Origin: an uncultured Rhodospirillales bacterium
GTDB taxonomy: Bacteria > Pseudomonadota > Alphaproteobacteria > Rhodospirillales > JAPHRK01
Length of the DNA: 64,000 nt
Direction: 5' to 3'
NCBI GenBank assembly: GCA_965368335.1
Contig: CBDUMN010000003.1
Coordinates: forward strand, 1,586-65,585
Shown here: in pieces, positions 1 to 64,000 of the stretch
Position numbering within the stretch: position 1 is the first letter of the stretch
How the letters are laid out: each line of letters opens with the position of its first letter
Position numbers and translations under genes: made by a program
The notes under the pieces: model-generated
What the model saw: the letters and a program-made list of their open reading frames with translations, nothing else
Told to the model about the DNA's origin: nothing
Databases searched by the model: none

Positions 1-1
1 T

Positions 2-1426
2 TCGTTCTCCATGTACCCGGGCCTCTCCCACGGCGCTTACAACGCGCTGGAAGCCCACGGTACCGACGAATTGAAGAACCGCTTCCTGCCCAAGCTGACC
101 GAGGGCATCTGGTCGGGCACCATGTGTCTGACCGAGCCGCAGTGCGGCACCGACCTCGGCCTGGTGCGAAGCAAAGCGATCCCTCAGGACGACGGGTCTT
201 ACAAGCTCACCGGCACCAAAATCTTCATCTCGGCTGGCGATCACGACCTGACGGAAAACATTCTCCATCTGGTGCTCGCTCGCTTGCCGGACGCGCCGGA
301 AGGGATCAAGGGGATCAGCCTATTCCTGGTGCCCAAGTACATGCCCAATGACGATGACACGGTCGGCCCGGCAAACGGCGTCACCTGCGGCTCCATCGAG
401 CACAAGATGGGCATCCACGGCAACGCCACCTGCGTCATCAACTTCGACGACGCCACCGGCTGGCTGGTTGGCGAACCCCATAAAGGCATGCGCGCCATGT
501 TCACCTTTATGAACACGGCCCGTCTTGGCGTCGGCCTGCAAGGTCTGGCCCAAGGCGAAGCGGCCTATCAGGGCGCGCTGGAATACGCCCGCGAGCGCAT
601 CCAGGGCCGGTCGCTCACTGGGACCAAAGAGCCGGAGAAAAAGGCCGACAGCATCCTCGTCCACCCGGATGTGCGGCGTATGCTGCTGACCATCAAGGCC
701 TATACCGAAGGGGCGCGCGCCATGACTGCCTGGATCGCCCAGGAGATCGACTACGCGCACAAGAGCCCCGACCCCGAGCGGGCCCAGCAAGCCGACGATC
801 TGGCCAGCCTGATGACCCCGATCATCAAGGCTATCCAGACCGATAATGGCTATGAAGCGGCCAACCTGGGCGTCCAAGTCTTCGGCGGCCACGGCTACAT
901 CCGCGAACACGGCATGGAGCAGATGATCCGCGATGGCCGCATTGCCCAGATCTACGAAGGCACCAACGGCATCCAGGCGCTCGACCTGGTCGGCCGTAAA
1001 CTGCCCACGGGCATGGGCCGTCTGCTGCGGCGGTTCTTCCATCCGGTTCAGGACTTCATCACCGCCGAGATGGAAAACGAAGAGATGGAAGAGTTCGTCA
1101 TGCCGCTGGCTAAAAACTTCGGACGCTTGCAGCAAGTGACCGCATGGCTGGCCGAACAGGGCATGAAGAACCCGGACGAAGCAGGCGCGGCAAGCGTCGA
1201 GTACCTGCGCATGTTCGGTCTCGTCGCCATGGGCTACATGTGGGCCCGGATGGCCAAGATCGGTCTTGCCAAACAAGACGGCGACGAAGCCGTTTTCTAC
1301 AAGTCGAAAGTCAAAACGGCGCGGTTCTACATGGCCCGCCTGCTGCCCCAGTGCGGCGGCCTGATGTCCTCGATCATGGCGGGCTCCAGCTCGATCATGG
1401 ATTTCGAAGACGAACTGTTCGGCTAA
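2..1426 (+). CDS. acyl-CoA dehydrogenase, 5'-truncated by the window edge (C-terminal ~475 aa)
   Basis: Frame is open to the first base. Translation carries acyl-CoA dehydrogenase signatures (CLTEPQCGTDLG; GGHGYIREHGMEQMIRDGRIAQIYEGTNGIQALDL) and the long helical C-terminal extension of the ~600-aa FadE-like class. Confidence 0.85.
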   Translation, partial: SFSMYPGLSHGAYNALEAHGTDELKNRFLPKLTEGIWSGTMCLTEPQCGTDLGLVRSKAIPQDDGSYKLTGTKIFISAGDHDLTENILHLVLARLPDAPEGIKGISLFLVPKYMPNDDDTVGPANGVTCGSIEHKMGIHGNATCVINFDDATGWLVGEPHKGMRAMFTFMNTARLGVGLQGLAQGEAAYQGALEYARERIQGRSLTGTKEPEKKADSILVHPDVRRMLLTIKAYTEGARAMTAWIAQEIDYAHKSPDPERAQQADDLASLMTPIIKAIQTDNGYEAANLGVQVFGGHGYIREHGMEQMIRDGRIAQIYEGTNGIQALDLVGRKLPTGMGRLLRRFFHPVQDFITAEMENEEMEEFVMPLAKNFGRLQQVTAWLAEQGMKNPDEAGAASVEYLRMFGLVAMGYMWARMAKIGLAKQDGDEAVFYKSKVKTARFYMARLLPQCGGLMSSIMAGSSSIMDFEDELFG

Positions 1427-1436
1427 TAGGAAAACT

Positions 1437-1482
1437 GGAGGGGGCGCCCTTTTGCCCCCTCCAACTCCCCCTAAAAGGGGGA
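1437..1482 (+). terminator. tandem GC-rich hairpins after the acyl-CoA dehydrogenase stop
   Basis: GGAGGGGGC-N8-GCCCCCTCC (1437-1462) is followed by TCCCCC-TAAAA-GGGGGA (1466-1482). There is no clean U-tract, so the intrinsic-terminator call is tentative. Confidence 0.45.
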
Positions 1483-1530
1483 AAGCTATTTCATCCCTCC
1501 CCTACTGGGGAAGGCTAGGTGGGGTATCCC

Positions 1531-2076
1531 ATGCACCTGATCTTTCGGATGGCGAAAACGGTTCTGAAGGCGCACTACGGTCGTAAACTGACACCCGCCG
1601 ATGAATCTGTCCTTCAAGTCCGTTGCTGGCCTAACGACCTGGACGCCAATCTGCATATGACCAATGGGCGTTATCTGACGGTCATGGACTTGGGCAAGTT
1701 CGACCTTTGGGTGCGCGCCGGACTGTTTAAGGAACTAATGGTCAAGCGCAAGTGGCGGCCGATCCTCGGAGCGGCCAATATCCATTTCAAAGCACCGGTC
1801 CATCTCTTCGAAGCCTGTACGCTGCGCACCCGCATCGCCGGATGGGACGACAAGTGGTTTTTTCTCGAACATCGCCTGGAAGTGCGGGGCAAACTAGCGG
1901 CCTTGAGCGTACAAAAAGGCCTATTCCGCGAACCGGGCCGTTCAGTGCCGAGCGCCGAGTTGATCGAGGCTCTCAACCTGAATGTCGATAGCGTGGAAAC
2001 ACCGCCCTACGTCTCAGCCTGGCTAGCCGCCGAACCGGCCTTTGAAGAGGCCCTAAAGACCGTGGAAAACCCATAG
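1531..2076 (+). CDS. hotdog-fold acyl-CoA thioesterase-like protein
   Basis: ORF 1519-2076. ATG 1531 is preferred because GGTGGGG lies 6 nt upstream. Size and pattern (WPNDLDANLHMTNGRYLTVMDLG) resemble thioesterase-superfamily proteins. It sits directly downstream of an acyl-CoA dehydrogenase. Confidence 0.6.
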   Translation: MHLIFRMAKTVLKAHYGRKLTPADESVLQVRCWPNDLDANLHMTNGRYLTVMDLGKFDLWVRAGLFKELMVKRKWRPILGAANIHFKAPVHLFEACTLRTRIAGWDDKWFFLEHRLEVRGKLAALSVQKGLFREPGRSVPSAELIEALNLNVDSVETPPYVSAWLAAEPAFEEALKTVENP

Positions 2077-2105
2077 CCCGGCAATTCCATCTATGAAACA
2101 ATAGG

Positions 2106-2597
2106 ATGGAAAAGGGGAAGGCTATGGATTTCAACACCCTCATCACCAAACTGGCGACTGCGGCGGCTAAGGGAGACGGCCAGGGCGTCGCTTCCTGTTT
2201 TTGCCAAGACGGCATTTATCACGACGTTTACTACGGCGCATTCAAAGGGCGCGAAGCCATCGCCGATATGATCGAGAACTGGTTTCACCGCGACGGGGAA
2301 GACTTTGTCTGGGATATTCACGACCCGGTCAGCGACGGCCACACCGGTTACGCCCGCTACGTCTTCAGCTACAAGAGCAAACTGCCCGAGGCCAAGGGAG
2401 CAAGAGCCGGGTTTGAAGGGGTCAGTTTTGTAAAGTTGCGGGACGGCCTCATTGAGCACTATAGCGAAATAGCCAATACCGGCCCCGGGCTCATCGACCT
2501 CGGCTTCCCACCGGAACGGGTCTGCAAAATTCTTAAAAAAATCGGCGACGAAGTTTGGCGACGCCCAGAAGCGGAAAAACACCATAAGCATGAATGA
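2106..2597 (+). CDS. SnoaL-like / NTF2-fold protein
   Basis: 163-aa ORF with the N-terminal pattern typical of SnoaL-like domains (AAAKGDGQGVASCFCQDGIYHD...GREAIADM). An alternative ATG lies at 2124. Confidence 0.5.
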   Translation: MEKGKAMDFNTLITKLATAAAKGDGQGVASCFCQDGIYHDVYYGAFKGREAIADMIENWFHRDGEDFVWDIHDPVSDGHTGYARYVFSYKSKLPEAKGARAGFEGVSFVKLRDGLIEHYSEIANTGPGLIDLGFPPERVCKILKKIGDEVWRRPEAEKHHKHE

Positions 2598-2718
2598 CCG
2601 GCATAGGTTCCACTGTATGGAACATGACCAAAATCATTGATTTTTAAAGGGTTATACGATAATCTGGTTGCTAAAGCGGTATGGGCGCAACCACTGCCAC
2701 GGATGATGTGGCGGAAAG

Positions 2719-4245
2719 GTGGTGGACGTGATGTTTCTCTACCTGCCGAGACCGGAAACTACTTATAAGGCCTTGACCGCCGTCGCCTCTTTCATTCTCT
2801 CCACCGAAGCGATAGCGCAGACACTAGACGTCACGTCCAATCAGAAAGAACTACTGCTCCACCCCCAATGGGTTTGGTGGATTACAGGGGCTTCACTGAC
2901 GGTTCTTTTCTCCTTTCTTGCCTGGACGGCGACCGTCCGTCAGGAGCTGAGGCAACGTAGAAAAACAGACGAAATTCTAGCCGAGCGCACGGCTGAGTTG
3001 CAGCTCAACGAACGACGCCTCAACATGTTGCTCGCCCTTAGCAAGAGCATTCCCAAACTTACCGAAAAAGAGATACTGGAGCGCGCTCTCGATATCGCTG
3101 TGGAGGTTACCAAAAGCAAGGTCGGCTATCTCCATCTGGTTAACAATGACCAGAAAACCCTAGCACTCTCGACCTGGAATCAGACAACCCTTAAAGGCTG
3201 CACGGCAGCTCACAATGATCACTATCCTATTACGGAAGCAGGCATTTGGGCCGACTCCATCCGTCTCATGCGCCCGGTTGTACACAACGACTACCAAAAC
3301 GAACCTCTTAAAAAAGGCTATCCGAGAGGACACTTCCCCGTAATCCGCCACATGAGCACACCCGTCACCGACGGCCAAAAGGTCTCATTGGTGATTGGGG
3401 TGGGCAATAAAGAAACCGATTATACTCCGGCCGATATCATCCAACTTCAGTCTGTGGCTAACGACATTGAAAAGATGGTCATGCGGCGCAGGACTGAAAA
3501 AGCGCTCAAATCGGCCAAAGAGGAGGCCGAAGCAGCCAACGAGGCCAAATCGCGGTTCCTGGCCGAAATGAGTCATGACCTAAGAACTCCGCTCAACGCT
3601 ATCATGGGGTTTAGCGACATGATGCGCAGCCAATCGTTCGGTCCTCTGGGAAGCCCAAAATACGAGGAATACGCCAATGATATCTATGATAGCGGAACGT
3701 TACTGGTCAGCCTGATTAACGACGTTCTCGATGTGGCGAAAATCGAAGCAGGCAAGTACGCGCTGGTCGAGGAAGACCTAAGCATCGCCTCAACCGTTAA
3801 GACAAGCATTCGGCAACTAAAAAAAATGGCTGAAACCTCAGGGCAAACACTTAGCGCCAAGATAGAGCCGGAACACCTCTCTATGCGAGGCGATGGGCGA
3901 GCCTTGATTCAGGTTTTCAACAATCTCCTCTCCAACGCCATAAAATTCTCACCGGCAAACAGCACCATCAATCTGGAGGCCGGATTGAATGGAGACAAGG
4001 AGGTGGTCATCAAGATAGTCGATCAAGGCATCGGGATGTCCGAAGAAGGCATTAAAAAAGCACTCCAACCTTTCGAGCAGGCCGATGGGCTACACTCAAG
4101 GCGTCACGAAGGCACTGGCCTTGGGCTTCATCTTTGCGCAAATTTCATGAAGCTTTTCGGCGGTACGCTGGATATCGAGAGTTGCATCGGAGAGGGGACC
4201 ATCATAAAGCTCACCTTCCCTTCCGAAAGAACCCTTGCCGTTTAA
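2719..4245 (+). CDS. membrane-associated GAF-domain sensor histidine kinase
   Basis: Hydrophobic N-terminal segments and a GAF-like region are present. H-box is EMSHDLRTPLNAIMGF. N/G boxes are NLLSNAIKFSP, DQGIGM and GTGLGLHLC. The GTG start is uncertain. Confidence 0.85.
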   Translation: MVDVMFLYLPRPETTYKALTAVASFILSTEAIAQTLDVTSNQKELLLHPQWVWWITGASLTVLFSFLAWTATVRQELRQRRKTDEILAERTAELQLNERRLNMLLALSKSIPKLTEKEILERALDIAVEVTKSKVGYLHLVNNDQKTLALSTWNQTTLKGCTAAHNDHYPITEAGIWADSIRLMRPVVHNDYQNEPLKKGYPRGHFPVIRHMSTPVTDGQKVSLVIGVGNKETDYTPADIIQLQSVANDIEKMVMRRRTEKALKSAKEEAEAANEAKSRFLAEMSHDLRTPLNAIMGFSDMMRSQSFGPLGSPKYEEYANDIYDSGTLLVSLINDVLDVAKIEAGKYALVEEDLSIASTVKTSIRQLKKMAETSGQTLSAKIEPEHLSMRGDGRALIQVFNNLLSNAIKFSPANSTINLEAGLNGDKEVVIKIVDQGIGMSEEGIKKALQPFEQADGLHSRRHEGTGLGLHLCANFMKLFGGTLDIESCIGEGTIIKLTFPSERTLAV

Positions 4246-4317
4246 GCTGGCTCTGATTCCAATCAAACGACAGAAATACTCTCCATGCTATGCTATCTTA
4301 AATAGACATGACGGCGC

Positions 4318-5121
4318 ATGCAGAAAGGTTCGGAGAGTTTCGCCTTGCCCATTTTGGCACTTATCGTCATCACCGTTTTAACCACCTTTTCCCCTGCCGT
4401 GGCGGAGCCTCTTCAGGTGCCCTTCCACGATACGACAAAAGCTCCGTTGGTGATCAATAACGACGGCAAGCTCAGCGGTATTTACCCGGATATTTTTAGG
4501 GCCGTGATGAAGCAAGCCGGAATTGAAGTCAAGTTGACGCCAACGCCCAAGCTCCGGGTCCGCCGCTATTTCGAAACCGGCCAGGCGGTTCTTTCCTGTT
4601 GTGACAACCCGGCATGGCGACAACGCCCTTTAGAGCATAGTGTTCAGCTTTTCAGCAGGCCCTTCTACATAACGCGAGATATCTTTGTTTTTCGTCCCCA
4701 CAACGCCCGCCCGATTGAGGACTTAAAAGACTTAGCCAACCTGACCGTCGCGGTAATCAGGGGCTACGGGTATCAAGGTGAAGAATGGTTCGGAGAAAGA
4801 ACCGATTTCATCGATGAAACGGCCGTCATGCAGGCCGTCGCTTTCGGGCGCACCGACGTCGGAATCGTCAATCAGGACGTTGCTTTGCACTGGATGGGCC
4901 AAAACCCCGGAAAAATTGAAACCGGCAACCTACACGACAGCGCCTCGCTTCACATTCGGATACACAGAAGCCGGGCGGACCTATTGAAACCGATCAATAA
5001 AGCGATCCTGGATATTATTGAAGACGGCACGCGGGATCGAATTATCGAACGATACATTAAAAACCATCGTGACCGGATAAACAAAAAACGCGAAAACCTA
5101 AGTTTCCGCGCTTTTCTATAA
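4318..5121 (+). CDS. periplasmic solute-binding (family 3 / PBPb-like) protein
   Basis: 267 aa with a signal-like N-terminus (ALPILALIVITVLTTFSPAVA). Length and pattern fit type-2 periplasmic binding proteins. Ligand unknown. Confidence 0.55.
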   Translation: MQKGSESFALPILALIVITVLTTFSPAVAEPLQVPFHDTTKAPLVINNDGKLSGIYPDIFRAVMKQAGIEVKLTPTPKLRVRRYFETGQAVLSCCDNPAWRQRPLEHSVQLFSRPFYITRDIFVFRPHNARPIEDLKDLANLTVAVIRGYGYQGEEWFGERTDFIDETAVMQAVAFGRTDVGIVNQDVALHWMGQNPGKIETGNLHDSASLHIRIHRSRADLLKPINKAILDIIEDGTRDRIIERYIKNHRDRINKKRENLSFRAFL

Positions 5122-5142
5122 ACTCTTCATCAGGCGACCGCT

Positions 5143-5577
5143 TTAGTCCCGATGAGTTTTCTCCATCCGCTCGTGGCGCTCCTGGGCCTCAATAGAAAGG
5201 GTCGCCACGGGGCGAGCTTCCAAGCGACGAATGCTGATCGGTTCAGAGGTTTCCTCACAATAGCCATAGGAACCGTCATCAATCCGCTCGAGCGCTTCGT
5301 CGATCTTATTGATCAGCTTTCGCGCACGGTCACGAGTTCTGAGTTCCAAAGACCGGTCCGTTTCGGTCGAAGCGCGGTCAGCCAAATCGGGTTCAGCGAC
5401 ACTACCTTCCTGAAGGCTTTGCAAGGTTTCGTTCGACTCGTCGAGTAGTTCGGTACGCCAGTGAAGGAGCTTTTGACGAAAGTACTCCTTCATGACGGGA
5501 TTCATAAACGGTTCGTCTTCTGTCGGACGATAGTCGGGAGACAATGTAACCGTCATTCCGCAATTAACCTCTTCCAT
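5143..5577 (-). CDS. dksA: RNA polymerase-binding transcription factor DksA (single-Cys variant)
   Basis: DksA coiled-coil and tip region (DLADRASTETDRSLELRTRDRARKLINKIDEALERIDDGSYGYCEETSEPISIRRLEARPVATLSIEAQE). Only one of the four canonical zinc-finger Cys residues is present. Alternative start at 5556 (MTVTL). Confidence 0.85.
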   Translation of the reverse strand: MEEVNCGMTVTLSPDYRPTEDEPFMNPVMKEYFRQKLLHWRTELLDESNETLQSLQEGSVAEPDLADRASTETDRSLELRTRDRARKLINKIDEALERIDDGSYGYCEETSEPISIRRLEARPVATLSIEAQERHERMEKTHRD

Positions 5578-5758
5578 ATGCCGGGCGGGTTTAACCCAAT
5601 CTCCAGCGGGTCTTCTCGAAAAATATGGCGCGGAATATACGTATGTATACCCTTAGTCGCAATACGGAAATTAACAAAAAATCGGAAAGCCTAATGAATG
5701 GCCGAGAATCCGACATTTTCTCTTTGTTGAGATAATCCGAAAAATAATGGCTCGAAGA

Positions 5759-6190
5759 TCAGAAGCCTCTGGAAAACTTGGCAATTTCAACTTCGGCGCG
5801 CAATTCGATATCTTCGATAATGGCCTTAAGCGCCGGATCGTCTATCCGGCCTTTTCTGGCCCTCAACGTCTGCGCAAGAACGACAAGGCGCTCTTTGGGA
5901 ATACGGCCAAGCAGAATATCGCGGCGAATCTCGTCCAGTTTGTCGAGAATATCCTCACCCCAATCGACCATCGCCCGACGATGGGAATCCTCCGTAGCGT
6001 TGGGCACCTCCTGAACGCTAAGGATGGCATCGACCGAGGAAACGGGGGCAGAATCGGAAACGTTACTGCCTTCGGCAGCCGCTTCCGCTTCTTTCAGATG
6101 AACCGAAAAATCGGACCCCGCAGCACTTTTCTTCTTGGCCTTTTTGGCCGAAGACGGGCCGCGCGTCCCACCGATATCGGAAACCTTCAT
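5759..6190 (-). CDS. fliX: flagellar assembly regulator FliX
   Basis: 143 aa. The N-terminus MKVS..GG..G, a low-complexity Ala/Ser/Lys stretch and the C-terminal half (RRAMVDWGEDILDKLDEIRRDILLGRIP...DPALKAIIEDIELRAEVEIAK) follow the FliX pattern known from Caulobacter. The gene is divergent from flagellar structural genes. Confidence 0.75.
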   Translation of the reverse strand: MKVSDIGGTRGPSSAKKAKKKSAAGSDFSVHLKEAEAAAEGSNVSDSAPVSSVDAILSVQEVPNATEDSHRRAMVDWGEDILDKLDEIRRDILLGRIPKERLVVLAQTLRARKGRIDDPALKAIIEDIELRAEVEIAKFSRGF

Positions 6191-6245
6191 ATCCGGCCTT
6201 TCGATGGATACAAACCTTCGCAGAGCGTACCCTGCACCATTCCCT

Positions 6246-6260
6246 TTAAGAAGCCGTTAA
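6246..6260. promoter_or_regulatory. CtrA-type box TTAA-N7-TTAA in the fliX/flgE divergent region
   Basis: TTAAGAAGCCGTTAA read directly. On the fliX strand it reads TTAACGGCTTCTTAA. It lies 56-70 bp upstream of the fliX ATG. fliX is a CtrA-dependent class II gene in Caulobacter. Confidence 0.35.
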
Positions 6261-6388
6261 ATAACGCAGGAATCAATAGGCAAAATATGCCACCCAGCAC
6301 TGCTTACCGCATCATTTCTGCCGCAACACTATCTTGACATCGATACTTCCAGGAAGCAAACCCATTAAAAAACAAATAGATAGCCGTT

Positions 6389-6404
6389 TGGCATCCATCT
6401 TGCT
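6389..6404 (+). promoter_or_regulatory. sigma54 (RpoN) -24/-12 promoter of flgE
   Basis: TGGCAT-CCATC-TTGCT has correct GG/GC spacing (consensus TGGCAC-N5-TTGCW). It lies 63 bp upstream of ATG 6467. Confidence 0.6.
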
Positions 6405-6466
6405 GAGCAGAACCCAGGTTTAAGGCAGCATTGCGTCTGCCGCAAAAAGACAATTGGAGAACTGCG

Positions 6467-7708
6467 ATGGCGTTACAAACATTCTCCGCCAGTGTGTTGG
6501 GCATGATGTCCCAATCGGCGGCGATGGATAACATATCCAAGAACATCGCCAACATGAACACCGGCGGCTACAAGAAAATCGACACCGATTTCAGGACCGT
6601 CGCCAGCAAAATGTGGGACCACAGCCAGTCTGATATCGGCGGGGTGCTCCCAAAGGCCAGTTGGCGCGTCGATCAGTCGGGCTTCATCCAGTCCAGTTCT
6701 TCCTACATGGACCTTGCGATCAACGGCAGGGGTATGTTTGTGCTGAACAACCAATCAGATGGCAATGGAGACACATACTACGGACGAGACGGCAAATTAC
6801 AATTCGGCGGTGGCGGCGCAACCGGCGGATCGCCCGACTCCAGCGAGGCCTACTTAACCGATAAGAACGGTTACTACCTGATGGGCTGGCCCGTCGATTC
6901 GAACGGCGCCACGACCTCGACCACCCTTTCCGGCATGCGCATCGATCCCGAGGCTTTTACCGGTGAGGGAACGGCAACGAGCGCGGGCACGTTCAGCGCC
7001 AATCTCTCCGCCGGCCTTGACGCAGGGTCCGCCCATTCTTCTTCCATCTCGGCATATGACAGCGCCGGCACGAAACAGACGTTCAACCTCATTTGGACCA
7101 AACAACCAGCCGTCAACACCTGGGAATTGACCGTTCAATCGAACAGCGGCGGTGTCGTCACAGCTCCTGCCGCTGCCGTATCGCTCACCTTTAATGGCGA
7201 CGGCTCCCTCGCTACTCCAGCCAGCGGCGAAGTCGCAATCGCAGGCACCTTTGGAACCGATACCGCATCCTTCACCTTGGATATATCCGAAATGACCCAG
7301 TTCGCCGGGGCCTACCATCAGGTCGGCTACGAATACGATGGGCAATCGACAGCTAGCCTCGAATCTTTTGAATTTACACGCGATGGCTATGTCGTCGGCC
7401 GTTTCACCGACGCCACCACGCGCCCGCTCTACCGGATGCCGCTGGCCACCTTTCCCAACATGAACGGCCTATCCCCCGTCAACGGCAACGTCTGGGAAGA
7501 TTCCGCCAATGCAGGGACGGCAACGATTGAGGCCGCAGGATCAGGCAGTGTCGCTGAATTCGTTCCATTCGCTTACGAACTTTCCAATGTGCGGGTAGAT
7601 GAAGAGTTCACAAAGATGATCATGACCCAGCACGCTTATTCAGCAGCAGCCACCACATTCAAGACGGCTGATGAAATGCTCTCCGTGGCGAAAGATCTAA
7701 AACGATAA
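6467..7708 (+). CDS. flgE: flagellar hook protein FlgE (hook/rod family)
   Basis: The N-terminal rod/hook motif (MMSQSAAMDNISKNIANMNTGGYKK) and the C-terminal flg_bbr_C-like motif (ELSNVRVDEEFTKMIMTQHAYSAAATTFKTADEML) are both present. At 413 aa it is too long for a rod protein. ATG 6467 is preferred over the upstream in-frame TTG at 6431. Confidence 0.7.
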   Translation: MALQTFSASVLGMMSQSAAMDNISKNIANMNTGGYKKIDTDFRTVASKMWDHSQSDIGGVLPKASWRVDQSGFIQSSSSYMDLAINGRGMFVLNNQSDGNGDTYYGRDGKLQFGGGGATGGSPDSSEAYLTDKNGYYLMGWPVDSNGATTSTTLSGMRIDPEAFTGEGTATSAGTFSANLSAGLDAGSAHSSSISAYDSAGTKQTFNLIWTKQPAVNTWELTVQSNSGGVVTAPAAAVSLTFNGDGSLATPASGEVAIAGTFGTDTASFTLDISEMTQFAGAYHQVGYEYDGQSTASLESFEFTRDGYVVGRFTDATTRPLYRMPLATFPNMNGLSPVNGNVWEDSANAGTATIEAAGSGSVAEFVPFAYELSNVRVDEEFTKMIMTQHAYSAAATTFKTADEMLSVAKDLKR

Positions 7709-7733
7709 GATAAAATAACCTCTGACAGGCGAG

Positions 7734-7764
7734 AAGGCGCGCTCCCACCGGTTCGCGCCTTTTG
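7734..7764 (+). terminator. Rho-independent terminator after flgE
   Basis: AAGGCGCG-N12-CGCGCCTT followed by a T-run, embedded in a CCTTTTGA x3 run. Confidence 0.6.
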
Positions 7765-7788
7765 ACCTTTTGACCTTTTGAGAACACC

Positions 7789-7817
7789 GGGAAAAATTGA
7801 ATCGGCAAGTTTTTCCC
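7789..7817. promoter_or_regulatory. candidate enhancer (UAS) for the flgI sigma54 promoter
   Basis: Perfect 8-bp inverted repeat GGGAAAAA-N13-TTTTTCCC lies ~100 bp upstream of the -24 element. That is the usual distance for a bacterial enhancer-binding protein (FlbD/FleQ-type). Confidence 0.3.
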
Positions 7818-7860
7818 TCCCCCTTTCGCCAAAGGACATCAGCTCCACAGAATCAATCGT

Positions 7861-7873
7861 CAAGCCATTGATT
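7861..7873 (-). promoter_or_regulatory. IHF-like site between UAS and the sigma54 promoter
   Basis: The reverse complement reads AATCAATGGCTTG, matching WATCAANNNNTTR. It is part of a 7-bp inverted repeat AATCAAT-N9-ATTGATT (7851-7873). Confidence 0.3.
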
Positions 7874-7891
7874 TACAAAGAAACTGAAAAC

Positions 7892-7907
7892 TGGCACCGG
7901 ACTTGCA
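7892..7907 (+). promoter_or_regulatory. sigma54 (RpoN) -24/-12 promoter of the flgI operon
   Basis: TGGCAC-CGGAC-TTGCA is a perfect match to consensus. It lies 64 bp upstream of the flgI ATG. Confidence 0.7.
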
Positions 7908-7970
7908 AAACTAATTAGGCATAAAACTGTGCGAGCCGCTTAAGGCTCATGCAAGAACGGGAACGAAACA

Positions 7971-9113
7971 ATGAAACGCGCAACGGCACATATTTTTTTA
8001 GCAAAAACGGTCAAGCTACTGACGGCAGTTGCACTGCTGGTCACCTTGATCGCTGCTCCGGCCCAGGCCGCGTCGCGGATCAAAGACATCGCCGATTTTG
8101 AAGGCATCCGCGACAACATGCTGGTTGGATACGGCATCGTCGTCGGCCTCAATGGCACAGGGGATTCCCTTTCCGACGGACATTTTACCAAGCAAAGCCT
8201 GCTCGCCATGCTGGAACGCCTCGGCGTCAAGCCCACTGAAGACGGCCTGTCGTCGGACAACACCGCCGCCGTCATGGTGACGGCCACCCTTCCGGCCTTC
8301 GCCCGCCAGGGAACTCGCCTGGATGTCACCATCAGCGCGCTTGGCGATGCATCAAGCCTACTCGGTGGAACCCTTCTGGTTACGCCGCTTGTCGGCGCTG
8401 ACGGCGAAGTTTATGCGGTCGCTCAGGGCCAGGTGGCAGTTGGCGGTTTCTCGGCCCAAGGCAACGCCGAAACGGTTATCAAAGGCGTACCGACAAGCGG
8501 CCGTATCGCCAACGGCGGCATCGTTGAGCGGGAAATCGACTTTGCATTGACCAACATGGAATCGGTCAAGGTCAGCCTCCGCAACCCAGACCTAACCACA
8601 GCACGCCGCATGGCCCAGGCGATCAACGCCTTCCTCGGTTCTACCGATGCCCGTTCCACTGACCCCGCTACGGTCGTTATCCGGGTTCCCGGTTCTTATG
8701 AAGACAACGTGGTCGGCCTGTTGACCGATATCGAACAACTGCGCATCGCCCCCGACCAGATGGCCCGCGTCGTGATCGACGAACAATCCGGTATCATCGT
8801 TATGGGCGAAAACGTCCGCATCAGCACGGTCGCCATAGCACAAGGCAACCTGACCATCCGGATTACCGAAACGGCACAAGTCTCCCAGCCCGGCCCCTTC
8901 GCCGAAGCGGGCGAGACCACCGTGGTAGACCGCACCGACATCGAAGTTGATGAACAGGCAGAAAACCGCCTGACCATCGTTGATGGCGGCGTGAGTCTGC
9001 AAGAGTTGGTTAACGGCCTCAATGCGCTTGGCATCGGCCCAAGAGATATGATCACCATCCTTCAGGCGATCAAAGCATCCGGCGCTCTGCAAGCGGAAAT
9101 CGAGGTAATGTGA
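7971..9113 (+). CDS. flgI: flagellar P-ring protein FlgI
   Basis: A signal peptide ends AAPAQA. Hallmark motifs RIKDIADFEGIRDNMLVGYGIVVGLNGTGD and C-terminal ILQAIKASGALQAEIEVM are present. Confidence 0.95.
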   Translation: MKRATAHIFLAKTVKLLTAVALLVTLIAAPAQAASRIKDIADFEGIRDNMLVGYGIVVGLNGTGDSLSDGHFTKQSLLAMLERLGVKPTEDGLSSDNTAAVMVTATLPAFARQGTRLDVTISALGDASSLLGGTLLVTPLVGADGEVYAVAQGQVAVGGFSAQGNAETVIKGVPTSGRIANGGIVEREIDFALTNMESVKVSLRNPDLTTARRMAQAINAFLGSTDARSTDPATVVIRVPGSYEDNVVGLLTDIEQLRIAPDQMARVVIDEQSGIIVMGENVRISTVAIAQGNLTIRITETAQVSQPGPFAEAGETTVVDRTDIEVDEQAENRLTIVDGGVSLQELVNGLNALGIGPRDMITILQAIKASGALQAEIEVM

Positions 9114-9445
9114 TGCCTGACACCAGCATGACAGCCCAAACCATGTTATCATTGGGACAGGCCCAGGCGACAAAAGCGGCAGGTAACCCGCTTGCTAAGC
9201 GCCCGGCCACGGAAGCCCAGATGGATAAAACGGCCCAGGATTTTGAGGCCATGGTGCTTTCGCAGATGCTGCAACCCATGTTCGAGGGCACAGAAACCGA
9301 AGCGCCGTTTGGCGGCGGACACGCCGAGAAAATGTGGCGTTCGGTCATGATTGACGAAATGGCTAAGGAAATCTCGCGCGGCGGCGGCATCGGCATCGCC
9401 GACACCGTGAAGCGGGAAATGCTCAAAATGCAGGAGATTCGCTAA
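9110..9445 (+). CDS. flgJ: rod-binding protein (single-domain FlgJ/CheL-like, no muramidase domain)
   Basis: Rod_binding pattern FEAMVLSQMLQPMFEG...FGGGHAEKMWRSVMIDEMAKEI. The start overlaps the flgI stop (TGATG; ATG at 9113). Confidence 0.75.
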   Translation: MMPDTSMTAQTMLSLGQAQATKAAGNPLAKRPATEAQMDKTAQDFEAMVLSQMLQPMFEGTETEAPFGGGHAEKMWRSVMIDEMAKEISRGGGIGIADTVKREMLKMQEIR

Positions 9446-9885
9446 TGGATATCAACGACCGGATCACCGACGCCCTGGCGCTTGCCGAGCGACTGATCAA
9501 GCTGATCGACGAAGAAAACGCCCTACTTCGCGACAACGAAACCCACCGGTTAGCCGAAGTCGTGGAAGACAAGGCCAATCTCTCGATGGCCTTCGAAAAG
9601 GCTTACAAAGCCATCAAGAGCGACGAAGAAAACATGAAAAACGCCGATCAGGCACTGCGCGAAGATATGCGAGATGTCACCGAGCGGCTGGATGAAGCGA
9701 TGAAGGAAAATGGACGTCTGCTTGAAGCCGCTATCAAAGCACGGCAGACCTTCCTCAATCTGGTCCGCGAAGCCGCCCAGGAAAACGCACCGAAAACCGG
9801 AGCCTATTCCGCTACAGGCATCGTGGATACGGGCCGTACGGACAAGAAAACGAGAGCTTCGGTCGCCTACGACCAGTCTCTTTAA
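9445..9885 (+). CDS. FlgN-like flagellar chaperone (tentative)
   Basis: 146-aa helical protein (LIKLIDEENALLRDNETHRLAEVVEDKANL) that is translationally coupled (TAATG) and lies immediately upstream of flgK. This is the usual position of the FlgK/FlgL chaperone. Confidence 0.35.
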   Translation: MDINDRITDALALAERLIKLIDEENALLRDNETHRLAEVVEDKANLSMAFEKAYKAIKSDEENMKNADQALREDMRDVTERLDEAMKENGRLLEAAIKARQTFLNLVREAAQENAPKTGAYSATGIVDTGRTDKKTRASVAYDQSL

Positions 9886-9944
9886 ATACCTGACGAATGC
9901 GAACCGCAGAATGCAGAACGCAATGATGAATTGGAGACGTTAAT

Positions 9945-12200
9945 ATGGCTGGAAACCTTACACTTGCGCTCAGAACCGCCCAAAGCGGTCTGCTTGCCAG
10001 TCAGGGCGCGCTCGAGGCGCTGACCAACAACATCGCCAACGTCAACACGCCGGGCTATTCCAAAAAAGTCGTCAACCTGGAGCAGCGGGTGGTGGCCGGC
10101 ACGGGGGCGGGCGTCCAACTCTCCAATATCACCCGACAGGTAGACGAAGGCCTGCTCAAGACCCTGCGACGCGAAACAGCGACGCTGGAACGTCTAGACA
10201 CCATGCAGAGCTACTACGAGCGGGTCCAGGATCTTTTCGGCTCACCGGGGGACAACTCCTCCATCGCCCATATTATGTCGGAATTCACGGCCGCCGTGGA
10301 AAGCCTTGCGCTTTCGCCGGACCGAACGATTGAACAATCGGAGGTGACCCGTTGGGGCGAAGAGATCGGCGCCGAACTCGACGAAATGAGCGACATGGTC
10401 CAGGATTTGCGCCTTCAAGCCGACCGCGCCATTGGAGACTTGGTTGAACGGGTCAATGAACTGGGCAGCCAGATCGAAGACCTCAACAACAAGATCATTC
10501 GCAACGAAACAATCAGTGGCGACGTCACCGATCTCAAGGACAAGCGCGATATGGCGCTCGACGAACTGTCGGGTTACCTCGATATCGTCTATTTCGAGCG
10601 CAACCAGGGCGACGTGGTGGTCTTCACCGGTGGCGGCACCGTGCTCGTCGATAACACGGCACAGACCGTTTATCACACAGCAAGCACCCAAATGACCGCC
10701 TTGAATACCTTTGAAGAAGGGCATTTTAACGGCATCACTGTTGGTTCGACCAGCGCCAATGATATCACCAACGACCTGCAGAATGGCGCTATCAAAGGCC
10801 TGATAGACCTACGCGACAATATTCTGACCGGTATTCAGGCTCAACTGGATGAATTTTCGACAGAGCTACGCGACCAGTTCAACTTAGTTCATAACCGCGG
10901 CACCCCCTTCCCAGGCCTCCAATCGGCCTCCGGGACCAGAACGTTCATCGATTCCGGCGGCGTCGCCGCTCCTGACGGCGCAACCGACCAGACGATCACC
11001 CTCTCAGGCGGCGACGTCACCCTTGCGGTTTTCAATTCAACCGGCGATCAACAGGCGGTGACGACGCTGGGCACCATCATGGACAGCGCCACCTTCGGCT
11101 ATGACGCGGCCAACACTACCGGCCCCTGGACCATGGCCGCGGTCGCCCAAACCATCGAAGACTGGCTACAGGATAGCGCCAACGGAGGCCCCGGCCTGAC
11201 AGGCGCCTCCGTCTCCATCGATTCGGCTGGAAATTTCGCTGTTGAACTCAATGATTCAACGGCCTATCTCGCCTTCCGCGACGAAACGGCGTCGGCCAAC
11301 GGCAGCACGGCTTCCGACGTCACGATCCAATACGACGCCAATGGCGACGGCACGGTAGACGAACATATTGCGGGGTTCTCCAACTTCCTCGGCCTCAACG
11401 ACTTCTTCGTCGATGGCCTGGAAAAAACCACCTACGATTCGGAGACTAAATCCAGCGGTTACACCTTCACCCCGACCGCGAATATCACACTGACCTTCCG
11501 CGATGCCGGAAACACCGAAACGGTGACGCTCAACAGCGGCACCGCATATTCCCTCTCCGACCTGGCCAATGAAATCAACAACAACACGACTTTCATAACA
11601 GCCACGGTCATTCAGGACGGTTCAGGCTATCGCCTTCGCTTGGCAAACGACAATAATGACGCTTTGGTTGTTACCGATAACCAAGGCGTCGGCACAGCCA
11701 ATTCCTTCATGGAAGGTATGGCTTTGGAAGGCTCGCGCGCACGATCATCCAACTTCCTGAACGTACGTTCCGATATCCGCAGCAATTCCGCCCTCATGTC
11801 CCGCGGCCTCCCTCAATGGGATGCCGACAAAAACGCTTCTGGCGAATATTACGCCGCATCGGGTGATGCCAGCATCGCCCAGGCGCTTGCCGAAATTCTT
11901 ACATCCAACACCTCATTTGAAGCCTCTGGCGGGCTACCGGACCAGACCAAGAATTTCCACGAATACGCCAGCGCCATCATTGCCCAGGCGGCTAGCGATT
12001 CAGCCAACAACAGCGGCGACCTGGATACCCAATTGGCATTGAAGAATTCTCTGGAATTGAAATCGAACAACTTCCGGGGCGTCAACCTTGACGAAGAAAT
12101 GTCAGACCTTATCCTGTATCAAGAAGCTTTTTCGGCCGCTGCACGCATCATTGCCGTTGTGCAAGAAATGTTCGACGCGCTTGAACGAGCCGTCGGCTAA
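9945..12200 (+). CDS. flgK: flagellar hook-associated protein 1 FlgK
   Basis: N-terminus LRTAQSGLLASQGALEALTNNIANVNTPGYS and C-terminus DEEMSDLILYQEAFSAAARIIAVVQEMFDAL. 751 aa with a large variable middle. Confidence 0.9.
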   Translation: MAGNLTLALRTAQSGLLASQGALEALTNNIANVNTPGYSKKVVNLEQRVVAGTGAGVQLSNITRQVDEGLLKTLRRETATLERLDTMQSYYERVQDLFGSPGDNSSIAHIMSEFTAAVESLALSPDRTIEQSEVTRWGEEIGAELDEMSDMVQDLRLQADRAIGDLVERVNELGSQIEDLNNKIIRNETISGDVTDLKDKRDMALDELSGYLDIVYFERNQGDVVVFTGGGTVLVDNTAQTVYHTASTQMTALNTFEEGHFNGITVGSTSANDITNDLQNGAIKGLIDLRDNILTGIQAQLDEFSTELRDQFNLVHNRGTPFPGLQSASGTRTFIDSGGVAAPDGATDQTITLSGGDVTLAVFNSTGDQQAVTTLGTIMDSATFGYDAANTTGPWTMAAVAQTIEDWLQDSANGGPGLTGASVSIDSAGNFAVELNDSTAYLAFRDETASANGSTASDVTIQYDANGDGTVDEHIAGFSNFLGLNDFFVDGLEKTTYDSETKSSGYTFTPTANITLTFRDAGNTETVTLNSGTAYSLSDLANEINNNTTFITATVIQDGSGYRLRLANDNNDALVVTDNQGVGTANSFMEGMALEGSRARSSNFLNVRSDIRSNSALMSRGLPQWDADKNASGEYYAASGDASIAQALAEILTSNTSFEASGGLPDQTKNFHEYASAIIAQAASDSANNSGDLDTQLALKNSLELKSNNFRGVNLDEEMSDLILYQEAFSAAARIIAVVQEMFDALERAVG

Positions 12201-12213
12201 GGAGAAACAAGTC

Positions 12214-13752
12214 ATGCCACGCATCGCTGATCTCTCAAGTACGACCTCACTGGTCAACATTCTGCAAAAGACCCAGAACCGGATCTACGACTACCAAATG
12301 CAGGTTTCGACCGAACAGAAGTCGCAGGATTACGCAGGGATCGCCCTTGAAGCCCAACGCCTGATAGGCCTGGAGCACTCCAAGGCATTGGCCGAACGCT
12401 ACATCCGCAATAACGGGGTTCAGGAAACCCGCCTGGAGTATGCCCAATCTGCCCTGACGGCGATGGAAAAAACCATCGATTCCTTCAAGTCCGCATTGGA
12501 CAACTACGCCCAGAACATCAATAAGGACGAAAACGCCGTCAAAGTCGTCCAGACGGCCGCCTACAATGCCTTGAAAAGCCTTGAAGCCGACCTCAACCAG
12601 AAGACGGACGGGCAGTATCTTTTTTCCGGCTCACGCACCAATGTCACTCCTGTCGATTTTGGTCTCAGTTCAATAGACGATTTCCAGGCTACCTGGGATG
12701 GCGAAACCGTCACCTACCCGACAACTCGGGATGCACATCTACAGAATTTCTCGGCCTCGGCAAATACAAGCGGCGACGCCACTTGGCTCTATTTCGACGG
12801 CACCAATGGCCGCATCTACGCCAACGACGGCAGTTTCGACAACCTGACTGCCGGCGCGACTATTACCGTTTCAGGCACAGGTTCCAATGACGGCACCTAC
12901 ACCATCAGTTCCGTCGATGCCGCCAACGACTACATCGAGGTGAATACCGTATCGGTGGCGACTGATCTTGGTGATGCTGGCGTGTCTCTGACATTGCCAG
13001 ACGGTACGAGCCTTAATGCAGCCGATTTCACCAGCATCAACTTTACCGCACCTGATTCCTTGGTTGCTACCGGCGGGGTTTCCCCATTAAGCGGACTTTC
13101 GGTAGGAGATACTTTTACCATTTCAGGGGCTAATACAGCCAGCAACAACGGCACCTACACGGTTGAGTCTAACGATGGAACCAACCTAACCATTCGGTCC
13201 TTAACTCTCTCCGACGAAGGCACCGGGATTGGCACTGAGGATGCGGCAGGCACCATCACCACCAATCCATACTACGCAGGCGATGAGGTCACGCGGACCC
13301 ATCGCATCGACGAAGACCGCACCTTTGAGATGGAACTCACTGCGGCCTATCCGGGCTTTGAAAAGGCCATCCGCGCCATGTTCATTATCTTACAGGGCGA
13401 CTACGGAACGGCAGGCGGCCTCGATAACAATCCATCCCGCGTCGATGACGCCAACTGGCTCCTGGCTGCAGCCAAGTCAGGCCCTACTGACGGCTCTCCA
13501 CCCTACGGAACGGAAGAAATCGGCAACTTCATCAATGCCGGCATGGACGTGGCGCACAACATCGGCTTGATCAAAGCCGCAAACGAACGCTTTCAATCCT
13601 CTATCGGGTTTATCGACAAACACATTATCGGTATCGAAAATATAGATAAAACCATGGCGGTAACGTTGCTGCTGGATGAAGCCCGGGCGCTTGAGACTTC
13701 TTATCAGGCTTTCGCCAAGGTCCGCCAACTCAGCTTGACGAACTTCCTGTAG
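12214..13752 (+). CDS. flgL: flagellar hook-associated protein 3 FlgL (long form, 512 aa)
   Basis: ATG 12214 has GGAG 9 nt upstream, just after the flgK stop. The upstream part of the 12088 ORF merely overlaps flgK. A flagellin-N-like N-terminus (RIADLSSTTSLVNILQKTQNRIYDYQMQVSTEQKSQDYAG) and a flagellin-C-like end are present. Confidence 0.85.
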   Translation: MPRIADLSSTTSLVNILQKTQNRIYDYQMQVSTEQKSQDYAGIALEAQRLIGLEHSKALAERYIRNNGVQETRLEYAQSALTAMEKTIDSFKSALDNYAQNINKDENAVKVVQTAAYNALKSLEADLNQKTDGQYLFSGSRTNVTPVDFGLSSIDDFQATWDGETVTYPTTRDAHLQNFSASANTSGDATWLYFDGTNGRIYANDGSFDNLTAGATITVSGTGSNDGTYTISSVDAANDYIEVNTVSVATDLGDAGVSLTLPDGTSLNAADFTSINFTAPDSLVATGGVSPLSGLSVGDTFTISGANTASNNGTYTVESNDGTNLTIRSLTLSDEGTGIGTEDAAGTITTNPYYAGDEVTRTHRIDEDRTFEMELTAAYPGFEKAIRAMFIILQGDYGTAGGLDNNPSRVDDANWLLAAAKSGPTDGSPPYGTEEIGNFINAGMDVAHNIGLIKAANERFQSSIGFIDKHIIGIENIDKTMAVTLLLDEARALETSYQAFAKVRQLSLTNFL

Positions 13753-15826
13753 TAGGTGAAATCCGCTCCAGCTCCTGCATCGCCGTTCTGCTTTCAAGCA
13801 TCTTAAGCGTAGCGGCAATGGCTTTTTCATGGCCGCGAACGTATGGTGCGATACTCACGTCATCATGGATAATGTGATTGAACAGCCAACTGCAGAGCAT
13901 TCTGCGCATATCGGAAAGAACGGTTTGCGACGGCTCTGTATTCCAGGCCTTGACGAGCTGTAGCAATTCCTCACGCAATGCGTTATGGGTTTGTTTATGC
14001 TGTTCGATATCGGGAAACTCACAGGCTTCCATAATCGCTTCTTCCCGATCGAAATGATAGCCAGCGTAGGCTATTAGTTTTTCAATAATTTTATCGACGC
14101 CCTTATCGTCGGCCGTCATCTGACTAAACCGGTTGACCAGAGCGGCTAAGTGTTTGTGGTCGGCATCAATTTCCGGCACATCAATCAGCAACGAGTCGGT
14201 CCAGATCAGTGTCTCGAGGTTATCCACCGTTGGTATTTCGACCCAGAATGTGCTGCCGTCGCCAACCTCGCTATCGAAGCCAATTCGGCCCGCCATACGC
14301 TCAACCAGCATTTTGGAAACGGTCAATCCGATCCCCGTCCCCTTACGGGTCAACATGGGGTCGGCGCCCAGGCGATGGAACATATTGAAAACCGTATGCC
14401 TGTCTTTTTCAGCAATGCCGATCCCCGTATCGCAGACCGATATTCTGACAAACCCCTTGCGCCCCGATTCGACACGCACCTCAATGCTTCCATTATCTTT
14501 GTTATAGTTGACGGCATTGGATAGTAAATTGAGAAGAATTTGCTTAAGCCGCACCCGGTCAGTTCGCAGATAGGCGAGGTTATTTTTCGGTCTGTGCCGA
14601 ACGATTTTCAGGTTCCGTTCCTTAACAATCGGCGTAACCAACGCCACACAATCGGCGACCAGATGTTCGACCTCAACCTCATCGAGCGATAGAATAATCT
14701 TGTCCGCCTCGATTTTGGAAAGGTCCAAGACTTCGTTAACCAGGGACAGCAAGAGCTTGCCGCCTTCCATAATGTGATCAACGCTTTCCGCCTGCGATGG
14801 CGTCAAAGCCGTCTTCGGATCGTAAAGCAGCATTTCGGCAAATCCGAGAACGGCATTCAGTGGGGTCCGCAATTCATGACTCATGGAAGCAAGAAACTCA
14901 GACTTCGCCTGATTGGCCTGTTCGGCATCAATCAAAGCTCTCCGAAGATCTTCCTCCATATTTTTCATCGTTGTAACGTCAAGATGAATGCCGTTCATAA
15001 GAGCGGGCTTGCCATTACTATCCCGCTTAATCACCTTGCCACGCGCATTGACCCAAACCCAGCCTCCCGCCGCATGCGACTGTCGGTAGATGGCGTCGTA
15101 ATAATCCTTTTTTCCCTTAAAGTACTGCTTAACCTGGTTTTCAACATTAGGCAGGTCGTCGGGATGAATGAGATTTCGCCAGGTTTCAATGGTCGTCGGC
15201 TCCAACTCGGCTCGTGTTTTCCCGACAATCTCCGCCCAACGCTCATTAACCGCCAATACACCAGTCTGGATATTCCATTCCCAATAACCCGCGTTGGTTC
15301 CTTCTAGAATTTCCTTAGCCTTAGTCGCCAAATGAAGGTTGTCGATTTCCGCCTGCACCCTCGGAGCGAAACCCAGGAGAGTGTTCAGCACCTCGTCCAC
15401 ATCACCGATAACATCGTCATGAAGGACAACAAACGCACCAAGCGAGACGCCCCCTTCACCAAACAGAGGAACGGCGACATAGCCCTCCGCTTCCTGTTCT
15501 TCCAACAAATCGTTGGATGGAAAGCTTTTCTGGATATCCGTCGCCTGAGAAAACGGTTTCTGGCCAAAAACTTGCGCACAGGGGGACTGTGCGACGTTGT
15601 AGCTATAATTTTCGAGAAAATCAGTCCCAGACCAGAAAAAAAGAACCCTAACCCGGCTCGAGTCAGCGGGATCGATTTCGCTGATCAATACGCTTTTGAC
15701 ATTGAGTGCCTGGGCAAGCAATCGGCAAATTTCACGCAAAAAATCACGGCCGACCAGCACAGCGGCTTCGGCTGCGATCATCTTGATCTTGCCCTCCCCG
15801 TCGCTAGATAGCGACCCCTCAAACAT
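13730..15826 (-). CDS. cytoplasmic GAF-PAS sensor histidine kinase with C-terminal hemerythrin domain
   Basis: No TM segment. The PAS region is NAGYWEWNIQTGVLAVNERWAEIVG...IHPDD. H-box is SMSHELRTPLNAVLGF. ATPase boxes are NLLSNAVNYN, DTGIGI and GTGIGLTV. The C-terminal ~125 aa carry the hemerythrin His/Glu/Asp ligand pattern (DADHKHL...YHFDREE...HKQTHNAL...WLFNHIIHDD), spanning about nt 13835-14203. Confidence 0.85.
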   Translation of the reverse strand: MFEGSLSSDGEGKIKMIAAEAAVLVGRDFLREICRLLAQALNVKSVLISEIDPADSSRVRVLFFWSGTDFLENYSYNVAQSPCAQVFGQKPFSQATDIQKSFPSNDLLEEQEAEGYVAVPLFGEGGVSLGAFVVLHDDVIGDVDEVLNTLLGFAPRVQAEIDNLHLATKAKEILEGTNAGYWEWNIQTGVLAVNERWAEIVGKTRAELEPTTIETWRNLIHPDDLPNVENQVKQYFKGKKDYYDAIYRQSHAAGGWVWVNARGKVIKRDSNGKPALMNGIHLDVTTMKNMEEDLRRALIDAEQANQAKSEFLASMSHELRTPLNAVLGFAEMLLYDPKTALTPSQAESVDHIMEGGKLLLSLVNEVLDLSKIEADKIILSLDEVEVEHLVADCVALVTPIVKERNLKIVRHRPKNNLAYLRTDRVRLKQILLNLLSNAVNYNKDNGSIEVRVESGRKGFVRISVCDTGIGIAEKDRHTVFNMFHRLGADPMLTRKGTGIGLTVSKMLVERMAGRIGFDSEVGDGSTFWVEIPTVDNLETLIWTDSLLIDVPEIDADHKHLAALVNRFSQMTADDKGVDKIIEKLIAYAGYHFDREEAIMEACEFPDIEQHKQTHNALREELLQLVKAWNTEPSQTVLSDMRRMLCSWLFNHIIHDDVSIAPYVRGHEKAIAATLKMLESRTAMQELERISPTTGSSSS

Positions 15827-15898
15827 TTTTTACACCACCGTCAGAATTAGGTTGGGCACCATACTCAGGCGTCCAAATAAAATACATGACTTCGGTCA

Positions 15899-15956
15899 GG
15901 CTCGCGAGCCCAAAAGTAACGGCAGCTTTATTTCATAAGGACTCTCTTAAGGACTC
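15899..15956. promoter_or_regulatory. candidate operator elements upstream of the glycan operon
   Basis: A perfect 12-bp palindrome GGCTCGCGAGCC (15899-15910) and the direct repeat TAAGGACTC-TCT-TAAGGACTC (15936-15956) lie 58-115 bp upstream of the GTG at 16014. Confidence 0.2.
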
Positions 15957-16013
15957 GGGATCAATACTGTGCGTTGAAATTGGACCGGTTTATTTGCAGG
16001 GATTTGTTCAACC

Positions 16014-17024
16014 GTGAGCGCGCCTAAAAAAGTCATCGTCACCGGAGGGGCTGGGTTTATCGGCAGCCATCTCACCGAACGCCTAATCAATGACGGGCAC
16101 GCGGTTTCGGTGATCGATAATTTTTATATTGGCCGCGAGGAAAACATCGCACATCTGATGGAAACCGGCCGCCTCAACATTCACAAGGCCGATATCGCCG
16201 ATCTGGCAACCATTAAGCCGCTTTTTGAAGGTGTTGATTGGGTTTTTCACCTTGCCGCTATGGCCGATATCGTGCCCTCGATCCAAATGCCCCTGCCATA
16301 CCATAGGGCTAACGTCGATGGCACCATTGCCATTCTCGAAGCAGCCCGAACGGGGGGCGCTAAGCGCTTCGTCTACGCGGCCTCATCTTCCTGCTACGGC
16401 ATTCCAGATGAGTACCCGACCAAGGAAACGGCCGATATACGCCCCATGTACCCCTACGCATTGACCAAATACGTCGGTGAGGAATACGTGCGCCATTGGA
16501 ATCAAACCTATGGCCTGCCGACAGTTTGCCTAAGGCTGTTCAATGTTTATGGGCCACGCGCTCGGACCACAGGCACTTACGGGGCGGTTTTCGGCGTTTT
16601 TCTCGCTCAGAAACTAGCTGGCGAGCCTTTTACCGTCGTCGGAGACGGCAAGCAGACCCGTGACTTCACCTTTGTTACCGATGTTGCAGACGCCTTTGTC
16701 GCTGCCGCCCGGTCCAACCTCGACGGCGAGGTGATGAACGTCGGATCGGACAACACCTATTCGGTCAATCGCTTGGTTGAGCTGCTTGGCGGCGAAGTGA
16801 CCTATATCCCTAAACGCCCCGGCGAACCTGATTGCACCTACGCCGACACCTCACGGATCAAGGAAATGCTCGGCTGGAAGCCTCGGGTAACCTTCGAACA
16901 AGGGGTTTCCGTTATGCTAGAAAACATCGACCATTGGCGCACCGCGCCAGTTTGGACCGTCGATCAGATCGAAGAAGCAACAGCCGACTGGTTCAAATAC
17001 CTAAGCGATGGCGAGTCGTCCTAG
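16014..17024 (+). CDS. NAD-dependent sugar-nucleotide epimerase/dehydratase (extended SDR)
   Basis: GGAGFIGSH Rossmann motif and YALTK catalytic YxxxK. Length and pattern resemble UDP-hexose 4-epimerase or decarboxylase-type SDRs. Confidence 0.85.
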
Positions 17025-17059
17025 AAAAGGGCGAAACAAATGAGGAGAAGCCTCGCATT

Positions 17060-18616
17060 ATGACTGATAAGGACAATTCTGGCGGCAACCCACTGCTAAA
17101 CAAGCTCAAAACTCTCGAAGAGTTAGGCGTCATTTCCGATAAGGCGCGCAAAGACGGCAAGACCGTGGTGCTCGCACATGGCACATTTGACCTCTTGCAT
17201 ATCGGACATCTTCGGCATTTGCGGCTCGCCAAACGCGAAGGCGATATCCTGATCGTTACCATCACTGCCGACGCTCATGTCAATAAAGGGCCCGGTCGGC
17301 CGGTTTTCGCCGAGCAGATGCGCGCCGAAATGCTAGCCGCCATCGAATGCATCGATTATGTCGGCATCAACGACGGCCCCAAGGCGCTAGAAGTTATTCA
17401 GGCGGTGAAACCCAGCAAATACGTCAAGGGCTCCGACTACAAGAATGCCCAAGACGATGTGACGGGCGGCATCGTCGAAGAACGAGCCGCCGTTGAAGAA
17501 CATGGCGGTGAGTTGGTGTTTACCGACGAAATAACCTTCAGTTCCTCTTCTCTGATCAACCGCCACCTGGCAGTCTTCGATCCGACTCTGGACGAGTATC
17601 TGGAAGCCCAACGTTCAAAAGGTATTCTCGATCAACTCACCGAACTGATCGATAAGGTCAAGAACTACCGTATCCTGATGATTGGCGACGCCATCATTGA
17701 CGATTACGTTTATGTTTCCGCTCTCGGCAAGTCGCCGAAAGAACATATGATCGCCACTCTATTCGAAGACCGGGAGGTTTTTGCAGGCGGCGTTTTCGCA
17801 GCGGCAAACCATGTGGCCGATTTTTGCAAAGAGGTGGAAATCGTCACCACCTTGGGCGAAGGCTGCGAATACGAAAAAATGATCCGAGGCGCGCTACGGC
17901 CCAACGTGACCTTAAATGCTTTTTACCGGGAAAATGCGCCAACCACCCGCAAGACCCGCTTCATCGACCGCTCATATCTGCGCAAGATGTTCGAGGTCTA
18001 CGATATGGATGACACCCCGACAGACGTAACGCTTGAACGTGTCATCGACCGGATGATTTTACAGCGCGCCAGCGATTTCGACATGGTGATCGTTACCGAC
18101 TTCGGCCACGGTCTGATGACGCCCACCATGATCGCTTCACTGGAGCGCACCGCCAAATTCTTAGCCGTCAATACCCAGTCCAACAGCGCCAACCTGGGCT
18201 TCAACCTGATCACCAAGTATCCGCGAACCGACTATATCTGCATTGACGCACCCGAAGCCCGACTGGCTACCGGAGATCGACGCAGCGACATCGAAGACAT
18301 CGCCTCAAGAGCCCTGCCGGAACGTATCAGTTGCCCGAAACTGATCGTTACCCACGGCAAGAACGGCTGCATCGGCTACGAACACAAGTCTCAGGTGGCC
18401 CATGTTCCGGCCTTCACCAAAACAGTGGTCGATACGGTGGGCGCGGGCGACGCCTTTTTCGCCGTCACAGCCCCTCTGGCGGCAGCGGGCGGCAAGGTGG
18501 ATCAATTGGCCTTTATCGGTAATGCCGCCGGAGCAATCAAGGTGGGTATCGTCGGACACCGGAATTCGGTCGAAAAGATATCCGTGCTAAAGTTCCTCAC
18601 CACCCTGCTCAAGTAG
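17060..18616 (+). CDS. bifunctional nucleotidyltransferase (N-terminal) / PfkB-family sugar kinase (C-terminal), a domain-inverted HldE-like enzyme
   Basis: The N-terminal cytidylyltransferase-like HxGH motif (GTFDLLHIGHLRHL) resembles HldE domain II. The C-terminal PfkB/ribokinase signature is DTVGAGDAFFA. ATG 17060 is used because the 16832 ORF start lies inside the previous gene. Confidence 0.8.
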   Translation: MTDKDNSGGNPLLNKLKTLEELGVISDKARKDGKTVVLAHGTFDLLHIGHLRHLRLAKREGDILIVTITADAHVNKGPGRPVFAEQMRAEMLAAIECIDYVGINDGPKALEVIQAVKPSKYVKGSDYKNAQDDVTGGIVEERAAVEEHGGELVFTDEITFSSSSLINRHLAVFDPTLDEYLEAQRSKGILDQLTELIDKVKNYRILMIGDAIIDDYVYVSALGKSPKEHMIATLFEDREVFAGGVFAAANHVADFCKEVEIVTTLGEGCEYEKMIRGALRPNVTLNAFYRENAPTTRKTRFIDRSYLRKMFEVYDMDDTPTDVTLERVIDRMILQRASDFDMVIVTDFGHGLMTPTMIASLERTAKFLAVNTQSNSANLGFNLITKYPRTDYICIDAPEARLATGDRRSDIEDIASRALPERISCPKLIVTHGKNGCIGYEHKSQVAHVPAFTKTVVDTVGAGDAFFAVTAPLAAAGGKVDQLAFIGNAAGAIKVGIVGHRNSVEKISVLKFLTTLLK

Positions 18617-18626
18617 GAGGGGCTGA

Positions 18627-19232
18627 ATGACCAACCAAATCTTCAATCAATATCTCAAAACCCTGGCAGCCTGCCTAAGGGATTCCGAAGCCAGTACGCA
18701 AGATGGCGCACCCATGGAGATGGGAGACGCCATGGATTGGATCACCAACACAGCTAAAGCCGCCCATGAGCGGGGAAACAAGATGATGTTCGTCGGCAAC
18801 GGCGGGTCGTCGTCCATTTCCAGCCATCTTTCAGTGGATTTCGCCAAGAACGGCGGCATGCGGGCGATGACCGTTACCGATGCACCGATGCTCACTTGCC
18901 TGGGAAACGACCTGGGCTACGAGAATGTCTACGCCAAACCGGTCGAAATGTACGGCACGGCGGGCGACATGCTGGTCGCTATTTCCAGTTCCGGCGGCTC
19001 AGCCAATATTTTGAACGCCGTCGCCAAGGCGCGCGATATCGGCGCAAGCGTTCTGACTTTAAGCGGGTTCAAACCGGACAACCCCCTGCGCAGGTCCGGC
19101 GATGTGAACCTTTATGTCCCCTCTTACGAATACGGCTTCGTTGAAACAGCCCATACGGCCCTGCTCCACGCAGCGCTCGATCTAAGCATGGGCTGGACCG
19201 AGGAAGACGGCCTTTGGGAAAGAAAACAATGA
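18627..19232 (+). CDS. gmhA: SIS-domain phosphoheptose isomerase (GmhA-like)
   Basis: FVGNGGSSSISSHLSVDF and LVAISSSGGSANILNAV motifs. The ~200-aa size is typical of sedoheptulose-7-phosphate isomerase. Confidence 0.8.
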   Translation: MTNQIFNQYLKTLAACLRDSEASTQDGAPMEMGDAMDWITNTAKAAHERGNKMMFVGNGGSSSISSHLSVDFAKNGGMRAMTVTDAPMLTCLGNDLGYENVYAKPVEMYGTAGDMLVAISSSGGSANILNAVAKARDIGASVLTLSGFKPDNPLRRSGDVNLYVPSYEYGFVETAHTALLHAALDLSMGWTEEDGLWERKQ

Positions 19233-20233
19233 GCAATAAAAAAATCTGGAACGTCATGGTAACCGGCGGCGCCGGTTATGTTGGCTCCTCCCTGGTCCCC
19301 AAGCTTTTGGAAGAAGGTCACGGGGTCACGGTCCTCGATCTCTATCTCTATGGCGACGATATCTTTGAGGATCACCGCGACAACCCAAGACTACGTGAGG
19401 TTAAGGGCGACCTACGTGACATCGCAACCGTACGCAACGCCTTGAAGGGCTGCGATGCTGTCATTCATCTGGCCTGTATCTCAAACGATCCCTCCTACGA
19501 CCTCAATCCAGACCTTGGCAAATCGATCAACTACGACGCTTTTAGGCCGCTGGTTCGCGCCTCCAAAGAAGCAGGCGTTAAACGTTTTATCTATGCCTCA
19601 TCCTCATCGGTTTATGGCATCAAGGACGAAGCCCAGGTTACCGAAGACCTGCCGCTGGAGCCTTTGACCGACTACTCCAAGTTCAAAGCTCTCTGCGAAG
19701 AAGAGCTGGAGGAAGAACGCGAACCGGGTTTCGCCACGCTGGTTATCCGTCCTTCGACCGTCTGCGGCTACGCTCCCCGCCTGAGGCTCGACCTGACGGT
19801 CAATATCCTGACCAACCACGCCATCAACAAAGGCAAAATCACCGTATTCGGAGGCGCCCAGAAACGCCCCAACATTCATATCGACGATATGGTCGGCCTT
19901 TATCTTTTCGTGTTGCAGCAAGACGACGAGAAGATTGACGGCAAAATCTTCAATGCGGGATATGAAAACTTCACCGTCATGGAAATCGCCGAGATGGTGC
20001 GTGACGCCCTTGGGGGCGACATCGGCATTGATGTGACGCCCACCGACGACAACCGCTCCTATCATGTTTCATCCGACAAGATGAAAAAGGAACTGGGGTT
20101 CATGCCGCAGCATACGATTCTCGATGCGGTCAAGGAGCTGAAAGCAGCCTTTGAGGCAGGCAAGGTGCCGAACTCCATGGATGACCCTATCTATTTCAAC
20201 ATCAAGCTCATGCAGGACGTTGACCTGAAGTAA
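19229..20233 (+). CDS. NAD-dependent epimerase/dehydratase (extended SDR)
   Basis: TGGAGYVGS Rossmann motif and YSKFK YxxxK. ATG 19229 overlaps the gmhA-like stop (ATGA). The TTG at 19214 is less likely. Confidence 0.85.
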   Translation: MSNKKIWNVMVTGGAGYVGSSLVPKLLEEGHGVTVLDLYLYGDDIFEDHRDNPRLREVKGDLRDIATVRNALKGCDAVIHLACISNDPSYDLNPDLGKSINYDAFRPLVRASKEAGVKRFIYASSSSVYGIKDEAQVTEDLPLEPLTDYSKFKALCEEELEEEREPGFATLVIRPSTVCGYAPRLRLDLTVNILTNHAINKGKITVFGGAQKRPNIHIDDMVGLYLFVLQQDDEKIDGKIFNAGYENFTVMEIAEMVRDALGGDIGIDVTPTDDNRSYHVSSDKMKKELGFMPQHTILDAVKELKAAFEAGKVPNSMDDPIYFNIKLMQDVDLK

Positions 20234-20234
20234 C

Positions 20235-20852
20235 ATGCGGATTGGCATCGACTTCGACAACACCATCGCAAGCTACGACGCAGCTTTCCTCGCCGCGGCC
20301 CGAAACCAGGGCTTGATCGAAGAAAGCTTCACCGGAGGAAAGGCCGCGGTGCGCGACGCGATGCGAAGCCTCCAAGACGGTGAACGGAAATGGCAGACCC
20401 TTCAGGGCCGCGTCTATGGCGCTTTCATGGAACAGGCGGCCCTGATCCCCGGCGTGGCCGAGTTTCTGACAAAATGCAATAGGGCCCTGCTGGATGTTTT
20501 TATCGTCAGCCATAAGACCGAGTTCGGTCATTTCGACCCGGAGAAAGTCAACCTGCGCGACGCAGCCATGGCCTGGATGCACAAGCAGGGTTTCTTCGAC
20601 CCAGACAGGTTCAATCTTTCACCGCTCAATATTTACTTCGAGAGCACCCGCGCCGAGAAGTTGGCCCGCATCGGGGCGCTGGAACTCGATCTGTTTATCG
20701 ACGATCTACCGGAAGTGCTATCCGATCCAGACTTCCCAGACGGTCCTCAAAAGGTGCTCTACGATCCCGATGACATTGGCGCTGAACTACCATACGACAG
20801 GATCGCCCATTGGAACGTCTTAACCCAGGGAGTGTTCGATGGCGCCGCGTGA
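20235..20852 (+). CDS. HAD-superfamily hydrolase (putative sugar phosphatase, GmhB-analogous role inferred)
   Basis: N-terminal HAD motif I (IGIDFDNTIA) and a late acidic motif (LFIDDL). The role is inferred only from pathway context. Confidence 0.5.
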   Translation: MRIGIDFDNTIASYDAAFLAAARNQGLIEESFTGGKAAVRDAMRSLQDGERKWQTLQGRVYGAFMEQAALIPGVAEFLTKCNRALLDVFIVSHKTEFGHFDPEKVNLRDAAMAWMHKQGFFDPDRFNLSPLNIYFESTRAEKLARIGALELDLFIDDLPEVLSDPDFPDGPQKVLYDPDDIGAELPYDRIAHWNVLTQGVFDGAA

Positions 20853-21858
20853 GTATTCCCATCATACGGTTCGCGAGATCGGCGAAACATTAAGCGGCGA
20901 AGTCCTGCTCGATGTGGTTCACACGCGTCCCGGCGGCAACAACCGGATTTTTCAGCTCATCGGTGACAATCAGTCGTTTGCCTTAAAATTCTATCCAGCC
21001 CAGGACGAAGACCCTCGCGACCGACTGGGCAACGAATATGTCTTCCTCGATTTCCTTAAAAACTGCGGCATCCAACATGTGCCGGAGCCAATCATCCGCG
21101 ACGACACCAATTCCTGCGCCCTGTATAGCTGGGTTGAAGGCGAGGCTGTCGGCGAAGCGACGGATAAAGACGTTGAAGCGCTGGCTTGGTTTCTCATCGG
21201 TCTACAGCCTTTGAAACGTAAGCCGGAGGCCACACGGATTAACCCAGCATCCGCCGCCTGCCCGGCTCCCGATGACGCCTTCAAGCAACTGCACCAACGG
21301 CTTGAGTGCTTGAAAGAGGCTGGAAGCGAGCACCCTAGTCTCCATGAATTCCTCGAAAATGATTTCAAGCCCAAGGCTGAAGAGGTGACCGAACAAGCCC
21401 GGACGGCACTACAAGCCAGTGGAATCAACCCGGAGCGGTCGATGGCAGCAGAAAAACTCGCCATCAGCCCGTCCGATTTCGGCTTTCATAACGCTCTTCG
21501 CAATGAAAACGGCGGTTTGAGTTTTGTCGACTTCGAGTATGCCGGGTGGGATGATCCGGTAAAAGCCGTTGCGGACGCCATGCTGCATCCCGGCAGTGGA
21601 ATGAGCGAGGCACAGGCCGAACATTTCCGGGCTAAGATGTTTCCGGTTTTTGCAATCGATCCCAAGTTTGAAGAACGATTTAACGCACTCTACCCGGTCT
21701 ATGCCCTGATCTGGTGCCTCATCATTCTCAATGAATTTTTACCCGAACGCTGGACCCGTCGCCGCCTCGCCGGACAAGAGGCCGATCTGGCAACGATCCA
21801 GGACAGACAACTTGAGAAGGCCGCAACTTTGCTGACAAGGATTGCCCATGCCGCTTAA
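20839..21858 (+). CDS. APH/choline-kinase-family phosphotransferase
   Basis: Brenner/APH motif region SPSDFGFHNALRNENGGLSFVDFEYAGWDDPVKAVAD. It overlaps the HAD gene by 14 nt. Confidence 0.65.
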   Translation: MAPREYSHHTVREIGETLSGEVLLDVVHTRPGGNNRIFQLIGDNQSFALKFYPAQDEDPRDRLGNEYVFLDFLKNCGIQHVPEPIIRDDTNSCALYSWVEGEAVGEATDKDVEALAWFLIGLQPLKRKPEATRINPASAACPAPDDAFKQLHQRLECLKEAGSEHPSLHEFLENDFKPKAEEVTEQARTALQASGINPERSMAAEKLAISPSDFGFHNALRNENGGLSFVDFEYAGWDDPVKAVADAMLHPGSGMSEAQAEHFRAKMFPVFAIDPKFEERFNALYPVYALIWCLIILNEFLPERWTRRRLAGQEADLATIQDRQLEKAATLLTRIAHAA

Positions 21859-22693
21859 CCCGCCTTCGGGGGCCGAGCCCTTAGCCATGCCGCTCGACGA
21901 ACGATCCAAACATCTTCGCCGCTTAGCGCTTGGCTCCATGCTCTCGGCTGGACGCGGCCACTTGGGTCCAGCCATGAGTCTGATCGAAATTCTGCGCGTC
22001 CTCTATGACGACATCCTCCGCTATAAACCAGACAATCCTAAATGGGCCGGGCGAGACCGCTGCATTCTTTCCAAAGGCCATGGCTGCTTGGCGCTCTATG
22101 CCATTCTGGCCGACAAAGGTTTCTTCCCGGAAAGCGAATTGGCCAAGTTTTGCGCTTTCGATGGGTTGCTGGGCGGCCATCCGGAAGTGCTCGCCCCCGG
22201 TGTCGAGGCCAGCACAGGCGCACTAGGACACGGACTTTCCATCGGCGTCGGCATGGCGTTGGCCAATCGGATGAAAAAGCGTGACGGCAAGGTGGTCGTC
22301 GTGATGGGCGATGGCGAAATCAACGAAGGGTCCTGCTGGGAAGCAGCCATGGCGGCAGCCAAGCACGGGCTCGGCAATCTGACCGCCATCATCGACCATA
22401 ACAAAATCCAGTCCTACGGTCCGGTCAATGGGGTCCAGCCTCTCGAACCCCTGGCCGATAAATGGAGGGCCTTCGGCTTCGCCGTCGAGGAAGTGAATGG
22501 TCACGATGTGGCGGCCCTGCAAGAAACTTTAAAACGGCTACCCTTCACTTCGGACCGTCCCAGTGCGCTGATTTGTCATACGGTCAAAGGCAAGGGCATT
22601 CCACCCGCCGAAAACAATCCCACCTGGCACCACAAAAACAAGCTAAAGGATGAGGAACTCGCCCCCATCCGCGAAGCGCTTGGAGAGGGCTGA
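21842..22693 (+). CDS. transketolase, N-terminal (ThDP-binding) subunit
   Basis: GHLGPAMSLIEILRVLY, KGHGCLALYAILA and MGDGEINEGSCWEAAMAAAKHGLGNL motifs of split transketolases. A possible later start lies at 21887. Confidence 0.9.
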   Translation: MPMPLNPPSGAEPLAMPLDERSKHLRRLALGSMLSAGRGHLGPAMSLIEILRVLYDDILRYKPDNPKWAGRDRCILSKGHGCLALYAILADKGFFPESELAKFCAFDGLLGGHPEVLAPGVEASTGALGHGLSIGVGMALANRMKKRDGKVVVVMGDGEINEGSCWEAAMAAAKHGLGNLTAIIDHNKIQSYGPVNGVQPLEPLADKWRAFGFAVEEVNGHDVAALQETLKRLPFTSDRPSALICHTVKGKGIPPAENNPTWHHKNKLKDEELAPIREALGEG

Positions 22694-22697
22694 GACA

Positions 22698-23624
22698 ATG
22701 CGGAAAACAGCGCTCAACATGGTTCACGAACTGGCCCGCCAGGACGAGCGGGTGGTCTATATCGGCTCGGACCCCGGCCCCGGAACGCTTGACGAAATGC
22801 GCGAGGAATTCCCCGACCGTTTCTTCATCGAAGGAATTGCCGAAGCCAACGTGATCGGCATGGCTGCCGGGCTGGCCATGGAAGGTTATGTTCCCTACGT
22901 CAATACCATCGCCACCTTCCTGACCCGGCGTTGTTACGAACAACTGGCTATCGACCTTTGCCTGCATAAGCTGCCCGTCCGGCTGATCGGCAACGGCGGT
23001 GGGCTGGTCTATGCTCCCTTGGGCCCGACCCATCAGGCCATTGAAGACATAGCGATCACCCGCGCTCTGCCGAACATGACAGTCATCGCCCCGGCCGATG
23101 CCGACGAAATGCGCCGCATGGTTCCCCAGACTCTCGATGTGGAAGGGCCGGTTTATATCCGCCTCGCCAAAGGACATGACGAGATCGTCACCCAGGAAGA
23201 CCATGGCAACACCCTGGGCAAGGCGATTATGCACAGAGAACCGGGCGACGCGCTGCTCGTTACCACGGGTATTATGCTCCAGCGGGGCTTGAAAGCGGCC
23301 GAACTGCTGGCCGAAGATAGTATCGAGTGTGGCCTGCTCCATTGCCACACCATCAAACCCTTGGATGTCGAAACCCTGGCCCATGCCGCCCGTCGCGCCA
23401 AGGTCGTCATCACGGCCGAGGAACATCTAGTCTCCGGCGGCCTGGGCGGCGCGGTTCTTGAGGCTCTTTCCGACGCCATGCCGGGCGCCATGCCACCGAT
23501 TATCCGCAAGGGCATTCCCGATAAATTCACCCATCACTATGGCTCCCAGGATCTCCTGCTGGAACACTACGGCCTGCAAGCCCCCGGATTGGCCCAAACC
23601 GTCAAAGACGCGCTGTCGAAATAG
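22698..23624 (+). CDS. transketolase, C-terminal (pyrimidine-binding) subunit
   Basis: FIEGIAEANVIGMAAGLAMEGYVPYVNTIATFL and GPTHQAIEDIAITRALPNMTVIAPAD. ATG 22698 lies 2 nt after the upstream stop. Confidence 0.9.
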   Translation: MRKTALNMVHELARQDERVVYIGSDPGPGTLDEMREEFPDRFFIEGIAEANVIGMAAGLAMEGYVPYVNTIATFLTRRCYEQLAIDLCLHKLPVRLIGNGGGLVYAPLGPTHQAIEDIAITRALPNMTVIAPADADEMRRMVPQTLDVEGPVYIRLAKGHDEIVTQEDHGNTLGKAIMHREPGDALLVTTGIMLQRGLKAAELLAEDSIECGLLHCHTIKPLDVETLAHAARRAKVVITAEEHLVSGGLGGAVLEALSDAMPGAMPPIIRKGIPDKFTHHYGSQDLLLEHYGLQAPGLAQTVKDALSK

Positions 23625-23635
23625 GAACCTGCCCA

Positions 23636-24745
23636 ATGGTCGATAACGTTCGATATTCATACCTGCCCCAACAGTTCGCCGAAATCGACGACCTGTGGGA
23701 AGAGTTGAAAGCCTTCGTCCCCACCGGAGATTTCACCTTGGGCAAGCCGCTCACCGAATTCGAACAGCGTTTCGCCAAGCTGATCGGCTCTAAACATGCC
23801 ATTGGGGTCAATTCAGGCACCGACGCCATCAAGTTGGGGCTGAAAGCGCTCGGCGTCGGCTTCGGCGACGAAGTGATCACCACCGCAAATACCTTCATCG
23901 CCACCGTCGGCGCTATCGCCGAAATCGGCGCAACGCCGGTATTCGTCGATTGCGACGACACCTTTTGCATGAATGTCGGTCAGGTGGAAAGCACCGTCAC
24001 CGAGAAAACCAAGGCCATCGTGCCGGTCCATTTCACCGGCTATATGACCGACATGCGCAAACTCATGCCCATTGCCGAAAAGCACGGCCTTCCCATCGTC
24101 GAAGACGCCTGTCAGGGCATCCTCGCCGCCATCGAGGGGAAAAACGCCGGCACCTGGGGCCATACCGGAGCCTTTTCCCTCCATCCGTTGAAGAACCTCA
24201 ACGTCTGGTCTGACGGCGGCATTATCATCACCGACGACGACGAGCTGGACCGCAAACTACGGCTATTGCGCAATCACGGCATGAGAAACCGGGATGAAAT
24301 CGAACTCCTGGGCTATAACTCCAGGCTCGATACCATCCAGGCGGTGGTCGGCAACTGGCTGATCCCCCAAACCGAAGACATCGCCGCCAAGCGTATCGCC
24401 AATGCGGCCTATTATGACGATGCCTTCGGCGCGCTTTCGCAAATCCGTATCCCGCCGCGTCCCACCGATATGCGGCTGGTCTATCACCTCTATATCGTTT
24501 TCGCCGAAGACCGGGACGGCCTGTTGGAGCATTGCCTCAAAAAAGATATCGAAGCCAAAATCCACTATCCCATTCCACTCTATCAGCAGGATGGTCTGAA
24601 GCATCTGGGCTACACCCCGGGAGACTTCCCGGTCACTGATCGCCACACTCAGGAAATCATCACCTTCCCGGTCGATCAGCATATTTCGAAAGAAGAGATG
24701 GACTACGTGATCGCCACGGTTAAAGAGTACTATGGAGGCTCGTGA
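23636..24745 (+). CDS. DegT/DnrJ/EryC1/StrS-family sugar aminotransferase
   Basis: The family pattern GVNSGTDAIKLGLKALGVGFGDEVITTANTFIATVGAI, the SLHPLKNL lysine region, and LRNHG are present. Confidence 0.9.
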   Translation: MVDNVRYSYLPQQFAEIDDLWEELKAFVPTGDFTLGKPLTEFEQRFAKLIGSKHAIGVNSGTDAIKLGLKALGVGFGDEVITTANTFIATVGAIAEIGATPVFVDCDDTFCMNVGQVESTVTEKTKAIVPVHFTGYMTDMRKLMPIAEKHGLPIVEDACQGILAAIEGKNAGTWGHTGAFSLHPLKNLNVWSDGGIIITDDDELDRKLRLLRNHGMRNRDEIELLGYNSRLDTIQAVVGNWLIPQTEDIAAKRIANAAYYDDAFGALSQIRIPPRPTDMRLVYHLYIVFAEDRDGLLEHCLKKDIEAKIHYPIPLYQQDGLKHLGYTPGDFPVTDRHTQEIITFPVDQHISKEEMDYVIATVKEYYGGS

Positions 24746-25853
24746 GGTGAGCAGCTTGAAAATCCCCTACGTCAATTTCAAGGCTCAGTATGAAGCCGAG
24801 AAAGACGATCTCGCCCGGATAACCGACGAGGTTTTCGCTTCCGGCTGGCTGATCGGCGGCGAGCAGGTAGAAAGGCTGGAGGCTGAGCTTGCCACCTATT
24901 GCGGGGTCGAGCATACCGTGGCGCTCAACTCCGGCACCGACGCATTGATCCTCGGCATGAAGGCCCTGGAAATTGGTCCCGGCGACGAGGTCATTACGCC
25001 GCCCAACTCTTTCGTCGCCTCGACCGCCGCCATCATCGCCGTCGGCGCAACGCCGGTTTTTGCCGATGTAGGCGACGGCATCAACATCGACCCAACCAAA
25101 ATTGAAGACGCCATGACGGCCAAAACCAAGGCGATCATGCCGGTCCACCTTTCGGGCCGCATCGCGGACATGGACGCCATCAACGCCATCGCTAAGCAGC
25201 ATGGCCTTTACATCATCGAAGACGCCGCCCAGTCGGTGGGATCAACCTACAAAGGCAAAAAAAGCGGCAGTCTCGGGACCCTCGGATGTTTTTCCGCCCA
25301 TCCCTTAAAAAACCTCAATGCGGCAGGCGACGCCGGTTTCCTGACCACCAACAACGCAGGCATCGCGGAACGTATCAAGCTCCTGCGCAACCATGGCCTT
25401 AAAGACCGCAATACGGTGGTCGAATGGGGCACGGTTTCGCGGCTCGACAGCCTCCAGGCGGCCATCCTGCGCTATCGGCTTGGCAACATTGAGGCCACAA
25501 TTCGAGCCCGCCGAAACAATGCCCAACGCTACCGTGAGAAATTAGGCGGCAAGGGTTTTGAGTTGCCGCTCGGCAAGGAGCATGAGTTCAATACCTTCCA
25601 TACCTTTATCATCCATGCCGAACGGCGCGATGAACTGCAGGCCTACCTGCTGGAGCAAGGCATTGAAACGGCGATCCACTACCCGATCCCCATTCACCTG
25701 CAACCGGCGGCCCGAAGCCTCCGCTATAAAGAGGGCGATTTCCCAGTCTGTGAAGCCCAGGCGAAACGTATCCTCTCCTTGCCCATCCACCAGTATCTCA
25801 GCTACCAAGAAATCGATTTGGTGGCTGAATTAGTAAACCGTTTTTACAAATAG
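24732..25853 (+). CDS. DegT/DnrJ/EryC1/StrS-family sugar aminotransferase (second copy)
   Basis: LNSGTDALILGMKALEIGPGDEVITPPNSFVASTAAI, SAHPLKNL and LRNHG. It overlaps the previous gene by 14 nt. Confidence 0.9.
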   Translation: MEAREVSSLKIPYVNFKAQYEAEKDDLARITDEVFASGWLIGGEQVERLEAELATYCGVEHTVALNSGTDALILGMKALEIGPGDEVITPPNSFVASTAAIIAVGATPVFADVGDGINIDPTKIEDAMTAKTKAIMPVHLSGRIADMDAINAIAKQHGLYIIEDAAQSVGSTYKGKKSGSLGTLGCFSAHPLKNLNAAGDAGFLTTNNAGIAERIKLLRNHGLKDRNTVVEWGTVSRLDSLQAAILRYRLGNIEATIRARRNNAQRYREKLGGKGFELPLGKEHEFNTFHTFIIHAERRDELQAYLLEQGIETAIHYPIPIHLQPAARSLRYKEGDFPVCEAQAKRILSLPIHQYLSYQEIDLVAELVNRFYK

Positions 25854-25861
25854 GCGAAACC

Positions 25862-26704
25862 ATGGCGAAAAGAGTTCTTTTGTTTGGCTACACCGGCAAA
25901 TTGGGCCGAGCGCTGCATAAAGCCCTGGCAGACGACTTCGAGGTTACCGGCAAAAACACTTCAGATTTCGACGCCATGGATTTTGCCAGCGCGGATAAGC
26001 TGATCGACGAGATTCAGCCGGAAATTATCATCAATCCAGTCGCTTATCTGGGTATCGACGCCTGTGAGCAAAACCCATACCCTGCCTCTGTCATCAATAC
26101 GCTGTTTCCGCAACATTTGGCGCGGCGTTGCTTGGAAACGGAAGCATCTCTCGTACAATTCTCCACCGAGTCGGTTTTTTCGGGAAAGTTGAAACGGCCA
26201 ATTAGCGAAGAGGATACGCCCGACCCTGCCAATAACTATGGTTTCACCAAGTACATGTCGGAAGTGACCGTCCGGGACACCCTGGAAACCCATTATATTT
26301 TCCGCCTGCCCGTTCTGTTTGGCGAAAACCCACGTCGCAATCAGTTTGTCGAAAAGATGCTCGACATGGGCAAAGAGCGTGGAAGCTTGCGCATTGCCGA
26401 CGATATTATTACCGCACCCACCTATGCCAAGGATGTTGCCGAACGCATCGCGATCATGCTCAAGGGAAAGCCCCCCTTCGGACTCTACCACCTCGCCAAC
26501 GCAGGTCAGGCCACACTTTACGAGATGATAAACGAAACCGTCGCCAATCTGGGCCTCGACATTGAGATCAAGCGGGCGTCGCTCAATGACTTCCCGAGCA
26601 TTGGCAACAAAAACACCATTACGCCCTTAAAAACCATCAAGACCACCCCTCTGCGTCCTTGGCGGGAAGCCTTGGCTGAGTATTGTGCAGAACACGAAAA
26701 ATGA
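25862..26704 (+). CDS. RmlD-like (dTDP-4-dehydrorhamnose reductase family) sugar-nucleotide reductase
   Basis: 280 aa with FGYTGKLG nucleotide-binding start and YGFTK YxxxK, giving an RmlD substrate-binding-domain-like layout. Confidence 0.7.
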   Translation: MAKRVLLFGYTGKLGRALHKALADDFEVTGKNTSDFDAMDFASADKLIDEIQPEIIINPVAYLGIDACEQNPYPASVINTLFPQHLARRCLETEASLVQFSTESVFSGKLKRPISEEDTPDPANNYGFTKYMSEVTVRDTLETHYIFRLPVLFGENPRRNQFVEKMLDMGKERGSLRIADDIITAPTYAKDVAERIAIMLKGKPPFGLYHLANAGQATLYEMINETVANLGLDIEIKRASLNDFPSIGNKNTITPLKTIKTTPLRPWREALAEYCAEHEK

Positions 26705-26862
26705 ATATGAGAATCATTCACAAAACAATCGCTTTTTAAGCTTTTCTTGAGGGTTTTTGTGCCCATATAGAAGGCTGCGGTTTTTATCGGCACAAGCACA
26801 GCGCCGACAAGGAATAGGGCCTGGACAGAATATCCCGGCCATACGTGACCAGGAGTAACAGA

Positions 26863-28230
26863 ATGTCTCACATCACGACGGAACAGGTCCGCGACGCTCT
26901 CAAATCAATCACCGATCCGGATAGCGGGGCCGATATCGTCAGCCGCGGTATGATTTCGGAAATCGCCATTCACGGTCGCAAAGTCAGCTTTGCAATTATG
27001 GTCAATGGTGAGGGCGGCGAACGGATGGAACCAATCCGCAAGGCTGCCGAAGACATTGTTTCAAAAATTTCAGGTGTCGCTCAGGCCCATGTGGCCCTGA
27101 CCGCCGAACGCGCACCAACCATGCCCAACGCGGACGCGCGTAAACTCGACAAATACAAAATGGACGGCAACAAGATGCTCTGGCATATGGAGCGCGTCCA
27201 AGCCTGGAAAAACGGTGAGCGCATTGCTCCGCTACACATCGACGTCGGACTTTCAAAGGGTTGCAACATCCGCTGCCAATACTGTTATGGCGTGACCCAG
27301 GGCAATTTTTTCCGCAAAGGCTCAGAGCGCGTTTTCCCACGCGACGCACTGCTCCAGTACATGCAGGATTGCGGCGACCTCGGCGTGCGCTCTATCGCAT
27401 TGATCGGCGAAGCGGAACCCACGCTAAACCCGGCCGTTTACGAGGCCATCGCCACCGGCAAGAAAGCTGGGGTCGACATGTCGATGGGCACCAACGGCGT
27501 TTTGTTCGACACAACCAAGGTCGGTGAAGAAGCCCTGGAACATCTTACTTGGCTGCGCTTTAATATTTCCGCCGGGTCCGACTACGCCTACCGGCGCGTC
27601 CATGCTTCCAAAGAATTCAATACGGTGGTCGAAAAAATCCGCTTCACCGTCGAGACCAAGCGGAAACTCAACCTCGACACCACCGTCGGCCTACAGATGG
27701 TCCTCACCCCTCAAAATGTCGATCAGGCCGTTCCACTCGCCCAACTCGGCGCCGAGTTGGAAGTGGACTATCTGGTCATCAAGCAGTGCTCGGACACTCA
27801 GGAAGGTGACATCGGGGTCTATGACCAACTCGAGGTTTATCACGACTTCAGCGAAACCCTGCACCAAGCCGAAACCTTTTCCAATGACCACTACAACGTG
27901 ATCGTCAAATGGGACAAGATCACCAACGAAGGGCATCGAGAATACGACAACTGTCTCGGCACGCCTTTCCTGCTCTATTCCTCCGGCGACGGCAAGCTCT
28001 ACCCCTGCGGTCAGTGGTTTGGTTACCGCGAAGAAGAATTCCGCTTGGCCGACTTAACCCAGACGACCTTTAAGGAAGCCATCGAAAGCGATGCCTACTG
28101 GGACATCATCAAAAAGCAGGCCTGTCATGTGGACGTGCATAAAGAGTGCTACTCCAACTGCCGCACCCACTCGATCAACGATTTCCTGTGGAACTTCAGC
28201 CACCCACCGGCACATGTGAATTTCGTTTAA
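26863..28230 (+). CDS. DUF59/MIP18-like domain fused to a radical SAM enzyme
   Basis: AGGAG lies 7 nt upstream of ATG 26863. The N-terminal ~85 aa resemble the Mrp/ApbC N-terminal DUF59 (VRDALKSITDPDSGADIVSRGMISEIAIHGRKVSFAI). The radical SAM CxxxCxxC motif is GCNIRCQYCYG (Cys codons at 27262, 27274 and 27283). Confidence 0.75.
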   Translation: MSHITTEQVRDALKSITDPDSGADIVSRGMISEIAIHGRKVSFAIMVNGEGGERMEPIRKAAEDIVSKISGVAQAHVALTAERAPTMPNADARKLDKYKMDGNKMLWHMERVQAWKNGERIAPLHIDVGLSKGCNIRCQYCYGVTQGNFFRKGSERVFPRDALLQYMQDCGDLGVRSIALIGEAEPTLNPAVYEAIATGKKAGVDMSMGTNGVLFDTTKVGEEALEHLTWLRFNISAGSDYAYRRVHASKEFNTVVEKIRFTVETKRKLNLDTTVGLQMVLTPQNVDQAVPLAQLGAELEVDYLVIKQCSDTQEGDIGVYDQLEVYHDFSETLHQAETFSNDHYNVIVKWDKITNEGHREYDNCLGTPFLLYSSGDGKLYPCGQWFGYREEEFRLADLTQTTFKEAIESDAYWDIIKKQACHVDVHKECYSNCRTHSINDFLWNFSHPPAHVNFV

Positions 28231-28258
28231 GACGGCAATTTGCAGATCCATTAGAGAA

Positions 28259-30040
28259 ATGGAAATTCAACAAAAACTCCAGAACGGCCTGATGCTCCAC
28301 CGTAGCGGCGACAAGAAAGCTGCTGAAACGGCGTACCTCGATGTGATTTCTCAAGACCCTCTTCAGGTCGATGCGCTCCATCTACTTGCAGTATTGCGTC
28401 TTGAAGAAGGGCGGCAAGAAGATGCCCTAGAAAATATCGACAAGGCCCTACAAGTGGACCCGGAGTATCCTGCCGCACGGCTCAATCGGGCGAACATTCT
28501 CATGGCGCTTCATCGTCCTCACGAGGCCATAAGAGAGCTGCAGGAACTGAGCATCGCCAAACCGGATTTATTGGAAGTTTATATTAATCTGGGGAATGCC
28601 TTACTTTCCGTCAAAAAGTTTAACGCCGCCCTTATTGAGTTTGACAAGGCGCTCAAGGTTAACCCCAATCATCCAAATGCACGTATGGGATATGGGCTCG
28701 CCCAAGAAGGGCTGGAACACTATGCCGAAGCCGCCGAGGCGTTTAGGGGTGTCCTCAAACAAATACCCAATGAACCAACCGTGTTGGCGCGATTGGCAAG
28801 CGTCAACGGAGAAATGAGCAACCTAAACGAGGCCTTGCAGTATGCTCTTTCAGCCCTGGCCTTTAACACTAAATCGGCAGAAAATTATTATAACGTCGTT
28901 ATCTATGCTGGTGCGTTGGCCGAAAAAGGCGACCCAGCCGGACATCAAGCCCTTCAAAGCCTAGAGAACATCACCAAACCCGAAAGCCCCTTAACCAAGG
29001 CGGCTGAAAAACTCATGGTTTTCTATCAAGGACGGAAATCCCCTCAGGTAAAAATAATCAAGGCGTTAGGCGAAACATTTTCTGAGGAACAGCCAACCAC
29101 GCTTACGATTGAACAAGCCGAAGTGGTGAATGATCAATGGTACGTTATTAAGGATGATGTTCTTTACATAGACCCCCACGCTCATATCCGAGAAACGGAG
29201 CAGCAACCAACCGTGACCCTGCATCCTGGGGGAAAAGCGGTTTTATCCGAAGCCCCCCCTAAGCGCAGAAGCATTGATGAGCCGGTATTCCTCATGGGGG
29301 GATGTGGGAATTACTATCACTGGATTATCGATCATCTGCCAAATCTTATGGCGCTCGAGCAAGCGAATTTATCCAAACAACCACTTATTCTTCTTCATCA
29401 CGACCCATCACCAAATCAGCTGGAAGCTCTTACTTTGTTGGGTATCGACAAAGAAAGACTATGCTTCTTCTCCGACGCGGAAATTTTAGAATGCAGCCAA
29501 CTGTTGCTGCCTTATCTACCCGACAGGCGTCCCAACAAATGGGATGAAAAAAACTGGTGGTGGCAAACGACCGCAACACCCAAGGTTAGCGCATGGCTCA
29601 AAGAACGTTTTGCGCCAACACCAAAGACGGATGCCGCTGAAAAAATTTTTATAAGCCGGAGTACGGCAAAAACACGCCGTGTCGTTAACGAAGCGGAAAT
29701 AGCCAACTTAGCAAAAGCCGCGGGCTACAGGATTGTTGAGCCCGGCATGATGAGCTTTAAAGAACAAGTCTCCATTTTTTCCGCCGCTAAGAAAATTGTA
29801 GCCCCGCATGGTGCAGGATTAACAAACATGGTCTTTGCCCCCGATGGCGTTGAAGTAGTTGAGTTCGTCGGTGAGATTGCTCCTCCTGAATTCTTTGAGG
29901 CGTTGGCAAAAACAAAGAATGCCGCTTATCAGAGAGTAACCTGCAGGCTCAGCGATGGCTTTTCGTCATATCGAAAGCGAGACAACCGGTTCAATGACTT
30001 CATCATTGATCCTGAGGAAGCAAGAAGCGTTTTCACGTAG
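28259..30040 (+). CDS. TPR-repeat protein fused to a GT61/DUF563-type glycosyltransferase
   Basis: The N-terminal ~230 aa are TPR-like (AETAYLDVISQDPLQVDALHLLAVL...). The C-terminal half has GT61/DUF563 hallmarks GNYYHWIIDHLPNL and FISRSTAKTRRVVNEAEI...QVSIFSAAKKIVAPHGAGLTNMVF. Confidence 0.7.
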   Translation: MEIQQKLQNGLMLHRSGDKKAAETAYLDVISQDPLQVDALHLLAVLRLEEGRQEDALENIDKALQVDPEYPAARLNRANILMALHRPHEAIRELQELSIAKPDLLEVYINLGNALLSVKKFNAALIEFDKALKVNPNHPNARMGYGLAQEGLEHYAEAAEAFRGVLKQIPNEPTVLARLASVNGEMSNLNEALQYALSALAFNTKSAENYYNVVIYAGALAEKGDPAGHQALQSLENITKPESPLTKAAEKLMVFYQGRKSPQVKIIKALGETFSEEQPTTLTIEQAEVVNDQWYVIKDDVLYIDPHAHIRETEQQPTVTLHPGGKAVLSEAPPKRRSIDEPVFLMGGCGNYYHWIIDHLPNLMALEQANLSKQPLILLHHDPSPNQLEALTLLGIDKERLCFFSDAEILECSQLLLPYLPDRRPNKWDEKNWWWQTTATPKVSAWLKERFAPTPKTDAAEKIFISRSTAKTRRVVNEAEIANLAKAAGYRIVEPGMMSFKEQVSIFSAAKKIVAPHGAGLTNMVFAPDGVEVVEFVGEIAPPEFFEALAKTKNAAYQRVTCRLSDGFSSYRKRDNRFNDFIIDPEEARSVFT

Positions 30041-30087
30041 TCATGCTGGTTGCCCGGCAAGACACTTTATTAAGTAAGGAGAGCTCT

Positions 30088-31467
30088 ATGCCTCATTTGC
30101 TATCGGCCCCAACAACGGTGAATTTAGAACTCACGGAAATCTGCAATGTCAAATGCGATCATTGCTACAACTATTGGCGCGACGAAAGCATGGGCGAAAT
30201 CTCGCTTGATGGCGAAAGACTAGAGCGTGTCATTGACAACTTGGCGAAGGCTGGGGTTTTCCATGTCATCCTGAGCGGCGGGGAGCCAATGGCGAAATTC
30301 CCCTTGTTGCTGCAAGCCGTTGAGCGGTTGAATAGCCACGGGATGTCATTAAGCGTCAATAGCAATGTCATGCTGCTCACGCCGGAAAGAGCTTCCCAGC
30401 TTGTTGAAAGGGGCGTTGACCATATCCTGACCAGTTTGCCGTCACTCGATCCGGCGACCAATGATCGAATTATGAATAAAGTTGGAGCTTTCGAGAAAAT
30501 CGTAACAGGCATTACAAATGCGGTAGACGCAGGCATCCGCATCAGCGTCAACATGGTCATTACGAAGAAGAACTATCAAGACGTCTACAAAACCGCGAAA
30601 TTCGTAGCCAATCTAGGCGCACAACGTATTTTCATCACCCGTTCAGTGCCCCCGATATATACGGAAACAGTGTCCGACGACGAATACGACATGACGCCAG
30701 AGGAAGTTCGCTCGGCGCTCGACAGCGCCATCCAGGCGCGTGACGAGTTCGGCATCATGATCGGAACCCTGGTCAGCTACCCGCTTTGTTTCCTGAGCGA
30801 TTTAGAAAAATACAAAGACTTTGTCGGACGCGGTTGCCCGGCACAGCGCGGCGATCGGATGAGCATTAACGCCAATGGTGCGGTTCACGCCTGCGTCCAT
30901 GAAGAAGATGGTTACGGCAATATTCTGGAAAATGATATACGCGACATTTACCAAAACAGCATGCGCAAATGGCACGGAGGAAACCTCCACTACGATGGCT
31001 GCGAAGGGTGCGAATATATCGATGTTTGCGAATCTGGTTGTCGCATGAATGCACTGGGCCGCGAAGGCGCAATGAATCTTAAAGACCCACTGTATCAAGG
31101 ACCTACTCACTTCAAGCGCCATTTCAAGTTCGACCAAAACGACGACTCCATTACGCTGATCGAAGAGAATCAGGCATTCACGGTCCCTTCCCGGCTCAGA
31201 TTCCGGAAAGAAAACGATTTTTACTTGGTGAATATTCGATGGGGCAATTCGATCACCCTTGATAATGAAACGACCGAATTCCTGATAGCCCATCAGGAAA
31301 GCGGTGAAGCATTTACGCTAAATGACCTCGGAGAAACCAAAGCTAAGATTTTGCGCAATCTGTATTTCAAGGATGTCATTGAAACCAAGGACAGCCAGCC
31401 AACAGATAGCAACAAGGCGTTTCTCGGCCTCAGCCTTAATCCAGATGCACTAAAAACAGGGACCTAG
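30088..31467 (+). CDS. radical SAM / SPASM-domain enzyme
   Basis: AAGGAGAG RBS before ATG 30088. The CxxxCxxC motif is ICNVKCDHCYN. The C-terminal Cys-rich SPASM-like region is GCPAQRGDRMSINANGAVHACVHE...CEGCEYIDVCESGCRMN. Confidence 0.8.
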   Translation: MPHLLSAPTTVNLELTEICNVKCDHCYNYWRDESMGEISLDGERLERVIDNLAKAGVFHVILSGGEPMAKFPLLLQAVERLNSHGMSLSVNSNVMLLTPERASQLVERGVDHILTSLPSLDPATNDRIMNKVGAFEKIVTGITNAVDAGIRISVNMVITKKNYQDVYKTAKFVANLGAQRIFITRSVPPIYTETVSDDEYDMTPEEVRSALDSAIQARDEFGIMIGTLVSYPLCFLSDLEKYKDFVGRGCPAQRGDRMSINANGAVHACVHEEDGYGNILENDIRDIYQNSMRKWHGGNLHYDGCEGCEYIDVCESGCRMNALGREGAMNLKDPLYQGPTHFKRHFKFDQNDDSITLIEENQAFTVPSRLRFRKENDFYLVNIRWGNSITLDNETTEFLIAHQESGEAFTLNDLGETKAKILRNLYFKDVIETKDSQPTDSNKAFLGLSLNPDALKTGT

Positions 31468-31480
31468 CCCTATTAAAAAG

Positions 31481-31498
31481 CTAGGGTCAGAACCCTAG
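31481..31498. terminator. short hairpin between convergent operons
   Basis: CTAGGGT-CAGA-ACCCTAG lies between the radical SAM stop (31467) and the galE-like stop, which it overlaps. No obvious U-tract. Confidence 0.35.
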
Positions 31499-32472
31499 GA
31501 ACGGTTACCTTTTTCCAACCAGTCTGAGGCTGTTCGGATAATCGCTTCAAGGTCTGAGTTCGGGTGTCTAAAATTCAGCACGCGTTTGACCTTGTCTGGC
31601 TCGGCAATGAGACAAGCGGGGTCGCCAGGGCGGCGGGGCTTCACAACCGTTCTGACATTTTTACCCGTCACCTTTTCGACCGCGGCAATGACTTCCTTCA
31701 CGGAATGGCCAATGCCGGTGCCTAGATTGTAAGGAGAAAATTCCGGTGTATCTCGAAAACTTTCTAAAGCCGTGACATGGACGGTCGCCAGATCGCTTAC
31801 ATGCACATAATCGCGCACACAACTACCATCAGGCGTCGGATAATCATCACCATAAATTTCCACAACCGTGCCATTGATGGCCGCTTCGAGGATACGGGGG
31901 ATCAGGTGCGGCTCGGGATCATGAGCCTCCCCGACGTCTAAATCCGGGTCGGCCCCAGCAGCATTGAAATAGCGAAGCACAGCGGCTGAAATTCCCTCCG
32001 CCTTGACCATATCCTCAATGATCCGCTCACATGTCACCTTACTCATGCCATAAGGTGAAATTGGGTTGAGCGGCAGGCCCTCATCAATTGAGGTTGCGTT
32101 TTGGTCGCCAAAAATAGTGCAACTACTGGAAAAAACGATCTTCCGAACCCCAGTTTGCTGCATGGCTCGGGCCAATGAGATCATCCCCCCCACATTATTG
32201 TTATAGTAGAGCAAAGGCTGCTCGTTGGACTCTCCTACATAGGCAAATGAGGCGAAATGCATGACGCCTTCGACGCCATATTCGGTCATCACAGCCGCCA
32301 AACGCCCCTCATCGAGGATATCGCCTTCCTCTAACGGCCCCCAACGAACCGCCCAAGCATTTCCTCGGCACAGATTGTCATAGGTCACGGGCACATAACC
32401 GGCCGATGCAAGCGCTTTACAAGCATGGCTACCTATGTAGCCCGCGCCCCCGGTTACCAGGACCGACTTCAT
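31495..32472 (-). CDS. galE: UDP-glucose/UDP-hexose 4-epimerase (GalE family)
   Basis: VLVTGGAGYIGSHACKAL start, YGMSK YxxxK, and GalE-like motifs throughout (DYPTPDGSCVRDYVHVSDLA). Confidence 0.9.
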   Translation of the reverse strand: MKSVLVTGGAGYIGSHACKALASAGYVPVTYDNLCRGNAWAVRWGPLEEGDILDEGRLAAVMTEYGVEGVMHFASFAYVGESNEQPLLYYNNNVGGMISLARAMQQTGVRKIVFSSSCTIFGDQNATSIDEGLPLNPISPYGMSKVTCERIIEDMVKAEGISAAVLRYFNAAGADPDLDVGEAHDPEPHLIPRILEAAINGTVVEIYGDDYPTPDGSCVRDYVHVSDLATVHVTALESFRDTPEFSPYNLGTGIGHSVKEVIAAVEKVTGKNVRTVVKPRRPGDPACLIAEPDKVKRVLNFRHPNSDLEAIIRTASDWLEKGNRS

Positions 32473-33692
32473 TTTTCCGCCTTCCTTTTATCTGCAATAT
32501 CTTCAATAGCCTTCAAAATCGCCGCCTTTGCATCGCCCGGTCGAATAAAATAGTTTAATGGCTTGCCCCATCGATTCGCCTTGAAAACCCCCGTGTCCCG
32601 ATAGGTGGAGATCACCTCTTCCAATTCATCAAGCTCATCGACAACCCGCAATAAAGGGGATTTGATTTTTGGAAAACGATCAAAAAGCTTCGGCATCCGA
32701 TAAGTTACCACCGGCTTGCCATTGGCTAGAGCATTGAGAAACGTTGATGATGTCAACGTCACCACCATATCGACATTCTGATAGGTCTCATCAGTGATCA
32801 ACCGGGAGGAATCCAGGCGCATATATGCGCCAAAGTGATATTCCACATGGTTCCGTATTTCTTCGCTCTCTGACGGATGAAACTTATAGATGGGCGTGAA
32901 AGACGCCAAAGTCAGGATGAATGGCGGGTAGTGCTTTTGCCAATCCTGCATCCTCATTTTTCTTTGCCTGACAAAATTTTGGTCGGGATAAAAAACACTA
33001 AAGATTTCAGGATTTTCTCTTCTCTTAATTTTTGACGAAAACACCCGCTTATCAATCAGCAAAGAGCCGACGATATGGATGTTCTTCTTCGGCACACCGT
33101 AGAGCAAACGCATGGTTTCCTCCGCCGACTTGCCAAAGAGAAAAACGTAGTCGGGATGTGTTTTGCCAAAAGGCTGGGAGCGGTGAATTTGGTTTGCGAC
33201 AAAAAACTTCAAAGAATCGGGAAAATAGCCGAATAGAAGACAAAACCGACGGACAAGAGGATACCACCAGGGGGAAAACTCGGGCTGCGGCTCAAATCCA
33301 TGGAAACCATCCTGAACGGTCATGGTCTTCAGCCCTAACTCTCGCGCTATTCGTCCTAACGGAGCTGCTTTGAGGGTGCCATCATTAAAAGTCAGGAATA
33401 AATCACCATCCGCCATCAGCAAACGGGCTTTTTCACAAGCTAGGTCGATGCAGGCATCCAGATAGCTTTTTCGTATTCCTTTCGCTTTGAGAGCGGCGAC
33501 TGTTTCATCCAGCTTTTCATCCAACTCGACAAAAGTTACGCCAATCTCCCTCGCTTTATCGATCACCCCGCCAACATCGATCTTGGGGGTGATAAAAAGG
33601 ACAAGCTCATACCCTTTGGCCTGAAACTCAGGAAGCAAAACGCCCAGGTGGGCAACCTGGTTACTTGCCTCGCAGTATGAATATATCTTCAT
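32469..33692 (-). CDS. hypothetical protein, possibly a GT-B-fold glycosyl- or glycerophospho-transferase-like enzyme
   Basis: 407-aa ORF coupled by ATGA to galE. Only weak resemblance was seen by eye (two Rossmann-like halves; KFHPSESEE; LTSSTFLNALANGKPVV). No firm motif. Confidence 0.3.
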   Translation of the reverse strand: MKIYSYCEASNQVAHLGVLLPEFQAKGYELVLFITPKIDVGGVIDKAREIGVTFVELDEKLDETVAALKAKGIRKSYLDACIDLACEKARLLMADGDLFLTFNDGTLKAAPLGRIARELGLKTMTVQDGFHGFEPQPEFSPWWYPLVRRFCLLFGYFPDSLKFFVANQIHRSQPFGKTHPDYVFLFGKSAEETMRLLYGVPKKNIHIVGSLLIDKRVFSSKIKRRENPEIFSVFYPDQNFVRQRKMRMQDWQKHYPPFILTLASFTPIYKFHPSESEEIRNHVEYHFGAYMRLDSSRLITDETYQNVDMVVTLTSSTFLNALANGKPVVTYRMPKLFDRFPKIKSPLLRVVDELDELEEVISTYRDTGVFKANRWGKPLNYFIRPGDAKAAILKAIEDIADKRKAEK

Positions 33693-33710
33693 CGCCCGAA
33701 AAACTTCTTT

Positions 33711-34367
33711 CTATGGTTTGACTAAGTAGGAAATGGCATTGGAATAGGGGAGCTTCTCGACAATGATTTTCGTTTTTTCGAGAAATTCCTCAATCGCCTT
33801 GTTTGCTCCAGGAAAAGCGCCATAGTCATCCAAAATAACGATGCCCCCCCGAACCACATGATCAAATAAATTTTCCAGGCAAGCCTTGGTCGGCTCATAC
33901 AGATCCACATCAATATGCAGGAGAGAAATGCGAAGGGCTGGATTCTCCTCTAAAAAAGCCGGAAGCGTTTCGCGCAAATCTCCCGCAATAAGGTCAATGT
34001 TCGTATTGAGCCCCACCTTATCCAAACAGTTGCGCATATCTTCAATTGAGATACTCAGATCCCCCGCCTCAGAAACAAACCGTTGGCGCACCTCAACATC
34101 GGCCTCAAATTCAGCATCGGGAAATTTCCCAAAAGTATCAAACCCAATGATACGGCGACTTTTCGGATTCTCAAAAAGAGCTCGGAATTTAACCAGGCGA
34201 GAAAACGACGCCCCTTTAAAAACGCCACACTCAACGACTTCGCCCGGCAAATGACTGATCCGACGGTAAAGGTCCATATGGGTAGCAAACTTGCTAAAGC
34301 GTTCGACCGGGGCGGTTAAATAATATCCATTCTCGTAATCAAACTGTTTTTCAAAATCATAATCCAT
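33711..34367 (-). CDS. TylF/MycF-family (macrocin-type) sugar O-methyltransferase
   Basis: GEVVECGVFKGASFSRL SAM-binding motif and GGIVILDDYGAFPGANKAIEEF. The 218-aa size is typical. Confidence 0.75.
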   Translation of the reverse strand: MDYDFEKQFDYENGYYLTAPVERFSKFATHMDLYRRISHLPGEVVECGVFKGASFSRLVKFRALFENPKSRRIIGFDTFGKFPDAEFEADVEVRQRFVSEAGDLSISIEDMRNCLDKVGLNTNIDLIAGDLRETLPAFLEENPALRISLLHIDVDLYEPTKACLENLFDHVVRGGIVILDDYGAFPGANKAIEEFLEKTKIIVEKLPYSNAISYLVKP

Positions 34368-34421
34368 TTTCTGCCACCCGTTGCTTTATCACTTAAAAAC
34401 CAATCTTAACCCCATTCCATT

Positions 34422-35639
34422 TCATGAAGATTTACTTTGATATTTCTCCATGACTGATCGATAGAGCGATGGCGTCAAACTAAGGGGGCGTTTCCCATCT
34501 AACTCCGCCTGAGCAATGTAAACAGCTAGTGAGGCTTCATGGCGCGCATAATACTCTTCATTGTCAGCCTGAACCAACCCGCCATGAGATCTTCCAATTG
34601 TGTCGTGCTCGGCCGCTCTATGCGAAGCCCACATGGCGCTTGCCCCCTTTTCACGGCCATCTAAACCGGCTAGCAGCAACATCCGCCCCAGACTACAGGC
34701 GACAGGGAATGCCACCGATGTTGTGACATTCCAAGCATCGACACAAACAAACTCTCGGGTGAGGTCTAGGTTAACGCGGGCGGGAGGGAACCCCTCAAAC
34801 CGAGTCGGCACCCCAACCATTTTTTGATGTAAATTTTTTGGCGTATCTTGAAGGAAGTACCGCAGGTACTGAATTTGCGTCACAAAAAGGCGATTTTCAC
34901 GACTTAAGAAATCAGCCAAAACTCTTCGATAATTGCCGCCGTATCGGGAAACTCCGCAGAAGTAAGGATCACCGATCACCGCAACAACCGGCCCCACATG
35001 GTTCAAAATATGCTCTTGTCCAATCAGCGTATTGGGCACCACCAAGGTGGTGTTGTGAAATTTACTTAAATCGATTGTTTCGCAGCTATGCCCTGGAGCG
35101 AGAAGTAAGCTGGCCTCAATCCCCTGTTCTTGAAGCTTTTTAATGAAATGGGAAAAATAAACACGCGACACCCCCTCTTCACGCTTTGCCGGAAAGACCT
35201 TGGCAAAAGTTTCGGGCAATTCCGCAGCCTCAAATACATTGGCTTCGGTATCAATAATGACTTTATGGACTTCCTTGCGCTTCACTGCGAGTTCCAACGC
35301 AGGATAACGTTTTAGGACCAATTCGGCGGCACTGTGATCAACACAAATGATCACTGCCGCTTCCTCTAACCGACCATCTTGATCGGCGACAAAATCAAAG
35401 ATTTCCCAATTGGCGTTCAGGGTATCTATGCAACAGGGATGGAAAGGTTCGGGACAATTCGCCAGAACCTTTTCTTTCAATCTCGGGGCCTCCAAGAGAC
35501 TTTGCGTTACCGGCACGGAAACTTTAAGCCCGGCGCCTGAAAACGGCGCGCAATACCAGGCCAAGCGGTGAAGCACTTCGGCCAATTTCTCTAAACTATC
35601 TAGCGCGGGAAGCACGGAAAGACGGATGGCTTTGCTCAT
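34422..35639 (-). CDS. hypothetical protein (405 aa) inside the nonulosonate operon
   Basis: Long ORF in an operon with short intergenic gaps. No recognisable catalytic motif by eye. The stretch LLLAPGHSCETIDLSKFHNTTLVVPN vaguely recalls the GxGPS region of MptE/Maf-like proteins. Confidence 0.5.
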   Translation of the reverse strand: MSKAIRLSVLPALDSLEKLAEVLHRLAWYCAPFSGAGLKVSVPVTQSLLEAPRLKEKVLANCPEPFHPCCIDTLNANWEIFDFVADQDGRLEEAAVIICVDHSAAELVLKRYPALELAVKRKEVHKVIIDTEANVFEAAELPETFAKVFPAKREEGVSRVYFSHFIKKLQEQGIEASLLLAPGHSCETIDLSKFHNTTLVVPNTLIGQEHILNHVGPVVAVIGDPYFCGVSRYGGNYRRVLADFLSRENRLFVTQIQYLRYFLQDTPKNLHQKMVGVPTRFEGFPPARVNLDLTREFVCVDAWNVTTSVAFPVACSLGRMLLLAGLDGREKGASAMWASHRAAEHDTIGRSHGGLVQADNEEYYARHEASLAVYIAQAELDGKRPLSLTPSLYRSVMEKYQSKSS

Positions 35640-35661
35640 TGGACCGCTCTACACCATCATC

Positions 35662-37905
35662 TTAGAACCACTTTTCGAGCCGATTAAGCGCTATGGCGAA
35701 CCCTTCGCCACCGTTTTTATGTCCCTGCCAAATTTCGGGAATAAACGAAGCCGAGGAACAACACTTCTTCACCTGCTTTGCCAAGTGCTCAAAATCAATA
35801 TCTCCATCCCCGATCTGTAGTCCTTCATCATCGACCCCGCGAGCATCGACAAGATGCAAATGTTTTGAGTAAGGCCCTACGGTTTCAATAAATGAAGCAA
35901 ACGACCAGCCAAACTTTGTACAGGCCAATTTAGAATGAGAGGTATCCAAACAAATATTCGTTTCATATGTTTTGCAGAACCACTCGATTTCATCTGGGTC
36001 CATGAATAAGTTGTGGTAACGCTGCCCCCCCATTAACCAAGGAAACGGTGGCATGGTCTGAGGTAAAAGCTCGACCCCTTCGCTATCAACTCGCAAAAAC
36101 CCTTCTGCGACGCGCTCGTACATCTTGCGCCTGTCTGATTCAGGGATAAAACTCTTCTCTGAAAAGCCCCCAACATTGACAATAATGAACGGACGGTCGG
36201 CACGTTTAAAATAGGGCTTCAACGTCCGGGCCACATCGACAACATTTTGCAATTCACGAATGCCTCGCTCCCAAATTGCATTGTCGTCAGAGGCTAGATC
36301 GAGCAAATAATCACGAGCGAAAACCTCCGGGGAATGAACTACTAAATCCATATCCAGAGGCCCGTCCATATAACTTTCGACGGATATATCCATATCCTTG
36401 AAGCTCAGATGGAACTCCAACAAATCTGGTGCGATTTTCTCGAGAAACTGTTTGTAGTCATGGCATCGGACAGGCACGCCCCATGGATGCCTGAACTTAT
36501 AATCATGAAAAACGTTTTGTTCGCCAATGACATCTGCTTCAAAAAAGAAATCTCCAGCCTTGATATCCCGCGTCGCCAAGCTGCCGACCAACTCACTTCG
36601 CCGGTTGGGCTGGATACCGCGCCCCGGGTTCTTGATATCAATAATATCATCGGTGATGACATCACCCTTCGAAACATCACGAGTAGCAACGAGGCTTTTG
36701 GCGAGGATTTCGCGGTTCATCATTTCGCCCTGGCTTAAAACGCGGACAGGCTCACCAATGGAATCTTCAGTCTGCCGAATGGCCTCAACCATCTCCCGAA
36801 ACTCATCAGGCAATAAACTAATTCGATGGTCGTTGCCTTCTAGGGACCGGTCGACCGTAAAATGCTTCTCAACAATTTTTGCCCCTAGCGCAACCGCCGA
36901 AACAGCCACATGAATACCGCGTTCGTGTCCTGAATATCCCACCGGGCATTCACCGATTTCTTTCAAACGTTTTAGGTATGAAAGGTTGATGTCCTTGAAT
37001 GGTGGCGGGTATGCGGAATTGCAATGAAGCAAGGCAAACTGAGCCCCCTGCCTTTGCAGAAGTTTCACGGCATCCTTGATTTCCTGCTCATTCGACATGC
37101 CGGTCGAGACGATCATTGGTTTTTTAGTAGCGGCGACCGCCGCCAAGAGCTCATGGTTTGTCAGATCTGCGGATGCAATTTTATATGCTTGAACCCCCAT
37201 GCCCTCTAAAGCTTGCAAACTTTCCAAATCCCAGGGCGTACAAAGCGGGATAGCCCCACAACGACGGACATAATTCAGCGCCTCAGCCATTTCCTCGTTG
37301 GAAAGCTGGAACCGTGACAACAGGTCAAGCACATATTGCGACCCCAAATCTTCACTTGGGTCATTCGCAGCATCGGCATTGCGATAGAGGCTATCCATAT
37401 GGCGGAGCTGAAATTTAACGCAATCAGCTCCCGCATCGACGGCAAGGTCGATCAGTTCCTTCGCACGTTTCAAGCTGCCATTATGGTTGTTGCCGATTTC
37501 AGCAATAATAAATGCCTTGGAATCATCGGAAATCTCACGCCCTTCAATATTCATGAAGGATGCTTCATCAAAAGCAATCGCGACGAAATGCCCCATTTCA
37601 TTGACCAGGGGGACAAAGTGGATTTTGCTATCTAGTAGATTTCTAATGACCTCGGGGTCCTCATCAACCCCAGCCACAGTGATTTCCTTGGTCATTAAAT
37701 CTGCGACAGAGCGGTTGATATCAACCTGGTCTTCATTCACCACCCAACGCCTAAAATCGCCGTCGGTAAAAACCCCTTCGATGGTCCCTCTCTCCGTTAC
37801 GGCGCAAACAAAACCCTTCTTGTTCTGGCTCATCTTGATGAGAGCTTCCAAAACCGTTGCATGAGCAAGCAACACGAAAGATTCGACATTTGATTGGATA
37901 ATCAT
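35662..37905 (-). CDS. four-module fusion: CBS pair, NeuB-type nonulosonate synthase, SAF domain and xylose-isomerase-like TIM barrel
   Basis: Residues 1-~115 are CBS-like (GFVCAVTERGTIEGVFTDGDFRRWV). From ~130 comes the NeuB signature AFIIAEIGNNHNGSLKRAKELIDLAVDAGADCVKFQ. The SAF domain is LVATRDVSKGDVITDDIIDIKNPGRGI. The last ~280 aa are sugar-phosphate isomerase/epimerase (AP-endonuclease-2 TIM)-like (HLHLVDARGVDDEGLQIGDGDIDFEHLA). Confidence 0.85.
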   Translation of the reverse strand: MIIQSNVESFVLLAHATVLEALIKMSQNKKGFVCAVTERGTIEGVFTDGDFRRWVVNEDQVDINRSVADLMTKEITVAGVDEDPEVIRNLLDSKIHFVPLVNEMGHFVAIAFDEASFMNIEGREISDDSKAFIIAEIGNNHNGSLKRAKELIDLAVDAGADCVKFQLRHMDSLYRNADAANDPSEDLGSQYVLDLLSRFQLSNEEMAEALNYVRRCGAIPLCTPWDLESLQALEGMGVQAYKIASADLTNHELLAAVAATKKPMIVSTGMSNEQEIKDAVKLLQRQGAQFALLHCNSAYPPPFKDINLSYLKRLKEIGECPVGYSGHERGIHVAVSAVALGAKIVEKHFTVDRSLEGNDHRISLLPDEFREMVEAIRQTEDSIGEPVRVLSQGEMMNREILAKSLVATRDVSKGDVITDDIIDIKNPGRGIQPNRRSELVGSLATRDIKAGDFFFEADVIGEQNVFHDYKFRHPWGVPVRCHDYKQFLEKIAPDLLEFHLSFKDMDISVESYMDGPLDMDLVVHSPEVFARDYLLDLASDDNAIWERGIRELQNVVDVARTLKPYFKRADRPFIIVNVGGFSEKSFIPESDRRKMYERVAEGFLRVDSEGVELLPQTMPPFPWLMGGQRYHNLFMDPDEIEWFCKTYETNICLDTSHSKLACTKFGWSFASFIETVGPYSKHLHLVDARGVDDEGLQIGDGDIDFEHLAKQVKKCCSSASFIPEIWQGHKNGGEGFAIALNRLEKWF

Positions 37906-37946
37906 CTGAAATTTCCATTCTAGAGTTCAGAGAAACCGTTCTGATT

Positions 37947-38675
37947 TCATGATCCGCCCAAATTGGCGTTTTTCTGCCAATCAGGCTTACTGCCGAGGAT
38001 CATTTCGGCCATGGCAAAATCTTCTGGCTCGTCGATATCGATTGATTCCAACTTGTCCAACTCGAACAGGACAATCTTACCACCAAGACGACAACCTGTT
38101 TTTCTCAACAGTTCCGTTTTGAAAATGAAGATCGAGCCATTCTCCTGAAATAATTTGAGCGCCTCAGGTAAATTCTGGCGCATTGGACGATCTAAATAGT
38201 CAAACTCAGCCTGTGCGTCATCAGGGCTCCGCCAAAGGAATGGCGGATCCAATGGGGAAACCGAGACCAACGAATCCGCGCCCGTTTTCTCAAAGCGGCT
38301 TAGCGCTTGAACCAGCCGCTCCGGATGGCGGCAGGGAGATGTTGGCTGCAGCAAAACAACGACATCAGGTAGATACCCCTCGTTCGACTCGTACCAGTCA
38401 AGAGCATGTAAGAGGGCGAGCTCTGTCGGAGCATTATCGGTCGCCAACTCAGTTGGGCGAAGAAATGGCGCCTCGGCCCCCATAGCCAAAGCAATGGACT
38501 GAATATCAGGGCTATCCGTCGTCACCACGACCCTGCCGGGCAAATGACTATTGAGAGCAATCCCTATAGACCAAGCAATCAGAGGCTTCCCCAGAAGCAA
38601 CTTGGTATTTTTACCGGGTATGCCCTTTGAGCCTCCTCGCGCAGGAATAATACAGATGCATTCAGTCACAGCCAC
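37947..38675 (-). CDS. acylneuraminate cytidylyltransferase family (CMP-nonulosonate synthetase, NeuA/LegF-like)
   Basis: CIIPARGGSKGIPGKNTKLLLGKPLIAWSI and LLQPTSPCR motifs. Confidence 0.9.
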   Translation of the reverse strand: MAVTECICIIPARGGSKGIPGKNTKLLLGKPLIAWSIGIALNSHLPGRVVVTTDSPDIQSIALAMGAEAPFLRPTELATDNAPTELALLHALDWYESNEGYLPDVVVLLQPTSPCRHPERLVQALSRFEKTGADSLVSVSPLDPPFLWRSPDDAQAEFDYLDRPMRQNLPEALKLFQENGSIFIFKTELLRKTGCRLGGKIVLFELDKLESIDIDEPEDFAMAEMILGSKPDWQKNANLGGS

Positions 38676-38832
38676 AAGCTTCCCGATTTAGACACAAGCT
38701 CTCTATTTTGGCGGTATTTGGTTAATATTTTCGTAGCCTTGATCTCTCCCCCCAAAACCAGACAATCGGGTTGTTCACAGTCCTGATTCTGCGCTAGAAT
38801 CTCTTAGTTTTTTTGATCAGGGATAAGTTGGA

Positions 38833-40116
38833 ATGACCGTCAAGGAACAAGCTCCGCCCTCTTCAAGCGATGTTCAACGGCTGGAAGAGCGCATTGCCGA
38901 GCTTGAGGGAAAACTTGAGAATGTAACCCAATCCGCCCATAACGACATTACTCACTTTAAGCAGCAAGTTATGGCTGGCCACTCCGCCTACGCAAAAAAA
39001 ACTGAAAGCCATACCAAATTTATTGAAGGCTTATCGGGAGCAATAGACTCCCACTTAAAGCAAGATCATCGAGCGCTTCAGCATATTTTCAATTATATCG
39101 GCGACCGTTTCGACTATATGCGAATGGACCCCTTTGACATTTTGATTGTTGGAGAAGGGTTTGAGCATGTCACTGGAGGCTTGGTCTCCATTCGAAACTA
39201 TTACCGCCAATCACTTGAAGAAAAAAATATCAAGGTGCATTTACTGCCCACCAAAGAAATCAATAAGTGGGACGCCTGGATTTTATCACGCAAGGCTAAA
39301 TACCTAATCGTCAACAGCCTTGGCACGCTATATCAACGCAGCACCTTTTCTCTATTAGACAGTTTCAAGGAAACTTGGATTTACCTGCATGAGACCGACT
39401 GGACAATCCGGGCCTTCGAAGAAGTCGACAATATTAAGTACGAGCGGTTTAGAAAGATTGCCCCCAAACACGGTTTTCTCTGTGTTTCGAAGAAACAAGA
39501 GCAATATCTCAAAGATCGCTTTGGCATCACCAAAACTCATGTGATTGGAGAGTGCAGCGCGCCTTTCCGCATTCCCCCTCGGGAAGAGCTAATTAAGAAA
39601 CAGAAAGCCAATCAGCCGGCCAATATCTTGATGATTGGCTCAATCCAGCGACGAAAAGGCGCCTCCTTTTACTCTCTGACTGCAGAAATGGCTTTCAAAC
39701 AACAAAAATCATGGATTTTCTCTTGGATTGGCCCCGGCCCCGTCGATAACGTTTATATGTCACAAGGGGTCAAATGGCTGGGCGTTCAAAAAGACGAACA
39801 GCTCAACCGCTCCCTACGGGAAGCCGATGTGTTTTTTCTATCGTCAATCGATGACCCATTCCCCCTTTGCGTTCTTGAAGCCATTAGAGAGGGAAAGCGG
39901 ATCGTCGTTTATCGGGATGTGGGAAGCACCGAAATCATTGAAGGGCTTCCCGGCTGCGCCATCTACGACGAACACACGCCGGAAGCGGCCCTCGCCGCCA
40001 TCGACAAAGTACTCTCCGAAGAAGTTGACCTCGATGCTTACGAAGAAATCTGCCAAAAATACGTCGACACCAAAGTCTTTTACCACAGGATCAATGAAGT
40101 CCTCGGCCTGGAATAG
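38833..40116 (+). CDS. GT4/GT1-family glycosyltransferase with N-terminal coiled coil
   Basis: N-terminal heptad-like VQRLEERIAELEGKLENV. The C-terminal retaining-GT motif region is ADVFFLSSIDDPFPLCVLEAIREGKRIVV. Confidence 0.7.
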   Translation: MTVKEQAPPSSSDVQRLEERIAELEGKLENVTQSAHNDITHFKQQVMAGHSAYAKKTESHTKFIEGLSGAIDSHLKQDHRALQHIFNYIGDRFDYMRMDPFDILIVGEGFEHVTGGLVSIRNYYRQSLEEKNIKVHLLPTKEINKWDAWILSRKAKYLIVNSLGTLYQRSTFSLLDSFKETWIYLHETDWTIRAFEEVDNIKYERFRKIAPKHGFLCVSKKQEQYLKDRFGITKTHVIGECSAPFRIPPREELIKKQKANQPANILMIGSIQRRKGASFYSLTAEMAFKQQKSWIFSWIGPGPVDNVYMSQGVKWLGVQKDEQLNRSLREADVFFLSSIDDPFPLCVLEAIREGKRIVVYRDVGSTEIIEGLPGCAIYDEHTPEAALAAIDKVLSEEVDLDAYEEICQKYVDTKVFYHRINEVLGLE

Positions 40117-40129
40117 GCCCGCCGAAGGG

Positions 40130-41368
40130 TTAGGCTGGTTGTAAGGACGTTTTTTCTTCTTCTGTTTGAAGGATATGGCTAGCAAAGCTGGTGAAAACGT
40201 AATCTAGTTGGGCATCGAGCATGAGATGCCGATAGACAGGCTCGAAAATATCATCGGCCAAAATAACGAAATTTGGTTTTCTTTCGCGGAGGCAGCGGTC
40301 AATCTCACTCCGACTGAACCCGCCGTCACTCCCACGTTCACGGATAATCGCCATTCCCTCGACAGAGACGTCGTTTCTCTTCAATAGGCGCATAATAGGG
40401 TGGGCCCATTCAGGACTCGAAATAACCAGAGCCCGATCCTTTTCGGTCTTGCCGTTGCGTAAAAAATTTAGATCATTCTCCACGGCTTTCTCAATCTGGT
40501 TTTTCCGGTCCACCTCAAGGTTTGCCAAAATTTGCTTCCGATCCGCCTCACAAGCCTCCTTATACTCGGGCGCAAAACCGCCAATTTCTTCCCGAGTGAA
40601 CAGGAATTTAGCTCTAAGAGTTTGTTTGTTTACATTTATGGAGTGGGCATGGATGAACCCATGGTAGGCCATAATCTCACGCCAACCATCCAGCTGCAGC
40701 CATATTGAATGATCGGCGCCCATGCCTGAGCGCGGATGCCGATATTTCTTATTATCATCGATTTCTTCGATTTTAGCTGGCTCGCGATACCAAAAGGTTT
40801 TTAGATTATGACCGTTGAATGTCACATCCTGTCTCGGCACAACAACGCTGGCGAAATTCGATGAGGCAAGCTCATCTTCGGTGTCAGGAGCAAAGTGGGA
40901 ATCTATATAGATCGCCGTAGAGGTATTCCGTCCAAGCGCATCAAGAAAACCAATCGGGTCTGTAAGGTGATAGAGAATTCCAGCGGCAAAGGCGCCGTCC
41001 GCTTTTGGGATTGCACTAAAATCGAGAATATTTGCGGTCTGAATACTGACCCGATCCATCCCCAGAATTTCAGCAAGAAAGCGGCCTCTACGGGCCGAAT
41101 GATCCCGCCCTTCAAGTCCAATGACTCTATCGCCATCACGTCCCAAATTAAGGCACGTCACACCCTCATTGCAGCCCAGATCCATAAAGGTTATAGCGGC
41201 ATCCGGCCCCATCAATTTTCGAGTGTAGAAACGCAAAATGGTTTCCCGCCGATTGCTATTGAAGTCTTTCTCCAATGCCATATCGGGATAGATTGACCCA
41301 TCCGGCAATTGGATCGCCTCAACTGAGTTTGAGGGACCAAGCCTGTATTTTTCGTCATATTCTACCAA
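40130..41368 (-). CDS. class I SAM-dependent methyltransferase with an uncharacterised C-terminal domain
   Basis: Motif I is FMDLGCNEGVTCLNLG, followed by GILYHLTDPIGFL. A ~180-aa C-terminal extension has unknown function. Confidence 0.65.
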   Translation of the reverse strand: MVEYDEKYRLGPSNSVEAIQLPDGSIYPDMALEKDFNSNRRETILRFYTRKLMGPDAAITFMDLGCNEGVTCLNLGRDGDRVIGLEGRDHSARRGRFLAEILGMDRVSIQTANILDFSAIPKADGAFAAGILYHLTDPIGFLDALGRNTSTAIYIDSHFAPDTEDELASSNFASVVVPRQDVTFNGHNLKTFWYREPAKIEEIDDNKKYRHPRSGMGADHSIWLQLDGWREIMAYHGFIHAHSINVNKQTLRAKFLFTREEIGGFAPEYKEACEADRKQILANLEVDRKNQIEKAVENDLNFLRNGKTEKDRALVISSPEWAHPIMRLLKRNDVSVEGMAIIRERGSDGGFSRSEIDRCLRERKPNFVILADDIFEPVYRHLMLDAQLDYVFTSFASHILQTEEEKTSLQPA

Positions 41369-41438
41369 GACGCCCTACCTCTATAAGCTGGAAAGGAAAA
41401 ACTATTGTAATATCAGGGCATCATCTAGCCTAAATGAT

Positions 41439-42956
41439 TTAGGCGGTTTCTTGATATTTTTCAGCATACTCTTCCTTAAGCTCACCCCAGATTCTGTCCC
41501 CTTCCGGGGTCAGGGCTTCCGCCCGCTCGATATCTTTCCAGCGCTCTTCCGGAAACTTTAGGTAGAGGTTGAAAGTTCGGGCCTTGCCGTGAATTTGCTC
41601 TCGTGTGAACTGAGGCATTTCAAGGATCGAGTCGTCTAAGTTGGGCGGAGCGAGAACATTCGGATCTTTCAGGAAACCGTGCATGATCGAAAGCTTACGC
41701 AGCGGTGTGCCAAAGAAGGGGGTGAAAATCGAGCAACTTGAGGTATGCGCCCCGAGCGCTCTATTCAGGCGCACCGTATCCATATGCAGTTCCGGCGTCT
41801 CTAGCGGAAAGCCAACGATATTGTTGCAGCCGTATTGGACGCCATATTTCTTGAGCATCTGAACGTTATCGATAGCCTTTTGATTGGAATATTTGCGGTT
41901 AATCACCTCGGCACGGAACTGTTCATTGCCGTGCTCCACTCCCATACCCAATCGGTCCAGCCCGACCGAAACCAGCTTCTGAAGCTTATATTCGTTTAGG
42001 GTTGTCGGATAAGACTGGGCAAAGAAGGGGGTGCGGAATTCAGCGTATGCCTCGCAAAACTCATCAATCTCGGCCTTCGAATAAGCAAGGAAATTGTCCG
42101 CCCAGAAAAACAGGTATTCCGCTTTCATCTCCTTAACAAAATACTCCACATCCTCCATGACGCGGGGAATGGATTTTTTACGGAAATAGCGCGCGCCAGT
42201 TTCAGCCTTATAGGTCTCATCCTGCAATGGCGAATTACAGAAGGTGCATTTCAAAGGACAACCGCGATGGGTCTCCACCGGAAACATCCGATAAACCTTG
42301 CCCGCCATGGCTCGATAAAAGCGAGTATCGTCGAAAACAGAGGCATCGAACCGCGGCAGATCATCCATTTCGACGGCGGCCTGGAGCTTACCCCGAATAA
42401 TGTTGCCATCTTTGTCCTTAACCCACATACCCGACAAATCGGATATATCTCTCCCCTGAACCAACCGCTCAACCAAGGGAACGATAACCGGCTCCCCCTC
42501 ACCGACGCATATAGCGTCAACCTCTGGGAAGTTAATGGCGACCTCCGGCGCATAAGTTGGGAACACTCCCCCCAAAATGTGGGGTTTGCCCAAATCACGA
42601 ACGGCGGCTAGAAGATCGCGTGTTAGCTGGGCGGTGCTCTCCAAAGCTGAAGCCAAGATCACGTCTGGGTTATAATCTCGAACCTCCTTGCGGAAAGCCT
42701 CATAGACGTTTCCGTAGGTGGCGAAAGTGATGCCGCGTCTCTTGAGTTCCTTCTCATAAGGCGAGACGATAAGATTTTCCTGCATTTTCCGGTCAAAATT
42801 CGAGAAGTCTTCCGACATATCAAAAAATGTCGTATCGAAAAACCGCATCTCGACGCCATGTTGCTTGAAAATCGAGCTGAACAACGCAACCACTGGCTGG
42901 ACCAGAGACATTTGGCGCGGATTGGGATTGATGAACATCACTTTGATATTGGCCAT
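41439..42956 (-). CDS. B12-binding-domain radical SAM enzyme (class B, methyltransferase-type)
   Basis: ATG 42956 with GAGGAG RBS. The N-terminal Rossmann-like cobalamin-binding region is IKVMFINPNP...DVILASAL. The radical SAM motif is HRGCPLKCTFCNS. Confidence 0.85.
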   Translation of the reverse strand: MANIKVMFINPNPRQMSLVQPVVALFSSIFKQHGVEMRFFDTTFFDMSEDFSNFDRKMQENLIVSPYEKELKRRGITFATYGNVYEAFRKEVRDYNPDVILASALESTAQLTRDLLAAVRDLGKPHILGGVFPTYAPEVAINFPEVDAICVGEGEPVIVPLVERLVQGRDISDLSGMWVKDKDGNIIRGKLQAAVEMDDLPRFDASVFDDTRFYRAMAGKVYRMFPVETHRGCPLKCTFCNSPLQDETYKAETGARYFRKKSIPRVMEDVEYFVKEMKAEYLFFWADNFLAYSKAEIDEFCEAYAEFRTPFFAQSYPTTLNEYKLQKLVSVGLDRLGMGVEHGNEQFRAEVINRKYSNQKAIDNVQMLKKYGVQYGCNNIVGFPLETPELHMDTVRLNRALGAHTSSCSIFTPFFGTPLRKLSIMHGFLKDPNVLAPPNLDDSILEMPQFTREQIHGKARTFNLYLKFPEERWKDIERAEALTPEGDRIWGELKEEYAEKYQETA

Positions 42957-43181
42957 AGGATTCTCCTCATTAGCCAGTTTCAAGGCTATCGACCGACCGT
43001 CAGTCATCCTTCTGGATATGAACCAGCCTTGAATCTTATGTTCCGGTATATGGTAAACCTAAAAATAGATATCAAGGCGGCGACAACGGAGTTGGCCGAT
43101 AGCTAGCGCCTGGCGGCCACCGCCGATCCAGACAAGCACAGAGTAGCTTAGCGACTCATTCTTGAGAGAATCTTAAAAGGC

Positions 43182-44072
43182 CTACTTACCGTTTTTTAGC
43201 CCATCGATCATGTAGACTAAAATATACCTTTCATGCCCCTGTTCCTGATACCACCCCCGGTGGGCTCCGGCCTGATCGGAGAGTATTAAGGCACCCTTTT
43301 TGGCCAACGCATGAACCCTTCTTGCACGGTTAAAAAACTCATAGAAGGCATAGATACAGCCCGTACGATCGCCAATTTTCTTATTGATGGCACGCAGCTT
43401 TTCTTCCTTGTGAGTCCCTAGAGCATAGGAGTAGGGGCCATCGTCGACGGTCTCCACGTCGGTTAGGTAGACGAAGGCTTTTAACCCTCCATAGGCCCGG
43501 TCGTAATGCCACCCGGCGCAATCGCCCATCGAGCGACGCAAATAAAGATTGGGATTATCAAAACACCACTCCCGATCATCATAACCACTAATGATCGCCG
43601 GAATGAAAGAGCCGGGGCCATGCTCTTCTACAATTTCCTTACTTTCTTCGGACAACAACCGATGGACATTAAAAATATCGATAAATCCAACATCAGGCAC
43701 AGCCCGTACGTTAATGCCGGCAACACCTTCCTTGTCCCGCATTTCGGCATACCCCGGCGCAATGTTTTTTGGCGAGATAAACACACGTTCATCGGAAAAT
43801 TCTTTATCGCCGTTAATGGGCTCGTCGTACTCCGCAAGCGCCGTATCGACTTCCTCCCTGAGTTTGGCGACCTTATCCTCTGTCATAAAATTTTCTACGA
43901 CGACAAAGCCATGGTCCAAAAAAGCCTGTTTGATGCCCATGAAGAACCCATTTTCAGCACGCCTCTCCCAATCGTAAACATAAGGCGTATCCTTTAACGG
44001 CTCACAACCCGCCATCTCCTCAAAGGCGATATCCATCACTTCAAAAAGATCGTCGGTTGAAAGGGTTCTCAT
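43182..44072 (-). CDS. Fe(II)/2-oxoglutarate-dependent oxygenase, phytanoyl-CoA dioxygenase (PhyH)-like
   Basis: FLDHGFVVVENF start pattern, HxD in GWHYDRA, and a distal His in GAHRGW. ATGA overlap with the upstream methyltransferase gene. Confidence 0.5.
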   Translation of the reverse strand: MRTLSTDDLFEVMDIAFEEMAGCEPLKDTPYVYDWERRAENGFFMGIKQAFLDHGFVVVENFMTEDKVAKLREEVDTALAEYDEPINGDKEFSDERVFISPKNIAPGYAEMRDKEGVAGINVRAVPDVGFIDIFNVHRLLSEESKEIVEEHGPGSFIPAIISGYDDREWCFDNPNLYLRRSMGDCAGWHYDRAYGGLKAFVYLTDVETVDDGPYSYALGTHKEEKLRAINKKIGDRTGCIYAFYEFFNRARRVHALAKKGALILSDQAGAHRGWYQEQGHERYILVYMIDGLKNGK

Positions 44073-45841
44073 TCCTCTTTCCCTCTTGCTTGATTATTTT
44101 TAACAAGGATTTGGTCACGCCGTTGTTTGAATTTCTCAATATCACCGCCCGTCGGCTTTGGAATCTCGGGAACCGTACCGGGGACCGGAGCCGTTTGCCG
44201 CTTTTTCGAAACCAAAAGGCTGGTAATTCCAACCCCCCCAATACTTTCGCCAGGGATGTTTTTTTGCTGGATAAAATTATGGCGGCGGAAGCCATGGGTA
44301 GTTGCCGCCTCTTCAATAAGCCAGGAAACGAAACCGTCTTCGCCCCCTTTAATCAAAACAATCGAAGCTTCTTCAATGGGGCCTTCCATTAGGTTACGCA
44401 CGATGGCTTCATCCGTGCCTCCCTCACCAAAAACCAGAACACTTGGCTGCTCGACAAGTCGAACTCCAGCCAAGTCCTGCTCCAGACACTCGATTTCAGA
44501 TCTACTTAAGAAATTGGAGAAGTGGCTCCAATAGCCATTTTTACTGGATTTTTTAAGGCCATACTCACCAGCCGGGGCAAGAAAAAGCCTGACCTTCTTG
44601 AGCAAATCCGGCCGCTCCGAAAGATACATCAGCAGCCAAGTGGCAATTTCGGGATTGGAGAGCACCGAATAGCAAAAACCGACATGCTGCGCCCACCAGA
44701 GAGTTTCTCTCCCATCCCCGTAAACCAATAAAGTATCGGTTGGCAAGAGATGCCGCCCTAACCAGTCAAGGGCGGGTAGCGCATGTTCCGGCACATCAAA
44801 GGCAACCCGATGGCGCTCTGAAGCAGAGAACCGATCAACAAGTGATTCCACCGGCTGGTTCAACTCACCCGGCTTGAATTTGCTCTTACCGCCAGTGGCG
44901 GCGTCTTTTTCTATTTTCTCAGCTTCATTGAGCCTCGCGTGAAGTTCAAAAACTTGGCGGCTCAACTTCTCAATCAATGGCTCGGCCATTTCCGGCAGGA
45001 ACGACATTGGCTCAACCAAAGGCACTCCCGGTTTGCGCTGGAAAAGCGAACGGATGTAAACCCCTTTACCAGTCGGGTCGTCAATGGCGGCAAAATCAAG
45101 CGCCACCCCTTTGCCTATCACGTCAGTAGCCGGGTTGCCATCCACCCGCAGCGCTTTCTCTTCCAGCCAATCGAAGTTACCGCAAAGGCTCGAAAGGGTT
45201 TTCGGTGAAAAGAAATTGATATGGCCGTGTCCATAGCGTCGTCCGCCAGGCTTCCGCCCAACCATTTCAACGACCTCTTCCTCATTAGGCACCTCGATAT
45301 AGAGATGCCCCCCCTCTTTAAGCAAAGGAGAAAGACGGGCAATCCAATATGAAGGAGGATAAACATGCTCTAACACATGCGATAACGTTACGAGATCGAA
45401 CGCACCATCCAGATCGCCCGAAAACAGGGTCTCACTTTCCAAACGACTGACACCGTTGATCCCATCAATCATCTTTTGGAGCTTCTTGTCCTCTTCGACA
45501 GCCGTGACTTCAGCCCCCACTTCTTTCAAAAAGAGAGAGAGAGTTCCATATCCGGCGCCGAAATCGAGCACCTTCAAGCCCGTGAGAGGGGCTCCATTCT
45601 TTTGAATGAAATCAGCCTGCTGCCTAGCCCGAAGGAGCATAAACTGCAGGCGTTGCGCCGTTCCTAGCTCATTTTGGGAAGAGCGATAATCGTCACTATA
45701 ATACCGGTTCAGAACAGCCCCGGAGACAAAAGATATTTGGATGAACCCACAATTATTACACTTGAGAAGGTCTGCACCAAAATCAGGATGTGGCCAAAGT
45801 GTCTGATGATTTGTTTCTCCACAAACTTCACATTGGCTCAT
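44069..45841 (-). CDS. zinc-ribbon / class I SAM methyltransferase with a large uncharacterised C-terminal half
   Basis: N-terminal CEVCG...CNNCGF Cys4 ribbon. Motif I is VLDFGAGYGTLSLFL, followed by LVTLSHVLEHV. The ~300-aa C-terminal region has unknown function. Confidence 0.7.
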   Translation of the reverse strand: MSQCEVCGETNHQTLWPHPDFGADLLKCNNCGFIQISFVSGAVLNRYYSDDYRSSQNELGTAQRLQFMLLRARQQADFIQKNGAPLTGLKVLDFGAGYGTLSLFLKEVGAEVTAVEEDKKLQKMIDGINGVSRLESETLFSGDLDGAFDLVTLSHVLEHVYPPSYWIARLSPLLKEGGHLYIEVPNEEEVVEMVGRKPGGRRYGHGHINFFSPKTLSSLCGNFDWLEEKALRVDGNPATDVIGKGVALDFAAIDDPTGKGVYIRSLFQRKPGVPLVEPMSFLPEMAEPLIEKLSRQVFELHARLNEAEKIEKDAATGGKSKFKPGELNQPVESLVDRFSASERHRVAFDVPEHALPALDWLGRHLLPTDTLLVYGDGRETLWWAQHVGFCYSVLSNPEIATWLLMYLSERPDLLKKVRLFLAPAGEYGLKKSSKNGYWSHFSNFLSRSEIECLEQDLAGVRLVEQPSVLVFGEGGTDEAIVRNLMEGPIEEASIVLIKGGEDGFVSWLIEEAATTHGFRRHNFIQQKNIPGESIGGVGITSLLVSKKRQTAPVPGTVPEIPKPTGGDIEKFKQRRDQILVKNNQARGKEE

Positions 45842-46013
45842 CTGATCTTTGCTCCCTGTTGATAGCTCTTTCTACCCTTTAACAGCTTACGATAAGGTTG
45901 AAAGCGACCAAAAAAATTATCCGTAGTAGAAAAATATCTCAGATTTTGGGCAGAGCTATTTCTTACTCCATTCTCAAGAACCCTACCCCCACAAGCCCCG
46001 TTTAGCCCATCAA

Positions 46014-46694
46014 TTATAGATGACGCTGCTTCGCAGGGTTTCCATAAACAACGGCGCCCGACGGCACATCCTCAACCACCACAGCGCCACACCCAACGAC
46101 GGCACGGTCACCAAGCGCCAAACCCTGGCGGATAATTGCCCCAGCACCGACAAAGGCTAAACGGCCGACCGTTACACCACCAAGCAAGCAGGCCCGCGGC
46201 GCAATGTGCACATGGTCCCCAACCCGGCAATCATGTTCAACGACAGCCGCCGTATTGACGATGACGTTATCGCCGAGACAACTGTTGGCATTGATGACCG
46301 CACGCGGAAGCACCACCGTCCCCTCGCCTAACTTTGCAGATGGCGAAACGACCGCGGAATCATGAATGACCGTCAGAGGCGAAAGCCCCGCAGAGATCGC
46401 TTGGGCAAAAAGCTTTTCACGTTGTTGATTATCAATTCCGCCCCCGAGCCCCAACACAAACCAATGAAATCCATTGGCCACAGCGTCGCTTAGCACCTCG
46501 TCACCGCCAATGACAGGCAACCCATGGGCGGCGCCTTGAGCCTGGAGTTTTTTCTTTGAATCGAGAATGGCGGCTGTGCTCAGAAATTCCTTATGGGCAG
46601 AGCTTTGAAAAGCGTCCAGCACCACGCCTGCATGCCCACCACCACCAATGATGACCAGCCGCCCCTTGGAGACCTTGCCGCCGATATCGCCCAT
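46014..46694 (-). CDS. NeuD/PglD-family hexapeptide-repeat sugar N/O-acetyltransferase
   Basis: N-terminal Rossmann-like LVIIGGGGHAGVVLDAF. The C-terminal left-handed beta-helix repeats are VVSPSAKLGEGTVVLPRAVINANSCLGDNVIVNTAAVVEHDCRVGDHVHI. Confidence 0.85.
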   Translation of the reverse strand: MGDIGGKVSKGRLVIIGGGGHAGVVLDAFQSSAHKEFLSTAAILDSKKKLQAQGAAHGLPVIGGDEVLSDAVANGFHWFVLGLGGGIDNQQREKLFAQAISAGLSPLTVIHDSAVVSPSAKLGEGTVVLPRAVINANSCLGDNVIVNTAAVVEHDCRVGDHVHIAPRACLLGGVTVGRLAFVGAGAIIRQGLALGDRAVVGCGAVVVEDVPSGAVVYGNPAKQRHL

Positions 46695-46756
46695 AATTTT
46701 CCTGGGATCGCCAGCCGTTATAATCCACTTAAATAACGGCTGGAAACCGTTCTAAC

Positions 46757-47101
46757 CTAGCTTCCTTCGAGGAAACCTTCGGAAATTTGGAGATTGATAT
46801 TGATGAGGGTGTCCAAGGACTCGGAGGGTAATTCGACACCATGTTTCATAACGGTTTCTGCAACGAATTGGCTCAAACGAACCAAGTTCCCTGTTGTTTC
46901 TTCGGAAAGCCCATTGTCTGCCCGTTGCGCCAAAAGCCGAATGGCAATCCAGGTTTCCATGTTCTTTTCAAGCGCCGCCGCGAGCAGTCCTTGATCTTCC
47001 CGGGCATTATCCATCAGAACCGCGGCTTCAGATAACTGGTAAGCACTTTCTTTCGGTGCGTTTTCTTCCATTCCCGCGAAGGCCATTGATTCGTCTGCCA
47101 T
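46757..47101 (-). CDS. divergent FlaF-family protein (second copy)
   Basis: Aligns by eye with the FlaF at 59498-59938. LLAAALEKNMETWIAIRLL matches VLAAVRINWQLWTILQ, and LDTLININLQISEGF matches LDVLININRELAAGL. ATG 47101 is preferred (GGAAGGGG RBS). Confidence 0.55.
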   Translation of the reverse strand: MADESMAFAGMEENAPKESAYQLSEAAVLMDNAREDQGLLAAALEKNMETWIAIRLLAQRADNGLSEETTGNLVRLSQFVAETVMKHGVELPSESLDTLININLQISEGFLEGS

Positions 47102-47180
47102 ACTGACACCCCTTCCTATTAATGCCGTGTCCGGCCCACCTGTTTCACTGGCCGTCACGATACGCCGCACGATGCGGGAT

Positions 47181-47207
47181 CAATCGACCATTACACGAGG
47201 TAGTTTA
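47181..47207 (-). promoter_or_regulatory. weak sigma28-like promoter upstream of the FlaF paralogue
   Basis: The minus strand reads TAAA-N15-GTCGATTG (consensus TAAA-N15-GCCGATAA), ~70 nt upstream of ATG 47101. Only a 5/8 match in the -10 element. Confidence 0.2.
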
Positions 47208-47248
47208 CCTGATTCCTATGGCAAATCAACGCTCTCGCAAACTATCGA

Positions 47249-48766
47249 CTATTTCAGCAGCTCCGGATAGCGGCGCAGCATCCCAGTTGAAATGCGGGAG
47301 AGCAAGCCGACATGGTAGGGATCGGCAACTTGTCGATATTCAGCCTGCATATCATCTTCTTCCCGACTAGGCTCAACGCCATCTAAACGATCCATCATTT
47401 CAACAACTGCTTCACGCAATTCTTCCGACGTATTATCAACCACCTCAACCCCGTAACGCTCCAAGAACAATGGCTCGGTAGCCCCGAAAAGCGGGGCCTT
47501 GAGGCTCTCTGTCGTGCTCATAAGTTCACCCGTATCCTTTTTCTTTAGGAGTTTGGGCACGAACATATCTCCACTACAGAAAGGCCACCAGCCAAGCGGG
47601 AACCAGTTGGTCCCAAGACTCGGGACGCCAAAATTCGGCGGCAAGGCGCTCGGTCCAGAGGCCATACCTAAGAAAAACCGGCTTTCACCGATGAAAAATA
47701 CATCCATCCACTTTTCCCGGACATCGCCGCAGGCATGATCGATCACCCTATCCATTTTAGGTAAAGGCTCCATGGAAGGATCGCCAATACGGACAACCCA
47801 GCCGCCACGGCGAGTGATTTCCTCGATTGCAGGCAAGTAGCTCTCAACCTTGGCATTGCGGAAAACGTTGTTATTCCAGGGAACGTCTTCATCGAAGAAA
47901 CCGGCTTCACGCACATGCATGCTGACAAACCAAGCATCATCGGGCATGCCGCAATTTTTAAGAAAAGCGTAGCCCTTTTCCTTATGTTCTTCCTTGACCT
48001 TCAGAAGCGGCGGGCGTTTCTGCTTTTCCCATATTTCCTGAACCGCCCGGTGCGCCAGCATCCGATTCATCGTACGCCCGTCGGGCAATTCATAATAATC
48101 GGTATAGACCCAGTTATCGCGATATCTCGCAGATGCCTCGGCAATCTCCTCCTCACTAAAACAGACATCGATATGCTCTTGCCAATATTCAGCGAAGTCC
48201 TTGTTGACCAAGACATCGTTAGGCGCGAGCAAAACCGCCTTTTCCCCATCGATCAGACCAAGCTCCCGGCTTTTCAGATAAAGGTCCATGCGGTGCCCCA
48301 TTTCACCAAAAAAACGGCATATCAGCTTGTGGGGTTCAAGCAAATGGGTCACAGGCTCTTGCGCCTGATCCGACACCTGTCGCGCTTGCTGGTAAATCGC
48401 CGCATTGCCCCGGCGATAGAGGTCATAGGCATCCTCTTCCTGACCAATACGAAAGAGTTCATCGCCCAAATGGTAGATGAAATGTACTGATCCGGGCAAA
48501 GTCCTGATGGCGATCCGATAGATATCCGCAGCCATTTCCGGATATCCCTTAACCGTGCATATGCCTCCCAAACGCTCAAGGATGCTGCGCGTATATTCAT
48601 CCTTCTTGCCAAACGACAAAGCTTTTAAGAGATACGGCTCACCATGAATGAAGGTTTTGCGAATTGCCGAAAGATACAGCCCCATCCTGGCATTGCTCTC
48701 ATAGCCATCTGGGTCTTTTTCATAGAGCTCGAAAAGCTCGGTTGGATTTTCATTAATGAGGGACAT
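47249..48766 (-). CDS. helical-repeat N-terminus plus putative glycosyltransferase-like C-terminal domain (uncharacterised family)
   Basis: 505 aa with a TPR-like helical N-terminal ~130 aa. The C-terminal pattern (WFVSMHVREAGFF...FRNAKVESYLPAIEEITRRGGWVVRIGDP...FFLGMASGP) recalls, from memory, an uncharacterised 'putative glycosyltransferase' family. Not verifiable here. Confidence 0.4.
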   Translation of the reverse strand: MSLINENPTELFELYEKDPDGYESNARMGLYLSAIRKTFIHGEPYLLKALSFGKKDEYTRSILERLGGICTVKGYPEMAADIYRIAIRTLPGSVHFIYHLGDELFRIGQEEDAYDLYRRGNAAIYQQARQVSDQAQEPVTHLLEPHKLICRFFGEMGHRMDLYLKSRELGLIDGEKAVLLAPNDVLVNKDFAEYWQEHIDVCFSEEEIAEASARYRDNWVYTDYYELPDGRTMNRMLAHRAVQEIWEKQKRPPLLKVKEEHKEKGYAFLKNCGMPDDAWFVSMHVREAGFFDEDVPWNNNVFRNAKVESYLPAIEEITRRGGWVVRIGDPSMEPLPKMDRVIDHACGDVREKWMDVFFIGESRFFLGMASGPSALPPNFGVPSLGTNWFPLGWWPFCSGDMFVPKLLKKKDTGELMSTTESLKAPLFGATEPLFLERYGVEVVDNTSEELREAVVEMMDRLDGVEPSREEDDMQAEYRQVADPYHVGLLSRISTGMLRRYPELLK

Positions 48767-49085
48767 AATAATTCAGGTCAAATGAGCCTCTATCTTTTTA
48801 TATCCTGCCGCTTTCCAAAATATTAAAGCTATCTTCCCAGGGGCAAGGCTCATAAACGGAGACCTCATTGTGCAGGCATTTTCCTAAGGTCAGGCCCCAT
48901 TAATTTGATCCATTCCGCGCCCTGTCTCCTTGCCCTCGGCTAAATCGAATGAACAGAATTGCATCAGATTAATTGAGTCCTGACCCTAATATTAAATTTC
49001 CATCTGCAATACTCCGCCTAAGAGTTCGTTAAGAACAAACGGGCAAACTCGACATAATGGTAACTATGGCATTACGCGTCGCCGC

Positions 49086-50276
49086 ATGATCTCTCTTGAC
49101 CCTCTCCATCAAGCTTTGCGCAACAATCCTTCCGACCAATCCAATTGGATAAAACTTGGATTGGCCTTACTGCAGCTTGGTTGGCGTCAAGAGCTATTCA
49201 AACTCTGTCAAGTCCGCCAGGACCAATTCGGCGACGGTCCCCTTCTGTTGTTTACGATGCTCAACCATGCATCGACCCCTCAACTGAAACGCCGGATAGT
49301 CCAAATGGCCAATGATTCTCCGGCAGGGACACCGCTCACCATTATTTTTGATTTTTTCGCCGGTTGCCTCACACTGCTTGAAGGTAATCCTCGCAGTGGA
49401 TTTAGCTTTTTAGATAAAGCCGCCAGGAGTGCGGTCAATTTTGGAAGCCTGTTTCGGGATCACGAAAAGCTATCGAACATTATCATCCAACATTTTTTGA
49501 TCAGGCCGCCTGCTGATGTAGCCGAAACGGACCTTTCGTGGCCCCATACCGAACTCCCCCCTCTTGAGTGGGGAACGTCGGCACAGCAGCATCAAAAAAT
49601 CGAAAAAAATCTGGTCATCATGGCCTGCTGCAACGATACCTACCATCGTCGCTTTGGCGAGGAATTCATCAAAACTCTTTCGCCTTATGGCCACATCCAT
49701 ATCCACGTCGCCAACGCATCTGTAGAGATGCGGGAAGAATTGGAAAAGGATGCGGAAAATAAAGCCTTAAGCTACTCTTATGAAGACTCCGGTTCCCATG
49801 GAATCGGCCATTACTACGCCGTCATGCGGTTCCTCAACGCACGGGCGATTATGGAGTTCTTTAACCAGGATCTCCTTATTTTAGATATCGACTGCGAGAA
49901 AGTGTCGAACTTACCTGAACTCATCGAGGCCTCACAAAAGCACGATGTGAGCTATTTCAGAACCGGCAACTACATGCCCTGGCTCGACCACCACGCAGCT
50001 TATATGTATCTAGCGCAAACGGCCGGAGGACAAGCCTACGCTTCGCGCCTAAGGTCCTATATTGCCTCGAAACTAAACAAAGCCTGTTGGATGCTCGACC
50101 AATCATCCATGTGCTCTCTTTATAATTTTTATCTAAGCACCGATTTTCATGACGGGAAAACACCGGTCGATCTGCATACTTTCAAGCAGTCTGACGGATA
50201 CGATTTCTGGTCCTATTTTCAGCCAAGCGGAACTGCTGAAGAAAAATGGGAATATCGCCTACAAAAAAACGATTGA
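49086..50276 (+). CDS. hypothetical protein, possible GT-A-like nucleotide-sugar transferase
   Basis: 396 aa. The only hints are a central LVIMACCNDTY...LLILDIDCE (DxD-like) arrangement. The N-terminal ~60 aa look TPR-like. Confidence 0.3.
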   Translation: MISLDPLHQALRNNPSDQSNWIKLGLALLQLGWRQELFKLCQVRQDQFGDGPLLLFTMLNHASTPQLKRRIVQMANDSPAGTPLTIIFDFFAGCLTLLEGNPRSGFSFLDKAARSAVNFGSLFRDHEKLSNIIIQHFLIRPPADVAETDLSWPHTELPPLEWGTSAQQHQKIEKNLVIMACCNDTYHRRFGEEFIKTLSPYGHIHIHVANASVEMREELEKDAENKALSYSYEDSGSHGIGHYYAVMRFLNARAIMEFFNQDLLILDIDCEKVSNLPELIEASQKHDVSYFRTGNYMPWLDHHAAYMYLAQTAGGQAYASRLRSYIASKLNKACWMLDQSSMCSLYNFYLSTDFHDGKTPVDLHTFKQSDGYDFWSYFQPSGTAEEKWEYRLQKND

Positions 50277-50357
50277 TCGGAGGAAGAGGATTTCCCATTT
50301 CCGACAGACTCGGTCGCAGCCCATGGAATATATTGCTCGCACAAGCAAGAAACCCGC

Positions 50358-52280
50358 TCATGAGCCCCCCTTGCCAATTGGGCCAGGTCTCAGCCCCTCT
50401 CCATAATGTTTCCACATGGTTAAATACAGGGTTTCGAGGTTCCTGACCTTTGCAGTTGTATCGAACAAGGGGTGGGTTTTTCTGTTTTCAACAACACGAT
50501 ATTTTAGTTTCCGCAGCCGACCGATATCTTCAACGATTTCCAGAACAAGATTTTCATACGCCTCAAGATCAGACGCGATAAGTTCTTCCAAACCATGCGA
50601 ACAAAGAAGGCTCTCGGAAACTCTGGAAGCAAAATGGCTCCCAGCAATGGCGACGACCGGGATACCGGCCCATAAGGCGTCCGTTGTCGTGGTGTGCCCC
50701 GTATAGATCCGCGTATCGAGTGCCAAATCGGCCAAAGCAATACGCGCCAGATGCTCAGGCTTTGAAAGCTTATCGGCGAAAATCAAGCGATTGTCTTCTA
50801 TCCCTGCGGCCCGCGCCTGGGCCTTTAAGTTTTTTTCAGCTTCTCGGTTATGGCCGAACAGCCAAAGTACGCTTCCTTGAATTTGATGGAGCAAAGACAT
50901 CCAGACGGAAAACATCTGCCTGTCGATTTTATATGTCTGACAGAAGCAGCAAAATACCAATGCATTTTCCGGCAAACCCTGTGAAGCTCGACTTAGCAAT
51001 TGAGGGCCCACAGCCTGTTCATTATCGGTTGGCCAGTAGGTCCCCTCAAGATAAGCGGGGGCTTCCGTGAAGAATGGGACATCGCTGGCCGGGCAAACGA
51101 TGTCATCAACAAGTACGTAGTCGAGGAAATCCCCCCCACAGGTACCGGGATAGCTAAGATACCCTACCTGCAACGGGGCTGGCCGTAATGCACAAATTTC
51201 GAGTCGCGAGCCGTCCGTATGCCCCGTCAAGGCGATGAGGATATCAATACCGTCTCGATTGATCCGTTCCGCCGCTTCTCCATCGTTCAAACCAGCAACA
51301 TCGACAAAGCGGTCGCACGATGCGGTTATCGCTTGGCGGTGAGGACTTCCGTCATCGGGACCGAAAGAATAGGCAAACACCTCAAAAACATCCCGGTTAT
51401 GCTTGCCATAAAGGCCTGCCGTATTATGGGCGGTGGGGTGATCGTAAAAATTTCCACTCAAATAGCCGATCCGAAGTTTCCCTCCATGGAAGCCACTCTG
51501 GTTAAAGGAAACCCGCTGGCGAATGGGCGCCAATTTATCGACCATCTCCGTCGACCAAGCTTTGGCGACTTCCAAATTTCGCTCTGGATGTGCACTCCTG
51601 GCGATACTCATAAACGGCGTTTCTCCAGGGCGTTCGCCATCGGCCAGGGCCTTAACAGTTTGCTCTTCCATACGCGCCTCAACCTGTTCCATCTCCTCCC
51701 AGGAGCAGGTTTTCTGCAGAATATGGAAAAGTTGCGCAACGGCATCACGATCATCAGGCACACAGGAGACAACCTGATTCAGCATTTGCTTTGCTTCCCC
51801 AAAACGCCCGAGAAGCTCCAGGGCGCAGCCCCGATTGTAAAGGGCGGCGCAATTATCAGGAGCAAACTCAAGGGCTTTGTCAAACCGGCCAAGCGCCTTT
51901 TCTAGTTCCCCCATTTTGAGATAAACGCCACCCAGATTAAGATTTAATACAGGGTTCTCGGGGGCAAGACTCAAGGCCTCTTTAATAACGGACTCGGCAC
52001 ACGTAAGATCGCCACGGGCAATCAGGGTCAAACCGAGATTAACCGACGCTTCACTGAATGATGGATTAATCTCGAGCGCCCTACGATAATGTGCTTCTGC
52101 TTCGGCATACCTCCCCAAATCTGACAAGGCATTACCTAGATTGCTAGGCACAGCTGCCGATTGCGGCGCAAGCTCCATAATACGCTTTAACAGATGTATG
52201 GCCGCCTCCGCCTCCCCTGCGGCCCTAAGCGCGCTGGCCTTCTCAAAAAGAACCGCAAGATTGTCTTTCGGCATGTCCAT
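50358..52280 (-). CDS. TPR-repeat / GT41 (O-GlcNAc-transferase, SPINDLY-like) glycosyltransferase
   Basis: Roughly five to six TPR units in the N-terminal ~200 aa. The C-terminal GT41 hallmarks are LRIGYLSGNFYDHPTAHN, DGIDILIALTGHTDGSRLEICALRPAPLQVGYLSYPGTCGGDFLDYVLVD, and ALVFCCFCQTYKI. Confidence 0.8.
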   Translation of the reverse strand: MDMPKDNLAVLFEKASALRAAGEAEAAIHLLKRIMELAPQSAAVPSNLGNALSDLGRYAEAEAHYRRALEINPSFSEASVNLGLTLIARGDLTCAESVIKEALSLAPENPVLNLNLGGVYLKMGELEKALGRFDKALEFAPDNCAALYNRGCALELLGRFGEAKQMLNQVVSCVPDDRDAVAQLFHILQKTCSWEEMEQVEARMEEQTVKALADGERPGETPFMSIARSAHPERNLEVAKAWSTEMVDKLAPIRQRVSFNQSGFHGGKLRIGYLSGNFYDHPTAHNTAGLYGKHNRDVFEVFAYSFGPDDGSPHRQAITASCDRFVDVAGLNDGEAAERINRDGIDILIALTGHTDGSRLEICALRPAPLQVGYLSYPGTCGGDFLDYVLVDDIVCPASDVPFFTEAPAYLEGTYWPTDNEQAVGPQLLSRASQGLPENALVFCCFCQTYKIDRQMFSVWMSLLHQIQGSVLWLFGHNREAEKNLKAQARAAGIEDNRLIFADKLSKPEHLARIALADLALDTRIYTGHTTTTDALWAGIPVVAIAGSHFASRVSESLLCSHGLEELIASDLEAYENLVLEIVEDIGRLRKLKYRVVENRKTHPLFDTTAKVRNLETLYLTMWKHYGEGLRPGPIGKGGS

Positions 52281-52478
52281 TTATTGCTGCAGCCATTTTT
52301 CATTGTGTGATGAACAGCACAGCCCCATATTTGGCAAAATCCTATGATAATTAACGCAAAAGCAACCAAGCGCCTGTTAAGAATAAGTGTAATATCTTTA
52401 CCAGTTGCCCTGAAAGAGCTAAAATATCTTTTGGCTCAACGAGTTAATTGAAGGCTGGAAGATAGAGACGGAACCGCC

Positions 52479-53552
52479 ATGGACGTATTGACCGCCAGCA
52501 CCAAACAGACCAGTTTTGCACTTGCCCGCCTATTAACCCAGATGAGCGAGAGCCAAGAGGCGCGCATTAAAACCGAAATGCGCCCCATTGAAGCGAAGCA
52601 TGATAAACGGGTCCATAATGCAGAATTGCAGATGGATCGCTGGAAAAAGGTCAGCAAAGATATTGGCGAAGCTACGTCAACACTCGCAGGGAATATCAGC
52701 AACTTAAAATCAATCCGATCAAAACTCGACGGACTGCTCTCAGCCGTCAACAAAGCCGACCAGCGGGCCTCAGACCCCAGCTTTAACCCTGATGGGTATG
52801 CAGCCTCATTCGACGCTCTTATGAAAAGCATTTCCTCCAGTACGGAAGACTCCGGGCGCGACGTCAATCTGATCGGAAAACGCAAAGTCTCACTTGAATA
52901 TCCAACCGATATTTATGGCCGTAAAGAAGAGGTTGGGAGCGTTTCTCTGGATAGCGACTATTACATCATCGATAACGATGGCGGGCGCTGGGTTCTTGAT
53001 CGGCAAGCCGGAAATCTTAAACGTTATACCGATTATCCAAATGGCGCGACGAGTTCTGTCGGCAGCTTTCCAACGGGCATTCAGTTAGACAGCATCGATT
53101 CAGACGACAACCTCACTTTTACCATTGCTCCAAATACGGCATCCCCAGAAACTTTTTCCGGGACGCTCTATCGTAGCGGACTTAACATTATGGATTCATG
53201 GTACTATGAGGGGCTTTCAACGGCGGATGCGCGAAATGCCGCAATTAGTGACATTCATTCTGCACGCAAAGCTATAAAGCTCGAAATTGCGCGATACGAA
53301 AGCCAGTTCTCTCTGGCTCAGTTCTATGAAGAACGCGCCAACGGCGAGGTCGGAGGCCTACGGGAAGATAAGAACGAAGCCTTGTTAGCCAAAGCAAAAG
53401 AGGTGGGAAAAGCCAAAGAAAAACTCATCCGGGAATTTCAAGCAGCGCAAGACGCCATCCAGATGTCGACGATACTTAAAAGAGAATATGCATCTTTTCT
53501 CAAACCAACGGCCAACACGCTGGGTCGGCAACTGATCAGCATCTTAAGTTAA
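52479..53552 (+). CDS. hypothetical protein with degenerate flagellin-like termini
   Basis: 357 aa. The helical N-terminal ~110 aa, a Ser/Thr/Asp/Gly-rich middle and a helical C-terminus parallel the flagellin at 60394-61311. YAASFDALMKSISSSTEDSGRDVNLIG matches EYSDQLKELAVQIEKLVSDATYQGLNLLN. FSLAQFYEERANGEVGGLREDKNEALLA matches LQVRADFTEEYIGTLETGAGKLTVADLNEEGANLLA. Confidence 0.4.
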   Translation: MDVLTASTKQTSFALARLLTQMSESQEARIKTEMRPIEAKHDKRVHNAELQMDRWKKVSKDIGEATSTLAGNISNLKSIRSKLDGLLSAVNKADQRASDPSFNPDGYAASFDALMKSISSSTEDSGRDVNLIGKRKVSLEYPTDIYGRKEEVGSVSLDSDYYIIDNDGGRWVLDRQAGNLKRYTDYPNGATSSVGSFPTGIQLDSIDSDDNLTFTIAPNTASPETFSGTLYRSGLNIMDSWYYEGLSTADARNAAISDIHSARKAIKLEIARYESQFSLAQFYEERANGEVGGLREDKNEALLAKAKEVGKAKEKLIREFQAAQDAIQMSTILKREYASFLKPTANTLGRQLISILS

Positions 53553-53563
53553 TCATCCAACAA

Positions 53564-55546
53564 TCAAACGTCTGAGCGGGAAGCGGTTTTTTTTATCTGC
53601 CTTAAAAAAGCCTGTGCCTCTTTAAATATTTCTCCCGCCAACACATCGAACCGCCCCAGAAAAAAACAGAAATAAGCTGTTCGATCTTTGTCGCTGGCTA
53701 TTCGGGAACCGCGATAGGTGCCTAAACGTGCCAAAGACAACAGCGACCCATGCACTAATCTCACTACGCCCCGGAATTTATCTCCTCCTTCCCCTAAAAC
53801 AGCCTCAACCTGCCGCTGCAAGGCAATATATTCTTGGGGAGGATTAGTTGAGATGGAATTGTGAAGGGCATCATAAAGCGCATCACATGCCTCAATATGA
53901 CCATCAAAATCGGTATCACGCAAAAATTCAGCTGGCGTAAAATATCTCAAACTCATTTCCAGTTCTGAAATAAGTGTCTTTTGCGATATATCGCATATCT
54001 GAAAATCCAGGGTATTTGAGGCTAATGACTTGGCGCCATCAACCCGCGCCCCCCAACTACAGTTCGTCACATCAAGATTTTTTGTTCTGATAAGTTCCGT
54101 GATGGTCCGTCGGGAGAGATCATAATAAGCAGACGTAGCAATCTCACCGCCAAAATTGCCGGGCACAAGGCGGGTAAATTCGCCTTCAAGATATTCATGC
54201 CCCTCGCCTTCAATAAAATTGTCATAGCCCTTTTCATAATAGACTGCGTCTTTGGAATGATGCAGTCCTCCTTGCACCCGACCACAATCGACGCCAAACA
54301 TGACAAACCTCTTAAATCCAAGGCTCGACATCGCCGCCAATGCCGCATTGGCAACCAGAGGACCGGCGTAGGCAACAGGCTCCCACTTTGATGCAAGAAC
54401 GTGGGCGGGACTGAGCGTTGAACGGAAGTAATACCAAACCCGCTCAAACATTTCACTGGCCTCCCGGTTAACGGTAGCCGAGGCGATAAGAGTGATCCCT
54501 TCAAAGCCGAATTCATCTTGGAAGGTCTTCAAGTTTTGAACGAGAGGATAAGAATTTTCGTTCTCTATATGGAAATCTGGTCTGATCCCATTTTTGAGCA
54601 AAACGCCTAAACTACTGCCACAACTAACAACCAGCGCCCCTTTGCGGAGCTTAGCGATATCCTTAAGATCATTATCCAGAGAAGGCCCCGAACCGACGAT
54701 GAAAACCGTCTCATCCCTAGTTGCAGAATTGCTCCCTTCTAAAAGACGGACGCTTCCGGTCGCCAGATTATCGACCGCATTCTCCATCATCATTTTTTCG
54801 TCGCCAAAATGACCGGGGCGGATTAGGAAATTCCCAATTCTTTCATTCAGTATTTTCCGGCATTCAATCACTTGCCAGGACGGATAATGAATAAAGGCAA
54901 AGGTCCCATCGATAAAACGCGCAGCTCCCGAATGTATAATGAGCGCCTCAGCTTCAAGCATAAACCGCTCCGGCGTCAGTCCAATTTTAAAGTGAAGAGC
55001 CGTTCCCTGGTCTTCTGCCTGTTTAAACACCTTTTCCCAGTCAAGGGCGTACATTGAATGCTTAACGAACTCCGGCACCGGCTCGACCACAACCATCTGT
55101 TCAGCCCTGCATTGCTCGAGAAGCATCGGAATGTGGTAGCCGAGTCCCAGACCAAAAACGAAAGCAATACCGACATCGCTCACAGGAAAGTCTTCGGAAA
55201 TCCCAATCCCATTTTCTTGAGCAAACCGGTCTAACTCTTCAGCGAGCCTAAATGTCAAGGAGGGCTGGCTATCATCCAGCGGGTCGGGGATTTTCAAACG
55301 ATCCGGGCTGGAAAGGTAAGCCGCAACCTGTTTGGTTACATAGGATTTCGCCGCCTCCGGATACAGCTCTACACCGGCAACTTTTAAATTTACCGCCTCA
55401 CCGCCTTGATAAACAACTTGTCCACCTTGGCCACCGTTTCCCGATAAAGATCGCAAAACATGTGGATGTGCCCTGGCAAACGCCTGGAGATTTCTCGAGT
55501 AGAGCGAGGCTGCCTTTATGTCATTCGGGCCCGACACCGGCAACAC
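53564..55546 (-). CDS. maf: motility accessory factor Maf (DUF115/MptE-like putative flagellin glycosyltransferase), copy 1
   Basis: The central Maf signature is VFIVGSGPSLDNDLKDIAKLRKGALVVSCGSSLGVLLKNGIRPDFHIENEN, followed by MFGVDCG. The annotated GTG 55546 may be replaced by GTG 55537 (GAGGG 7 nt upstream). Confidence 0.85.
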   Translation of the reverse strand: MLPVSGPNDIKAASLYSRNLQAFARAHPHVLRSLSGNGGQGGQVVYQGGEAVNLKVAGVELYPEAAKSYVTKQVAAYLSSPDRLKIPDPLDDSQPSLTFRLAEELDRFAQENGIGISEDFPVSDVGIAFVFGLGLGYHIPMLLEQCRAEQMVVVEPVPEFVKHSMYALDWEKVFKQAEDQGTALHFKIGLTPERFMLEAEALIIHSGAARFIDGTFAFIHYPSWQVIECRKILNERIGNFLIRPGHFGDEKMMMENAVDNLATGSVRLLEGSNSATRDETVFIVGSGPSLDNDLKDIAKLRKGALVVSCGSSLGVLLKNGIRPDFHIENENSYPLVQNLKTFQDEFGFEGITLIASATVNREASEMFERVWYYFRSTLSPAHVLASKWEPVAYAGPLVANAALAAMSSLGFKRFVMFGVDCGRVQGGLHHSKDAVYYEKGYDNFIEGEGHEYLEGEFTRLVPGNFGGEIATSAYYDLSRRTITELIRTKNLDVTNCSWGARVDGAKSLASNTLDFQICDISQKTLISELEMSLRYFTPAEFLRDTDFDGHIEACDALYDALHNSISTNPPQEYIALQRQVEAVLGEGGDKFRGVVRLVHGSLLSLARLGTYRGSRIASDKDRTAYFCFFLGRFDVLAGEIFKEAQAFLRQIKKTASRSDV

Positions 55547-57515
55547 CCTCTATCTTATCACGCCCTTCCGCCATTTGCCCGAGTACGTTACGGGTATCAT
55601 CGACCATCAGCTCAACTTTTTCCTTATAGGCCCCCATAAAAAAGCGGAGGAAAGCCAAACGGTCGTCTTGGTTAGCGATCCGCGTTCCGGCAAAAGCCCC
55701 AACCCGGATCATTGATACCAAGCTTGATCTGATAATAGAGAGAATACCCCGGCAGGGGGCTTCCAGGCGATCACGGAGGGTGATAATCCGGTGATGAAAA
55801 TCCCAAAAACTTTCATCCTCCCCGAAAGCCTCATCCATCGCCTTGAGAAATTCGTCCTCAAAAAGATCACATTTGGCGACAAGGTCATCGAGATCAAGAC
55901 CCGACAAATATTCTCCAGCAGGAAATGAGGGTAACGTCTGTGCAATACGGTTGATTAGCTGGGCCTGATACCCTTCAGGTCCATGAAAGGTCAGAGCCGA
56001 CGCGGCTTTAGGGGCAGCTCCATCTATCTTTGCACCATCACTGCAATTGACAACTTTGACATCGGATCGCTGGCATAAAGGGCCAAAACTAGCCCGCGAC
56101 ATGTCCAAATACCATGTCGTTAAGGCCTCACCACCAAAGTTGGCGGGGACAACACGGTCAAACTCATTCTCTAATAGCTCAAAACTTTCGCCTTCAAGAT
56201 AATTGTCATAATCGTCTTCATAATAAATCGCTTCACCTGCATGGTGGCCATGCTCGGTCCGTCGCCCGCAGTCCACTCCAAAGAAATAGAAATTACGGAA
56301 CCCAACGCTCAGCATAGCGGCCATCGCCGAATTGGCGACAAGGGGGTCGGCCCCTAAAAGAGGCGCAAGCCCTCGATTGAGAGAGGCTGTACAGCTCAAC
56401 CCCGTACGATAATAAAACCATCTTTTGTCAAAAAGTTTTCCAGCTTCAGGGTTTACCGATGTTGAGGCCACATAGGTAATGGGTGAAAGATCGTACTTTT
56501 TCGAAAAATTCCTGAGGTTCTCGACCAAAGGCCATGAATTTTCATTTTCTCCATGAAAATCCGGAACAATTCCGTTTTTCAAAAGAATCCCTAGACTGCT
56601 TGTCCCACAAGAAAAAACGATGGCCTTATTGCGCCATTTTTTGACAACGTCCAAATCCTTATCCAACGACGGTCCAGAACCCACAATGAAGACGGGTTGC
56701 TCTCTCTGAACGACCGGTTTTCGCTGGAGAAAGGAAAGCGGAAAACGATGCAGATTGCCGTAGGAGTTTGTCATCATCAGCAATTCATCTTCATAAAAGC
56801 CAGAAGAGATATAACTGACTGCAATCCTTTCATTGAGCAATCTGCGGGCTTCAAGAAGCTCCCAAGAGGGGTAGTGTATATAGGCGTAAGATCCCTCGAT
56901 AAAAGTTTTCCCGTCATCCCAAATATACCGTTCAATACTACGCACGATAACGGCAGGCGGCGCCCCTACGATAAAGCGCACCTCCACTGACTGCGCGTCT
57001 GCCGCTTCAAAAAAATCCGCCCAGTCGAAGACCTCAAATGAAGCACGAAGCAAAGCCGGTTGCGGCTCAATAAGAACCATGACCTTCGCTTTGTTATTTT
57101 CAAGCAGCAGCTTTAGGTGATGCCCAAGGCCAATACCAAAGACAAAGCAAAAACCGATATCAACAAGAGGATGGGAACTGACTTCTTCCCCATAATCGTT
57201 GGCGATGTAATCCCTGACCTTCGAAAGTAGATCTTTTGATATGGGTGATAAATTGCAATAGGCGGGGCTGGCGAAACCAATGCGATCCGGATCGTCAAAA
57301 TAGTTTTCAACCTGTTTCTGACTGCAGCCGACAGCAGGTTCCTGATAAAGCAGAGTACCGCCGATACTTACATCGACGGCCTCCCCTTCTTCATAAACAA
57401 TCGATACATCCGGTGAGCGCCGTTCTTCCCCAAGACGCCAGAGGTCAGGAGATCGCGTTTGAAAAATTTGTCTGTTTTTTTCAAATAAAGTTAGGTCGCC
57501 AGCTTGATTGTTCAT
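55521..57515 (-). CDS. maf: motility accessory factor Maf, copy 2 (tandem paralogue)
   Basis: VFIVGSGPSLDKDLDVVKKWRNKAIVFSCGTSSLGILLKNGIVPDFHGENEN and FFGVDCG. It is collinear with copy 1 along the whole length. Confidence 0.85.
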   Translation of the reverse strand: MNNQAGDLTLFEKNRQIFQTRSPDLWRLGEERRSPDVSIVYEEGEAVDVSIGGTLLYQEPAVGCSQKQVENYFDDPDRIGFASPAYCNLSPISKDLLSKVRDYIANDYGEEVSSHPLVDIGFCFVFGIGLGHHLKLLLENNKAKVMVLIEPQPALLRASFEVFDWADFFEAADAQSVEVRFIVGAPPAVIVRSIERYIWDDGKTFIEGSYAYIHYPSWELLEARRLLNERIAVSYISSGFYEDELLMMTNSYGNLHRFPLSFLQRKPVVQREQPVFIVGSGPSLDKDLDVVKKWRNKAIVFSCGTSSLGILLKNGIVPDFHGENENSWPLVENLRNFSKKYDLSPITYVASTSVNPEAGKLFDKRWFYYRTGLSCTASLNRGLAPLLGADPLVANSAMAAMLSVGFRNFYFFGVDCGRRTEHGHHAGEAIYYEDDYDNYLEGESFELLENEFDRVVPANFGGEALTTWYLDMSRASFGPLCQRSDVKVVNCSDGAKIDGAAPKAASALTFHGPEGYQAQLINRIAQTLPSFPAGEYLSGLDLDDLVAKCDLFEDEFLKAMDEAFGEDESFWDFHHRIITLRDRLEAPCRGILSIIRSSLVSMIRVGAFAGTRIANQDDRLAFLRFFMGAYKEKVELMVDDTRNVLGQMAEGRDKIEGVAGVGPE

Positions 57516-57555
57516 CTCTCAAACTAGCCGTAAACCGGCTTTGCCATTAAGCAGA

Positions 57556-59490
57556 TCAGCAAACGTCTTTCCACAATCGCTCAAGAACCGTCTCCATATC
57601 AATGCAACGGGCCTTGAAATCAAACAACGGTGCTTTAGAGATTTTTTCAGCAGCATCCTGCTTGAAAGCTGCGCGCCCAGCCTCATCTTTAATCCATCGC
57701 TCAACTAAGGCTAAGTAATCTTTCCGGCTGGTCGCCACGCAACTTTCCGACATCCCCATTTGCGTCAGAACTTCCGCACTTACCTTATCCGCCGTGCGGC
57801 TACCTTTCATACAGATAGGAGGAACGCCAAAACCTGCACTTGTCACCACACTGAGATTTTGGTGACCGCTTGTAGGTACTAGCAGCAAGTCAATCTGAGA
57901 ATAAAACTCTGACTGCGTCGCGCTTTGAATAATGTCGATCCGGTGTGAAACACCAAAATTTCCAAATAAATCTAGGACTTTGCCCGCATTCTTCGCATTT
58001 TGGAAATCGTAATCCTGCATCAGCAAGGTTGCGCTAGGGTATTTTCTGAGAAGCTCCGCCCACAGTCCAACAGAATCTGGCGTCAACTCACACAGCTCGG
58101 CATCGACGCCAAACGTCAGAAGGTCACTCGTCCGCTCAAGAACAGAACGATCGTCGGGCTTAGGCACTTCCACCAGCATGTTTCCATGCTCAAGCAACAC
58201 GATCTTTTCTGCTAAAATACTCTTGTTTTCAGGAACCATCTCGCCCCCCAACATGAGAGCATCCATGTTCTTGAGCCCCGTTCCATAAGGCGTTCCATGG
58301 AGTGAAACTTGGAGAGGCGCCATACGGGCGCCGAATGCCCGCAACAACTGAGGATCATTAAACCCAACGGTATTGATAAAAATATCGACCCCTTCCGCCA
58401 AGCAAATGGCCGCCAAAGTCACCGGGTCCATTTCTCGAACATCGTGCCAGATATCAAATGCTTTTTGGTAATGGACATTTGATGCGTCACTTAAAGCCCC
58501 AAAACCGAAGCCAACCGTCCGGAAACGGGCGGCATTTCGGTGAGCGAGAATATTTGCAAGCGCTTTCCCCTCACTGCGACGGGATAGAGAGCCCAGCAGA
58601 TAGCCAGCGGTCAAAATCGGTTTGTCGGTTGCCTGCCCCTCATCAAAGCCTTGGTCTTCTTCGCCGAACCGAGCACCCCATTGAGCAGCCAGCTCACAAA
58701 GGGCTTCTTCCGTTGATTCTGGCGATAAGGCTAAATCTGAAATTGCTTTTGCAAAGTATTCAGAATTCTCGCTATCAAGATGCATCGCCCATTTGTGGAC
58801 GGACTGGCTTTGGCCATACTCACCAATGAGCGCGAGAAGAGATCCTAACATACTGGCGATATCAGGGTCTTCGGCTAGACGGTGCATTGCACCACGTAAA
58901 ATATCGACAGCTTCTTGGTAACGCCCCAATACCGTCAGGCAATTCACTAACCCAAGATAGGATTTCTTATCATCCTGCTTAAAATGAATACATTGCAAAA
59001 ACCAATGTATCGCCATCCCCCAGTCTTTAGACGAAACGGCCGCGACGGCACGAGTGAATAGTGGATTATCCTCAATATCGATAAAGGCGCTCGATAAGCT
59101 TGGAATCGATTGTGGCAAGATTTCCTTTAAGGCCGGAACGGAAGGAACCGAACTTGCTAATTTGGCATAAAACAGTGACTTGGTCAGTTCCCCTGCAAGG
59201 GCGTAAAGCACCGCCAAAAAATCGGCATATTCACTGACATTCGAATCCGCATTTAGCGCGGCTTCGCCAAGCGCCACGGCTTCAGCCCAGTCATCCTCAA
59301 GAAAGCGTCCAATTGCCAAAACATAGTACGCTTCAGCATAGATGGACGTTTCTTTTAAATCGGCTTGTTGCTCAAGAAAAGCAGCGCAGGCATTGCTAAT
59401 ATCAGACCAATTACCGTCCGCAACACCTTCGCCAACAATCGAAAGGAAACCCTCCCGCGTCGTAGCGGCATCAATAACCAAATTACTCAT
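57556..59490 (-). CDS. TPR-repeat / GT41-like glycosyltransferase (FlmG-like architecture)
   Basis: The N-terminal ~280 aa are TPR-like. The C-terminal half follows the GT41 layout (GVDIFINTVGFNDPQLLRAFGARMAPLQVSLHGTPYGTGLKNMDALMLG ... LLTFGVDAELCELT). It lies 7 bp downstream of flaF. Confidence 0.7.
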   Translation of the reverse strand: MSNLVIDAATTREGFLSIVGEGVADGNWSDISNACAAFLEQQADLKETSIYAEAYYVLAIGRFLEDDWAEAVALGEAALNADSNVSEYADFLAVLYALAGELTKSLFYAKLASSVPSVPALKEILPQSIPSLSSAFIDIEDNPLFTRAVAAVSSKDWGMAIHWFLQCIHFKQDDKKSYLGLVNCLTVLGRYQEAVDILRGAMHRLAEDPDIASMLGSLLALIGEYGQSQSVHKWAMHLDSENSEYFAKAISDLALSPESTEEALCELAAQWGARFGEEDQGFDEGQATDKPILTAGYLLGSLSRRSEGKALANILAHRNAARFRTVGFGFGALSDASNVHYQKAFDIWHDVREMDPVTLAAICLAEGVDIFINTVGFNDPQLLRAFGARMAPLQVSLHGTPYGTGLKNMDALMLGGEMVPENKSILAEKIVLLEHGNMLVEVPKPDDRSVLERTSDLLTFGVDAELCELTPDSVGLWAELLRKYPSATLLMQDYDFQNAKNAGKVLDLFGNFGVSHRIDIIQSATQSEFYSQIDLLLVPTSGHQNLSVVTSAGFGVPPICMKGSRTADKVSAEVLTQMGMSESCVATSRKDYLALVERWIKDEAGRAAFKQDAAEKISKAPLFDFKARCIDMETVLERLWKDVC

Positions 59491-59497
59491 CGAAACC

Positions 59498-59938
59498 TCA
59501 CGCGGTTATTTCACCATTGCCTAGCCCCTGGGGGACCTCCGCCTCTTCCTCTTTTTCTTTCTCTTTGGAAGAGCCGGGCAGCGGCGTCCTCAACCCAGCG
59601 GCCAACTCCCGGTTGATATTGATCAACACATCAAGCTTCTTATGATCCGGGTTCGCAATGAGATCCATGGAATATTTATCGATAAAATTCGCAAGAGAAA
59701 TGCCATTATTCCGGATATCATCCGGCAAGGGGCACTCTGGGCTGAGCAATTCCGCTTGCAGAATAGTCCAAAGCTGCCAATTAATGCGAACTGCAGCCAG
59801 AACAACCTCTGTCTCACCGCTTTCTTTCGCCGCTTTAAGCCGCAAGGCTGCTTGGGTTAATCCCCAGGCCTCAACCTCCCTCGGGTTCCCCGGAGCCGGG
59901 GGCGTCTCGTAGTTTTTCAGCAAGTTGTTCGTTGACAT
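59498..59938 (-). CDS. flaF: flagellar biosynthesis regulator FlaF
   Basis: LKNYETPPAPGNPREVEAWGLTQAALRL...NWQLWTILQAELLSPECPLPDDIRNNGISLANFI...LININRELAAGL matches the FlaF family pattern. Confidence 0.85.
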   Translation of the reverse strand: MSTNNLLKNYETPPAPGNPREVEAWGLTQAALRLKAAKESGETEVVLAAVRINWQLWTILQAELLSPECPLPDDIRNNGISLANFIDKYSMDLIANPDHKKLDVLININRELAAGLRTPLPGSSKEKEKEEEAEVPQGLGNGEITA

Positions 59939-60320
59939 GCATAAAAACCTTACTTTCGTGGGAAATAAGTCTCTGCGCTTTCTTCAAAGCCTTATAAAGT
60001 TCCCGTTTTTCAACCAGTCGCCATAACTCATCACCAATCGGCTGGGCGCTTGGTGCAGCCTTTAGGTAATCTGACAGGAATTCATTAAAGCGCCGTAAAT
60101 TGTCGGTGAATTCTGATGGGAAAAGGTAGAGACACTGCAAGGCGTAATAGGCCCGTGCGGCCGGGGTGACGGCGTCTTCCGGCGAAAGAACATCATTATC
60201 ACGCAATAGCGAGGCATCGTTCTTCAGAAGCAAGGATACATTACTGCTTCCGGTATTTTCGATAACCGCCCCGTTGATGATAATCTGCTGACCTTTTTTC
60301 AAATGAATTTTAAGCGGCAT
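59871..60320 (-). CDS. flbT: flagellin translational repressor FlbT
   Basis: MPLKIHLKKGQQIIINGAVIENTGSSNVSLLLKNDASLLRDNDVL...ARAYYALQCLYL is the conserved FlbT N-terminal pattern. Confidence 0.9.
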   Translation of the reverse strand: MPLKIHLKKGQQIIINGAVIENTGSSNVSLLLKNDASLLRDNDVLSPEDAVTPAARAYYALQCLYLFPSEFTDNLRRFNEFLSDYLKAAPSAQPIGDELWRLVEKRELYKALKKAQRLISHESKVFMHVNEQLAEKLRDAPGSGEPEGG

Positions 60321-60331
60321 GAACGACTTCC

Positions 60332-60371
60332 CCTAAAAAAATAACAGCCAGGGTAAAAAATACCCTGGCTG
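60332..60371 (-). terminator. strong Rho-independent terminator after the flagellin gene
   Basis: The minus strand reads CAGCCAGGGTA-TTTTT-TACCCTGGCTG (perfect 11-bp stem) followed by TTATTTTTTTAGG. Confidence 0.8.
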
Positions 60372-60393
60372 CCACTTTAAGAAAAGGAATGTC

Positions 60394-61311
60394 TTACCTG
60401 AACAGACCCAGGATCGACTGCTCGGCCTGACCTGCGAAGGACAGAGCCTGGATACCCAGCTGCTGCCTGGTCTGCAAAGCAAGAAGGTTCGCACCTTCTT
60501 CGTTAAGGTCGGCCACCGTCAGCTTGCCAGCACCGGTTTCGAGAGTGCCAATGTACTCTTCGGTAAAGTCGGCGCGGACCTGAAGAATGGCCACGTTGTT
60601 CGCCATCGTTGCCGCTTCAGCCTGAATGTTACTGATCGTTTCATCAAGACGAGTAACCGCCGTATCGGCCATAACGTTAAACGAAGCGAGAACTTCGGCG
60701 TCATCGAAATCAAATGTCGAAAGCAACGCCCCAAAACCGAGCGTACTCTGAACGATATCCTCCGTAACAGATGCGTTCGGTGCATTGAGCGCCGAACCGG
60801 CGGAATCCAAGAAGAAGGTCGAAGCATTGAAATCAACGCCATCCACATCCAGCTTAGAATCAGCCTTGTCGGAGAAGCGAACCGAAAGCTTCGAAGACGT
60901 GGAGTTCAAGAGGTTCAGACCCTGGTAAGTCGCATCGCTGACCAGCTTTTCGATCTGAACAGCCAGCTCTTTTAGCTGATCCGAGTACTCGGCGCGCTGA
61001 GCCGTGTCACCACTACGGGCACTGTCGATAATACCCTTCATCTGCTTGGCGAGATCTTCCAGCGCATCGGCCGCCTTCAAAGCGGTGTCGAGAGCGCTGA
61101 TACCTTGGTCGATCGCCGACTTACGGTCGGAAAGATCGGCCGCGCGGTCATTCAACGACTTAGCCTGGAAAAACTTCACCGCGTCATCAGACGGCGATGC
61201 AATTTCCAAGCCCGTCGACAGACGACCCTGCGTCCGGTCAATAAGACTTGTCGTATTTTGCAGAGAAAGTAGGTTTGAGCGTACTGCTGAGGATAGAGAT
61301 ACATCAGCCAT
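60394..61311 (-). CDS. flagellin (305 aa, alphaproteobacterial short type)
   Basis: N-terminus LSSAVRSNLLSLQNTTSLIDRTQGRLSTGLEIASPSDDAVKFFQAKSLNDRAADL and C-terminus NLLALQTRQQLGIQALSFAGQAEQSILGLFR. AAGGGAG RBS. Confidence 0.95.
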   Translation of the reverse strand: MADVSLSSAVRSNLLSLQNTTSLIDRTQGRLSTGLEIASPSDDAVKFFQAKSLNDRAADLSDRKSAIDQGISALDTALKAADALEDLAKQMKGIIDSARSGDTAQRAEYSDQLKELAVQIEKLVSDATYQGLNLLNSTSSKLSVRFSDKADSKLDVDGVDFNASTFFLDSAGSALNAPNASVTEDIVQSTLGFGALLSTFDFDDAEVLASFNVMADTAVTRLDETISNIQAEAATMANNVAILQVRADFTEEYIGTLETGAGKLTVADLNEEGANLLALQTRQQLGIQALSFAGQAEQSILGLFR

Positions 61312-61382
61312 TAGGAATTCTCCCTTTCTAGGTGAGACTGTACAGTTTGCGCTTTTCTAGCGCTTGCACACTGTATCATGCT

Positions 61383-61431
61383 GAAAATGAAAAATCCATT
61401 AACCTTATGGGCGTGGGGATATTTTCATTTC
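61383..61431. promoter_or_regulatory. imperfect inverted repeat upstream of flagellin
   Basis: GAAAATGAAAAATCC (61383-61397) and GGATATTTTCATTTC (61417-61431) form a ~15-bp imperfect inverted repeat with a 19-bp spacer, 72-120 bp upstream of the flagellin ATG. Confidence 0.25.
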
Positions 61432-61451
61432 CCGACTACGTTCCAGCGCCT

Positions 61452-62606
61452 CTAATCCAATGATAATATCTTGATAATCTTAGATATTTCACTCGACAAA
61501 AGAGTTGAAGACGAGGGCAGGCAAAGAGCTGATTTCTGAATTTTTTCAGCATTGTCTCCACCTAAAACAACCGAATCTTGATGCGCCGGACTTCTGTGAA
61601 GCGGTTGCCATAGGGGTCTTGTCTCAATCCCCTCTTGCCGCAGTTTTTCTGCAATTTCTATTCGAGAATTATTTTTGATGAGAACCGCAGAAAGCCAGTT
61701 GACGGCCTCTACATTTTTGGGAATCGGCATAAAGTTTAGAAAATCAACGGTTTTGCAGAATTCCGCATACTGCGCGGCAATGTCACGGCGGGCGGCAATA
61801 AATTGATCTATCCGCTCCATCTGGGCACAGCCCACCGCCGCCTGAATATTGGTCAGACGGTAATTGAACCCAATATCATCATGGATAGATTCAATGGGAT
61901 CGGCTTTCGCCTGGGTGGATAGGTGCGCAGCTTTTTCGAACCATTGGGTGTCGGGCGTAACGACCATCCCACCACCACCACTCGTCACGAGCTTATTACC
62001 GTTGAAACTGAAACAACCGATATCACCCAGCGTTCCCAGGAATCGACCTTCATATCGCGCTCCCAAACCTTCCGTCGCGTCCTCGATCAACGGAACGCCC
62101 AAGCTGCGCGTTACATCCAAAAGCGGCGGCAGGTTGACGGCGCTGCCAAGGATATGAACGGGGAGGACGGCGCCAATGCGTCGCCCCGTCTGTTTATTGA
62201 ACACGCCATCGGCACGCTTTTCACACCCGTTTTTTAGAAAATCGACAGCAAGCCCAACGTCCATCTGCCAATCATTCGGGTCGGCATCGACAAAAACCGG
62301 ATAGGCCCCAACATAGCGAATGGCATTGGCGGGCGCGATGAATGAAAGAGTGGAGACCAAAACCTCGTCACCGGGCCTAACGCCGGCCACGATCAATGCC
62401 AAATGCAGAGCCGCCGTGCCGGTCGCCGTAGCGACCGAGTGAGGCGCACCGACAAAATCAGCCACTATTTTTTCAAACCGACCGACAAAAGGTCCGGCGC
62501 TCGAAACCCAATTTGTGGAAATGCACTCAGCCAGATACGCCGCTTCATTACCCGATAGGTCTGGAGCGCTCAGCGGTATGAATGACTCTTTCGCGTCAGA
62601 TGGCAT
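61452..62606 (-). CDS. DegT-family aminotransferase, LegC-like
   Basis: IPLSAPDLSGNEAAYLAECISTNWVSSAGPFVGRFE and TGTAALHLALIVAGVRPGDEVLVSTLSFIAPANAI. Start ATG 62606 overlaps the upstream stop by 11 nt. The ORF also extends to an upstream ATG at 62651. Confidence 0.8.
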   Translation of the reverse strand: MPSDAKESFIPLSAPDLSGNEAAYLAECISTNWVSSAGPFVGRFEKIVADFVGAPHSVATATGTAALHLALIVAGVRPGDEVLVSTLSFIAPANAIRYVGAYPVFVDADPNDWQMDVGLAVDFLKNGCEKRADGVFNKQTGRRIGAVLPVHILGSAVNLPPLLDVTRSLGVPLIEDATEGLGARYEGRFLGTLGDIGCFSFNGNKLVTSGGGGMVVTPDTQWFEKAAHLSTQAKADPIESIHDDIGFNYRLTNIQAAVGCAQMERIDQFIAARRDIAAQYAEFCKTVDFLNFMPIPKNVEAVNWLSAVLIKNNSRIEIAEKLRQEGIETRPLWQPLHRSPAHQDSVVLGGDNAEKIQKSALCLPSSSTLLSSEISKIIKILSLD

Positions 62607-63579
62607 AGGTGTCCCGCCGGAAACGATCCCGGTTGGCCTCAATCCAGGCAATTGTTTTTTTCAACCCCTCCTCCAGAGCAACCTCCGGCTCCCAGCCGAT
62701 CACCTCTTTTGCCAAACGGTTATCAGAGAGCAGACGCTCAACCTCGCTAGCCGACGGGCGAACACGTTGCCGGTCTGTTTCGCTTGTCAGCTCCACCCCC
62801 ATCAACCTGCCAATCAAATCCCGAAGATCGCCAATACTGATCTCACGCCCCGTCCCGAGGTTGACCGTTCGGCCTTCGCACCCAACCGCTTCCCCTGCTT
62901 TTAAAAAGCCTCTGACCGTATCATCGACCAGCGTCAAATCACGGGTCGGTGAAAGACTTCCAAGCTTAACCACATTGCCATCCAGCGCCTGGGATATAAT
63001 CGTCGGAATGACAGCTCGAGCCGACTGGCGGGGGCCGTAGGTATTGAACGGTCGCACCGTAACCACAGGCGTTTCAAAGGCGCAATGGTAGGACTCGGCG
63101 ACCTTATCGGCTGCAATCTTGCTAGCCGAGTAAGGCGATTGCCCCTGTAAAGGATGATCCTCGTCAATCGGCACTCTTTTAGCCGTCCCATAAACTTCGC
63201 TGGTCGAAGTATGAACCACGCGCCGCGTCCCAAAATCACGCGCCGCCTGCAACAGGTTCATCGTTCCTTCTACATTGGTTCGGAGGTAAGAGCGCGGTGC
63301 ATGATAGGAATAAGGGATGGTAATGAGCGCCGCCAAATGGAACGCCGTATCAATCCCCTCCATGGCGCGCCGGACAGATTCCGGGTCGGCAATATCGCCG
63401 GGATAGATCTCCATCTCCTTGGCCAGCTTGCTGTCATCAAGCCAACCCCAGGTTCCTGCGCCATTGTAATGGACCATGGCCCGCACATCCGCGCCTTCTT
63501 CGGTCAACTTCTCGGCCAAATGGCTTCCAATGAATCCCCCCGCCCCGGTCACCAGAACTTTTTTGCCTTGCCATGTCAT
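62596..63579 (-). CDS. NAD-dependent sugar-nucleotide 4,6-dehydratase, LegB-like
   Basis: KKVLVTGAGGFIGSHLAEKL...VHYNGAGTWGWLDD...FHLAALITIPYSYHAPRSYLRTNVEGTMNLL follows the LegB-type pattern rather than PseB-type TGGTGSFG. ATG 63579 overlaps the upstream stop (ATGA). Confidence 0.8.
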   Translation of the reverse strand: MTWQGKKVLVTGAGGFIGSHLAEKLTEEGADVRAMVHYNGAGTWGWLDDSKLAKEMEIYPGDIADPESVRRAMEGIDTAFHLAALITIPYSYHAPRSYLRTNVEGTMNLLQAARDFGTRRVVHTSTSEVYGTAKRVPIDEDHPLQGQSPYSASKIAADKVAESYHCAFETPVVTVRPFNTYGPRQSARAVIPTIISQALDGNVVKLGSLSPTRDLTLVDDTVRGFLKAGEAVGCEGRTVNLGTGREISIGDLRDLIGRLMGVELTSETDRQRVRPSASEVERLLSDNRLAKEVIGWEPEVALEEGLKKTIAWIEANRDRFRRDTYAI

Positions 63580-64000
63580 TTTTTCAACTTCCCCTGCCCC
63601 GCATCGGCCTGAGCCTGAGCGTAATCGCCCAACTGCCCGATATCCATCCAATACTCATGAATGGGAAAGCTGCTCACCATCAAACCGTCAGTCATGATTT
63701 CATCGATGAGATCGGTCATATCGAGCCGCTGCCCTTTAGGTATCCGCTTCAAAACCTCCGGCTCCAGCAAATAGATCCCAGCATTGATAAAGAAAGAAAG
63801 GGACGGTTTTTCCGAAAGCTTTGAGACCCTGACACCATCAGCTTCAACCACCCCAAAGGGCACGGAGATATCATACTGACGAACCCCGACGGTCAGGTGA
63901 GAGGCATGCTCCCGATGAAAATCAAGCATCGCTCCAAAATCGACCGACGTCAGAATATCGCCATTGATAACCAGAACGGGTTCGTCGCGTGGCGGCAAAT
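63576..64000 (-). CDS. sugar-phosphate nucleotidyltransferase, C-terminal part (PtmE-like context), N-terminus beyond the window
   Basis: NTP_transferase pattern VLVINGDILTSVDFGAMLDFHREH...PFGVV...INAGIYLLEPEVL...EYWMDIGQLGDY. The frame is open to the window end. Confidence 0.8.
   Translation of the reverse strand, partial: LPPRDEPVLVINGDILTSVDFGAMLDFHREHASHLTVGVRQYDISVPFGVVEADGVRVSKLSEKPSLSFFINAGIYLLEPEVLKRIPKGQRLDMTDLIDEIMTDGLMVSSFPIHEYWMDIGQLGDYAQAQADAGQGKLKK

Follow-up and report, generated by a model that had tools for sequence, protein, structure and literature searches.

What would an island of about 50 genes do for an uncultured alphaproteobacterium in which it adjoins the flagellin gene? 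Within the window (the whole 64,000-nucleotide stretch of DNA that was analysed), positions 16014-64000 hold 40 open reading frames (ORFs), tightly packed and never more than 320 bp apart (Table 1). Upstream of them are flgE-flgI-flgK-flgL and a gene for a PAS/hemerythrin kinase; Pfam places FlgE at 6431-7708, followed by FlgI, a rod-binding protein, and FlgN. A preliminary description had proposed a role in flagellin glycosylation, and gene families and position uphold this as the best reading because the island joins flagellin, FlbT, FlaF, two Maf proteins, and TPR-fused glycosyltransferases and because none of its 40 ORFs appears to encode a polytopic membrane protein. We think it quite likely that the region serves flagellin glycosylation and coats the filament with several unusual sugars. 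Gene families and their order are observed, as are the absence of export machinery from the window and the conservation of the core module and both island ends, and from these we infer each donor, acceptor, and product.

Table 1. Features of the island and its left flank, with the evidence for each assignment
Feature	Coordinates	Strand	Basis
FlgK	9945-12200		Pfam match
FlgL-like, weak flagellin N/C match	12088-13752		Pfam
PAS-HisKA-HATPase-hemerythrin kinase	13730-15826	-	Pfam
SDR, 4,6-dehydratase/epimerase type, first gene of cassette	16014-17024	+	Pfam Epimerase, GDP_Man_Dehyd, E = 1e-62
HldE-like bifunctional enzyme, 518 aa	17060-18616	+	Pfam CTP_transf_like + PfkB
SIS-domain sugar-phosphate isomerase, GmhA-like	18627-19232	+	Pfam SIS_2
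Second SDR epimerase/reductase of cassette	19214-20233	+	Pfam Epimerase, E = 7e-41
Putative HAD-type phosphatase	20235-20852	+	DxDxT motif MRIGIDFDNTIA at N terminus, read from sequence
APH-family kinase	20839-21858	+	Pfam APH, E = 1e-10; found in 26 cassette loci
Split transketolase, N + C subunits	21842-23624	+	Pfam Transketolase_N, Transket_pyr, Transketolase_C
Two DegT/PseC-type sugar aminotransferases	23636-25853	+	Pfam DegT, E = 1e-101 and 2e-109
RmlD-type 4-ketoreductase	25862-26704	+	Pfam RmlD_sub_bind, E = 1.5e-59
Radical SAM enzyme with N-terminal FeS_assembly_P (DUF59) domain	26845-28230	+	Pfam
TPR + GT61 glycosyltransferase	28259-30040	+	Pfam Glyco_transf_61, E = 1.6e-26; TPR families
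Radical SAM/SPASM enzyme	30043-31467	+	Pfam Radical_SAM, Fer4_12, SPASM
UDP-glucose 4-epimerase GalE	31495-32472	-	TIGR01179, 394 bits vs cutoff 262
407-aa soluble protein	32469-33692	-	Chance-level Capsule_synth match only, E = 0.15
TylF-type sugar O-methyltransferase	33711-34367	-	Pfam TylF, E = 1.3e-25
405-aa protein	34422-35639	-	No match in family searches
CBS-NeuB-SAF-xylose-isomerase-like TIM fusion, 747 aa	35662-37905	-	Pfam NeuB, E = 4e-84; SAF, CBS, AP_endonuc_2
CMP-nonulosonate synthetase, PseF/NeuA-like	37947-38675	-	Pfam CTP_transf_3
GT4 glycosyltransferase	38833-40116	+	Pfam Glycos_transf_1, E = 2e-12
Probable methyltransferase, weak	40130-41368	-	Methyltransf_31, 25.7 bits vs cutoff 27
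B12-binding radical SAM enzyme	41439-43007	-	Pfam B12-binding + Radical_SAM
Possible PhyH-type dioxygenase, weak	43182-44072	-	PhyH, E = 4.4e-4, 21 bits vs cutoff 22
590-aa protein, N-terminal SAM methyltransferase domain	44069-45841	-	Pfam Methyltransf_23, E = 8e-21
NeuD/PglB-type N-acetyltransferase, LegH candidate	46014-46694	-	TIGR03570, 212 bits vs cutoff 161
Second, divergent FlaF paralogue	46757-47170	-	Pfam FlaF, E = 1e-9
TIGR04372-family glycosyltransferase	47249-48766	-	TIGR04372, 189 bits vs cutoff 45, residues 278-480
396-aa protein, N-terminal helical repeats	49086-50276	+	No match in family and PDB searches
TPR + canonical GT41 (OGT-like) glycosyltransferase	50358-52280	-	Pfam GT41, E = 5e-98
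Flagellin-fold protein, 357 aa, unnamed family	52479-53552	+	AlphaFold2 pLDDT 91; Foldseek
Maf glycosyltransferase B, second copy	53564-55546	-	Pfam Maf_flag10_N + MptE-like
Maf glycosyltransferase A, widely conserved copy	55521-57515	-	Pfam
TPR + GT41-like protein, between flaF and maf	57556-59490	-	SPINDLY, E = 7e-22, residues 161-644
FlaF	59498-59938	-	Pfam FlaF, E = 8e-25
FlbT	59871-60320	-	Pfam FlbT, E = 2e-31
Flagellin, 305 aa	60394-61311	-	Pfam Flagellin_N, Flagellin_C
LegC-family aminotransferase	61452-62651	-	TIGR04181, 432 bits vs cutoff 420
LegB-like NAD-dependent 4,6-dehydratase	62596-63579	-	TIGR04180, 446 bits vs cutoff 475
CBS + nucleotidyltransferase (PtmE/LegX-like), C-terminal part, runs off window	63576-64000	-	Pfam NTP_transferase

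An assembly artefact is ruled out because independent assemblies share the gene order, and one 102-kb contig bears both ends. As had been proposed, the island continues past the flagellin gene: it extends at least 9.6 kb beyond the window end with canonical LegG and LegI, a likely LegF, WbuX-HisH-WbuZ-like genes, and a third TPR-GT41. The contig that shows this shares 99.8% identity with the window across the 11.4 kb that were compared. The bacterium is known only from metagenomes, and its closest kin are Rhodospirillales and Magnetovibrionaceae-like genomes.

Flagellin would be O-glycosylated in the cytoplasm and then exported in a FlaF-dependent manner; the central region of the island's flagellin (residues 131 to 220) is 22% Ser+Thr, and FlaF is a flagellin secretion chaperone (PMC7591256). 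Each of the two Maf paralogues, which are 39% identical, would transfer one CMP-activated nonulosonic acid. Both are homologous to the solved Maf of M. magneticum (5MU5; E = 6e-54 for Maf B), and in most related loci Maf A is the better match.

Between flaF and maf lies a protein of a family of about 640 aa in which Pfam matches GT41 in 41 of 46 members. Residues that bind diphosphate in GT41 are missing from the island's protein, and in 36 of the 46 family members SPY N661 is replaced by Ala or Val and K665 by Glu or Gln. The SPY K665 position is that of the essential GT41 lysine. Of the 70 Maf loci with enough upstream DNA, 47 have a gene for this protein immediately upstream of the first maf. 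The protein occurs in 57 of 79 non-duplicate Maf loci, and those 57 commonly carry flagellin (44), FlbT (46), and FlaF (49) as well. These carriers include cultured Terasakiella, Magnetospirillum sp. UT-4, and Haematospirillum; in Terasakiella pusilla the homolog is annotated "hypothetical protein." We propose that this Maf clade has a dedicated partner in the protein, which would act either as a flagellin-recognition adaptor or as a co-transferase that works without an NDP-sugar. The island points to an unstudied partner protein of Maf flagellin glycosyltransferases.

Two nonulosonate sets match the two Maf copies in number. The first acid would be of the legionaminic acid type, probably acetamidino modified, and made by LegX-LegB-LegC and the NeuD-type acetyltransferase, followed by the NeuC/LegG, NeuB/LegI, CMP-transferase, and WbuX-HisH-WbuZ-like proteins past the window. 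Beyond the window, NeuC/LegG, NeuB/LegI, and WbuX pass curated cutoffs, and the likely LegF is assigned by Pfam (CTP_transf_3) only. The PtmE/LegX-like gene is complete in two other loci (L091 and L092; 366 to 381 aa), the length of the LegB-like protein (327 aa) is the gene call from independent contigs, and the role of LegX has been described (10.1101/2022.03.25.485807). The preliminary description had assigned the genes at 35.6-38.7, 46.0-46.7, and 61.4-64 kb to one legionaminic pathway. The latter two groups hold, but the first does not: canonical NeuB/LegI and a CMP-transferase lie beyond the window, and therefore the pair at 35.6-38.7 kb is a second nonulosonate set. Both of its members fall under curated cutoffs (NeuB_NnaB, 334 versus 400 bits; TIGR03584 PseF, 136 versus 206 bits), and the CBS-NeuB-TIM fusion and its CMP-transferase would supply the second acid.

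Further sugars may be added directly to flagellin, or the glycan extended, by soluble TPR-fused enzymes, namely the canonical GT41, the GT61, and possibly the TIGR04372 protein, and by the GT4. Among their donors would be UDP-hexoses, supplied via GalE, and an amino/deoxy-heptose-type sugar that the cassette at 16-26.7 kb would provide in nucleotide-activated form. At least nine transferases had been proposed; two Maf, two TPR-GT41, the TPR-GT61, and the GT4 stand, and among three poorly defined candidates only 47249-48766 is supported, its N-terminal half being without family assignment. The 407-aa protein has no relatives in the fetched loci. For the 396-aa protein, homologs of 65 to 68% identity occur in L005 and L007; its single-sequence model is poor (pLDDT 46), with helices of moderate confidence at residues 1 to 120.

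Sugar tailoring would fall to the methyltransferases and to the radical SAM enzymes, one of which is B12-binding. All three reported radical SAM enzymes (starts 26845, 30043, and 41439) were recovered. The first has homologs downstream of the cassette in five other loci, and the second reaches no NCBIfam equivalog cutoff. Best NCBIfam matches of the third are B12-radical SAM methyltransferase families, all under cutoff, making it a candidate C-methyltransferase. Four methyltransferase-type proteins and a 2-oxoglutarate dioxygenase had also been listed; the TylF and Methyltransf_23 proteins are clear, but both the protein at 40130 (TIGR04290, E = 5e-10, yet also under cutoff) and the PhyH match fall below Pfam cutoffs. 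Apart from such weaker items, the listed gene content matches the family assignments.

How the heptose-type cassette contributes is less direct. The pathway described at 16-26.7 kb is present, but the cassette is widespread as a stand-alone unit, and none of 76 other metagenomic loci that carry it has Maf, flagellin, FlbT, or FlaF within 10 kb. The label "heptose" is provisional because the GmhA-, HldE-, HldD-, and RmlD-like proteins all fall under equivalog cutoffs (TIGR00441 gmhA, 89.9 versus 209 bits; rfaE domains I and II, about 108 to 110 bits each; TIGR01214, 186 versus 224 bits). The first SDR, likewise under all NCBIfam equivalog cutoffs, has homologs of 65 to 73% identity in 70 cassette loci. 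The HldE-like enzyme, its length taken from independent contigs, has a swapped domain order, with the nucleotidyltransferase (HxGH motif, read by eye from the alignment) N-terminal and the PfkB kinase C-terminal. The protein at 20235-20852 matched nothing in Pfam or NCBIfam, is conserved across 25 cassette loci, and, from its motif, is a possible HAD-like phosphatase analogous to GmhB. The APH-family protein is possibly a sugar kinase, and the split transketolase (in 24 to 27 cassette loci) is a possible source of sedoheptulose-7-phosphate. The two aminotransferases share 38% identity.

What ties the cassette to flagellin here is solely its position, and the cassette could instead belong to an exported polysaccharide. 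Its neighbors in the 76 loci, including ABC-2 permeases (10 loci), ABC ATPases (10), GT2 enzymes (12), and a large methyltransferase protein (24), fit this alternative, as such a context is typical of exported polysaccharides. O-antigen loci just as typically contain GT4, GalE, and RmlD, and a single island in A. caviae can serve both flagellin and O-antigen (PMC7874193). Pfam, however, matched none of the 40 ORFs to flippases, polymerases, ABC exporters, or priming transferases. None of the ORFs looks polytopic, each having at most one or two weak hydrophobic segments, and therefore the window shows no sign of an exporter, a polymerase, or a priming transferase. The genome was seen over 64 kb plus about 10 kb, and exporters could sit elsewhere. 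Cassette genes directly adjoin maf in loci L053 and L060, from two other lineages, where homologs of the second SDR (53 to 69% identity) lie beside it. Next after the cassette genes in L053 comes a gene for a TPR protein; its C-terminal domain shares 37% identity (E = 1e-50) with the C-terminal domain of a protein whose Pfam matches include Glyco_transf_9, the heptosyltransferase family. A narrower alternative concerns the canonical GT41, which matches human OGT at E = 8e-138, retains the catalytic lysine (QTYKID), and might act on proteins in general as an O-GlcNAc-type transferase.

Flagellin glycosylation by many enzymes has precedent. FlmG and Maf-1 bind flagellin through their TPR domains (PMC7591256; 10.1101/2023.12.03.569772). 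The preliminary description held that known islands usually use one transferase type, a view that oversimplifies: in Aeromonas group II islands, Maf occurs together with many glycosyltransferases, and a heptasaccharide is built on Maf-linked pseudaminic acid (PMC7874193); C. jejuni has numerous Mafs; and in the bacterial group studied here a TPR + GT41-like gene beside maf is the norm (47 of 70 loci). Unusual complexity had also been claimed. The island is indeed elaborate, and its particular combination of elements was not found in the literature searched, but the kind of island is known. We conclude that, as flagellin glycosylation islands go, this one is unusually elaborate.

In a sister lineage, one 109-kb contig carries both ends, the kinase with the cassette and, opposite, Leg-flagellin-FlbT-FlaF-GT41-like-Maf-Maf-orphan-GT41, around an interior that is about 20 kb longer and different at the sampled edges. 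Because the ends recur while the interior differs, this is the pattern of an island with fixed ends and a hypervariable interior.

Two additional flagellar-type proteins had been noted, and both were borne out. The second FlaF has no BLASTP similarity to the first, is a distinct paralogue in about seven loci, and adjoins the acetyltransferase in L019 and L010. The flagellin-like orphan adopts a flagellin fold in its AlphaFold2 model, for which the top Foldseek PDB matches are all flagellins (best E = 2e-7). A Pfam search gave no match for its family, which has 127 representatives, all of about 355 aa (50%-identity library, E <= 0.001), and is found in 12 non-duplicate Maf loci.

The region to the right of the flagellar genes probably serves, as a whole, to glycosylate flagellin, and the case is weaker for each module taken singly. 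A flagellar locus occupies the first 16 kb of the window and encodes FlgE, FlgI, a rod-binding protein, FlgN, and FlgK, with a weak FlgL-like match to the flagellin N- and C-terminal domains (all by Pfam). To the right of a hemerythrin-domain kinase lie 40 densely packed open reading frames (ORFs), and the flagellin gene among them has sugar biosynthesis or transferase genes on both sides. No integral membrane protein was found among the 40 ORFs, which have at most two weak hydrophobic segments each, and none matched the flippase, polymerase, ABC exporter, or priming transferase families of Pfam. Over the stretch covered, the window and roughly 10 kb beyond it, this agrees with a cytoplasmic route, which requires no lipid-carrier or export machinery. 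The preliminary description had noticed a glycan island embedded in the flagellar regulon; family searches and independent contigs confirm that observation, and nearly every item in its gene list is upheld by Pfam and NCBIfam, while its interpretation is borne out in part. Among the weaker items, the 2OG/PhyH-type dioxygenase match lies below the Pfam cutoff, the methyltransferase match at 40130 is likewise below cutoff, and a single one of the poorly defined transferases was backed up, by a match to the TIGR04372 glycosyltransferase family. Family searches placed none of the proteins at 32469, 34422, and 49086; the last also had no match in a PDB sequence search, and its single-sequence structure model was poor (pLDDT 46).

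Features of the window and of the homologous loci compared with it (window coordinates unless a locus is named)
Feature	Coordinates	Remark
GAF histidine kinase	2719-4245	just upstream of the flagellar genes
DksA-family zinc-finger protein	5143-5577	just upstream of the flagellar genes
Sigma-54 site, one mismatch	6389-6404	before flgE
Sigma-54 site, exact consensus TGGCACCGGACTTGCA	7892-7907	64 bp before flgI
PAS-HisKA-HATPase-hemerythrin kinase	13730-15826	Pfam
Island ORFs	16014 to window end	40 ORFs
Conserved unit of the heptose-type cassette	16014-23624	other loci: L104-L179
DUF59-radical SAM protein	26845-28230	N-terminal FeS_assembly_P (DUF59)
SPASM radical SAM protein	30043-31467	
CBS-NeuB-SAF-TIM fusion	35662-37905	747 aa; xylose-isomerase-like TIM barrel
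Second FlaF	46757-47170	
TIGR04372 glycosyltransferase	47249-48766	
OGT-like TPR-GT41	50358-52280	
Orphan flagellin-fold protein	52479-53552 (+)	357 aa
Maf B, second copy	53564-55546 (-)	
Maf A, widely conserved copy	55521-57515 (-)	
TPR+GT41-like protein	57556-59490 (-)	644 aa
TPR+GT41-like homologs, examples	L029:8001-9884; L027:7975-9879	family of ~640 aa, across L005-L060
Flagellin	60394-61311	
Genes beyond the window end	L092:1-9579	on the 102-kb contig
Last TPR protein of the Hyphomicrobiales locus	L053:10258-11586	

The island does not end with the window. Identical copies of window proteins occur on contigs of several JGI and ENA metagenomes, and a single contig of 102 kb has both the left cassette, with its genes ordered as in the window, and the flagellin end; in the 11.4 kb that were compared, it is 99.8% identical to the window. 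Because the gene string continues on that contig, the length of the island is ~58 kb or more, a lower bound with the right boundary beyond the sequence covered. Past the window end come a full CBS+nucleotidyltransferase protein (PtmE/LegX-like), WbuX, HisH, and a WbuZ/HisF-like protein, and further along a 793-aa TPR-GT41, NeuC/LegG, a 352-aa canonical NeuB/LegI, an SDR, and a CTP_transf_3 protein. WbuX, NeuC/LegG, and the canonical NeuB/LegI all exceed their own cutoffs (NeuC, 432 bits versus 236; NeuB_NnaB, 425 versus 400), with the proviso that Leg and Neu synthases are not told apart by the models; the likely LegF is recognized by Pfam CTP_transf_3 only. LegC also passes its cutoff (432 bits versus 420), and LegB falls slightly under (446 versus 475). 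The PtmE/LegX candidate, which joins CBS and NTP_transferase domains in 366 to 381 aa, adjoins LegB and matches generic NCBIfam models best; no LegX-specific model exists. Two further observations concern this stretch: the 793-aa protein is the third TPR-GT41 of the island, and the WbuX-HisH-WbuZ-like genes point to acetamidino formation.

Legionaminic acid genes are therefore present in the island, as the preliminary description had it, but the canonical set lies at and past the right end and not at 35.6 to 38.7 kb, where it had been placed in part. Since the canonical NeuB and its companions lie beyond the window, the genes at 35.6 to 38.7 kb are a second synthase/activase pair, made up of a CBS-NeuB-SAF-TIM fusion protein and a CMP-transferase that reaches to 38.7 kb. 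Related loci carry the unfused NeuB part only. By analogy with Campylobacter jejuni and Shewanella, two nonulosonate pairs and two Maf proteins would fit an arrangement of one Maf per sugar.

The cassette at the left end may be used for flagellin, and we favor that assignment by a modest margin of belief. Housekeeping lipopolysaccharide (LPS) heptose genes were considered for it and rejected on account of far-sub-cutoff scores and a reversed domain order: the SIS protein scored 90 bits with the gmhA model (cutoff, 209), the HldE-like protein, with its domains reversed, 152 bits (cutoff, 521), and the heptose epimerase 110 bits (cutoff, 275), GmhB had no match, and the GmhA-, HldE-, HldD-, and RmlD-like proteins are all below equivalog cutoffs. 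The cassette nevertheless resembles the ADP-heptose pathway of GmhA, HldE, GmhB, and HldD in its SIS isomerase, PfkB kinase and nucleotidyltransferase, HAD-like phosphatase motif, and SDR epimerase/dehydratase, and differs from it in the reversed HldE order and the low scores. The amino-heptose pathways of septacidin and hygromycin B offer a second comparison; a split transketolase, an APH-type kinase, and the DUF59-radical SAM gene are extras of the cassette relative to either. Taken together, the isomerase, the kinase and nucleotidyltransferase, the HAD-like motif, the SDRs, and the aminotransferases suggest that the product is a nucleotide-activated, aminated heptose derived from sedoheptulose-7-phosphate.

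How widely the cassette occurs was addressed by a metagenome scan, in which the 518-aa HldE-like protein proved to have over 440 relatives. In the 76 best nonself loci among these, the SDR-HldE-like-SIS-SDR-HAD-like-APH-transketolase unit is conserved, and none of the 76 has a Maf, flagellin, FlbT, or FlaF gene within 10 kb. Recurring neighbors are instead an ABC-2 permease (10 loci), an ABC ATPase (10 loci), a GT2 glycosyltransferase (12 loci), and, in 24 loci, a large methyltransferase protein, a setting that is typical of exported polysaccharides. These loci speak against a dedicated flagellar role of the cassette. Cassette-like genes do meet flagellar genes in a Hyphomicrobiales MAG (L053), where the order is FlbT-FlaF-GT41-like-Maf-TPR protein-SDR-HldE-like-SDR-TPR protein. 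The last TPR protein of that series has a C-terminal domain that found no PDB sequence match and is 37% identical (E = 1e-50) to that of a protein with PF01075 in its Pfam list; assignment to the GT9/heptosyltransferase family follows from that identity and from our own reading of motifs. The arrangement hints at protein heptosylation of flagellin. In a further locus (L060), two SDRs sit beside the GT41-like gene and maf.

For the recognition of flagellin by Maf, only two devices are on record: TPR fused to the enzyme, and GlfM. The window encodes two dedicated transferases, 39% identical to each other, that each have Maf_flag10_N and MptE-like domains by Pfam and are homologous to the solved Magnetospirillum magneticum Maf structure (5MU5). 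Neither has a fused C-terminal TPR as in bipartite Maf-1 (Pfam), and no gene of GlfM size (~89 aa) lies beside them, as all ORFs of at least 40 aa at 53.5 to 57.6 kb fall inside the maf genes. The downstream neighbor, 11 bp away, is a convergent gene for a 357-aa protein, the orphan described below. The neighbor between flaF and maf is a TPR+GT41-like protein, and its position recurs. When reference genomes were scanned with an alignment of Maf sequences, 80 loci were retrieved, mostly from Rhodospirillales and allies, against which, with close relatives, all island proteins were run by tblastn. In this synteny comparison, the TPR/GT41-like protein accompanied Maf in 57 of 79 nonduplicate loci. 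Those 57 loci have flagellin (44/57), FlbT (46/57), and FlaF (49/57) within 10 kb, and cultured carriers of the pair include Terasakiella pusilla DSM 6293, where the homolog (WP_028879189.1) is annotated "hypothetical protein," Magnetospirillum sp. strain UT-4, and a Haematospirillum isolate. Enough upstream DNA was available in 70 loci, and in 47 of these the gene immediately precedes the first maf, with a median gap of 97 bp between the matches. Maf loci of the Paramagnetospirillum type (L078, L082, and L069) lack the flagellin-FlbT-FlaF-GT41-like neighborhood. The fixed flaF-TPR/GT41-like-maf arrangement is a third candidate for flagellin recognition, and one found in cultured strains.

What the TPR+GT41-like protein does is open to two readings. 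It may be an enzyme with a different donor, such as a CMP-sugar, or it may be a noncatalytic partner that presents flagellin to Maf. The protein aligns over residues 161 to 644 with the full catalytic domain of SPINDLY (SPY) (E = 7e-22) and also with bacterial OGT, and Pfam GT41 is matched by 41 of 46 family members and TPR families by 39 of 46. A dead scaffold in place of a second glycosyltransferase, in effect a TPR-in-trans version of the tripartite Maf-2/GlfM system, is a possibility that we consider less likely than not. It would account for the replacement of SPY residues that bind the nucleotide diphosphate: the N661 position is Ala or Val across the 46 sequences, and the K665 position is Glu in the window protein and Glu or Gln in 36 of 46. 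Mutation of SPY K665, an essential diphosphate-binding residue, abolishes SPY activity (PMC9715652). The H495 position is not conserved in the family either, and the fixed place upstream of maf genes whose products lack a recognition module of their own also agrees with a scaffold. The OGT-like TPR-GT41 in the window shares the GT41 architecture of TPR and two-lobed catalytic domain with the Maf neighbor, matches human OGT with an E value of 8e-138, and keeps the lysine (QTYKID) that the Maf neighbor has replaced. Against a dead scaffold, N338, D355, T358, D369, D410, R517, and D534 in the C-terminal domain are at least 80% conserved across the 46 sequences, and the domain is therefore under constraint; such retention, with the persistent GT41 matches, fits an enzyme of altered chemistry, for instance one using a CMP-sugar donor, which has one phosphate. 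Moreover, FlmG, with the same layout of TPR and GT-B domains, is an active Pse/Leg transferase (PMC7591256; 10.1101/2022.03.25.485807).

The remaining alternatives concern the island as a unit. The locus might be of mixed use, with only the right part (~46 to 64 kb and beyond, with the Leg genes, Mafs, and GT41 proteins) serving flagellin, while the left cassette, and perhaps the GT61, GT4, GalE, and tailoring enzymes, make a precursor or glycan for LPS, capsule, or some other polymer of the cell surface that is exported by genes outside the region. We regard this as rather unlikely. The nonflagellar contexts of the cassette, often with ABC-2 transporter pairs and GT2, speak for it, as do the GC content (~0.55 at 16 to 27 kb versus 0.47 to 0.50 at 28 to 60 kb), the kinase gene between cassette and flgL, and the Aeromonas caviae flagellin island, for which dual use in O antigen is documented (PMC7874193). 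Mixed use is disfavored by the lack of integral membrane proteins, by the junction of cassette genes with maf in L053 and L060, with a TPR-fused GT9-like gene next in L053, and by the TPR domain of the first transferase after the cassette, the architecture of protein-directed transferases. In addition, a 109-kb contig from a sister lineage carries both the kinase and cassette end and the flagellin and Maf end as in the window, around an interior that is ~20 kb longer and differs from the window at the sampled edges. The same contig bears on whether the island is an assembly chimera of unrelated loci, a suspicion that metagenomic origin and the GC drop near 28000 might raise; it, the 102-kb contig, and the same gene order across several independent samples and assemblies effectively refute a chimera. 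Finally, one or both of the radical SAM enzymes other than the B12 type, the SPASM protein above all, might modify the flagellin polypeptide, in the manner of peptide maturases, and not a sugar. The SPASM gene sits between those of protein-directed TPR transferases, and its best NCBIfam matches are peptide or cofactor maturases (GeoRSP, NirJ2, PqqE, and PapB). These matches are all well below cutoff, however, and none attains equivalog level; moreover, the gene of the DUF59-radical SAM protein follows the sugar cassette in five other, nonflagellar loci, and sugar-acting radical SAM enzymes such as DesII, BtrN, and GenK are well known. Polypeptide modification therefore seems improbable to us.

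The low-GC interior is the portion that differs between the sister lineages. No tRNA genes were found in a search for signs of mobility, and integrase and transposase families had no match. Sigma-54 sites occur no more often than expected by chance and none was seen before the flagellin gene; the island thus shows no evidence of coregulation by that route, although an exact consensus precedes flgI and a one-mismatch site precedes flgE. A GAF histidine kinase and a DksA-family protein are encoded just upstream of the flagellar genes.

With flagellin glycosylation as the preferred reading, a more speculative possibility, which we consider less likely than not, is that the parts would combine into a third architecture of flagellin sialylation, in which Maf has an obligate TPR/GT41-like partner, joined to a composite heptose-containing glycan and a flagellin-fold accessory. 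A large alphaproteobacterial Maf clade would be active only together with the adjoining 640-aa TPR+GT41-like protein, in which the NDP-binding residues have been lost and which would be either a flagellin-recognition subunit or a GT41-fold transferase that uses CMP-sugars. Around this conserved pair, TPR-guided soluble transferases of four or five families would assemble a composite glycan, a heptose-derived sugar included, directly on flagellin, and the accessory, perhaps a FlaY-like polymerization factor or a regulatory pseudoflagellin, would be adapted to the modified filament. A GT41-like protein with Glu or Gln for the essential lysine would belong to a GT41 branch whose donor chemistry is different, or else be a pseudoenzyme adaptor. 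Heptose on flagellin would be new, as we found no report of it in the literature searched, and a locus that offers soluble TPR-guided transferases from several families would be of use in protein glycoengineering. Islands for flagellin glycosylation are in themselves nothing new, and the products named here are predictions from the genes; concrete leads that can be tested in cultured relatives are the partner conserved next to Maf and the orphan protein's family.

The island represents an elaborate variant within a class already familiar and not a new kind. Large, complex flagellin glycosylation islands are already known from C. jejuni and Aeromonas group II. The C. jejuni locus is a large block next to the flagellin genes. 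Like the island, it has more than one nonulosonate pathway, including GDP-GlcNAc legionaminic acid synthesis with PtmE/LegX, LegB, LegC, LegG, LegI, and LegF, an acetamidino branch, and several Maf paralogs whose donor preferences are thought to differ. Compared by description, C. jejuni differs in that TPR-GT41, GT61, GT4, and TIGR04372 proteins, a heptose-type cassette, radical SAM enzymes, and FlbT/FlaF are not mentioned in the literature examined. Its Mafs are numerous, with several sialic-acid-like sugars (10.1101/2023.12.03.569772), whereas there are two here, in an alphaproteobacterium. Aeromonas group II (A. piscicola AH-3) likewise combines Maf and nonulosonate genes with many extra glycosyltransferases and tailoring enzymes, to give a heterogeneous heptasaccharide on a Maf-linked sugar, and its islands vary by strain. 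In the part of that account used here (PMC7874193), however, the fragment described is at most 27 kb, compared with 58 kb or more here, and Fgi-1, the extension transferase that has been characterized, carries a plain GT2 domain with no TPR reported; the nonulosonate is pseudaminic and not legionaminic acid, and the genes listed include neither radical SAM enzymes nor a heptose-type cassette.

The flagellin glycosyltransferases described to date fall into two classes only, Maf and FlmG. The FlmG systems of Caulobacter and Brevundimonas share with the island an alphaproteobacterial flagellin locus with FlbT and FlaF (PMC7591256) and, in Brevundimonas, a Leg pathway with LegX (10.1101/2022.03.25.485807). 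FlmG and the Maf neighbor are alike in being soluble proteins of ~600 aa with an N-terminal TPR region, flagellin binding in FlmG, and a C-terminal GT-B domain. This likeness concerns layout. Single-sequence and 46-sequence profile searches gave the same candidate pool with no named FlmG, and no connection of FlmG to GT41 was found in the literature searched. C. crescentus has no Maf (PMC7591256), whereas the TPR+GT-B-type protein here is always paired with one, is GT41-like, and has replaced diphosphate-binding residues. Shewanella oneidensis also has two Maf paralogs in one locus (bipartite Maf-1 and tripartite Maf-2/GlfM), and Maf there needs a helical flagellin-binding module, fused or encoded alongside (10.1101/2023.12.03.569772); the island Mafs have neither that TPR nor the 89-aa gene, and their 640-aa companion is encoded upstream of maf, not downstream. 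The Maf of M. magneticum AMB-1, from the same broad bacterial group, has been studied experimentally and is homologous over residues 13 to 517 (E = 6e-54), with the last ~140 residues of the window Maf left unaligned, and the nearest Paramagnetospirillum loci lack the GT41-like neighborhood of the window clade. The island is distinguished from these systems by the fixed Maf/GT41-like pair, the many TPR-fused soluble transferases of different families, the heptose-type cassette with three radical SAM enzymes, and the flagellin-fold accessory protein, none of which we found described in the literature searched.

The orphan protein that converges on maf belongs to a family with no Pfam match, of which a 50%-identity library, searched exhaustively, contains 127 representatives, nearly all ~355 aa. 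Its AlphaFold2 model (pLDDT 91) shows an inserted beta domain and long helices at both termini, and the top Foldseek matches in the PDB were all flagellins (best E = 2e-7; TM, ~0.5). Resemblance to flagellin by sequence is marginal (19% probability in a profile-sequence comparison), and it is the predicted fold that suggests a relationship. The orphan is present beside maf in 12 nonduplicate Maf loci, and a homolog occurs in the cultured Magnetospirillum sp. strain UT-4. As leads by analogy, it might be a FlaY-like polymerization factor or a regulatory flagellin paralog, as FljJ is in Caulobacter (PMC7591256). The second FlaF is highly divergent, with no BLASTP similarity to FlaF1, and recurs in ~7 loci, in 2 of which it adjoins a NeuD-type acetyltransferase.

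Follow-up and report, generated by a model that had tools for sequence, protein, structure and literature searches.

A candidate nucleotide-sugar cassette with a non-canonical split transketolase in a flagellin island

Background

The ADP-L-glycero-beta-D-manno-heptose pathway (GmhA, HldE, GmhB, HldD) leads from a ketose phosphate through an aldose phosphate and a 1-phosphate to an NDP-sugar. We analyzed a gene cassette in a 64,000-nucleotide stretch of DNA from an uncultured Rhodospirillales bacterium (the window) that shares this logic and carries a GmhA-like SIS protein, HldE-like domains and a phosphatase. The cassette departs from the ADP-heptose pathway in that the domain order of its fusion protein is the reverse of that of HldE, none of its proteins reaches the curated equivalog cut-offs for GmhA, HldE or transketolase, and Asp replaces Glu65 and Glu replaces Gln172 in its SIS protein, as in nearly all cassette orthologs. 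Its phosphatase is a capped HAD protein unrelated to GmhB, falling in a different co-inheritance module, and there are extra thiamine-diphosphate (ThDP), aminotransferase and kinase steps.

In the Campylobacter jejuni GDP-heptose pathway, the kinase is of the GHMP type and the guanylyltransferase is a separate enzyme, unlike in the cassette with its fusion protein. Modification of this sugar begins with Cj1427, a GDP-heptose C4-dehydrogenase, and C4 oxidation is followed by tailoring and reduction through epimerases and C4-reductases (PMC10680097). The cassette likewise has an RmlD-like reductase, and the best solved relative of one of its oxidoreductases (SDR2) is 6vo6; a ThDP enzyme is absent from the C. 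jejuni system, and a cupin epimerase is absent from the window's block. For septacidin and hygromycin B, C4 oxidation of a heptose precedes its transamination to a heptosamine (PMC9978623), an order like that proposed for the cassette. That route differs from the cassette in placing tailoring after attachment to a nucleoside scaffold, with one aminotransferase and no two-carbon transfer, in an actinomycete secondary-metabolite context.

The split transketolase of Carboxydothermus hydrogenoformans (ChTK; PMC7661550) resembles that of the cassette in its two subunits (200-227 bits), with the cofactor site and catalytic His intact. Unlike ChTK, the cassette family has the equivalents of His461, Asp469 and Arg520 replaced, and unlike those of canonical transketolase, its genes are embedded in a sugar-tailoring operon, not in pentose-phosphate metabolism. 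In yersiniose (YerE) and avilamycin (the E1-like pair AviB1/AviB2) biosynthesis, a ThDP-dependent enzyme transfers a C2 unit of pyruvate onto an NDP-keto-sugar. Compared by general description, these enzymes match the E1-type sister cassettes described below and the role proposed here for the transketolase; their acceptors, unlike that proposed for the cassette, are 6-deoxy or 3,6-dideoxy hexoses. We know of no demonstrated case of a transketolase-type enzyme in two-carbon branching of an NDP-keto-sugar. In lincomycin biosynthesis (LmbR, LmbN, LmbP, LmbK, LmbO), a C-C bond-forming enzyme with an isomerase, kinase, phosphatase and nucleotidyltransferase gives a higher-carbon NDP-sugar, GDP-octose, that is later aminated. 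The dedicated C-C bond-forming enzyme there is a transaldolase, which works upstream and moves three carbons between sugar phosphates. One-for-one homology with the cassette enzymes is lacking, and the evidence on the cassette's ThDP enzyme argues against such an upstream role.

Results

Positions 16014-26704 of the window hold eleven plus-strand genes that abut or overlap in the ORF listing, with intergenic gaps of -17 to +36 nt (Table 1); a scan of the block gave no convincing plus-strand terminator within it. By Pfam, the order is Epimerase-type SDR, CTP_transf_like + PfkB fusion, SIS, Epimerase-type SDR, a protein without a Pfam match, APH, Transketolase_N, Transket_pyr + Transketolase_C, DegT, DegT and RmlD_sub_bind. 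The ORF listing and family searches bear out an earlier note on this DNA, which had described eleven packed co-directional genes of these families. Chance grouping is unlikely, as dozens of loci from unrelated phyla carry this gene set with its order largely preserved; in all, about 50 loci distributed over many phyla have the cassette. A literature search did not find a paper describing it. The best explanation, tentative as a whole, treats the block as a single copy of a nucleotide-sugar cassette that is widespread, moves horizontally and is as yet uncharacterized. The radical SAM gene is probably part of the unit as well, because its homologues (28-46% identity) co-occur with the cassette, lying inside it in 16 loci and often adjoining the transketolase genes.

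Table 1. Genes of the cassette and the two genes that follow it.
Feature	Position	Strand	Basis
SDR1, GalE/UXS-like NAD-dependent epimerase or oxidoreductase	16014..17024	+	Pfam Epimerase 212 bits
Nucleotidyltransferase (N-terminal, cytidylyltransferase-like) + PfkB sugar kinase (C-terminal) fusion	17060..18616	+	Pfam, NCBIfam
GmhA-like SIS sugar-phosphate isomerase	18627..19232	+	TIGR00441, PDB matches
SDR2, nucleotide-sugar oxidoreductase closest to PDB 6vo6	19214..20233 (alternative start 19229)	+	PDB match
HAD-superfamily phosphatase, unannotated family	20235..20852	+	Motifs, AF2 model
APH/choline-kinase-fold small-molecule kinase	20839..21858	+	Pfam APH 42 bits
Split transketolase-like, thiamine-diphosphate-binding (PP) subunit	21842..22693	+	Transketolase_N 178 bits
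Split transketolase-like, Pyr + C-terminal subunit, altered substrate pocket	22698..23624	+	Transket_pyr + Transketolase_C
DegT-family sugar aminotransferase 1 (DegT1)	23636..24745	+	PF01041 341 bits
DegT-family sugar aminotransferase 2 (DegT2)	24732..25853	+	PF01041 366 bits
RmlD-like nucleotide-sugar 4-ketoreductase, accessory	25862..26704	+	RmlD_sub_bind 202 bits
DUF59 (FeS_assembly_P) + radical SAM fusion, probable member of the cassette unit	26845..28230	+	Pfam
TPR + GT61 glycosyltransferase, candidate transferase for the cassette product	28259..30040	+	Pfam Glyco_transf_61, TPR

The SIS protein matched TIGR00441 (gmhA) with an E value of 1.7e-25 and 89.9 bits (cut-off 209), and its PDB matches were almost all phosphoheptose isomerases (GmhA; best 80.7 bits). 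Its cassette orthologs share an invariant His61 and an invariant Ser-rich phosphate loop. The fusion protein, which is 100% identical to a 518 aa database protein, has PF01467 at residues 39-130 and PF00294 at residues 341-506. It scored 110 bits against rfaE_dom_I and 108 bits against rfaE_dom_II (NCBIfam), each below its cut-off, with lower scores for ribokinase (48 bits) and TagD (39 bits); among PDB chains, 5x9q and the heptose-7-P kinase 4e84 are closest. Homology thus upholds the GmhA/HldE-like core that the earlier note had proposed. A heptose-type nucleotide sugar is a plausible product, because the isomerase is closest to GmhA, the fusion to the HldE domains and SDR2 to 6vo6, which we take to be Cj1427, the GDP-heptose C4-dehydrogenase. 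Since the equivalog cut-offs were all missed, the sugar could also be a non-heptose.

SDR2 matched 6vo6/6vo8 (“putative sugar-nucleotide epimerase/dehydratase”) with 137.5 bits, the next PDB match scoring 100.8, and is 55-75% identical across nearly all cassette loci. The best PDB matches of SDR1 are UDP-GlcNAc/Glc 4-epimerases and UDP-glucuronate decarboxylases; its identity is 55-73% in most of the bacterial loci and 63-66% in some loci from Firmicutes and archaea. The RmlD-like protein scored 186 bits against TIGR01214 (cut-off 224), and its gene accompanies the cassette only in L003 and L025. Both DegT proteins are closest to, or match, the PseC model below its cut-off of 423: it is the best NCBIfam model for DegT1 (224 bits) and gave 259 bits for DegT2. 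Both keep the catalytic Lys, in the motifs SLHPLKN (DegT1) and SAHPLKN (DegT2); DegT1 is 54-81% identical in 12 loci, and DegT2 adjoins it every time. Of the amino- or diamino-deoxy tailoring put forward earlier, amination is therefore plausible, and the “deoxy” part by 4,6-dehydration finds no support: SDR1 has the motif SSSSCYG without the Asp-Glu dehydratase pair, and this signature occurs in none of the block's SDRs.

The HAD protein has no Pfam or NCBIfam match, and more than 6,400 homologues were found, all 120 of those listed bearing the source name “hypothetical protein.” Its invariant motifs (D6xD8xT10, S92, K142, D156-D157) and its AF2 model (pLDDT 94), for which the top Foldseek PDB matches are all HAD hydrolases, mark it as a genuine HAD phosphatase, with closest folds that are 5'(3')-deoxyribonucleotidase-like. 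The GmhB role assigned to it before is an analogy, and none of its best 50 fold matches is labeled GmhB or heptose-bisphosphate phosphatase. Its gene co-occurs with the APH-type kinase gene (17 of 19 HAD-bearing loci) and with the transketolase rather than the core; nearly all of those 17 loci also have the transketolase. The APH-type kinase (AF2 model, pLDDT 92; invariant motifs D213/H217/N218 and D231-F-E) matched homoserine kinase II, LicA choline kinase, APH(9), ethanolamine kinase and NahK in Foldseek, a search that does not discriminate between substrates.

The PP subunit has as its best PDB match the N-chain (6yak, 227 bits) of the split transketolase from C. hydrogenoformans and keeps the equivalents of His26, His66, His100 and His261 as well as the GDG...N metal motif. 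The best PDB match of the Pyr + C subunit is 6yaj (200 bits); its start is most likely at 22698, because orthologs start there, with an alternative ORF start at 22650. In transketolase, His461, Asp469 and Arg520 serve sugar-phosphate recognition. The Pyr + C subunit retains the equivalents of Arg358, Glu411 and His473 and has His461 replaced by Gly, Asp469 by Leu and Arg520 by Lys; the canonical residue is present at these positions in 0 of 19 aligned cassette orthologs and is kept at all three in the characterized C. hydrogenoformans enzyme. In E. coli transketolase, acceptor specificity shifts away from phosphorylated aldehydes when S385/D469/R520 are mutated (PMC5073344).

In 11 sister loci, a pyruvate-dehydrogenase-type E1 alpha/beta pair occupies the slot between SDR2 and DegT1, standing in for the block of HAD, APH-type kinase and transketolase genes, and the genes flanking it are 57-77% identical to their counterparts in the window. 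The SIS gene is still present in 5 of these 11 loci. The product of an E1 enzyme is a 1-deoxy ketol, which a ketose/aldose isomerase cannot use. Elsewhere, the transketolase occurs without SIS (L003, L015, L025, L043) and SIS without the transketolase (L021, L031).

Discussion

Because the residues that recognize sugar phosphates and set stereochemistry are lost family-wide and an E1 pair replaces the block in sister loci, the transketolase is, judging from sequence, more likely a two-carbon transferase on an oxidized sugar than a supplier of sedoheptulose-7-phosphate. Three points count against two-carbon transfer: one phosphate contact may persist, because Arg358 is retained; transketolases normally need an aldehyde acceptor, and the block's enzymes include no evident source of a sugar aldehyde; and a 4-keto group would be an unusual one. 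The earlier note had the split transketolase act upstream, making sedoheptulose-7-P or a longer ketose (octulose-8-P) that is isomerized, phosphorylated at C1, dephosphorylated by the HAD protein and nucleotidylated, after which the SDRs, aminotransferases and extra kinase would give a tailored C7/C8 sugar. The transaldolase of the lincomycin GDP-octose pathway, upstream of isomerase, kinase, phosphatase and nucleotidyltransferase, is a precedent. All the required enzyme classes are in one operon, the closest relative of the transketolase is biochemically active (PMC7661550), the residues of its PP domain that serve a 1-hydroxy ketol donor are preserved, and the loss of phosphate residues could suit a non-phosphorylated aldose acceptor, the ketose then being phosphorylated by the APH-type kinase. 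We nevertheless find this order of events doubtful, since the canonical substrate-pocket residues are missing family-wide, E1 alpha/beta, unable to make a 1-hydroxy-2-ketose, takes the place of the transketolase block in cassettes that are otherwise syntenic and retain both SIS and the kinase/nucleotidyltransferase, SIS and transketolase are each found without the other, and sedoheptulose-7-P is a central metabolite for which a dedicated supply is unnecessary.

Our preferred reading, tentative as a full account, is that the cassette probably makes a nucleotide-activated heptose, to which two carbons and two amino groups are then added. By homology, the GmhA-like isomerase and HldE-like fusion would convert sedoheptulose-7-phosphate to NDP-D-glycero-D-manno-heptose or a close analogue, the distal phosphate being removed by the in-cluster HAD protein or a housekeeping GmhB. 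The Cj1427-like SDR2 and GalE-like SDR1 would oxidize or epimerize the NDP-sugar to yield a carbonyl. As the active-site changes and gene replacement suggest, the non-canonical split transketolase would then move a two-carbon ketol unit onto the oxidized sugar, giving nine carbons, extended or branched, and a second keto group; in sister cassettes, the E1 alpha/beta pair would do the equivalent with pyruvate as donor. At a guess, the APH-type kinase and HAD protein deal with the newly formed primary hydroxyl or provide a donor that lacks phosphate, hydroxypyruvate for example. The two DegT aminotransferases would turn the keto groups into amines, and the RmlD-like reductase and radical SAM enzyme would complete the tailoring. 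From context, one of the island's transferases may put the product on flagellin, beside a separately encoded legionaminic-acid-type sugar.

Flagellin is a plausible target from the gene neighborhood in the window, as the earlier note suggested, and the cassette is not specifically flagellar in other loci. The same chemistry with LPS, capsule or another glycoprotein as acceptor is unlikely here. Relatives' cassettes lie mostly in non-flagellar glycan loci, adjoining GT2, GT4, YfhO and WecA-like genes of the kind usual in polysaccharide loci, with flagellar genes near them only in L034 and L002, and the window's cassette has a G+C of 0.54-0.59 against about 0.48-0.50 for the remaining island. 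Against such an acceptor, the cassette sits between flgK/flgL and the TPR-GT61 gene, two Maf genes and a flagellin gene are in the same 50-kb island, and the window ORFs scanned include no polysaccharide export, polymerase or initiating-transferase genes. The TPR-GT61 protein is a candidate transferase for the cassette sugar by adjacency; its architecture resembles that of the Caulobacter flagellin glycosyltransferase FlmG.

That the cassette is an accessory to the island's nonulosonic-acid pathway, giving an unusual precursor or a side-chain donor for a legionaminic/pseudaminic-type sugar and no independent nucleotide sugar, is quite improbable: NeuB and a CMP-transferase are encoded 9-12 kb downstream, homologues of one or both adjoin the cassette in L026, L047, L051 and L052, Solidesulfovibrio carbinolicus plasmid pDCAR1 interleaves cassette genes with pseB, pseC, pseF and a NeuB-family gene, and a kinase and phosphatase are both present, as in the animal sialic-acid route, but a NeuB homologue is absent within 10 kb in about 45 of 50 loci, unrelated sugar pathways are commonly juxtaposed in glycan loci, the presence of a fused nucleotidyltransferase implies activation of a sugar of the cassette's own, and the window has separate legionaminic-acid genes for LegC (432 bits, above the cut-off of 420), a LegB-like protein and a NeuD-type acetyltransferase.

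Gene content and layout of the cassette

We found eleven forward-strand ORFs at positions 16014-26704 of the window, with intergenic gaps of −17 to +36 nt. The ORF listing, together with Pfam and NCBIfam searches, bore out the tightly packed genes and the families that the earlier note had named here. A promoter and terminator scan, which gave fewer matches than in shuffled sequence, found no convincing forward-strand terminator within this block. Because homologues of the radical SAM gene that follows the block form an accessory module of the cassette at other loci, the functional unit probably runs past the end set in the earlier note, to 28230, and includes this gene. The radical SAM protein carries an N-terminal DUF59/FeS_assembly_P domain (residues 13-83) that is absent from its homologues at other loci (about 355-375 amino acids), so the DUF59-radical SAM fusion may be specific to the window's lineage.

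Features of the cassette and the surrounding island, in window positions
Feature	Position	Strand	Evidence
Candidate flgL, no Pfam match	12088-13752		
PAS/hemerythrin sensor kinase	13730-15826	-	
SDR1, epimerase-type SDR	16014-17024	+	Pfam/NCBIfam
Fusion of cytidylyltransferase-like domain and PfkB kinase	17060-18616	+	Pfam/NCBIfam
SIS protein	18627-19232	+	Pfam/NCBIfam
SDR2, second epimerase-type SDR	19214-20233	+	Pfam/NCBIfam
Predicted HAD phosphatase, no family match	20235-20852	+	Motifs, AlphaFold, Foldseek
APH-type kinase	20839-21858	+	Pfam/NCBIfam
Transketolase N-terminal (PP) subunit	21842-22693	+	Pfam/NCBIfam
Transketolase Pyr/C subunit	22698-23624	+	Pfam/NCBIfam
DegT aminotransferase 1 (DegT1)	23636-24745	+	Pfam/NCBIfam
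DegT aminotransferase 2 (DegT2)	24732-25853	+	Pfam/NCBIfam
RmlD-like reductase	25862-26704	+	Pfam/NCBIfam
Radical SAM enzyme	26845-28230	+	
Candidate glycosyltransferase locus	28259-30040	+	
ORF, no Pfam match	32469-33692	-	
Methyltransferase	33711-34367		
ORF, no Pfam match	34422-35639	-	
PseF-like CMP-transferase and NeuB fusion	35662-38675	-	
Methyltransferase	40130-41368		
B12-binding radical SAM and PhyH-like dioxygenase	41439-44072	-	
Methyltransferase	44069-45841		
NeuD/PglD-type acetyltransferase	46014-46694	-	
ORF, no Pfam match	47249-48766	-	
ORF, no Pfam match	49086-50276	+	
Candidate glycosyltransferase locus	50358-52280	-	
ORF, no Pfam match	52479-53552	+	
Candidate glycosyltransferase locus	53564-57515	-	
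Candidate glycosyltransferase locus	57556-59490	-	
Flagellin	60394-61311	-	
LegC and LegB-like dehydratase	61452-63651	-	

Distribution and modules

Homologues of the fusion protein number in the thousands in the database. The best 120 all share its architecture, are 57-92% identical to it and come mostly from alphaproteobacteria, with Ferrovibrio (74%) and Magnetospirillum (68%) as the nearest named relatives. A scan of species-representative genomes identified about 50 loci with a clear relative of the cassette, in Rhodospirillales, Bradyrhizobium, Rickettsiales, Thermodesulfobacteriota, Elusimicrobia, Omnitrophota, Nitrospinota, Nitrospirae, Planctomycetes, Verrucomicrobia, Rokubacteria, Firmicutes, Campylobacterota and several archaeal groups. 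We searched the window proteins against these loci and found that the genes fall into four modules: a core of SDR1, the fusion, the SIS protein and SDR2 (module A); the HAD, APH kinase and both transketolase genes (module B), where HAD occurs with the kinase in 17 of 19 loci and nearly all of them also have the transketolase; the two DegT genes, adjacent in every case (module C); and an accessory module with a radical SAM gene like that of the window and sometimes an RmlD-like gene (module D). The cassette is a conserved unit and not a local accident. A divergent, radical-SAM-rich form of it is marked by a conserved protein of about 320 amino acids encoded just upstream of the fusion gene (loci L028, L030, L032, L034, L036, L037, L038 and L084 in other genomes; 58-68% identical to one another), which the window does not have.

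A heptose-like core

The earlier note had read the SIS and fusion proteins as the GmhA and HldE steps of a nucleotide-heptose route, and the family searches it called for did return GmhA and the HldE domains as the best families, with no curated cut-off reached by either protein. The SIS protein scored 89.9 bits on TIGR00441 gmhA (E = 1.7 × 10−25), its top-scoring family, against an equivalog cut-off of 209.45 bits, and its PDB matches were almost all phosphoheptose isomerase (GmhA) structures. When its cassette orthologs were aligned to E. coli GmhA, His61 and the Ser-rich phosphate loop SSSGxSxN were invariant, Glu65 and Gln172 were replaced nearly everywhere by Asp and Glu, respectively, and the His180 position was mostly His, with Met, Gln or Asn in some. 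The fusion protein scored 153 bits on the HldE model NF008454 (cut-off 521), and its domains lie in reverse order, the nucleotidyltransferase at residues 26-168 and the kinase at 197-500, whereas in HldE the kinase is N-terminal and the nucleotidyltransferase C-terminal. Each domain is nonetheless closer to those of HldE than to other PfkB or cytidylyltransferase families (rfaE_dom_I 110 bits versus ribokinase 48; rfaE_dom_II 108 bits versus TagD 39), and the nearest solved relatives are 4e84, a heptose-7-phosphate kinase, and 5x9q. The GmhA/HldE likeness thus stood as closest relationship and not as family membership.

For SDR2, the top solved relative was 6vo6 (137 bits, versus 101 for the next), which we take to be Cj1427. 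The function of Cj1427 has been described (PMC10680097). Together, the SIS, fusion and SDR2 homologies make an NDP-heptose or a close analogue the most economical reading of what the core would produce.

The earlier note had also proposed a deoxy sugar. In NDP-sugar 4,6-dehydratases, the catalytic Ser/Thr is followed by an Asp-Glu pair that serves as acid and base (TDE motif). This pair is missing from both SDR1 (SSSSCYG) and SDR2 (SSSSVYG), and the relatives of SDR1 are 4-epimerases and UDP-glucuronate decarboxylases; there is therefore no indication of deoxygenation by dehydration.

A predicted phosphatase unlike GmhB

The HAD protein had no Pfam or NCBIfam match, and a profile search against PDB sequences gave marginal matches only (E ~0.6). 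The motifs DxDxT, Ser, Lys and DD do not vary across 33 homologues, and its AlphaFold model (pLDDT 94) has a Rossmannoid fold that matched many HAD structures with a Foldseek probability of 1.00, the top PDB matches all being HAD hydrolases. Motifs and model thus agree with the earlier note in predicting a HAD-superfamily phosphatase, but kinship with GmhB did not hold. The model has a helical cap and is closest to 5'(3')-deoxyribonucleotidase-type enzymes, whereas GmhB belongs to the histidinol-phosphatase-like, cap-less subfamily; none of its top 50 Foldseek matches was labeled GmhB or heptose-bisphosphate phosphatase; and many loci with the fusion and SIS genes lack this gene, which tracks the APH kinase and transketolase instead. 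Neither descent nor association makes the protein an equivalent of GmhB, but the predicted phosphatase may still remove the distal phosphate here. Foldseek neighbors of the APH-type kinase were homoserine, choline and ethanolamine kinases, APH(9) and NahK, which did not narrow its substrate.

A transketolase with replaced substrate-binding residues

Both transketolase subunits were closest to the split transketolase of Carboxydothermus hydrogenoformans (227 and 200 bits), which has been characterized (PMC7661550). Aligned with 6yak, 6yaj and human transketolase, the PP subunit has retained counterparts of His26, His66, His100 and His261 as well as the metal motif; the Pyr subunit has retained counterparts of Arg358, Glu411 and His473, the last two invariant across cassette orthologs. 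The ThDP/metal-binding and catalytic residue set of transketolase (EC 2.2.1.1) is complete in the two subunits. In canonical transketolase, the substrate phosphate is held by His461 and Arg520, and Asp469 senses the configuration of the hydroxyl. These three are Gly, Lys and Leu, respectively, in the Pyr subunit (His, Arg and Asp in the C. hydrogenoformans enzyme), and none of 19 cassette-associated orthologs, from many phyla, has the canonical residue at these positions. The split transketolase of the earlier note is therefore present with its cofactor-binding and catalytic residues but is not canonical; it is probably active, judging from these residues, on a different kind of substrate. S385, D469 and R520 of E. 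coli transketolase have been mutated by engineers to shift the enzyme away from phosphorylated acceptors (PMC5073344), and the cassette, once its product is worked out, would show a transketolase altered in nature at these same acceptor-specificity positions (385/469/520).

Gene replacement and a proposed two-carbon transfer

At 11 loci, a pyruvate-dehydrogenase-type E1 alpha/beta pair occupies the slot between SDR2 and DegT1, replacing the HAD, kinase and transketolase genes. The clearest case is a plasmid of Azospirillum oryzae KACC 14407 (L083, NZ_CP054615), with the order SDR1 (67% identical to the window), fusion (57%), SIS (55%), SDR2 (69%), E1 alpha, E1 beta, DegT1 (77%), DegT2 (59%), hypothetical, radical SAM and NUDIX; the E1 pair lies at 212576-214625 of NZ_CP054615. 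What an E1 enzyme transfers is a hydroxyethyl or acetyl unit; it is unable to make a 1-hydroxy-2-ketose for the isomerase. Nevertheless, this locus and four more of the E1 type retain the SIS gene. SIS and transketolase can each be present without the other: L003, L015, L025 and L043 have a transketolase and lack SIS, and L021 and L031 have SIS and lack a transketolase. Given this replacement, the retention of SIS and the independent occurrence of the two, the most parsimonious explanation is that the ThDP enzyme, whichever its type, has a tailoring role and adds two carbons to an oxidized nucleotide sugar, whereas the earlier note had it supply sedoheptulose-7-phosphate.

The ketol adduct of such an addition would carry a new keto group, which would explain why two aminotransferases travel as a pair. 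The terminal group left behind would be CH2OH with the transketolase and CH3 with E1, and we speculate that this difference is the reason that the kinase and phosphatase accompany the transketolase type only. It is possible, though we consider it unlikely, that the cassette encodes a route to a diamino sugar of nine carbons that does not depend on NeuB, in which an NDP-heptose is oxidized, two carbons are added by the transketolase-derived enzyme or by the E1 pair with pyruvate, and both keto groups are transaminated, giving a new class of higher-carbon amino sugar that would sit on flagellin in this organism and on further surface glycans in many bacterial and archaeal phyla.

The NUDIX hydrolase gene at the end of the A. 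oryzae cassette (24751-25326 of L083) could encode an enzyme that frees the sugar, or its phosphate, from the carrier nucleotide. Genes for a carbamoyltransferase, an SGNH hydrolase and several radical SAM enzymes lie near this cassette.

Aminotransferases and nonulosonic acid genes

DegT1 and DegT2 scored 341 and 366 bits on PF01041, above its gathering score, and both have the HPLKN motif with the catalytic Lys, not the His of dehydratase members. As both keep this Lys, two aminations are plausible, in agreement with the amino or diamino sugar of the earlier note. The cassette SDR and DegT proteins fell below the legionaminic and pseudaminic cut-offs (LegB, 162 versus 475 bits; LegC, 171-177 versus 420; PseC, 224-259 versus 423). 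A separate pair lies near the end of the window, with LegC at 432 bits, above the cut-off of 420, and a LegB-like dehydratase at 446 versus 475. The island thus encodes its own legionaminic-acid-type pathway, and the cassette aminotransferases are not part of it. No hydrolyzing 2-epimerase of the LegG/NeuC type was seen in the window. The NeuD/PglD-type acetyltransferase scored 212 bits, and in the 747-residue fusion protein NeuB is joined to CBS domains at the N terminus and to a xylose-isomerase-like TIM barrel (AP_endonuc_2) at the C terminus.

A minority reading is that the cassette is functionally linked to nonulosonic-acid-type sugars, since at a few loci and on plasmid pDCAR1 of Solidesulfovibrio carbinolicus (L084, NZ_CP026539) cassette genes lie beside or between nonulosonic acid genes; the separate LegC/LegB-like pair of the window stands on the other side. 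Three further candidates were rejected: a GDP-GlcN branch of the legionaminic pathway (wrong nucleotidyltransferase family, and cassettes occur without NeuB), a CDP-amino-alcohol (LicA/LicC-like) pathway (the nucleotidyltransferase comes in every case as a fusion with the PfkB kinase, and the APH kinase is optional) and a phosphonate pathway (no PEP mutase, and a ThDP enzyme of the wrong family). On pDCAR1, the APH kinase, HAD, fusion, SIS and radical SAM genes lie interspersed among pseB, pseC, pseF, a second cytidylyltransferase gene and a short gene of the NeuB family. Two distinct transketolase pairs are also present (59% and 46% identical to the window N subunit), and L030 likewise has two.

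Relation to known pathways

Returning to the heptose-type reading, the cassette appears to work like a nucleotide-heptose pathway with tailoring, while its proteins fell outside GmhA, HldE, GmhB and canonical transketolase; the earlier interpretation as a whole was borne out in part. LPS, capsules and a few antibiotics are the known settings of nucleotide-heptose pathways. The cassette shares its core logic with the ADP-heptose pathway, and the logic of C4-oxidation and tailoring with the C. jejuni enzymes that modify GDP-heptose. It also resembles the lincomycin GDP-octose pathway, which builds a higher-carbon NDP-sugar through dedicated C-C bond formation, and YerE- and AviB-type branching, where a ThDP enzyme adds two carbons to an NDP-keto-sugar. 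In the septacidin heptosamine route (PMC9978623), heptose C4 oxidation is followed by transamination, a further likeness. We found no description of the cassette gene set in the literature searched, and no known heptose pathway in which an HldE-like enzyme with swapped domains occurs together with two aminotransferases and a transketolase-derived two-carbon transferase that an E1 pair can replace.

Environmental genomes carry the cassette very commonly, and its product may be a new higher-carbon amino sugar; once worked out, this product would probably prove to be a new surface sugar. Solving it would name thousands of genes, because the fusion protein and the HAD and kinase families each have more than 6,000 database homologues, and those listed bear only generic or "hypothetical" names.

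Island context and the flagellin target

Upstream of the cassette, Pfam searches identified flgE, flgI, flgK and the PAS-histidine kinase-hemerythrin gene; an ORF without a Pfam match is taken to be flgL from its position alone. Downstream are genes for a TPR-GT61 transferase, radical SAM enzymes, GalE, methyltransferases, the NeuB fusion, a PseF-like CMP-transferase, GT1, a B12-radical SAM enzyme, a NeuD-type acetyltransferase, two TPR-GT41 proteins, two Maf proteins and flagellin. With flg genes, Maf and flagellin in the window, the flagellin target suggested earlier is reasonable for the cassette product here, but in relatives the cassette lies mostly in polysaccharide-type loci.

Five proteins are candidate protein glycosyltransferases: two tandem Maf paralogues, two TPR-GT41 proteins and one TPR-GT61 protein, with FlmG-like architecture. 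The B12-binding radical SAM enzyme, the PhyH-like dioxygenase and the three methyltransferases listed suggest heavy further modification of the island's sugars. G+C content is 0.54-0.59 in the cassette (16-28 kb), 0.47-0.50 at 28-62 kb and 0.60 in the first 2 kb; given this difference, the island looks mosaic, with the cassette of other origin than the remainder. Five island ORFs of 357-505 amino acids had no Pfam match, and the two of them searched against NCBIfam had none there. Between the hook-associated genes and the sugar operon lies the 698-residue sensor kinase, with PAS, HisKA and HATPase domains and a C-terminal hemerythrin, which may be an oxygen- or iron-responsive regulator.

Follow-up and report, generated by a model that had tools for sequence, protein, structure and literature searches.

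DUF59 domains are found in all three domains of life, among them SufT, PaaD, CIA2/MIP18, HCF101 and Mrp, and their molecular role is undefined (PMC4982691, PMC8593673). SufT and other DUF59 proteins contribute to the maturation of Fe-S proteins under high demand (PMC4982691, PMC8593673), and a conserved hyper-reactive Cys has been reported in every SufT homolog (PMC4982691). Fusions of DUF59 to PqqD were catalogued as architecture S8 by Mashruwala et al. 2016 (PMC4982691), and RRE-DUF59 fusions were reported in mSystems in 2025 (PMC12710340). No radical SAM fusion is listed in the 2016 catalogue of DUF59 architectures (PMC4982691), and our literature searches revealed neither a description of a DUF59-radical SAM architecture nor a characterised homolog. 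The DUF59-radical SAM fusion analysed here was previously undescribed and could help to reveal the role of DUF59.

This fusion is encoded in the window, the whole 64-kb stretch of DNA that was analysed. A first-pass annotation had read the gene as an in-frame fusion of an Mrp/ApbC-type DUF59 domain with a complete radical SAM core, lying between a heptose module and transferase genes, and its authors were aware of no characterised radical SAM enzyme with such a built-in module. Profile searches, a structure model, a survey of related loci and the literature bear out each of these points. For the DUF59 module the annotation suggested cluster delivery or repair, or docking, as possible roles. 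The features of the locus are as follows:

16014..25853, + strand: upstream sugar-nucleotide cassette (Pfam)
25862..26704, + strand: RmlD-like NAD(P)H sugar reductase (PF04321, E=1.5e-59)
26851..26855, + strand: Shine-Dalgarno-like AGGAG, 7 nt upstream of the ATG (read from the sequence)
26863..28230, + strand: complete gene for DUF59, linker, radical SAM core and twitch-like domain, 455 aa plus stop (open reading frame list, Pfam, full-length homologs at 63-95% identity)
26863..27108, + strand: DUF59 / FeS_assembly_P domain, residues 1-82, Mrp/ApbC N-domain type, lacking cysteine (PF01883, TM0487 profile match, AF2 fold, Mrp N-domain relatives, dN/dS)
27109..27147, + strand: inter-domain linker, residues 83-95, variable in length and sequence (alignment, pLDDT, dN/dS)
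27148..27894, + strand: radical SAM core, approximately residues 96-344 (PF04055 at residues 131-273; partial TIM barrel in the AF2 model)
27262..27285, + strand: CX3CX2C motif CNIRCQYC (C134, C138, C141), predicted SAM-cleaving [4Fe-4S] site (invariant in 85 sequences)
27895..28227, + strand: C-terminal twitch-like (partial SPASM) domain (invariant C364-x12-G-x4-C382 ... C429-x3-C433; fold matches)
28259..30040, + strand: TPR and GT61 glycosyltransferase gene, directly downstream (PF04577 and TPR families)

The N-terminal segment matches PF01883 (FeS_assembly_P, formerly DUF59) over residues 7-77 with E=1.7e-14 and 54.3 bits against a gathering score of 23.5, and the match spans profile positions 2-73 of 73. 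A profile search also matched the segment to TM0487 (1uwd, E=6.6e-8). In the AF2 model it forms a separate α/β N-domain (H6-13, E31-37, E40-47, H56-67, E74-81; pLDDT 84-98), for which Foldseek retrieved the DUF59 protein TT1362 (3cq1/3cq2, TMt 0.64-0.69) and ApbC 8zkc; the fold predicted by the model is the DUF59 α/β fold of TM0487 and TT1362. A phmmer search with residues 1-94 against 1.84 billion representatives gave 727 matches, the best of which are about 50% identical. Among the best 150 of these 727 matches, the DUF59 segment is followed by the Mrp P-loop SGKGGVGKS in 35, and the others are mostly short or frameshifted fragments of the same Mrp kind. A word-indexed homolog search with the 94-aa segment alone returned two candidates, neither of them significant. 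In a tree of 147 Mrp-like N-domains, the DUF59 domains of the 15 fusions all group in a single clade, and these sequence relationships point to the N-domain of an alphaproteobacterial Mrp/ApbC carrier as the probable origin of the module. A P-loop of the Mrp GKGGVGKS type is absent from both the 455-aa protein and the whole window. Where TM0487 has its Cys, the aligned residue of the window domain is Gly, so the canonical reactive Cys is missing, and only one of the 15 fused DUF59 domains contains a cysteine. Being entirely free of cysteine, the window DUF59 is more likely to be an adaptor than a cluster-binding site.

The linker differs by 0-25 residues among the fused homologs, is unconstrained in distant pairs according to the selection analysis, and has the lowest pLDDT of the AF2 model (64-79, compared with 92.8 for the whole model). 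The core behind it matches PF04055 (Radical_SAM) with E=1.8e-11 and 44.9 bits against 29.5, and unfused homologs of about 360 aa align with it from residue 96, starting with D96-K-Y-x-M-D-G. Across 85 sequences from both subfamilies, the CX3CX2C motif and four C-terminal Cys residues are invariant, and C309, located upstream within the core and a possible H-donor, is nearly so (90% or more). The seven-Cys motif of SPASM domains with two auxiliary clusters (CX9-15GX4C...CX2CX5CX3C...C) is incomplete, with only C364-x12-G-x4-C382 and C429-x3-C433 invariant, and the SPASM profile (PF13186) remains below its threshold in the window protein (16.1 bits vs 21.5) and exceeds it in paralogs. Twitch domains are defined as truncated SPASM domains with three or four Cys residues ligating one auxiliary [4Fe-4S] cluster (PMC9012708), and the alignment pattern of the four invariant C-terminal Cys residues is compatible with a single auxiliary cluster of this type. 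All 53 matches to NCBIfam radical SAM equivalogs, including MoaA, the tungsten-cofactor maturase, NirJ and PqqE, fall far below their cutoffs (the best, TIGR04317, scores 60.5 bits vs 380), and sequence searches of the PDB with the core found only remote matches (CteB, anSME and BlsE, E ~1e-3) and no close solved homolog. The core of about 360 aa represents an uncharacterised radical SAM family that is large (roughly 2,300 members), widespread and highly conserved.

The reading frame runs through both parts of the gene without a stop codon, and their GC content is the same (54% each). The fused architecture is common to 15 protein clusters from independent assemblies (63-95% identity); five contigs from NCBI, JGI and ENA encode the identical 455-aa protein, whose 90% cluster comprises nine members. 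The start residues 'MSH...' are shared by the gene and its homologs. There is no internal Met at the core boundary, and a start at M100 would remove the invariant D96. Compared with the closest relative, L090, the DUF59 part has a dN of 0.064 and a dN/dS of 0.056, with dS (1.14) near saturation, and the core has a dN/dS of 0.023. The DUF59 segment is under purifying selection and is therefore translated, which speaks against a true start codon downstream of it. The analysis confirmed that the fusion is real and under purifying selection. A promoter and terminator scan around the gene found nothing exceeding shuffle expectation.

The upstream cassette encodes an epimerase, HldE-like and SIS/GmhA-like proteins, a second epimerase, an unknown 205-aa ORF, an APH-family kinase, a split transketolase and two DegT aminotransferases, so that the fusion gene indeed lies between a heptose-type module and a glycosyltransferase gene. 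The same cassette recurs in five related loci (L001, L006, L010, L090 and L094) and probably makes a higher-sugar nucleotide for flagellin or surface glycans. The RmlD-like gene adjoins the radical SAM gene in most loci examined (L001, L003, L005, L006, L010 and L094); in the protein P0117 an RmlD domain is fused to the radical SAM enzyme, and P0377 is a fusion with transketolase. In the window and in all related loci the setting is a glycan or flagellar cluster, and no suf, isc or other Fe-S assembly genes were found near the radical SAM gene. Two other radical SAM genes of the same island (at 30043 and 41439) lack DUF59, and a histidine kinase with a hemerythrin domain is located at the island border.

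Five of 79 species-level loci carry the fusion, and all five belong to Alphaproteobacteria. In a paralogous subfamily of about 50 clusters in Pelagibacteraceae (SAR11; ~478 aa), this position is occupied by a diverged DUF59. Of 26 members of this subfamily, five give PF01883 matches (best score 32.8 bits), and hhalign aligned the 26-sequence N-terminal profile with the DUF59 of the window-type fusions at 96.8% (E=2.5e-10), compared with 32% probability when only two Pelagibacteraceae N-termini were used. Unfused members of the family come mostly from Brocadiales, Geobacter, Desulfo-, Omnitrophota, Thermodesulfovibrionales and Acetivibrio, which are lineages of anaerobes. Unfused versions also occur in (micro)aerobic or phototrophic Alphaproteobacteria (Azospirillum B506, Magnetovibrio, Phaeospirillum and Roseospirillum), and the link between fusion and oxygen is therefore loose. 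In a neighbour-joining tree of the core, which carries no support values, fused sequences fall into two groups with unfused ones nested among them, and the nesting of two of the latter, P0013 and P0014, suggests that the DUF59 domain can be lost. An HMM scan of the loci found no stand-alone DUF59 gene beside unfused family members, and hence no 'split' version of the protein. Matches of tblastn to residues 1-95 in four loci came from a different frame of the upstream RmlD-like gene, in agreement with the HMM scan, and were rejected. Besides the RmlD domain of P0117, other N-terminal additions at the position of DUF59 include extensions of 40-50 aa in five proteins (P0016-P0020) and a conserved 'GHxLRxGxxVVDRS' segment in three loci.

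We tentatively propose, with confidence a little short of even, that the gene encodes a nucleotide-sugar radical SAM enzyme with an Mrp-derived DUF59 as an in-cis adaptor to Fe-S delivery machinery. The DUF59 would have been captured once from an Mrp/ApbC N-domain, probably in an alphaproteobacterial ancestor, giving a single polypeptide of DUF59, flexible linker and radical SAM enzyme with a putative twitch-like auxiliary [4Fe-4S] site. From the gene context, we infer that the catalytic part may cooperate with the RmlD-like reductase in modifying a nucleotide-activated higher sugar, one that probably derives from heptose. The most likely chemistry would be radical abstraction of hydrogen from a sugar C-H bond to give a keto or deoxy-keto intermediate, which the RmlD-like enzyme might then reduce, for a net epimerisation or deoxygenation. 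The product would be destined for flagellin in the window organism and for a surface glycan in SAR11. The DUF59 has no cysteine and therefore probably holds no cluster itself; it may instead bring the enzyme, in its apo or damaged state, to machinery for Fe-S assembly or transfer such as Mrp/ApbC, SUF or Nfu-type partners, and docking there could help to load or repair the two predicted oxygen-labile clusters of the enzyme. Points against this proposal are the loose link of the fusion to oxygen, the two radical SAM genes of the island that lack DUF59, the missing reactive Cys and the two groups of fused sequences in the core tree. A more specific version, which we regard as possible and put forward with some doubt, is that the DUF59 acts as a self-contained client-targeting tag for cluster insertion or repair, a copy of the Mrp N-domain acquired in some Alphaproteobacteria, SAR11 included, by which the carrier machinery would recognise an oxygen-sensitive enzyme with two clusters.

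A possible though doubtful alternative to the adaptor role is a structural, docking or oligomerisation function apart from Fe-S delivery, such as dimerisation, a tether to the RmlD-like or another pathway enzyme, or substrate binding. Stand-alone DUF59 proteins crystallise as dimers, the lost cysteine is a feature thought central to SufT/CIA2 function, and the varied N-terminal additions in other family members make the N-terminus look like a general site for accessory modules. However, every other known DUF59 setting is related to Fe-S proteins (PMC4982691, PMC8593673), the enzyme that carries the domain is, with its two predicted clusters, an Fe-S client in its own right, the donor of the domain is an Fe-S carrier, and unfused enzymes pair with the same RmlD-like partner without any DUF59. 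It is improbable that the domain is a regulatory or sensing module that ties activity or stability to the Fe-S, iron or oxygen status of the cell, for instance through competition for Mrp partners: the restriction of the fusion to Alphaproteobacteria, including the aerobic SAR11 group, and the flexible tether would suit such a role, as would, circumstantially, the hemerythrin-containing kinase at the island border, but DUF59 sensors have no precedent and no ligand-binding residues are identifiable in the domain. That the N-terminal segment is non-functional, through a mis-called start, decay or chimeric assembly, is hardly credible even though most family members lack it and unfused P0013 and P0014 nest among fused sequences, since its dN/dS is low at near-saturated dS, the conserved 'MSH' start follows an AGGAG and has no substitute at the core boundary, and recurrence in 15 clusters with uniform GC led us to reject a chimera.

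The DUF59 module offers a natural covalent fusion to a client with two predicted [4Fe-4S] sites and so a simple test system, in which close unfused relatives serve as built-in controls for cluster loading, oxygen tolerance and partner binding. The streamlined genomes of SAR11 seldom retain dispensable domains, yet the Pelagibacteraceae subfamily has kept the extra N-terminal domain. If the client-tag proposal is true, it would provide the first direct molecular function for a Cys-less DUF59 of the Mrp/ApbC type, namely recruitment rather than cluster binding, and a portable tag to stabilise radical SAM enzymes in oxic hosts. The catalytic family, with its recurrent cassette of GmhA-like, HldE-like, kinase, split transketolase, RmlD-like and radical SAM genes, is also a worthwhile target for sugar enzymology.

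Among known DUF59 proteins, the N-domains of Mrp/ApbC (and of plant HCF101) are the nearest sequence relatives of the window DUF59 (~41-55% identity), with equal length and the same α/β fold, and the closest Mrp-type N-domains are likewise mostly cysteine-free (Cys in only 16 of 147). In the Mrp/ApbC carriers, however, DUF59 is followed by a P-loop ATPase with a bridging C-terminal CXXC cluster site, whereas in the window protein it is followed by a radical SAM enzyme. The stand-alone proteins SufT, PaaD and CIA2 (MIP18, FAM96B) share with the window domain the membership of PF01883, the likeness to TM0487 and the link to Fe-S proteins. In contrast to SufT, the window DUF59 lacks the hyper-reactive Cys, is located outside a suf operon and is covalently joined to its presumed client; with the reactive Cys missing, its mode of action may differ from that of SufT and CIA2.

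The best structural match of the catalytic part is DesII, the TDP-4-amino-4,6-dideoxy-D-glucose deaminase (8hzv, E=3e-14, TM ~0.53). Both enzymes belong to deoxy- or amino-sugar pathways and have an extra N-terminal domain of about 100 aa, but with only 14-16% identity the likeness is at the level of the fold, and the window protein scores 27.2 bits against the DesII equivalog TIGR04426 (cutoff 450). The N-domain of DesII consists of six α-helices, for which reason we rejected it as a DUF59, and the enzyme has a single cluster (PMC11434129), whereas the window family has four further invariant Cys residues. SPASM/twitch enzymes come after DesII in the fold ranking. The C-terminal Cys-rich domain and the fold matches are shared with twitch/SPASM enzymes (BtrN, MoaA, anSME, SkfB, SuiB and PqqE), and the CX12GX4C element of the window protein corresponds to the first half of the SPASM motif. 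A DUF59 is absent from all of these enzymes, and in the window enzyme the full seven-Cys motif is absent and no peptide substrate or RRE is evident. The four invariant Cys residues would suit one auxiliary cluster with a complete set of ligands, as in BtrN (PMC9012708). The substrate of BtrN is carbocyclic and sugar-like, and the enzyme oxidises a secondary alcohol on it. BtrN is only 40th in the fold ranking of the window enzyme. In the BtrN pathway, an aminotransferase acts next. The pairing of the radical SAM enzyme with an RmlD-like reductase resembles, by analogy, the two-enzyme logic of AprD4/AprD3, in which a radical SAM diol dehydratase and an NAD(P)H reductase deoxygenate a sugar; the RmlD adjacency and the P0117 fusion fit this logic.

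The DUF59-PqqD and RRE-DUF59 fusions represent earlier ties of DUF59 to the radical SAM world, as PqqD and RRE domains partner radical SAM maturases. In those proteins DUF59 is joined to the peptide-recognition partner in RiPP or PQQ pathways, whereas in the window it is joined to the radical SAM enzyme itself, in a sugar pathway.

The first-pass annotation had read, from sequence alone, a DUF59 domain fused to a radical SAM enzyme in the following ORF.

26863-28230, + strand, DUF59-radical SAM ORF, 455 aa
26851-26855, + strand, AGGAG read in the sequence before the ATG of this ORF

Pfam matches to PF01883 (FeS_assembly_P, formerly DUF59; residues 7-77, E=1.7e-14, 54.3 bits versus a gathering score of 23.5) and PF04055 (Radical_SAM; residues 131-273, 44.9 bits versus 29.5), together with the CNIRCQYC motif (C134/C138/C141), bear this description out. 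A SPASM match (residues 376-433) was sub-threshold (16.1 bits versus 21.5), and no NCBIfam equivalog came near its cutoff, the best being a tungsten-cofactor maturase model (60 bits versus 380). AF2, run with 85 sequences, gives a model (pLDDT 92.8, pTM 0.82) with a compact α/β N-terminal domain, a lower-confidence linker and then a barrel; the N-terminal domain of an earlier structure model matches ApbC (8zkc) and the DUF59 protein TT1362.

In a large protein collection we found 1,715 relatives, most of which are about 360 aa long, start at the equivalent of residue 96 (D-K-Y-x-M-D-G) and share 60-66% identity with the core despite originating from very different phyla. The same N-terminal DUF59 is present in 15 clusters (63-95% identity), and five contigs from NCBI, JGI and ENA encode the identical protein. 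The closest relative of the gene, at locus L090, shows 95% amino-acid identity with a dS of 1.14 (synonymous sites near saturation), and dN/dS is 0.056 in the DUF59 codons (dN 0.064) and 0.023 in the core. Aligned homologues differ in both the length and the sequence of the 13-residue linker, and GC content is equal in both parts. Recurrence, low dN/dS, linker variation and uniform GC thus exclude the downstream true start codon considered in the first-pass annotation, a decaying relic and a chimeric assembly.

An exhaustive phmmer search of 1.84 billion representatives with residues 1-94 produced 727 matches (best ~50% identity). Thirty-five of the 150 best run on into the Mrp/ApbC P-loop SGKGGVGKS, confirming the proposed Mrp/ApbC N-domain type, and the remainder are mostly fragments of the same genes, either short or frameshifted. 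All 15 fused DUF59 domains form a single clade among 147 Mrp-like N-domains in a neighbour-joining tree without support values, which suggests one capture event. The window DUF59 contains no cysteine; where TM0487 has the reactive Cys that is conserved in SufT-type proteins (PMC4982691), it has a glycine in the alignment. Only one of the 15 fused domains has any cysteine.

Our survey of one genome per species (185,579 species) yielded 79 loci. A six-frame HMM scan of these detected DUF59 in five, each time in the reading frame of the radical SAM core, and no separate DUF59 gene beside an unfused radical SAM gene. All five are alphaproteobacterial: one Rhodospirillales MAG, two unclassified MAGs and two Pelagibacteraceae single-cell genomes. 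Unfused members prevail in Brocadiales, Geobacter, Desulfobacterota, Omnitrophota, Thermodesulfovibrionales and Acetivibrio, and are also found in Azospirillum, Magnetovibrio, Phaeospirillum and Roseospirillum. A further subfamily of this radical SAM family, at three loci from Methylococcaceae, Gammaproteobacteria and Omnitrophota MAGs (L057, L065, L075), carries another conserved N-terminal extension (approximately H-x-x-G-H-x-[LI]-R-[TS]-G-x-x-V-V-D-R-S), which has no Pfam match. Close unfused homologues (P0016-P0020, P0013, P0031-like) have low-complexity, non-DUF59 extensions of 15-50 aa, which could be domain-loss remnants or mis-called start codons.

The Pelagibacteraceae (SAR11) proteins represent a paralogous subfamily (~478 aa, core ~37% identical to the window protein) of about 50 clusters at 90% identity, one with 118 members. 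Their N-termini are diverged, AT-rich DUF59 domains: 5 of 26 members have a PF01883 match (best E=8.5e-8, 32.8 bits), and their N-terminal profile matches window-type DUF59 (96.8% probability, E=2.5e-10) and Mrp N-domains (97.4% probability). In L079/L080 (single-cell genomes), L094 and P0271-P0323, the domain is highly diverged, and Pfam mostly misses it. The two fused subfamilies may go back to a single old fusion or to two independent ones. SAR11 bacteria are non-motile; their gene lies in a surface-glycan cluster, where its neighbours are an RmlD-like gene and a split transketolase, the same cassette as in the window.

In the majority of the loci that we examined, including the window, L001, L003, L005, L006, L010 and L094, the radical SAM gene has an RmlD-like reductase gene as its neighbour. 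Three genes separate the pair in L090-L092, and no RmlD-like gene was found nearby in L009 or L093. Two homologues are Rosetta-stone fusions, P0117 joining RmlD to radical SAM and P0377 joining radical SAM to transketolase C-domains. The cassette recurring around the pair encodes an epimerase, a SIS/GmhA-like protein, an HldE-like kinase/nucleotidyltransferase, an APH-family kinase, a split transketolase and a ~205 aa ORF without a Pfam hit, to which the window version adds two DegT aminotransferases. It occupies 16014-28230 in the window, occurs also in L001, L006, L010, L090 and L094, and is kept from Alphaproteobacteria to marine metagenome (Tara) contigs and partly in Acetivibrio. In the window, a flagellar region (FlgE, FlgI, FlgK) leads into a large island of flagellin glycosylation genes with NeuB, CMP-transferase, Maf, TPR-GT41/GT61 and two further radical SAM genes, both lacking DUF59; related fused loci likewise adjoin flagellar genes.

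13730-15826, - strand, histidine kinase (PAS, HisKA, HATPase, C-terminal hemerythrin) between the flagellar genes and the glycan island, which may sense oxygen or iron
25862-26704, RmlD-like reductase gene next to the radical SAM gene
30043-31467, + strand, radical SAM, SPASM type, 474 aa
35662-37905, - strand, 746-aa protein, an unusual four-part fusion of CBS, NeuB (nonulosonic acid synthase), SAF and a xylose-isomerase-like TIM barrel (AP_endonuc_2)
41439-43007, - strand, radical SAM, B12-binding type, 522 aa
50358-59490, - strand, run of large putative flagellin glycosyltransferases, comprising the next four
50358-52280, - strand, TPR-GT41
53564-55546, - strand, Maf-type
55521-57515, - strand, ORF similar in size to the neighbouring glycosyltransferases
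57556-59490, - strand, putative glycosyltransferase with a weak GT41 match

Seven cysteines (C134, C138, C141, C364, C382, C429, C433) are invariant across 85 sequences from both subfamilies, and at least 90% of these also have C309. The C364-x12-G-x4-C382 ... C429-x3-C433 arrangement is a truncated SPASM motif, a pattern that fits a twitch-type domain (as defined in PMC9012708) with one auxiliary cluster. With moderate confidence, we propose that this radical SAM enzyme acts on a nucleotide sugar and has two [4Fe-4S] clusters. Its product would probably be a keto or deoxy-keto intermediate of the sugar, to be reduced by the RmlD-like partner. DUF59 would act as an in-cis adaptor that takes the enzyme to the machinery for Fe-S delivery or repair. 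DUF59 proteins have an established part in Fe-S maturation (PMC4982691, PMC8593673); given this and the distribution pattern, the fused domain is best explained as such an adaptor on account of its Fe-S carrier origin, lack of Cys, flexible tether and strong conservation. As the main rival reading, DUF59 would serve generally in docking or oligomerisation, which is supported by the missing cysteine and by the various other N-terminal add-ons borne by this family.

Our literature searches turned up no account of DUF59 fused to a radical SAM enzyme, and this combination is absent from a 2016 survey of DUF59 architectures, in which the fusion partners named are P-loop NTPase, U-type scaffold, Rieske, PaaJ, DUF1858, CysE and PqqD domains (PMC4982691). 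JGI automatic annotation already gives both COGs for some members, so the architecture is visible in databases but unstudied. Since accessory domains are common in the superfamily, it should hold little surprise for a radical SAM specialist. The fusion nevertheless offers a useful natural entry point to what DUF59 does, and a bacterial lineage that ranks among the most abundant in the ocean carries it.

Among solved structures, the closest to the catalytic part is the TDP-sugar radical SAM enzyme DesII (8hzv; E=3e-14, TM ~0.53, 14-16% identity), followed by SkfB, SuiB, anSME, CteB, BlsE, MoaA, PqqE and viperin, with BtrN at rank 40 among the fold matches. In contrast to the window protein, DesII has a helical N-terminal domain rather than DUF59 (PMC11434129).
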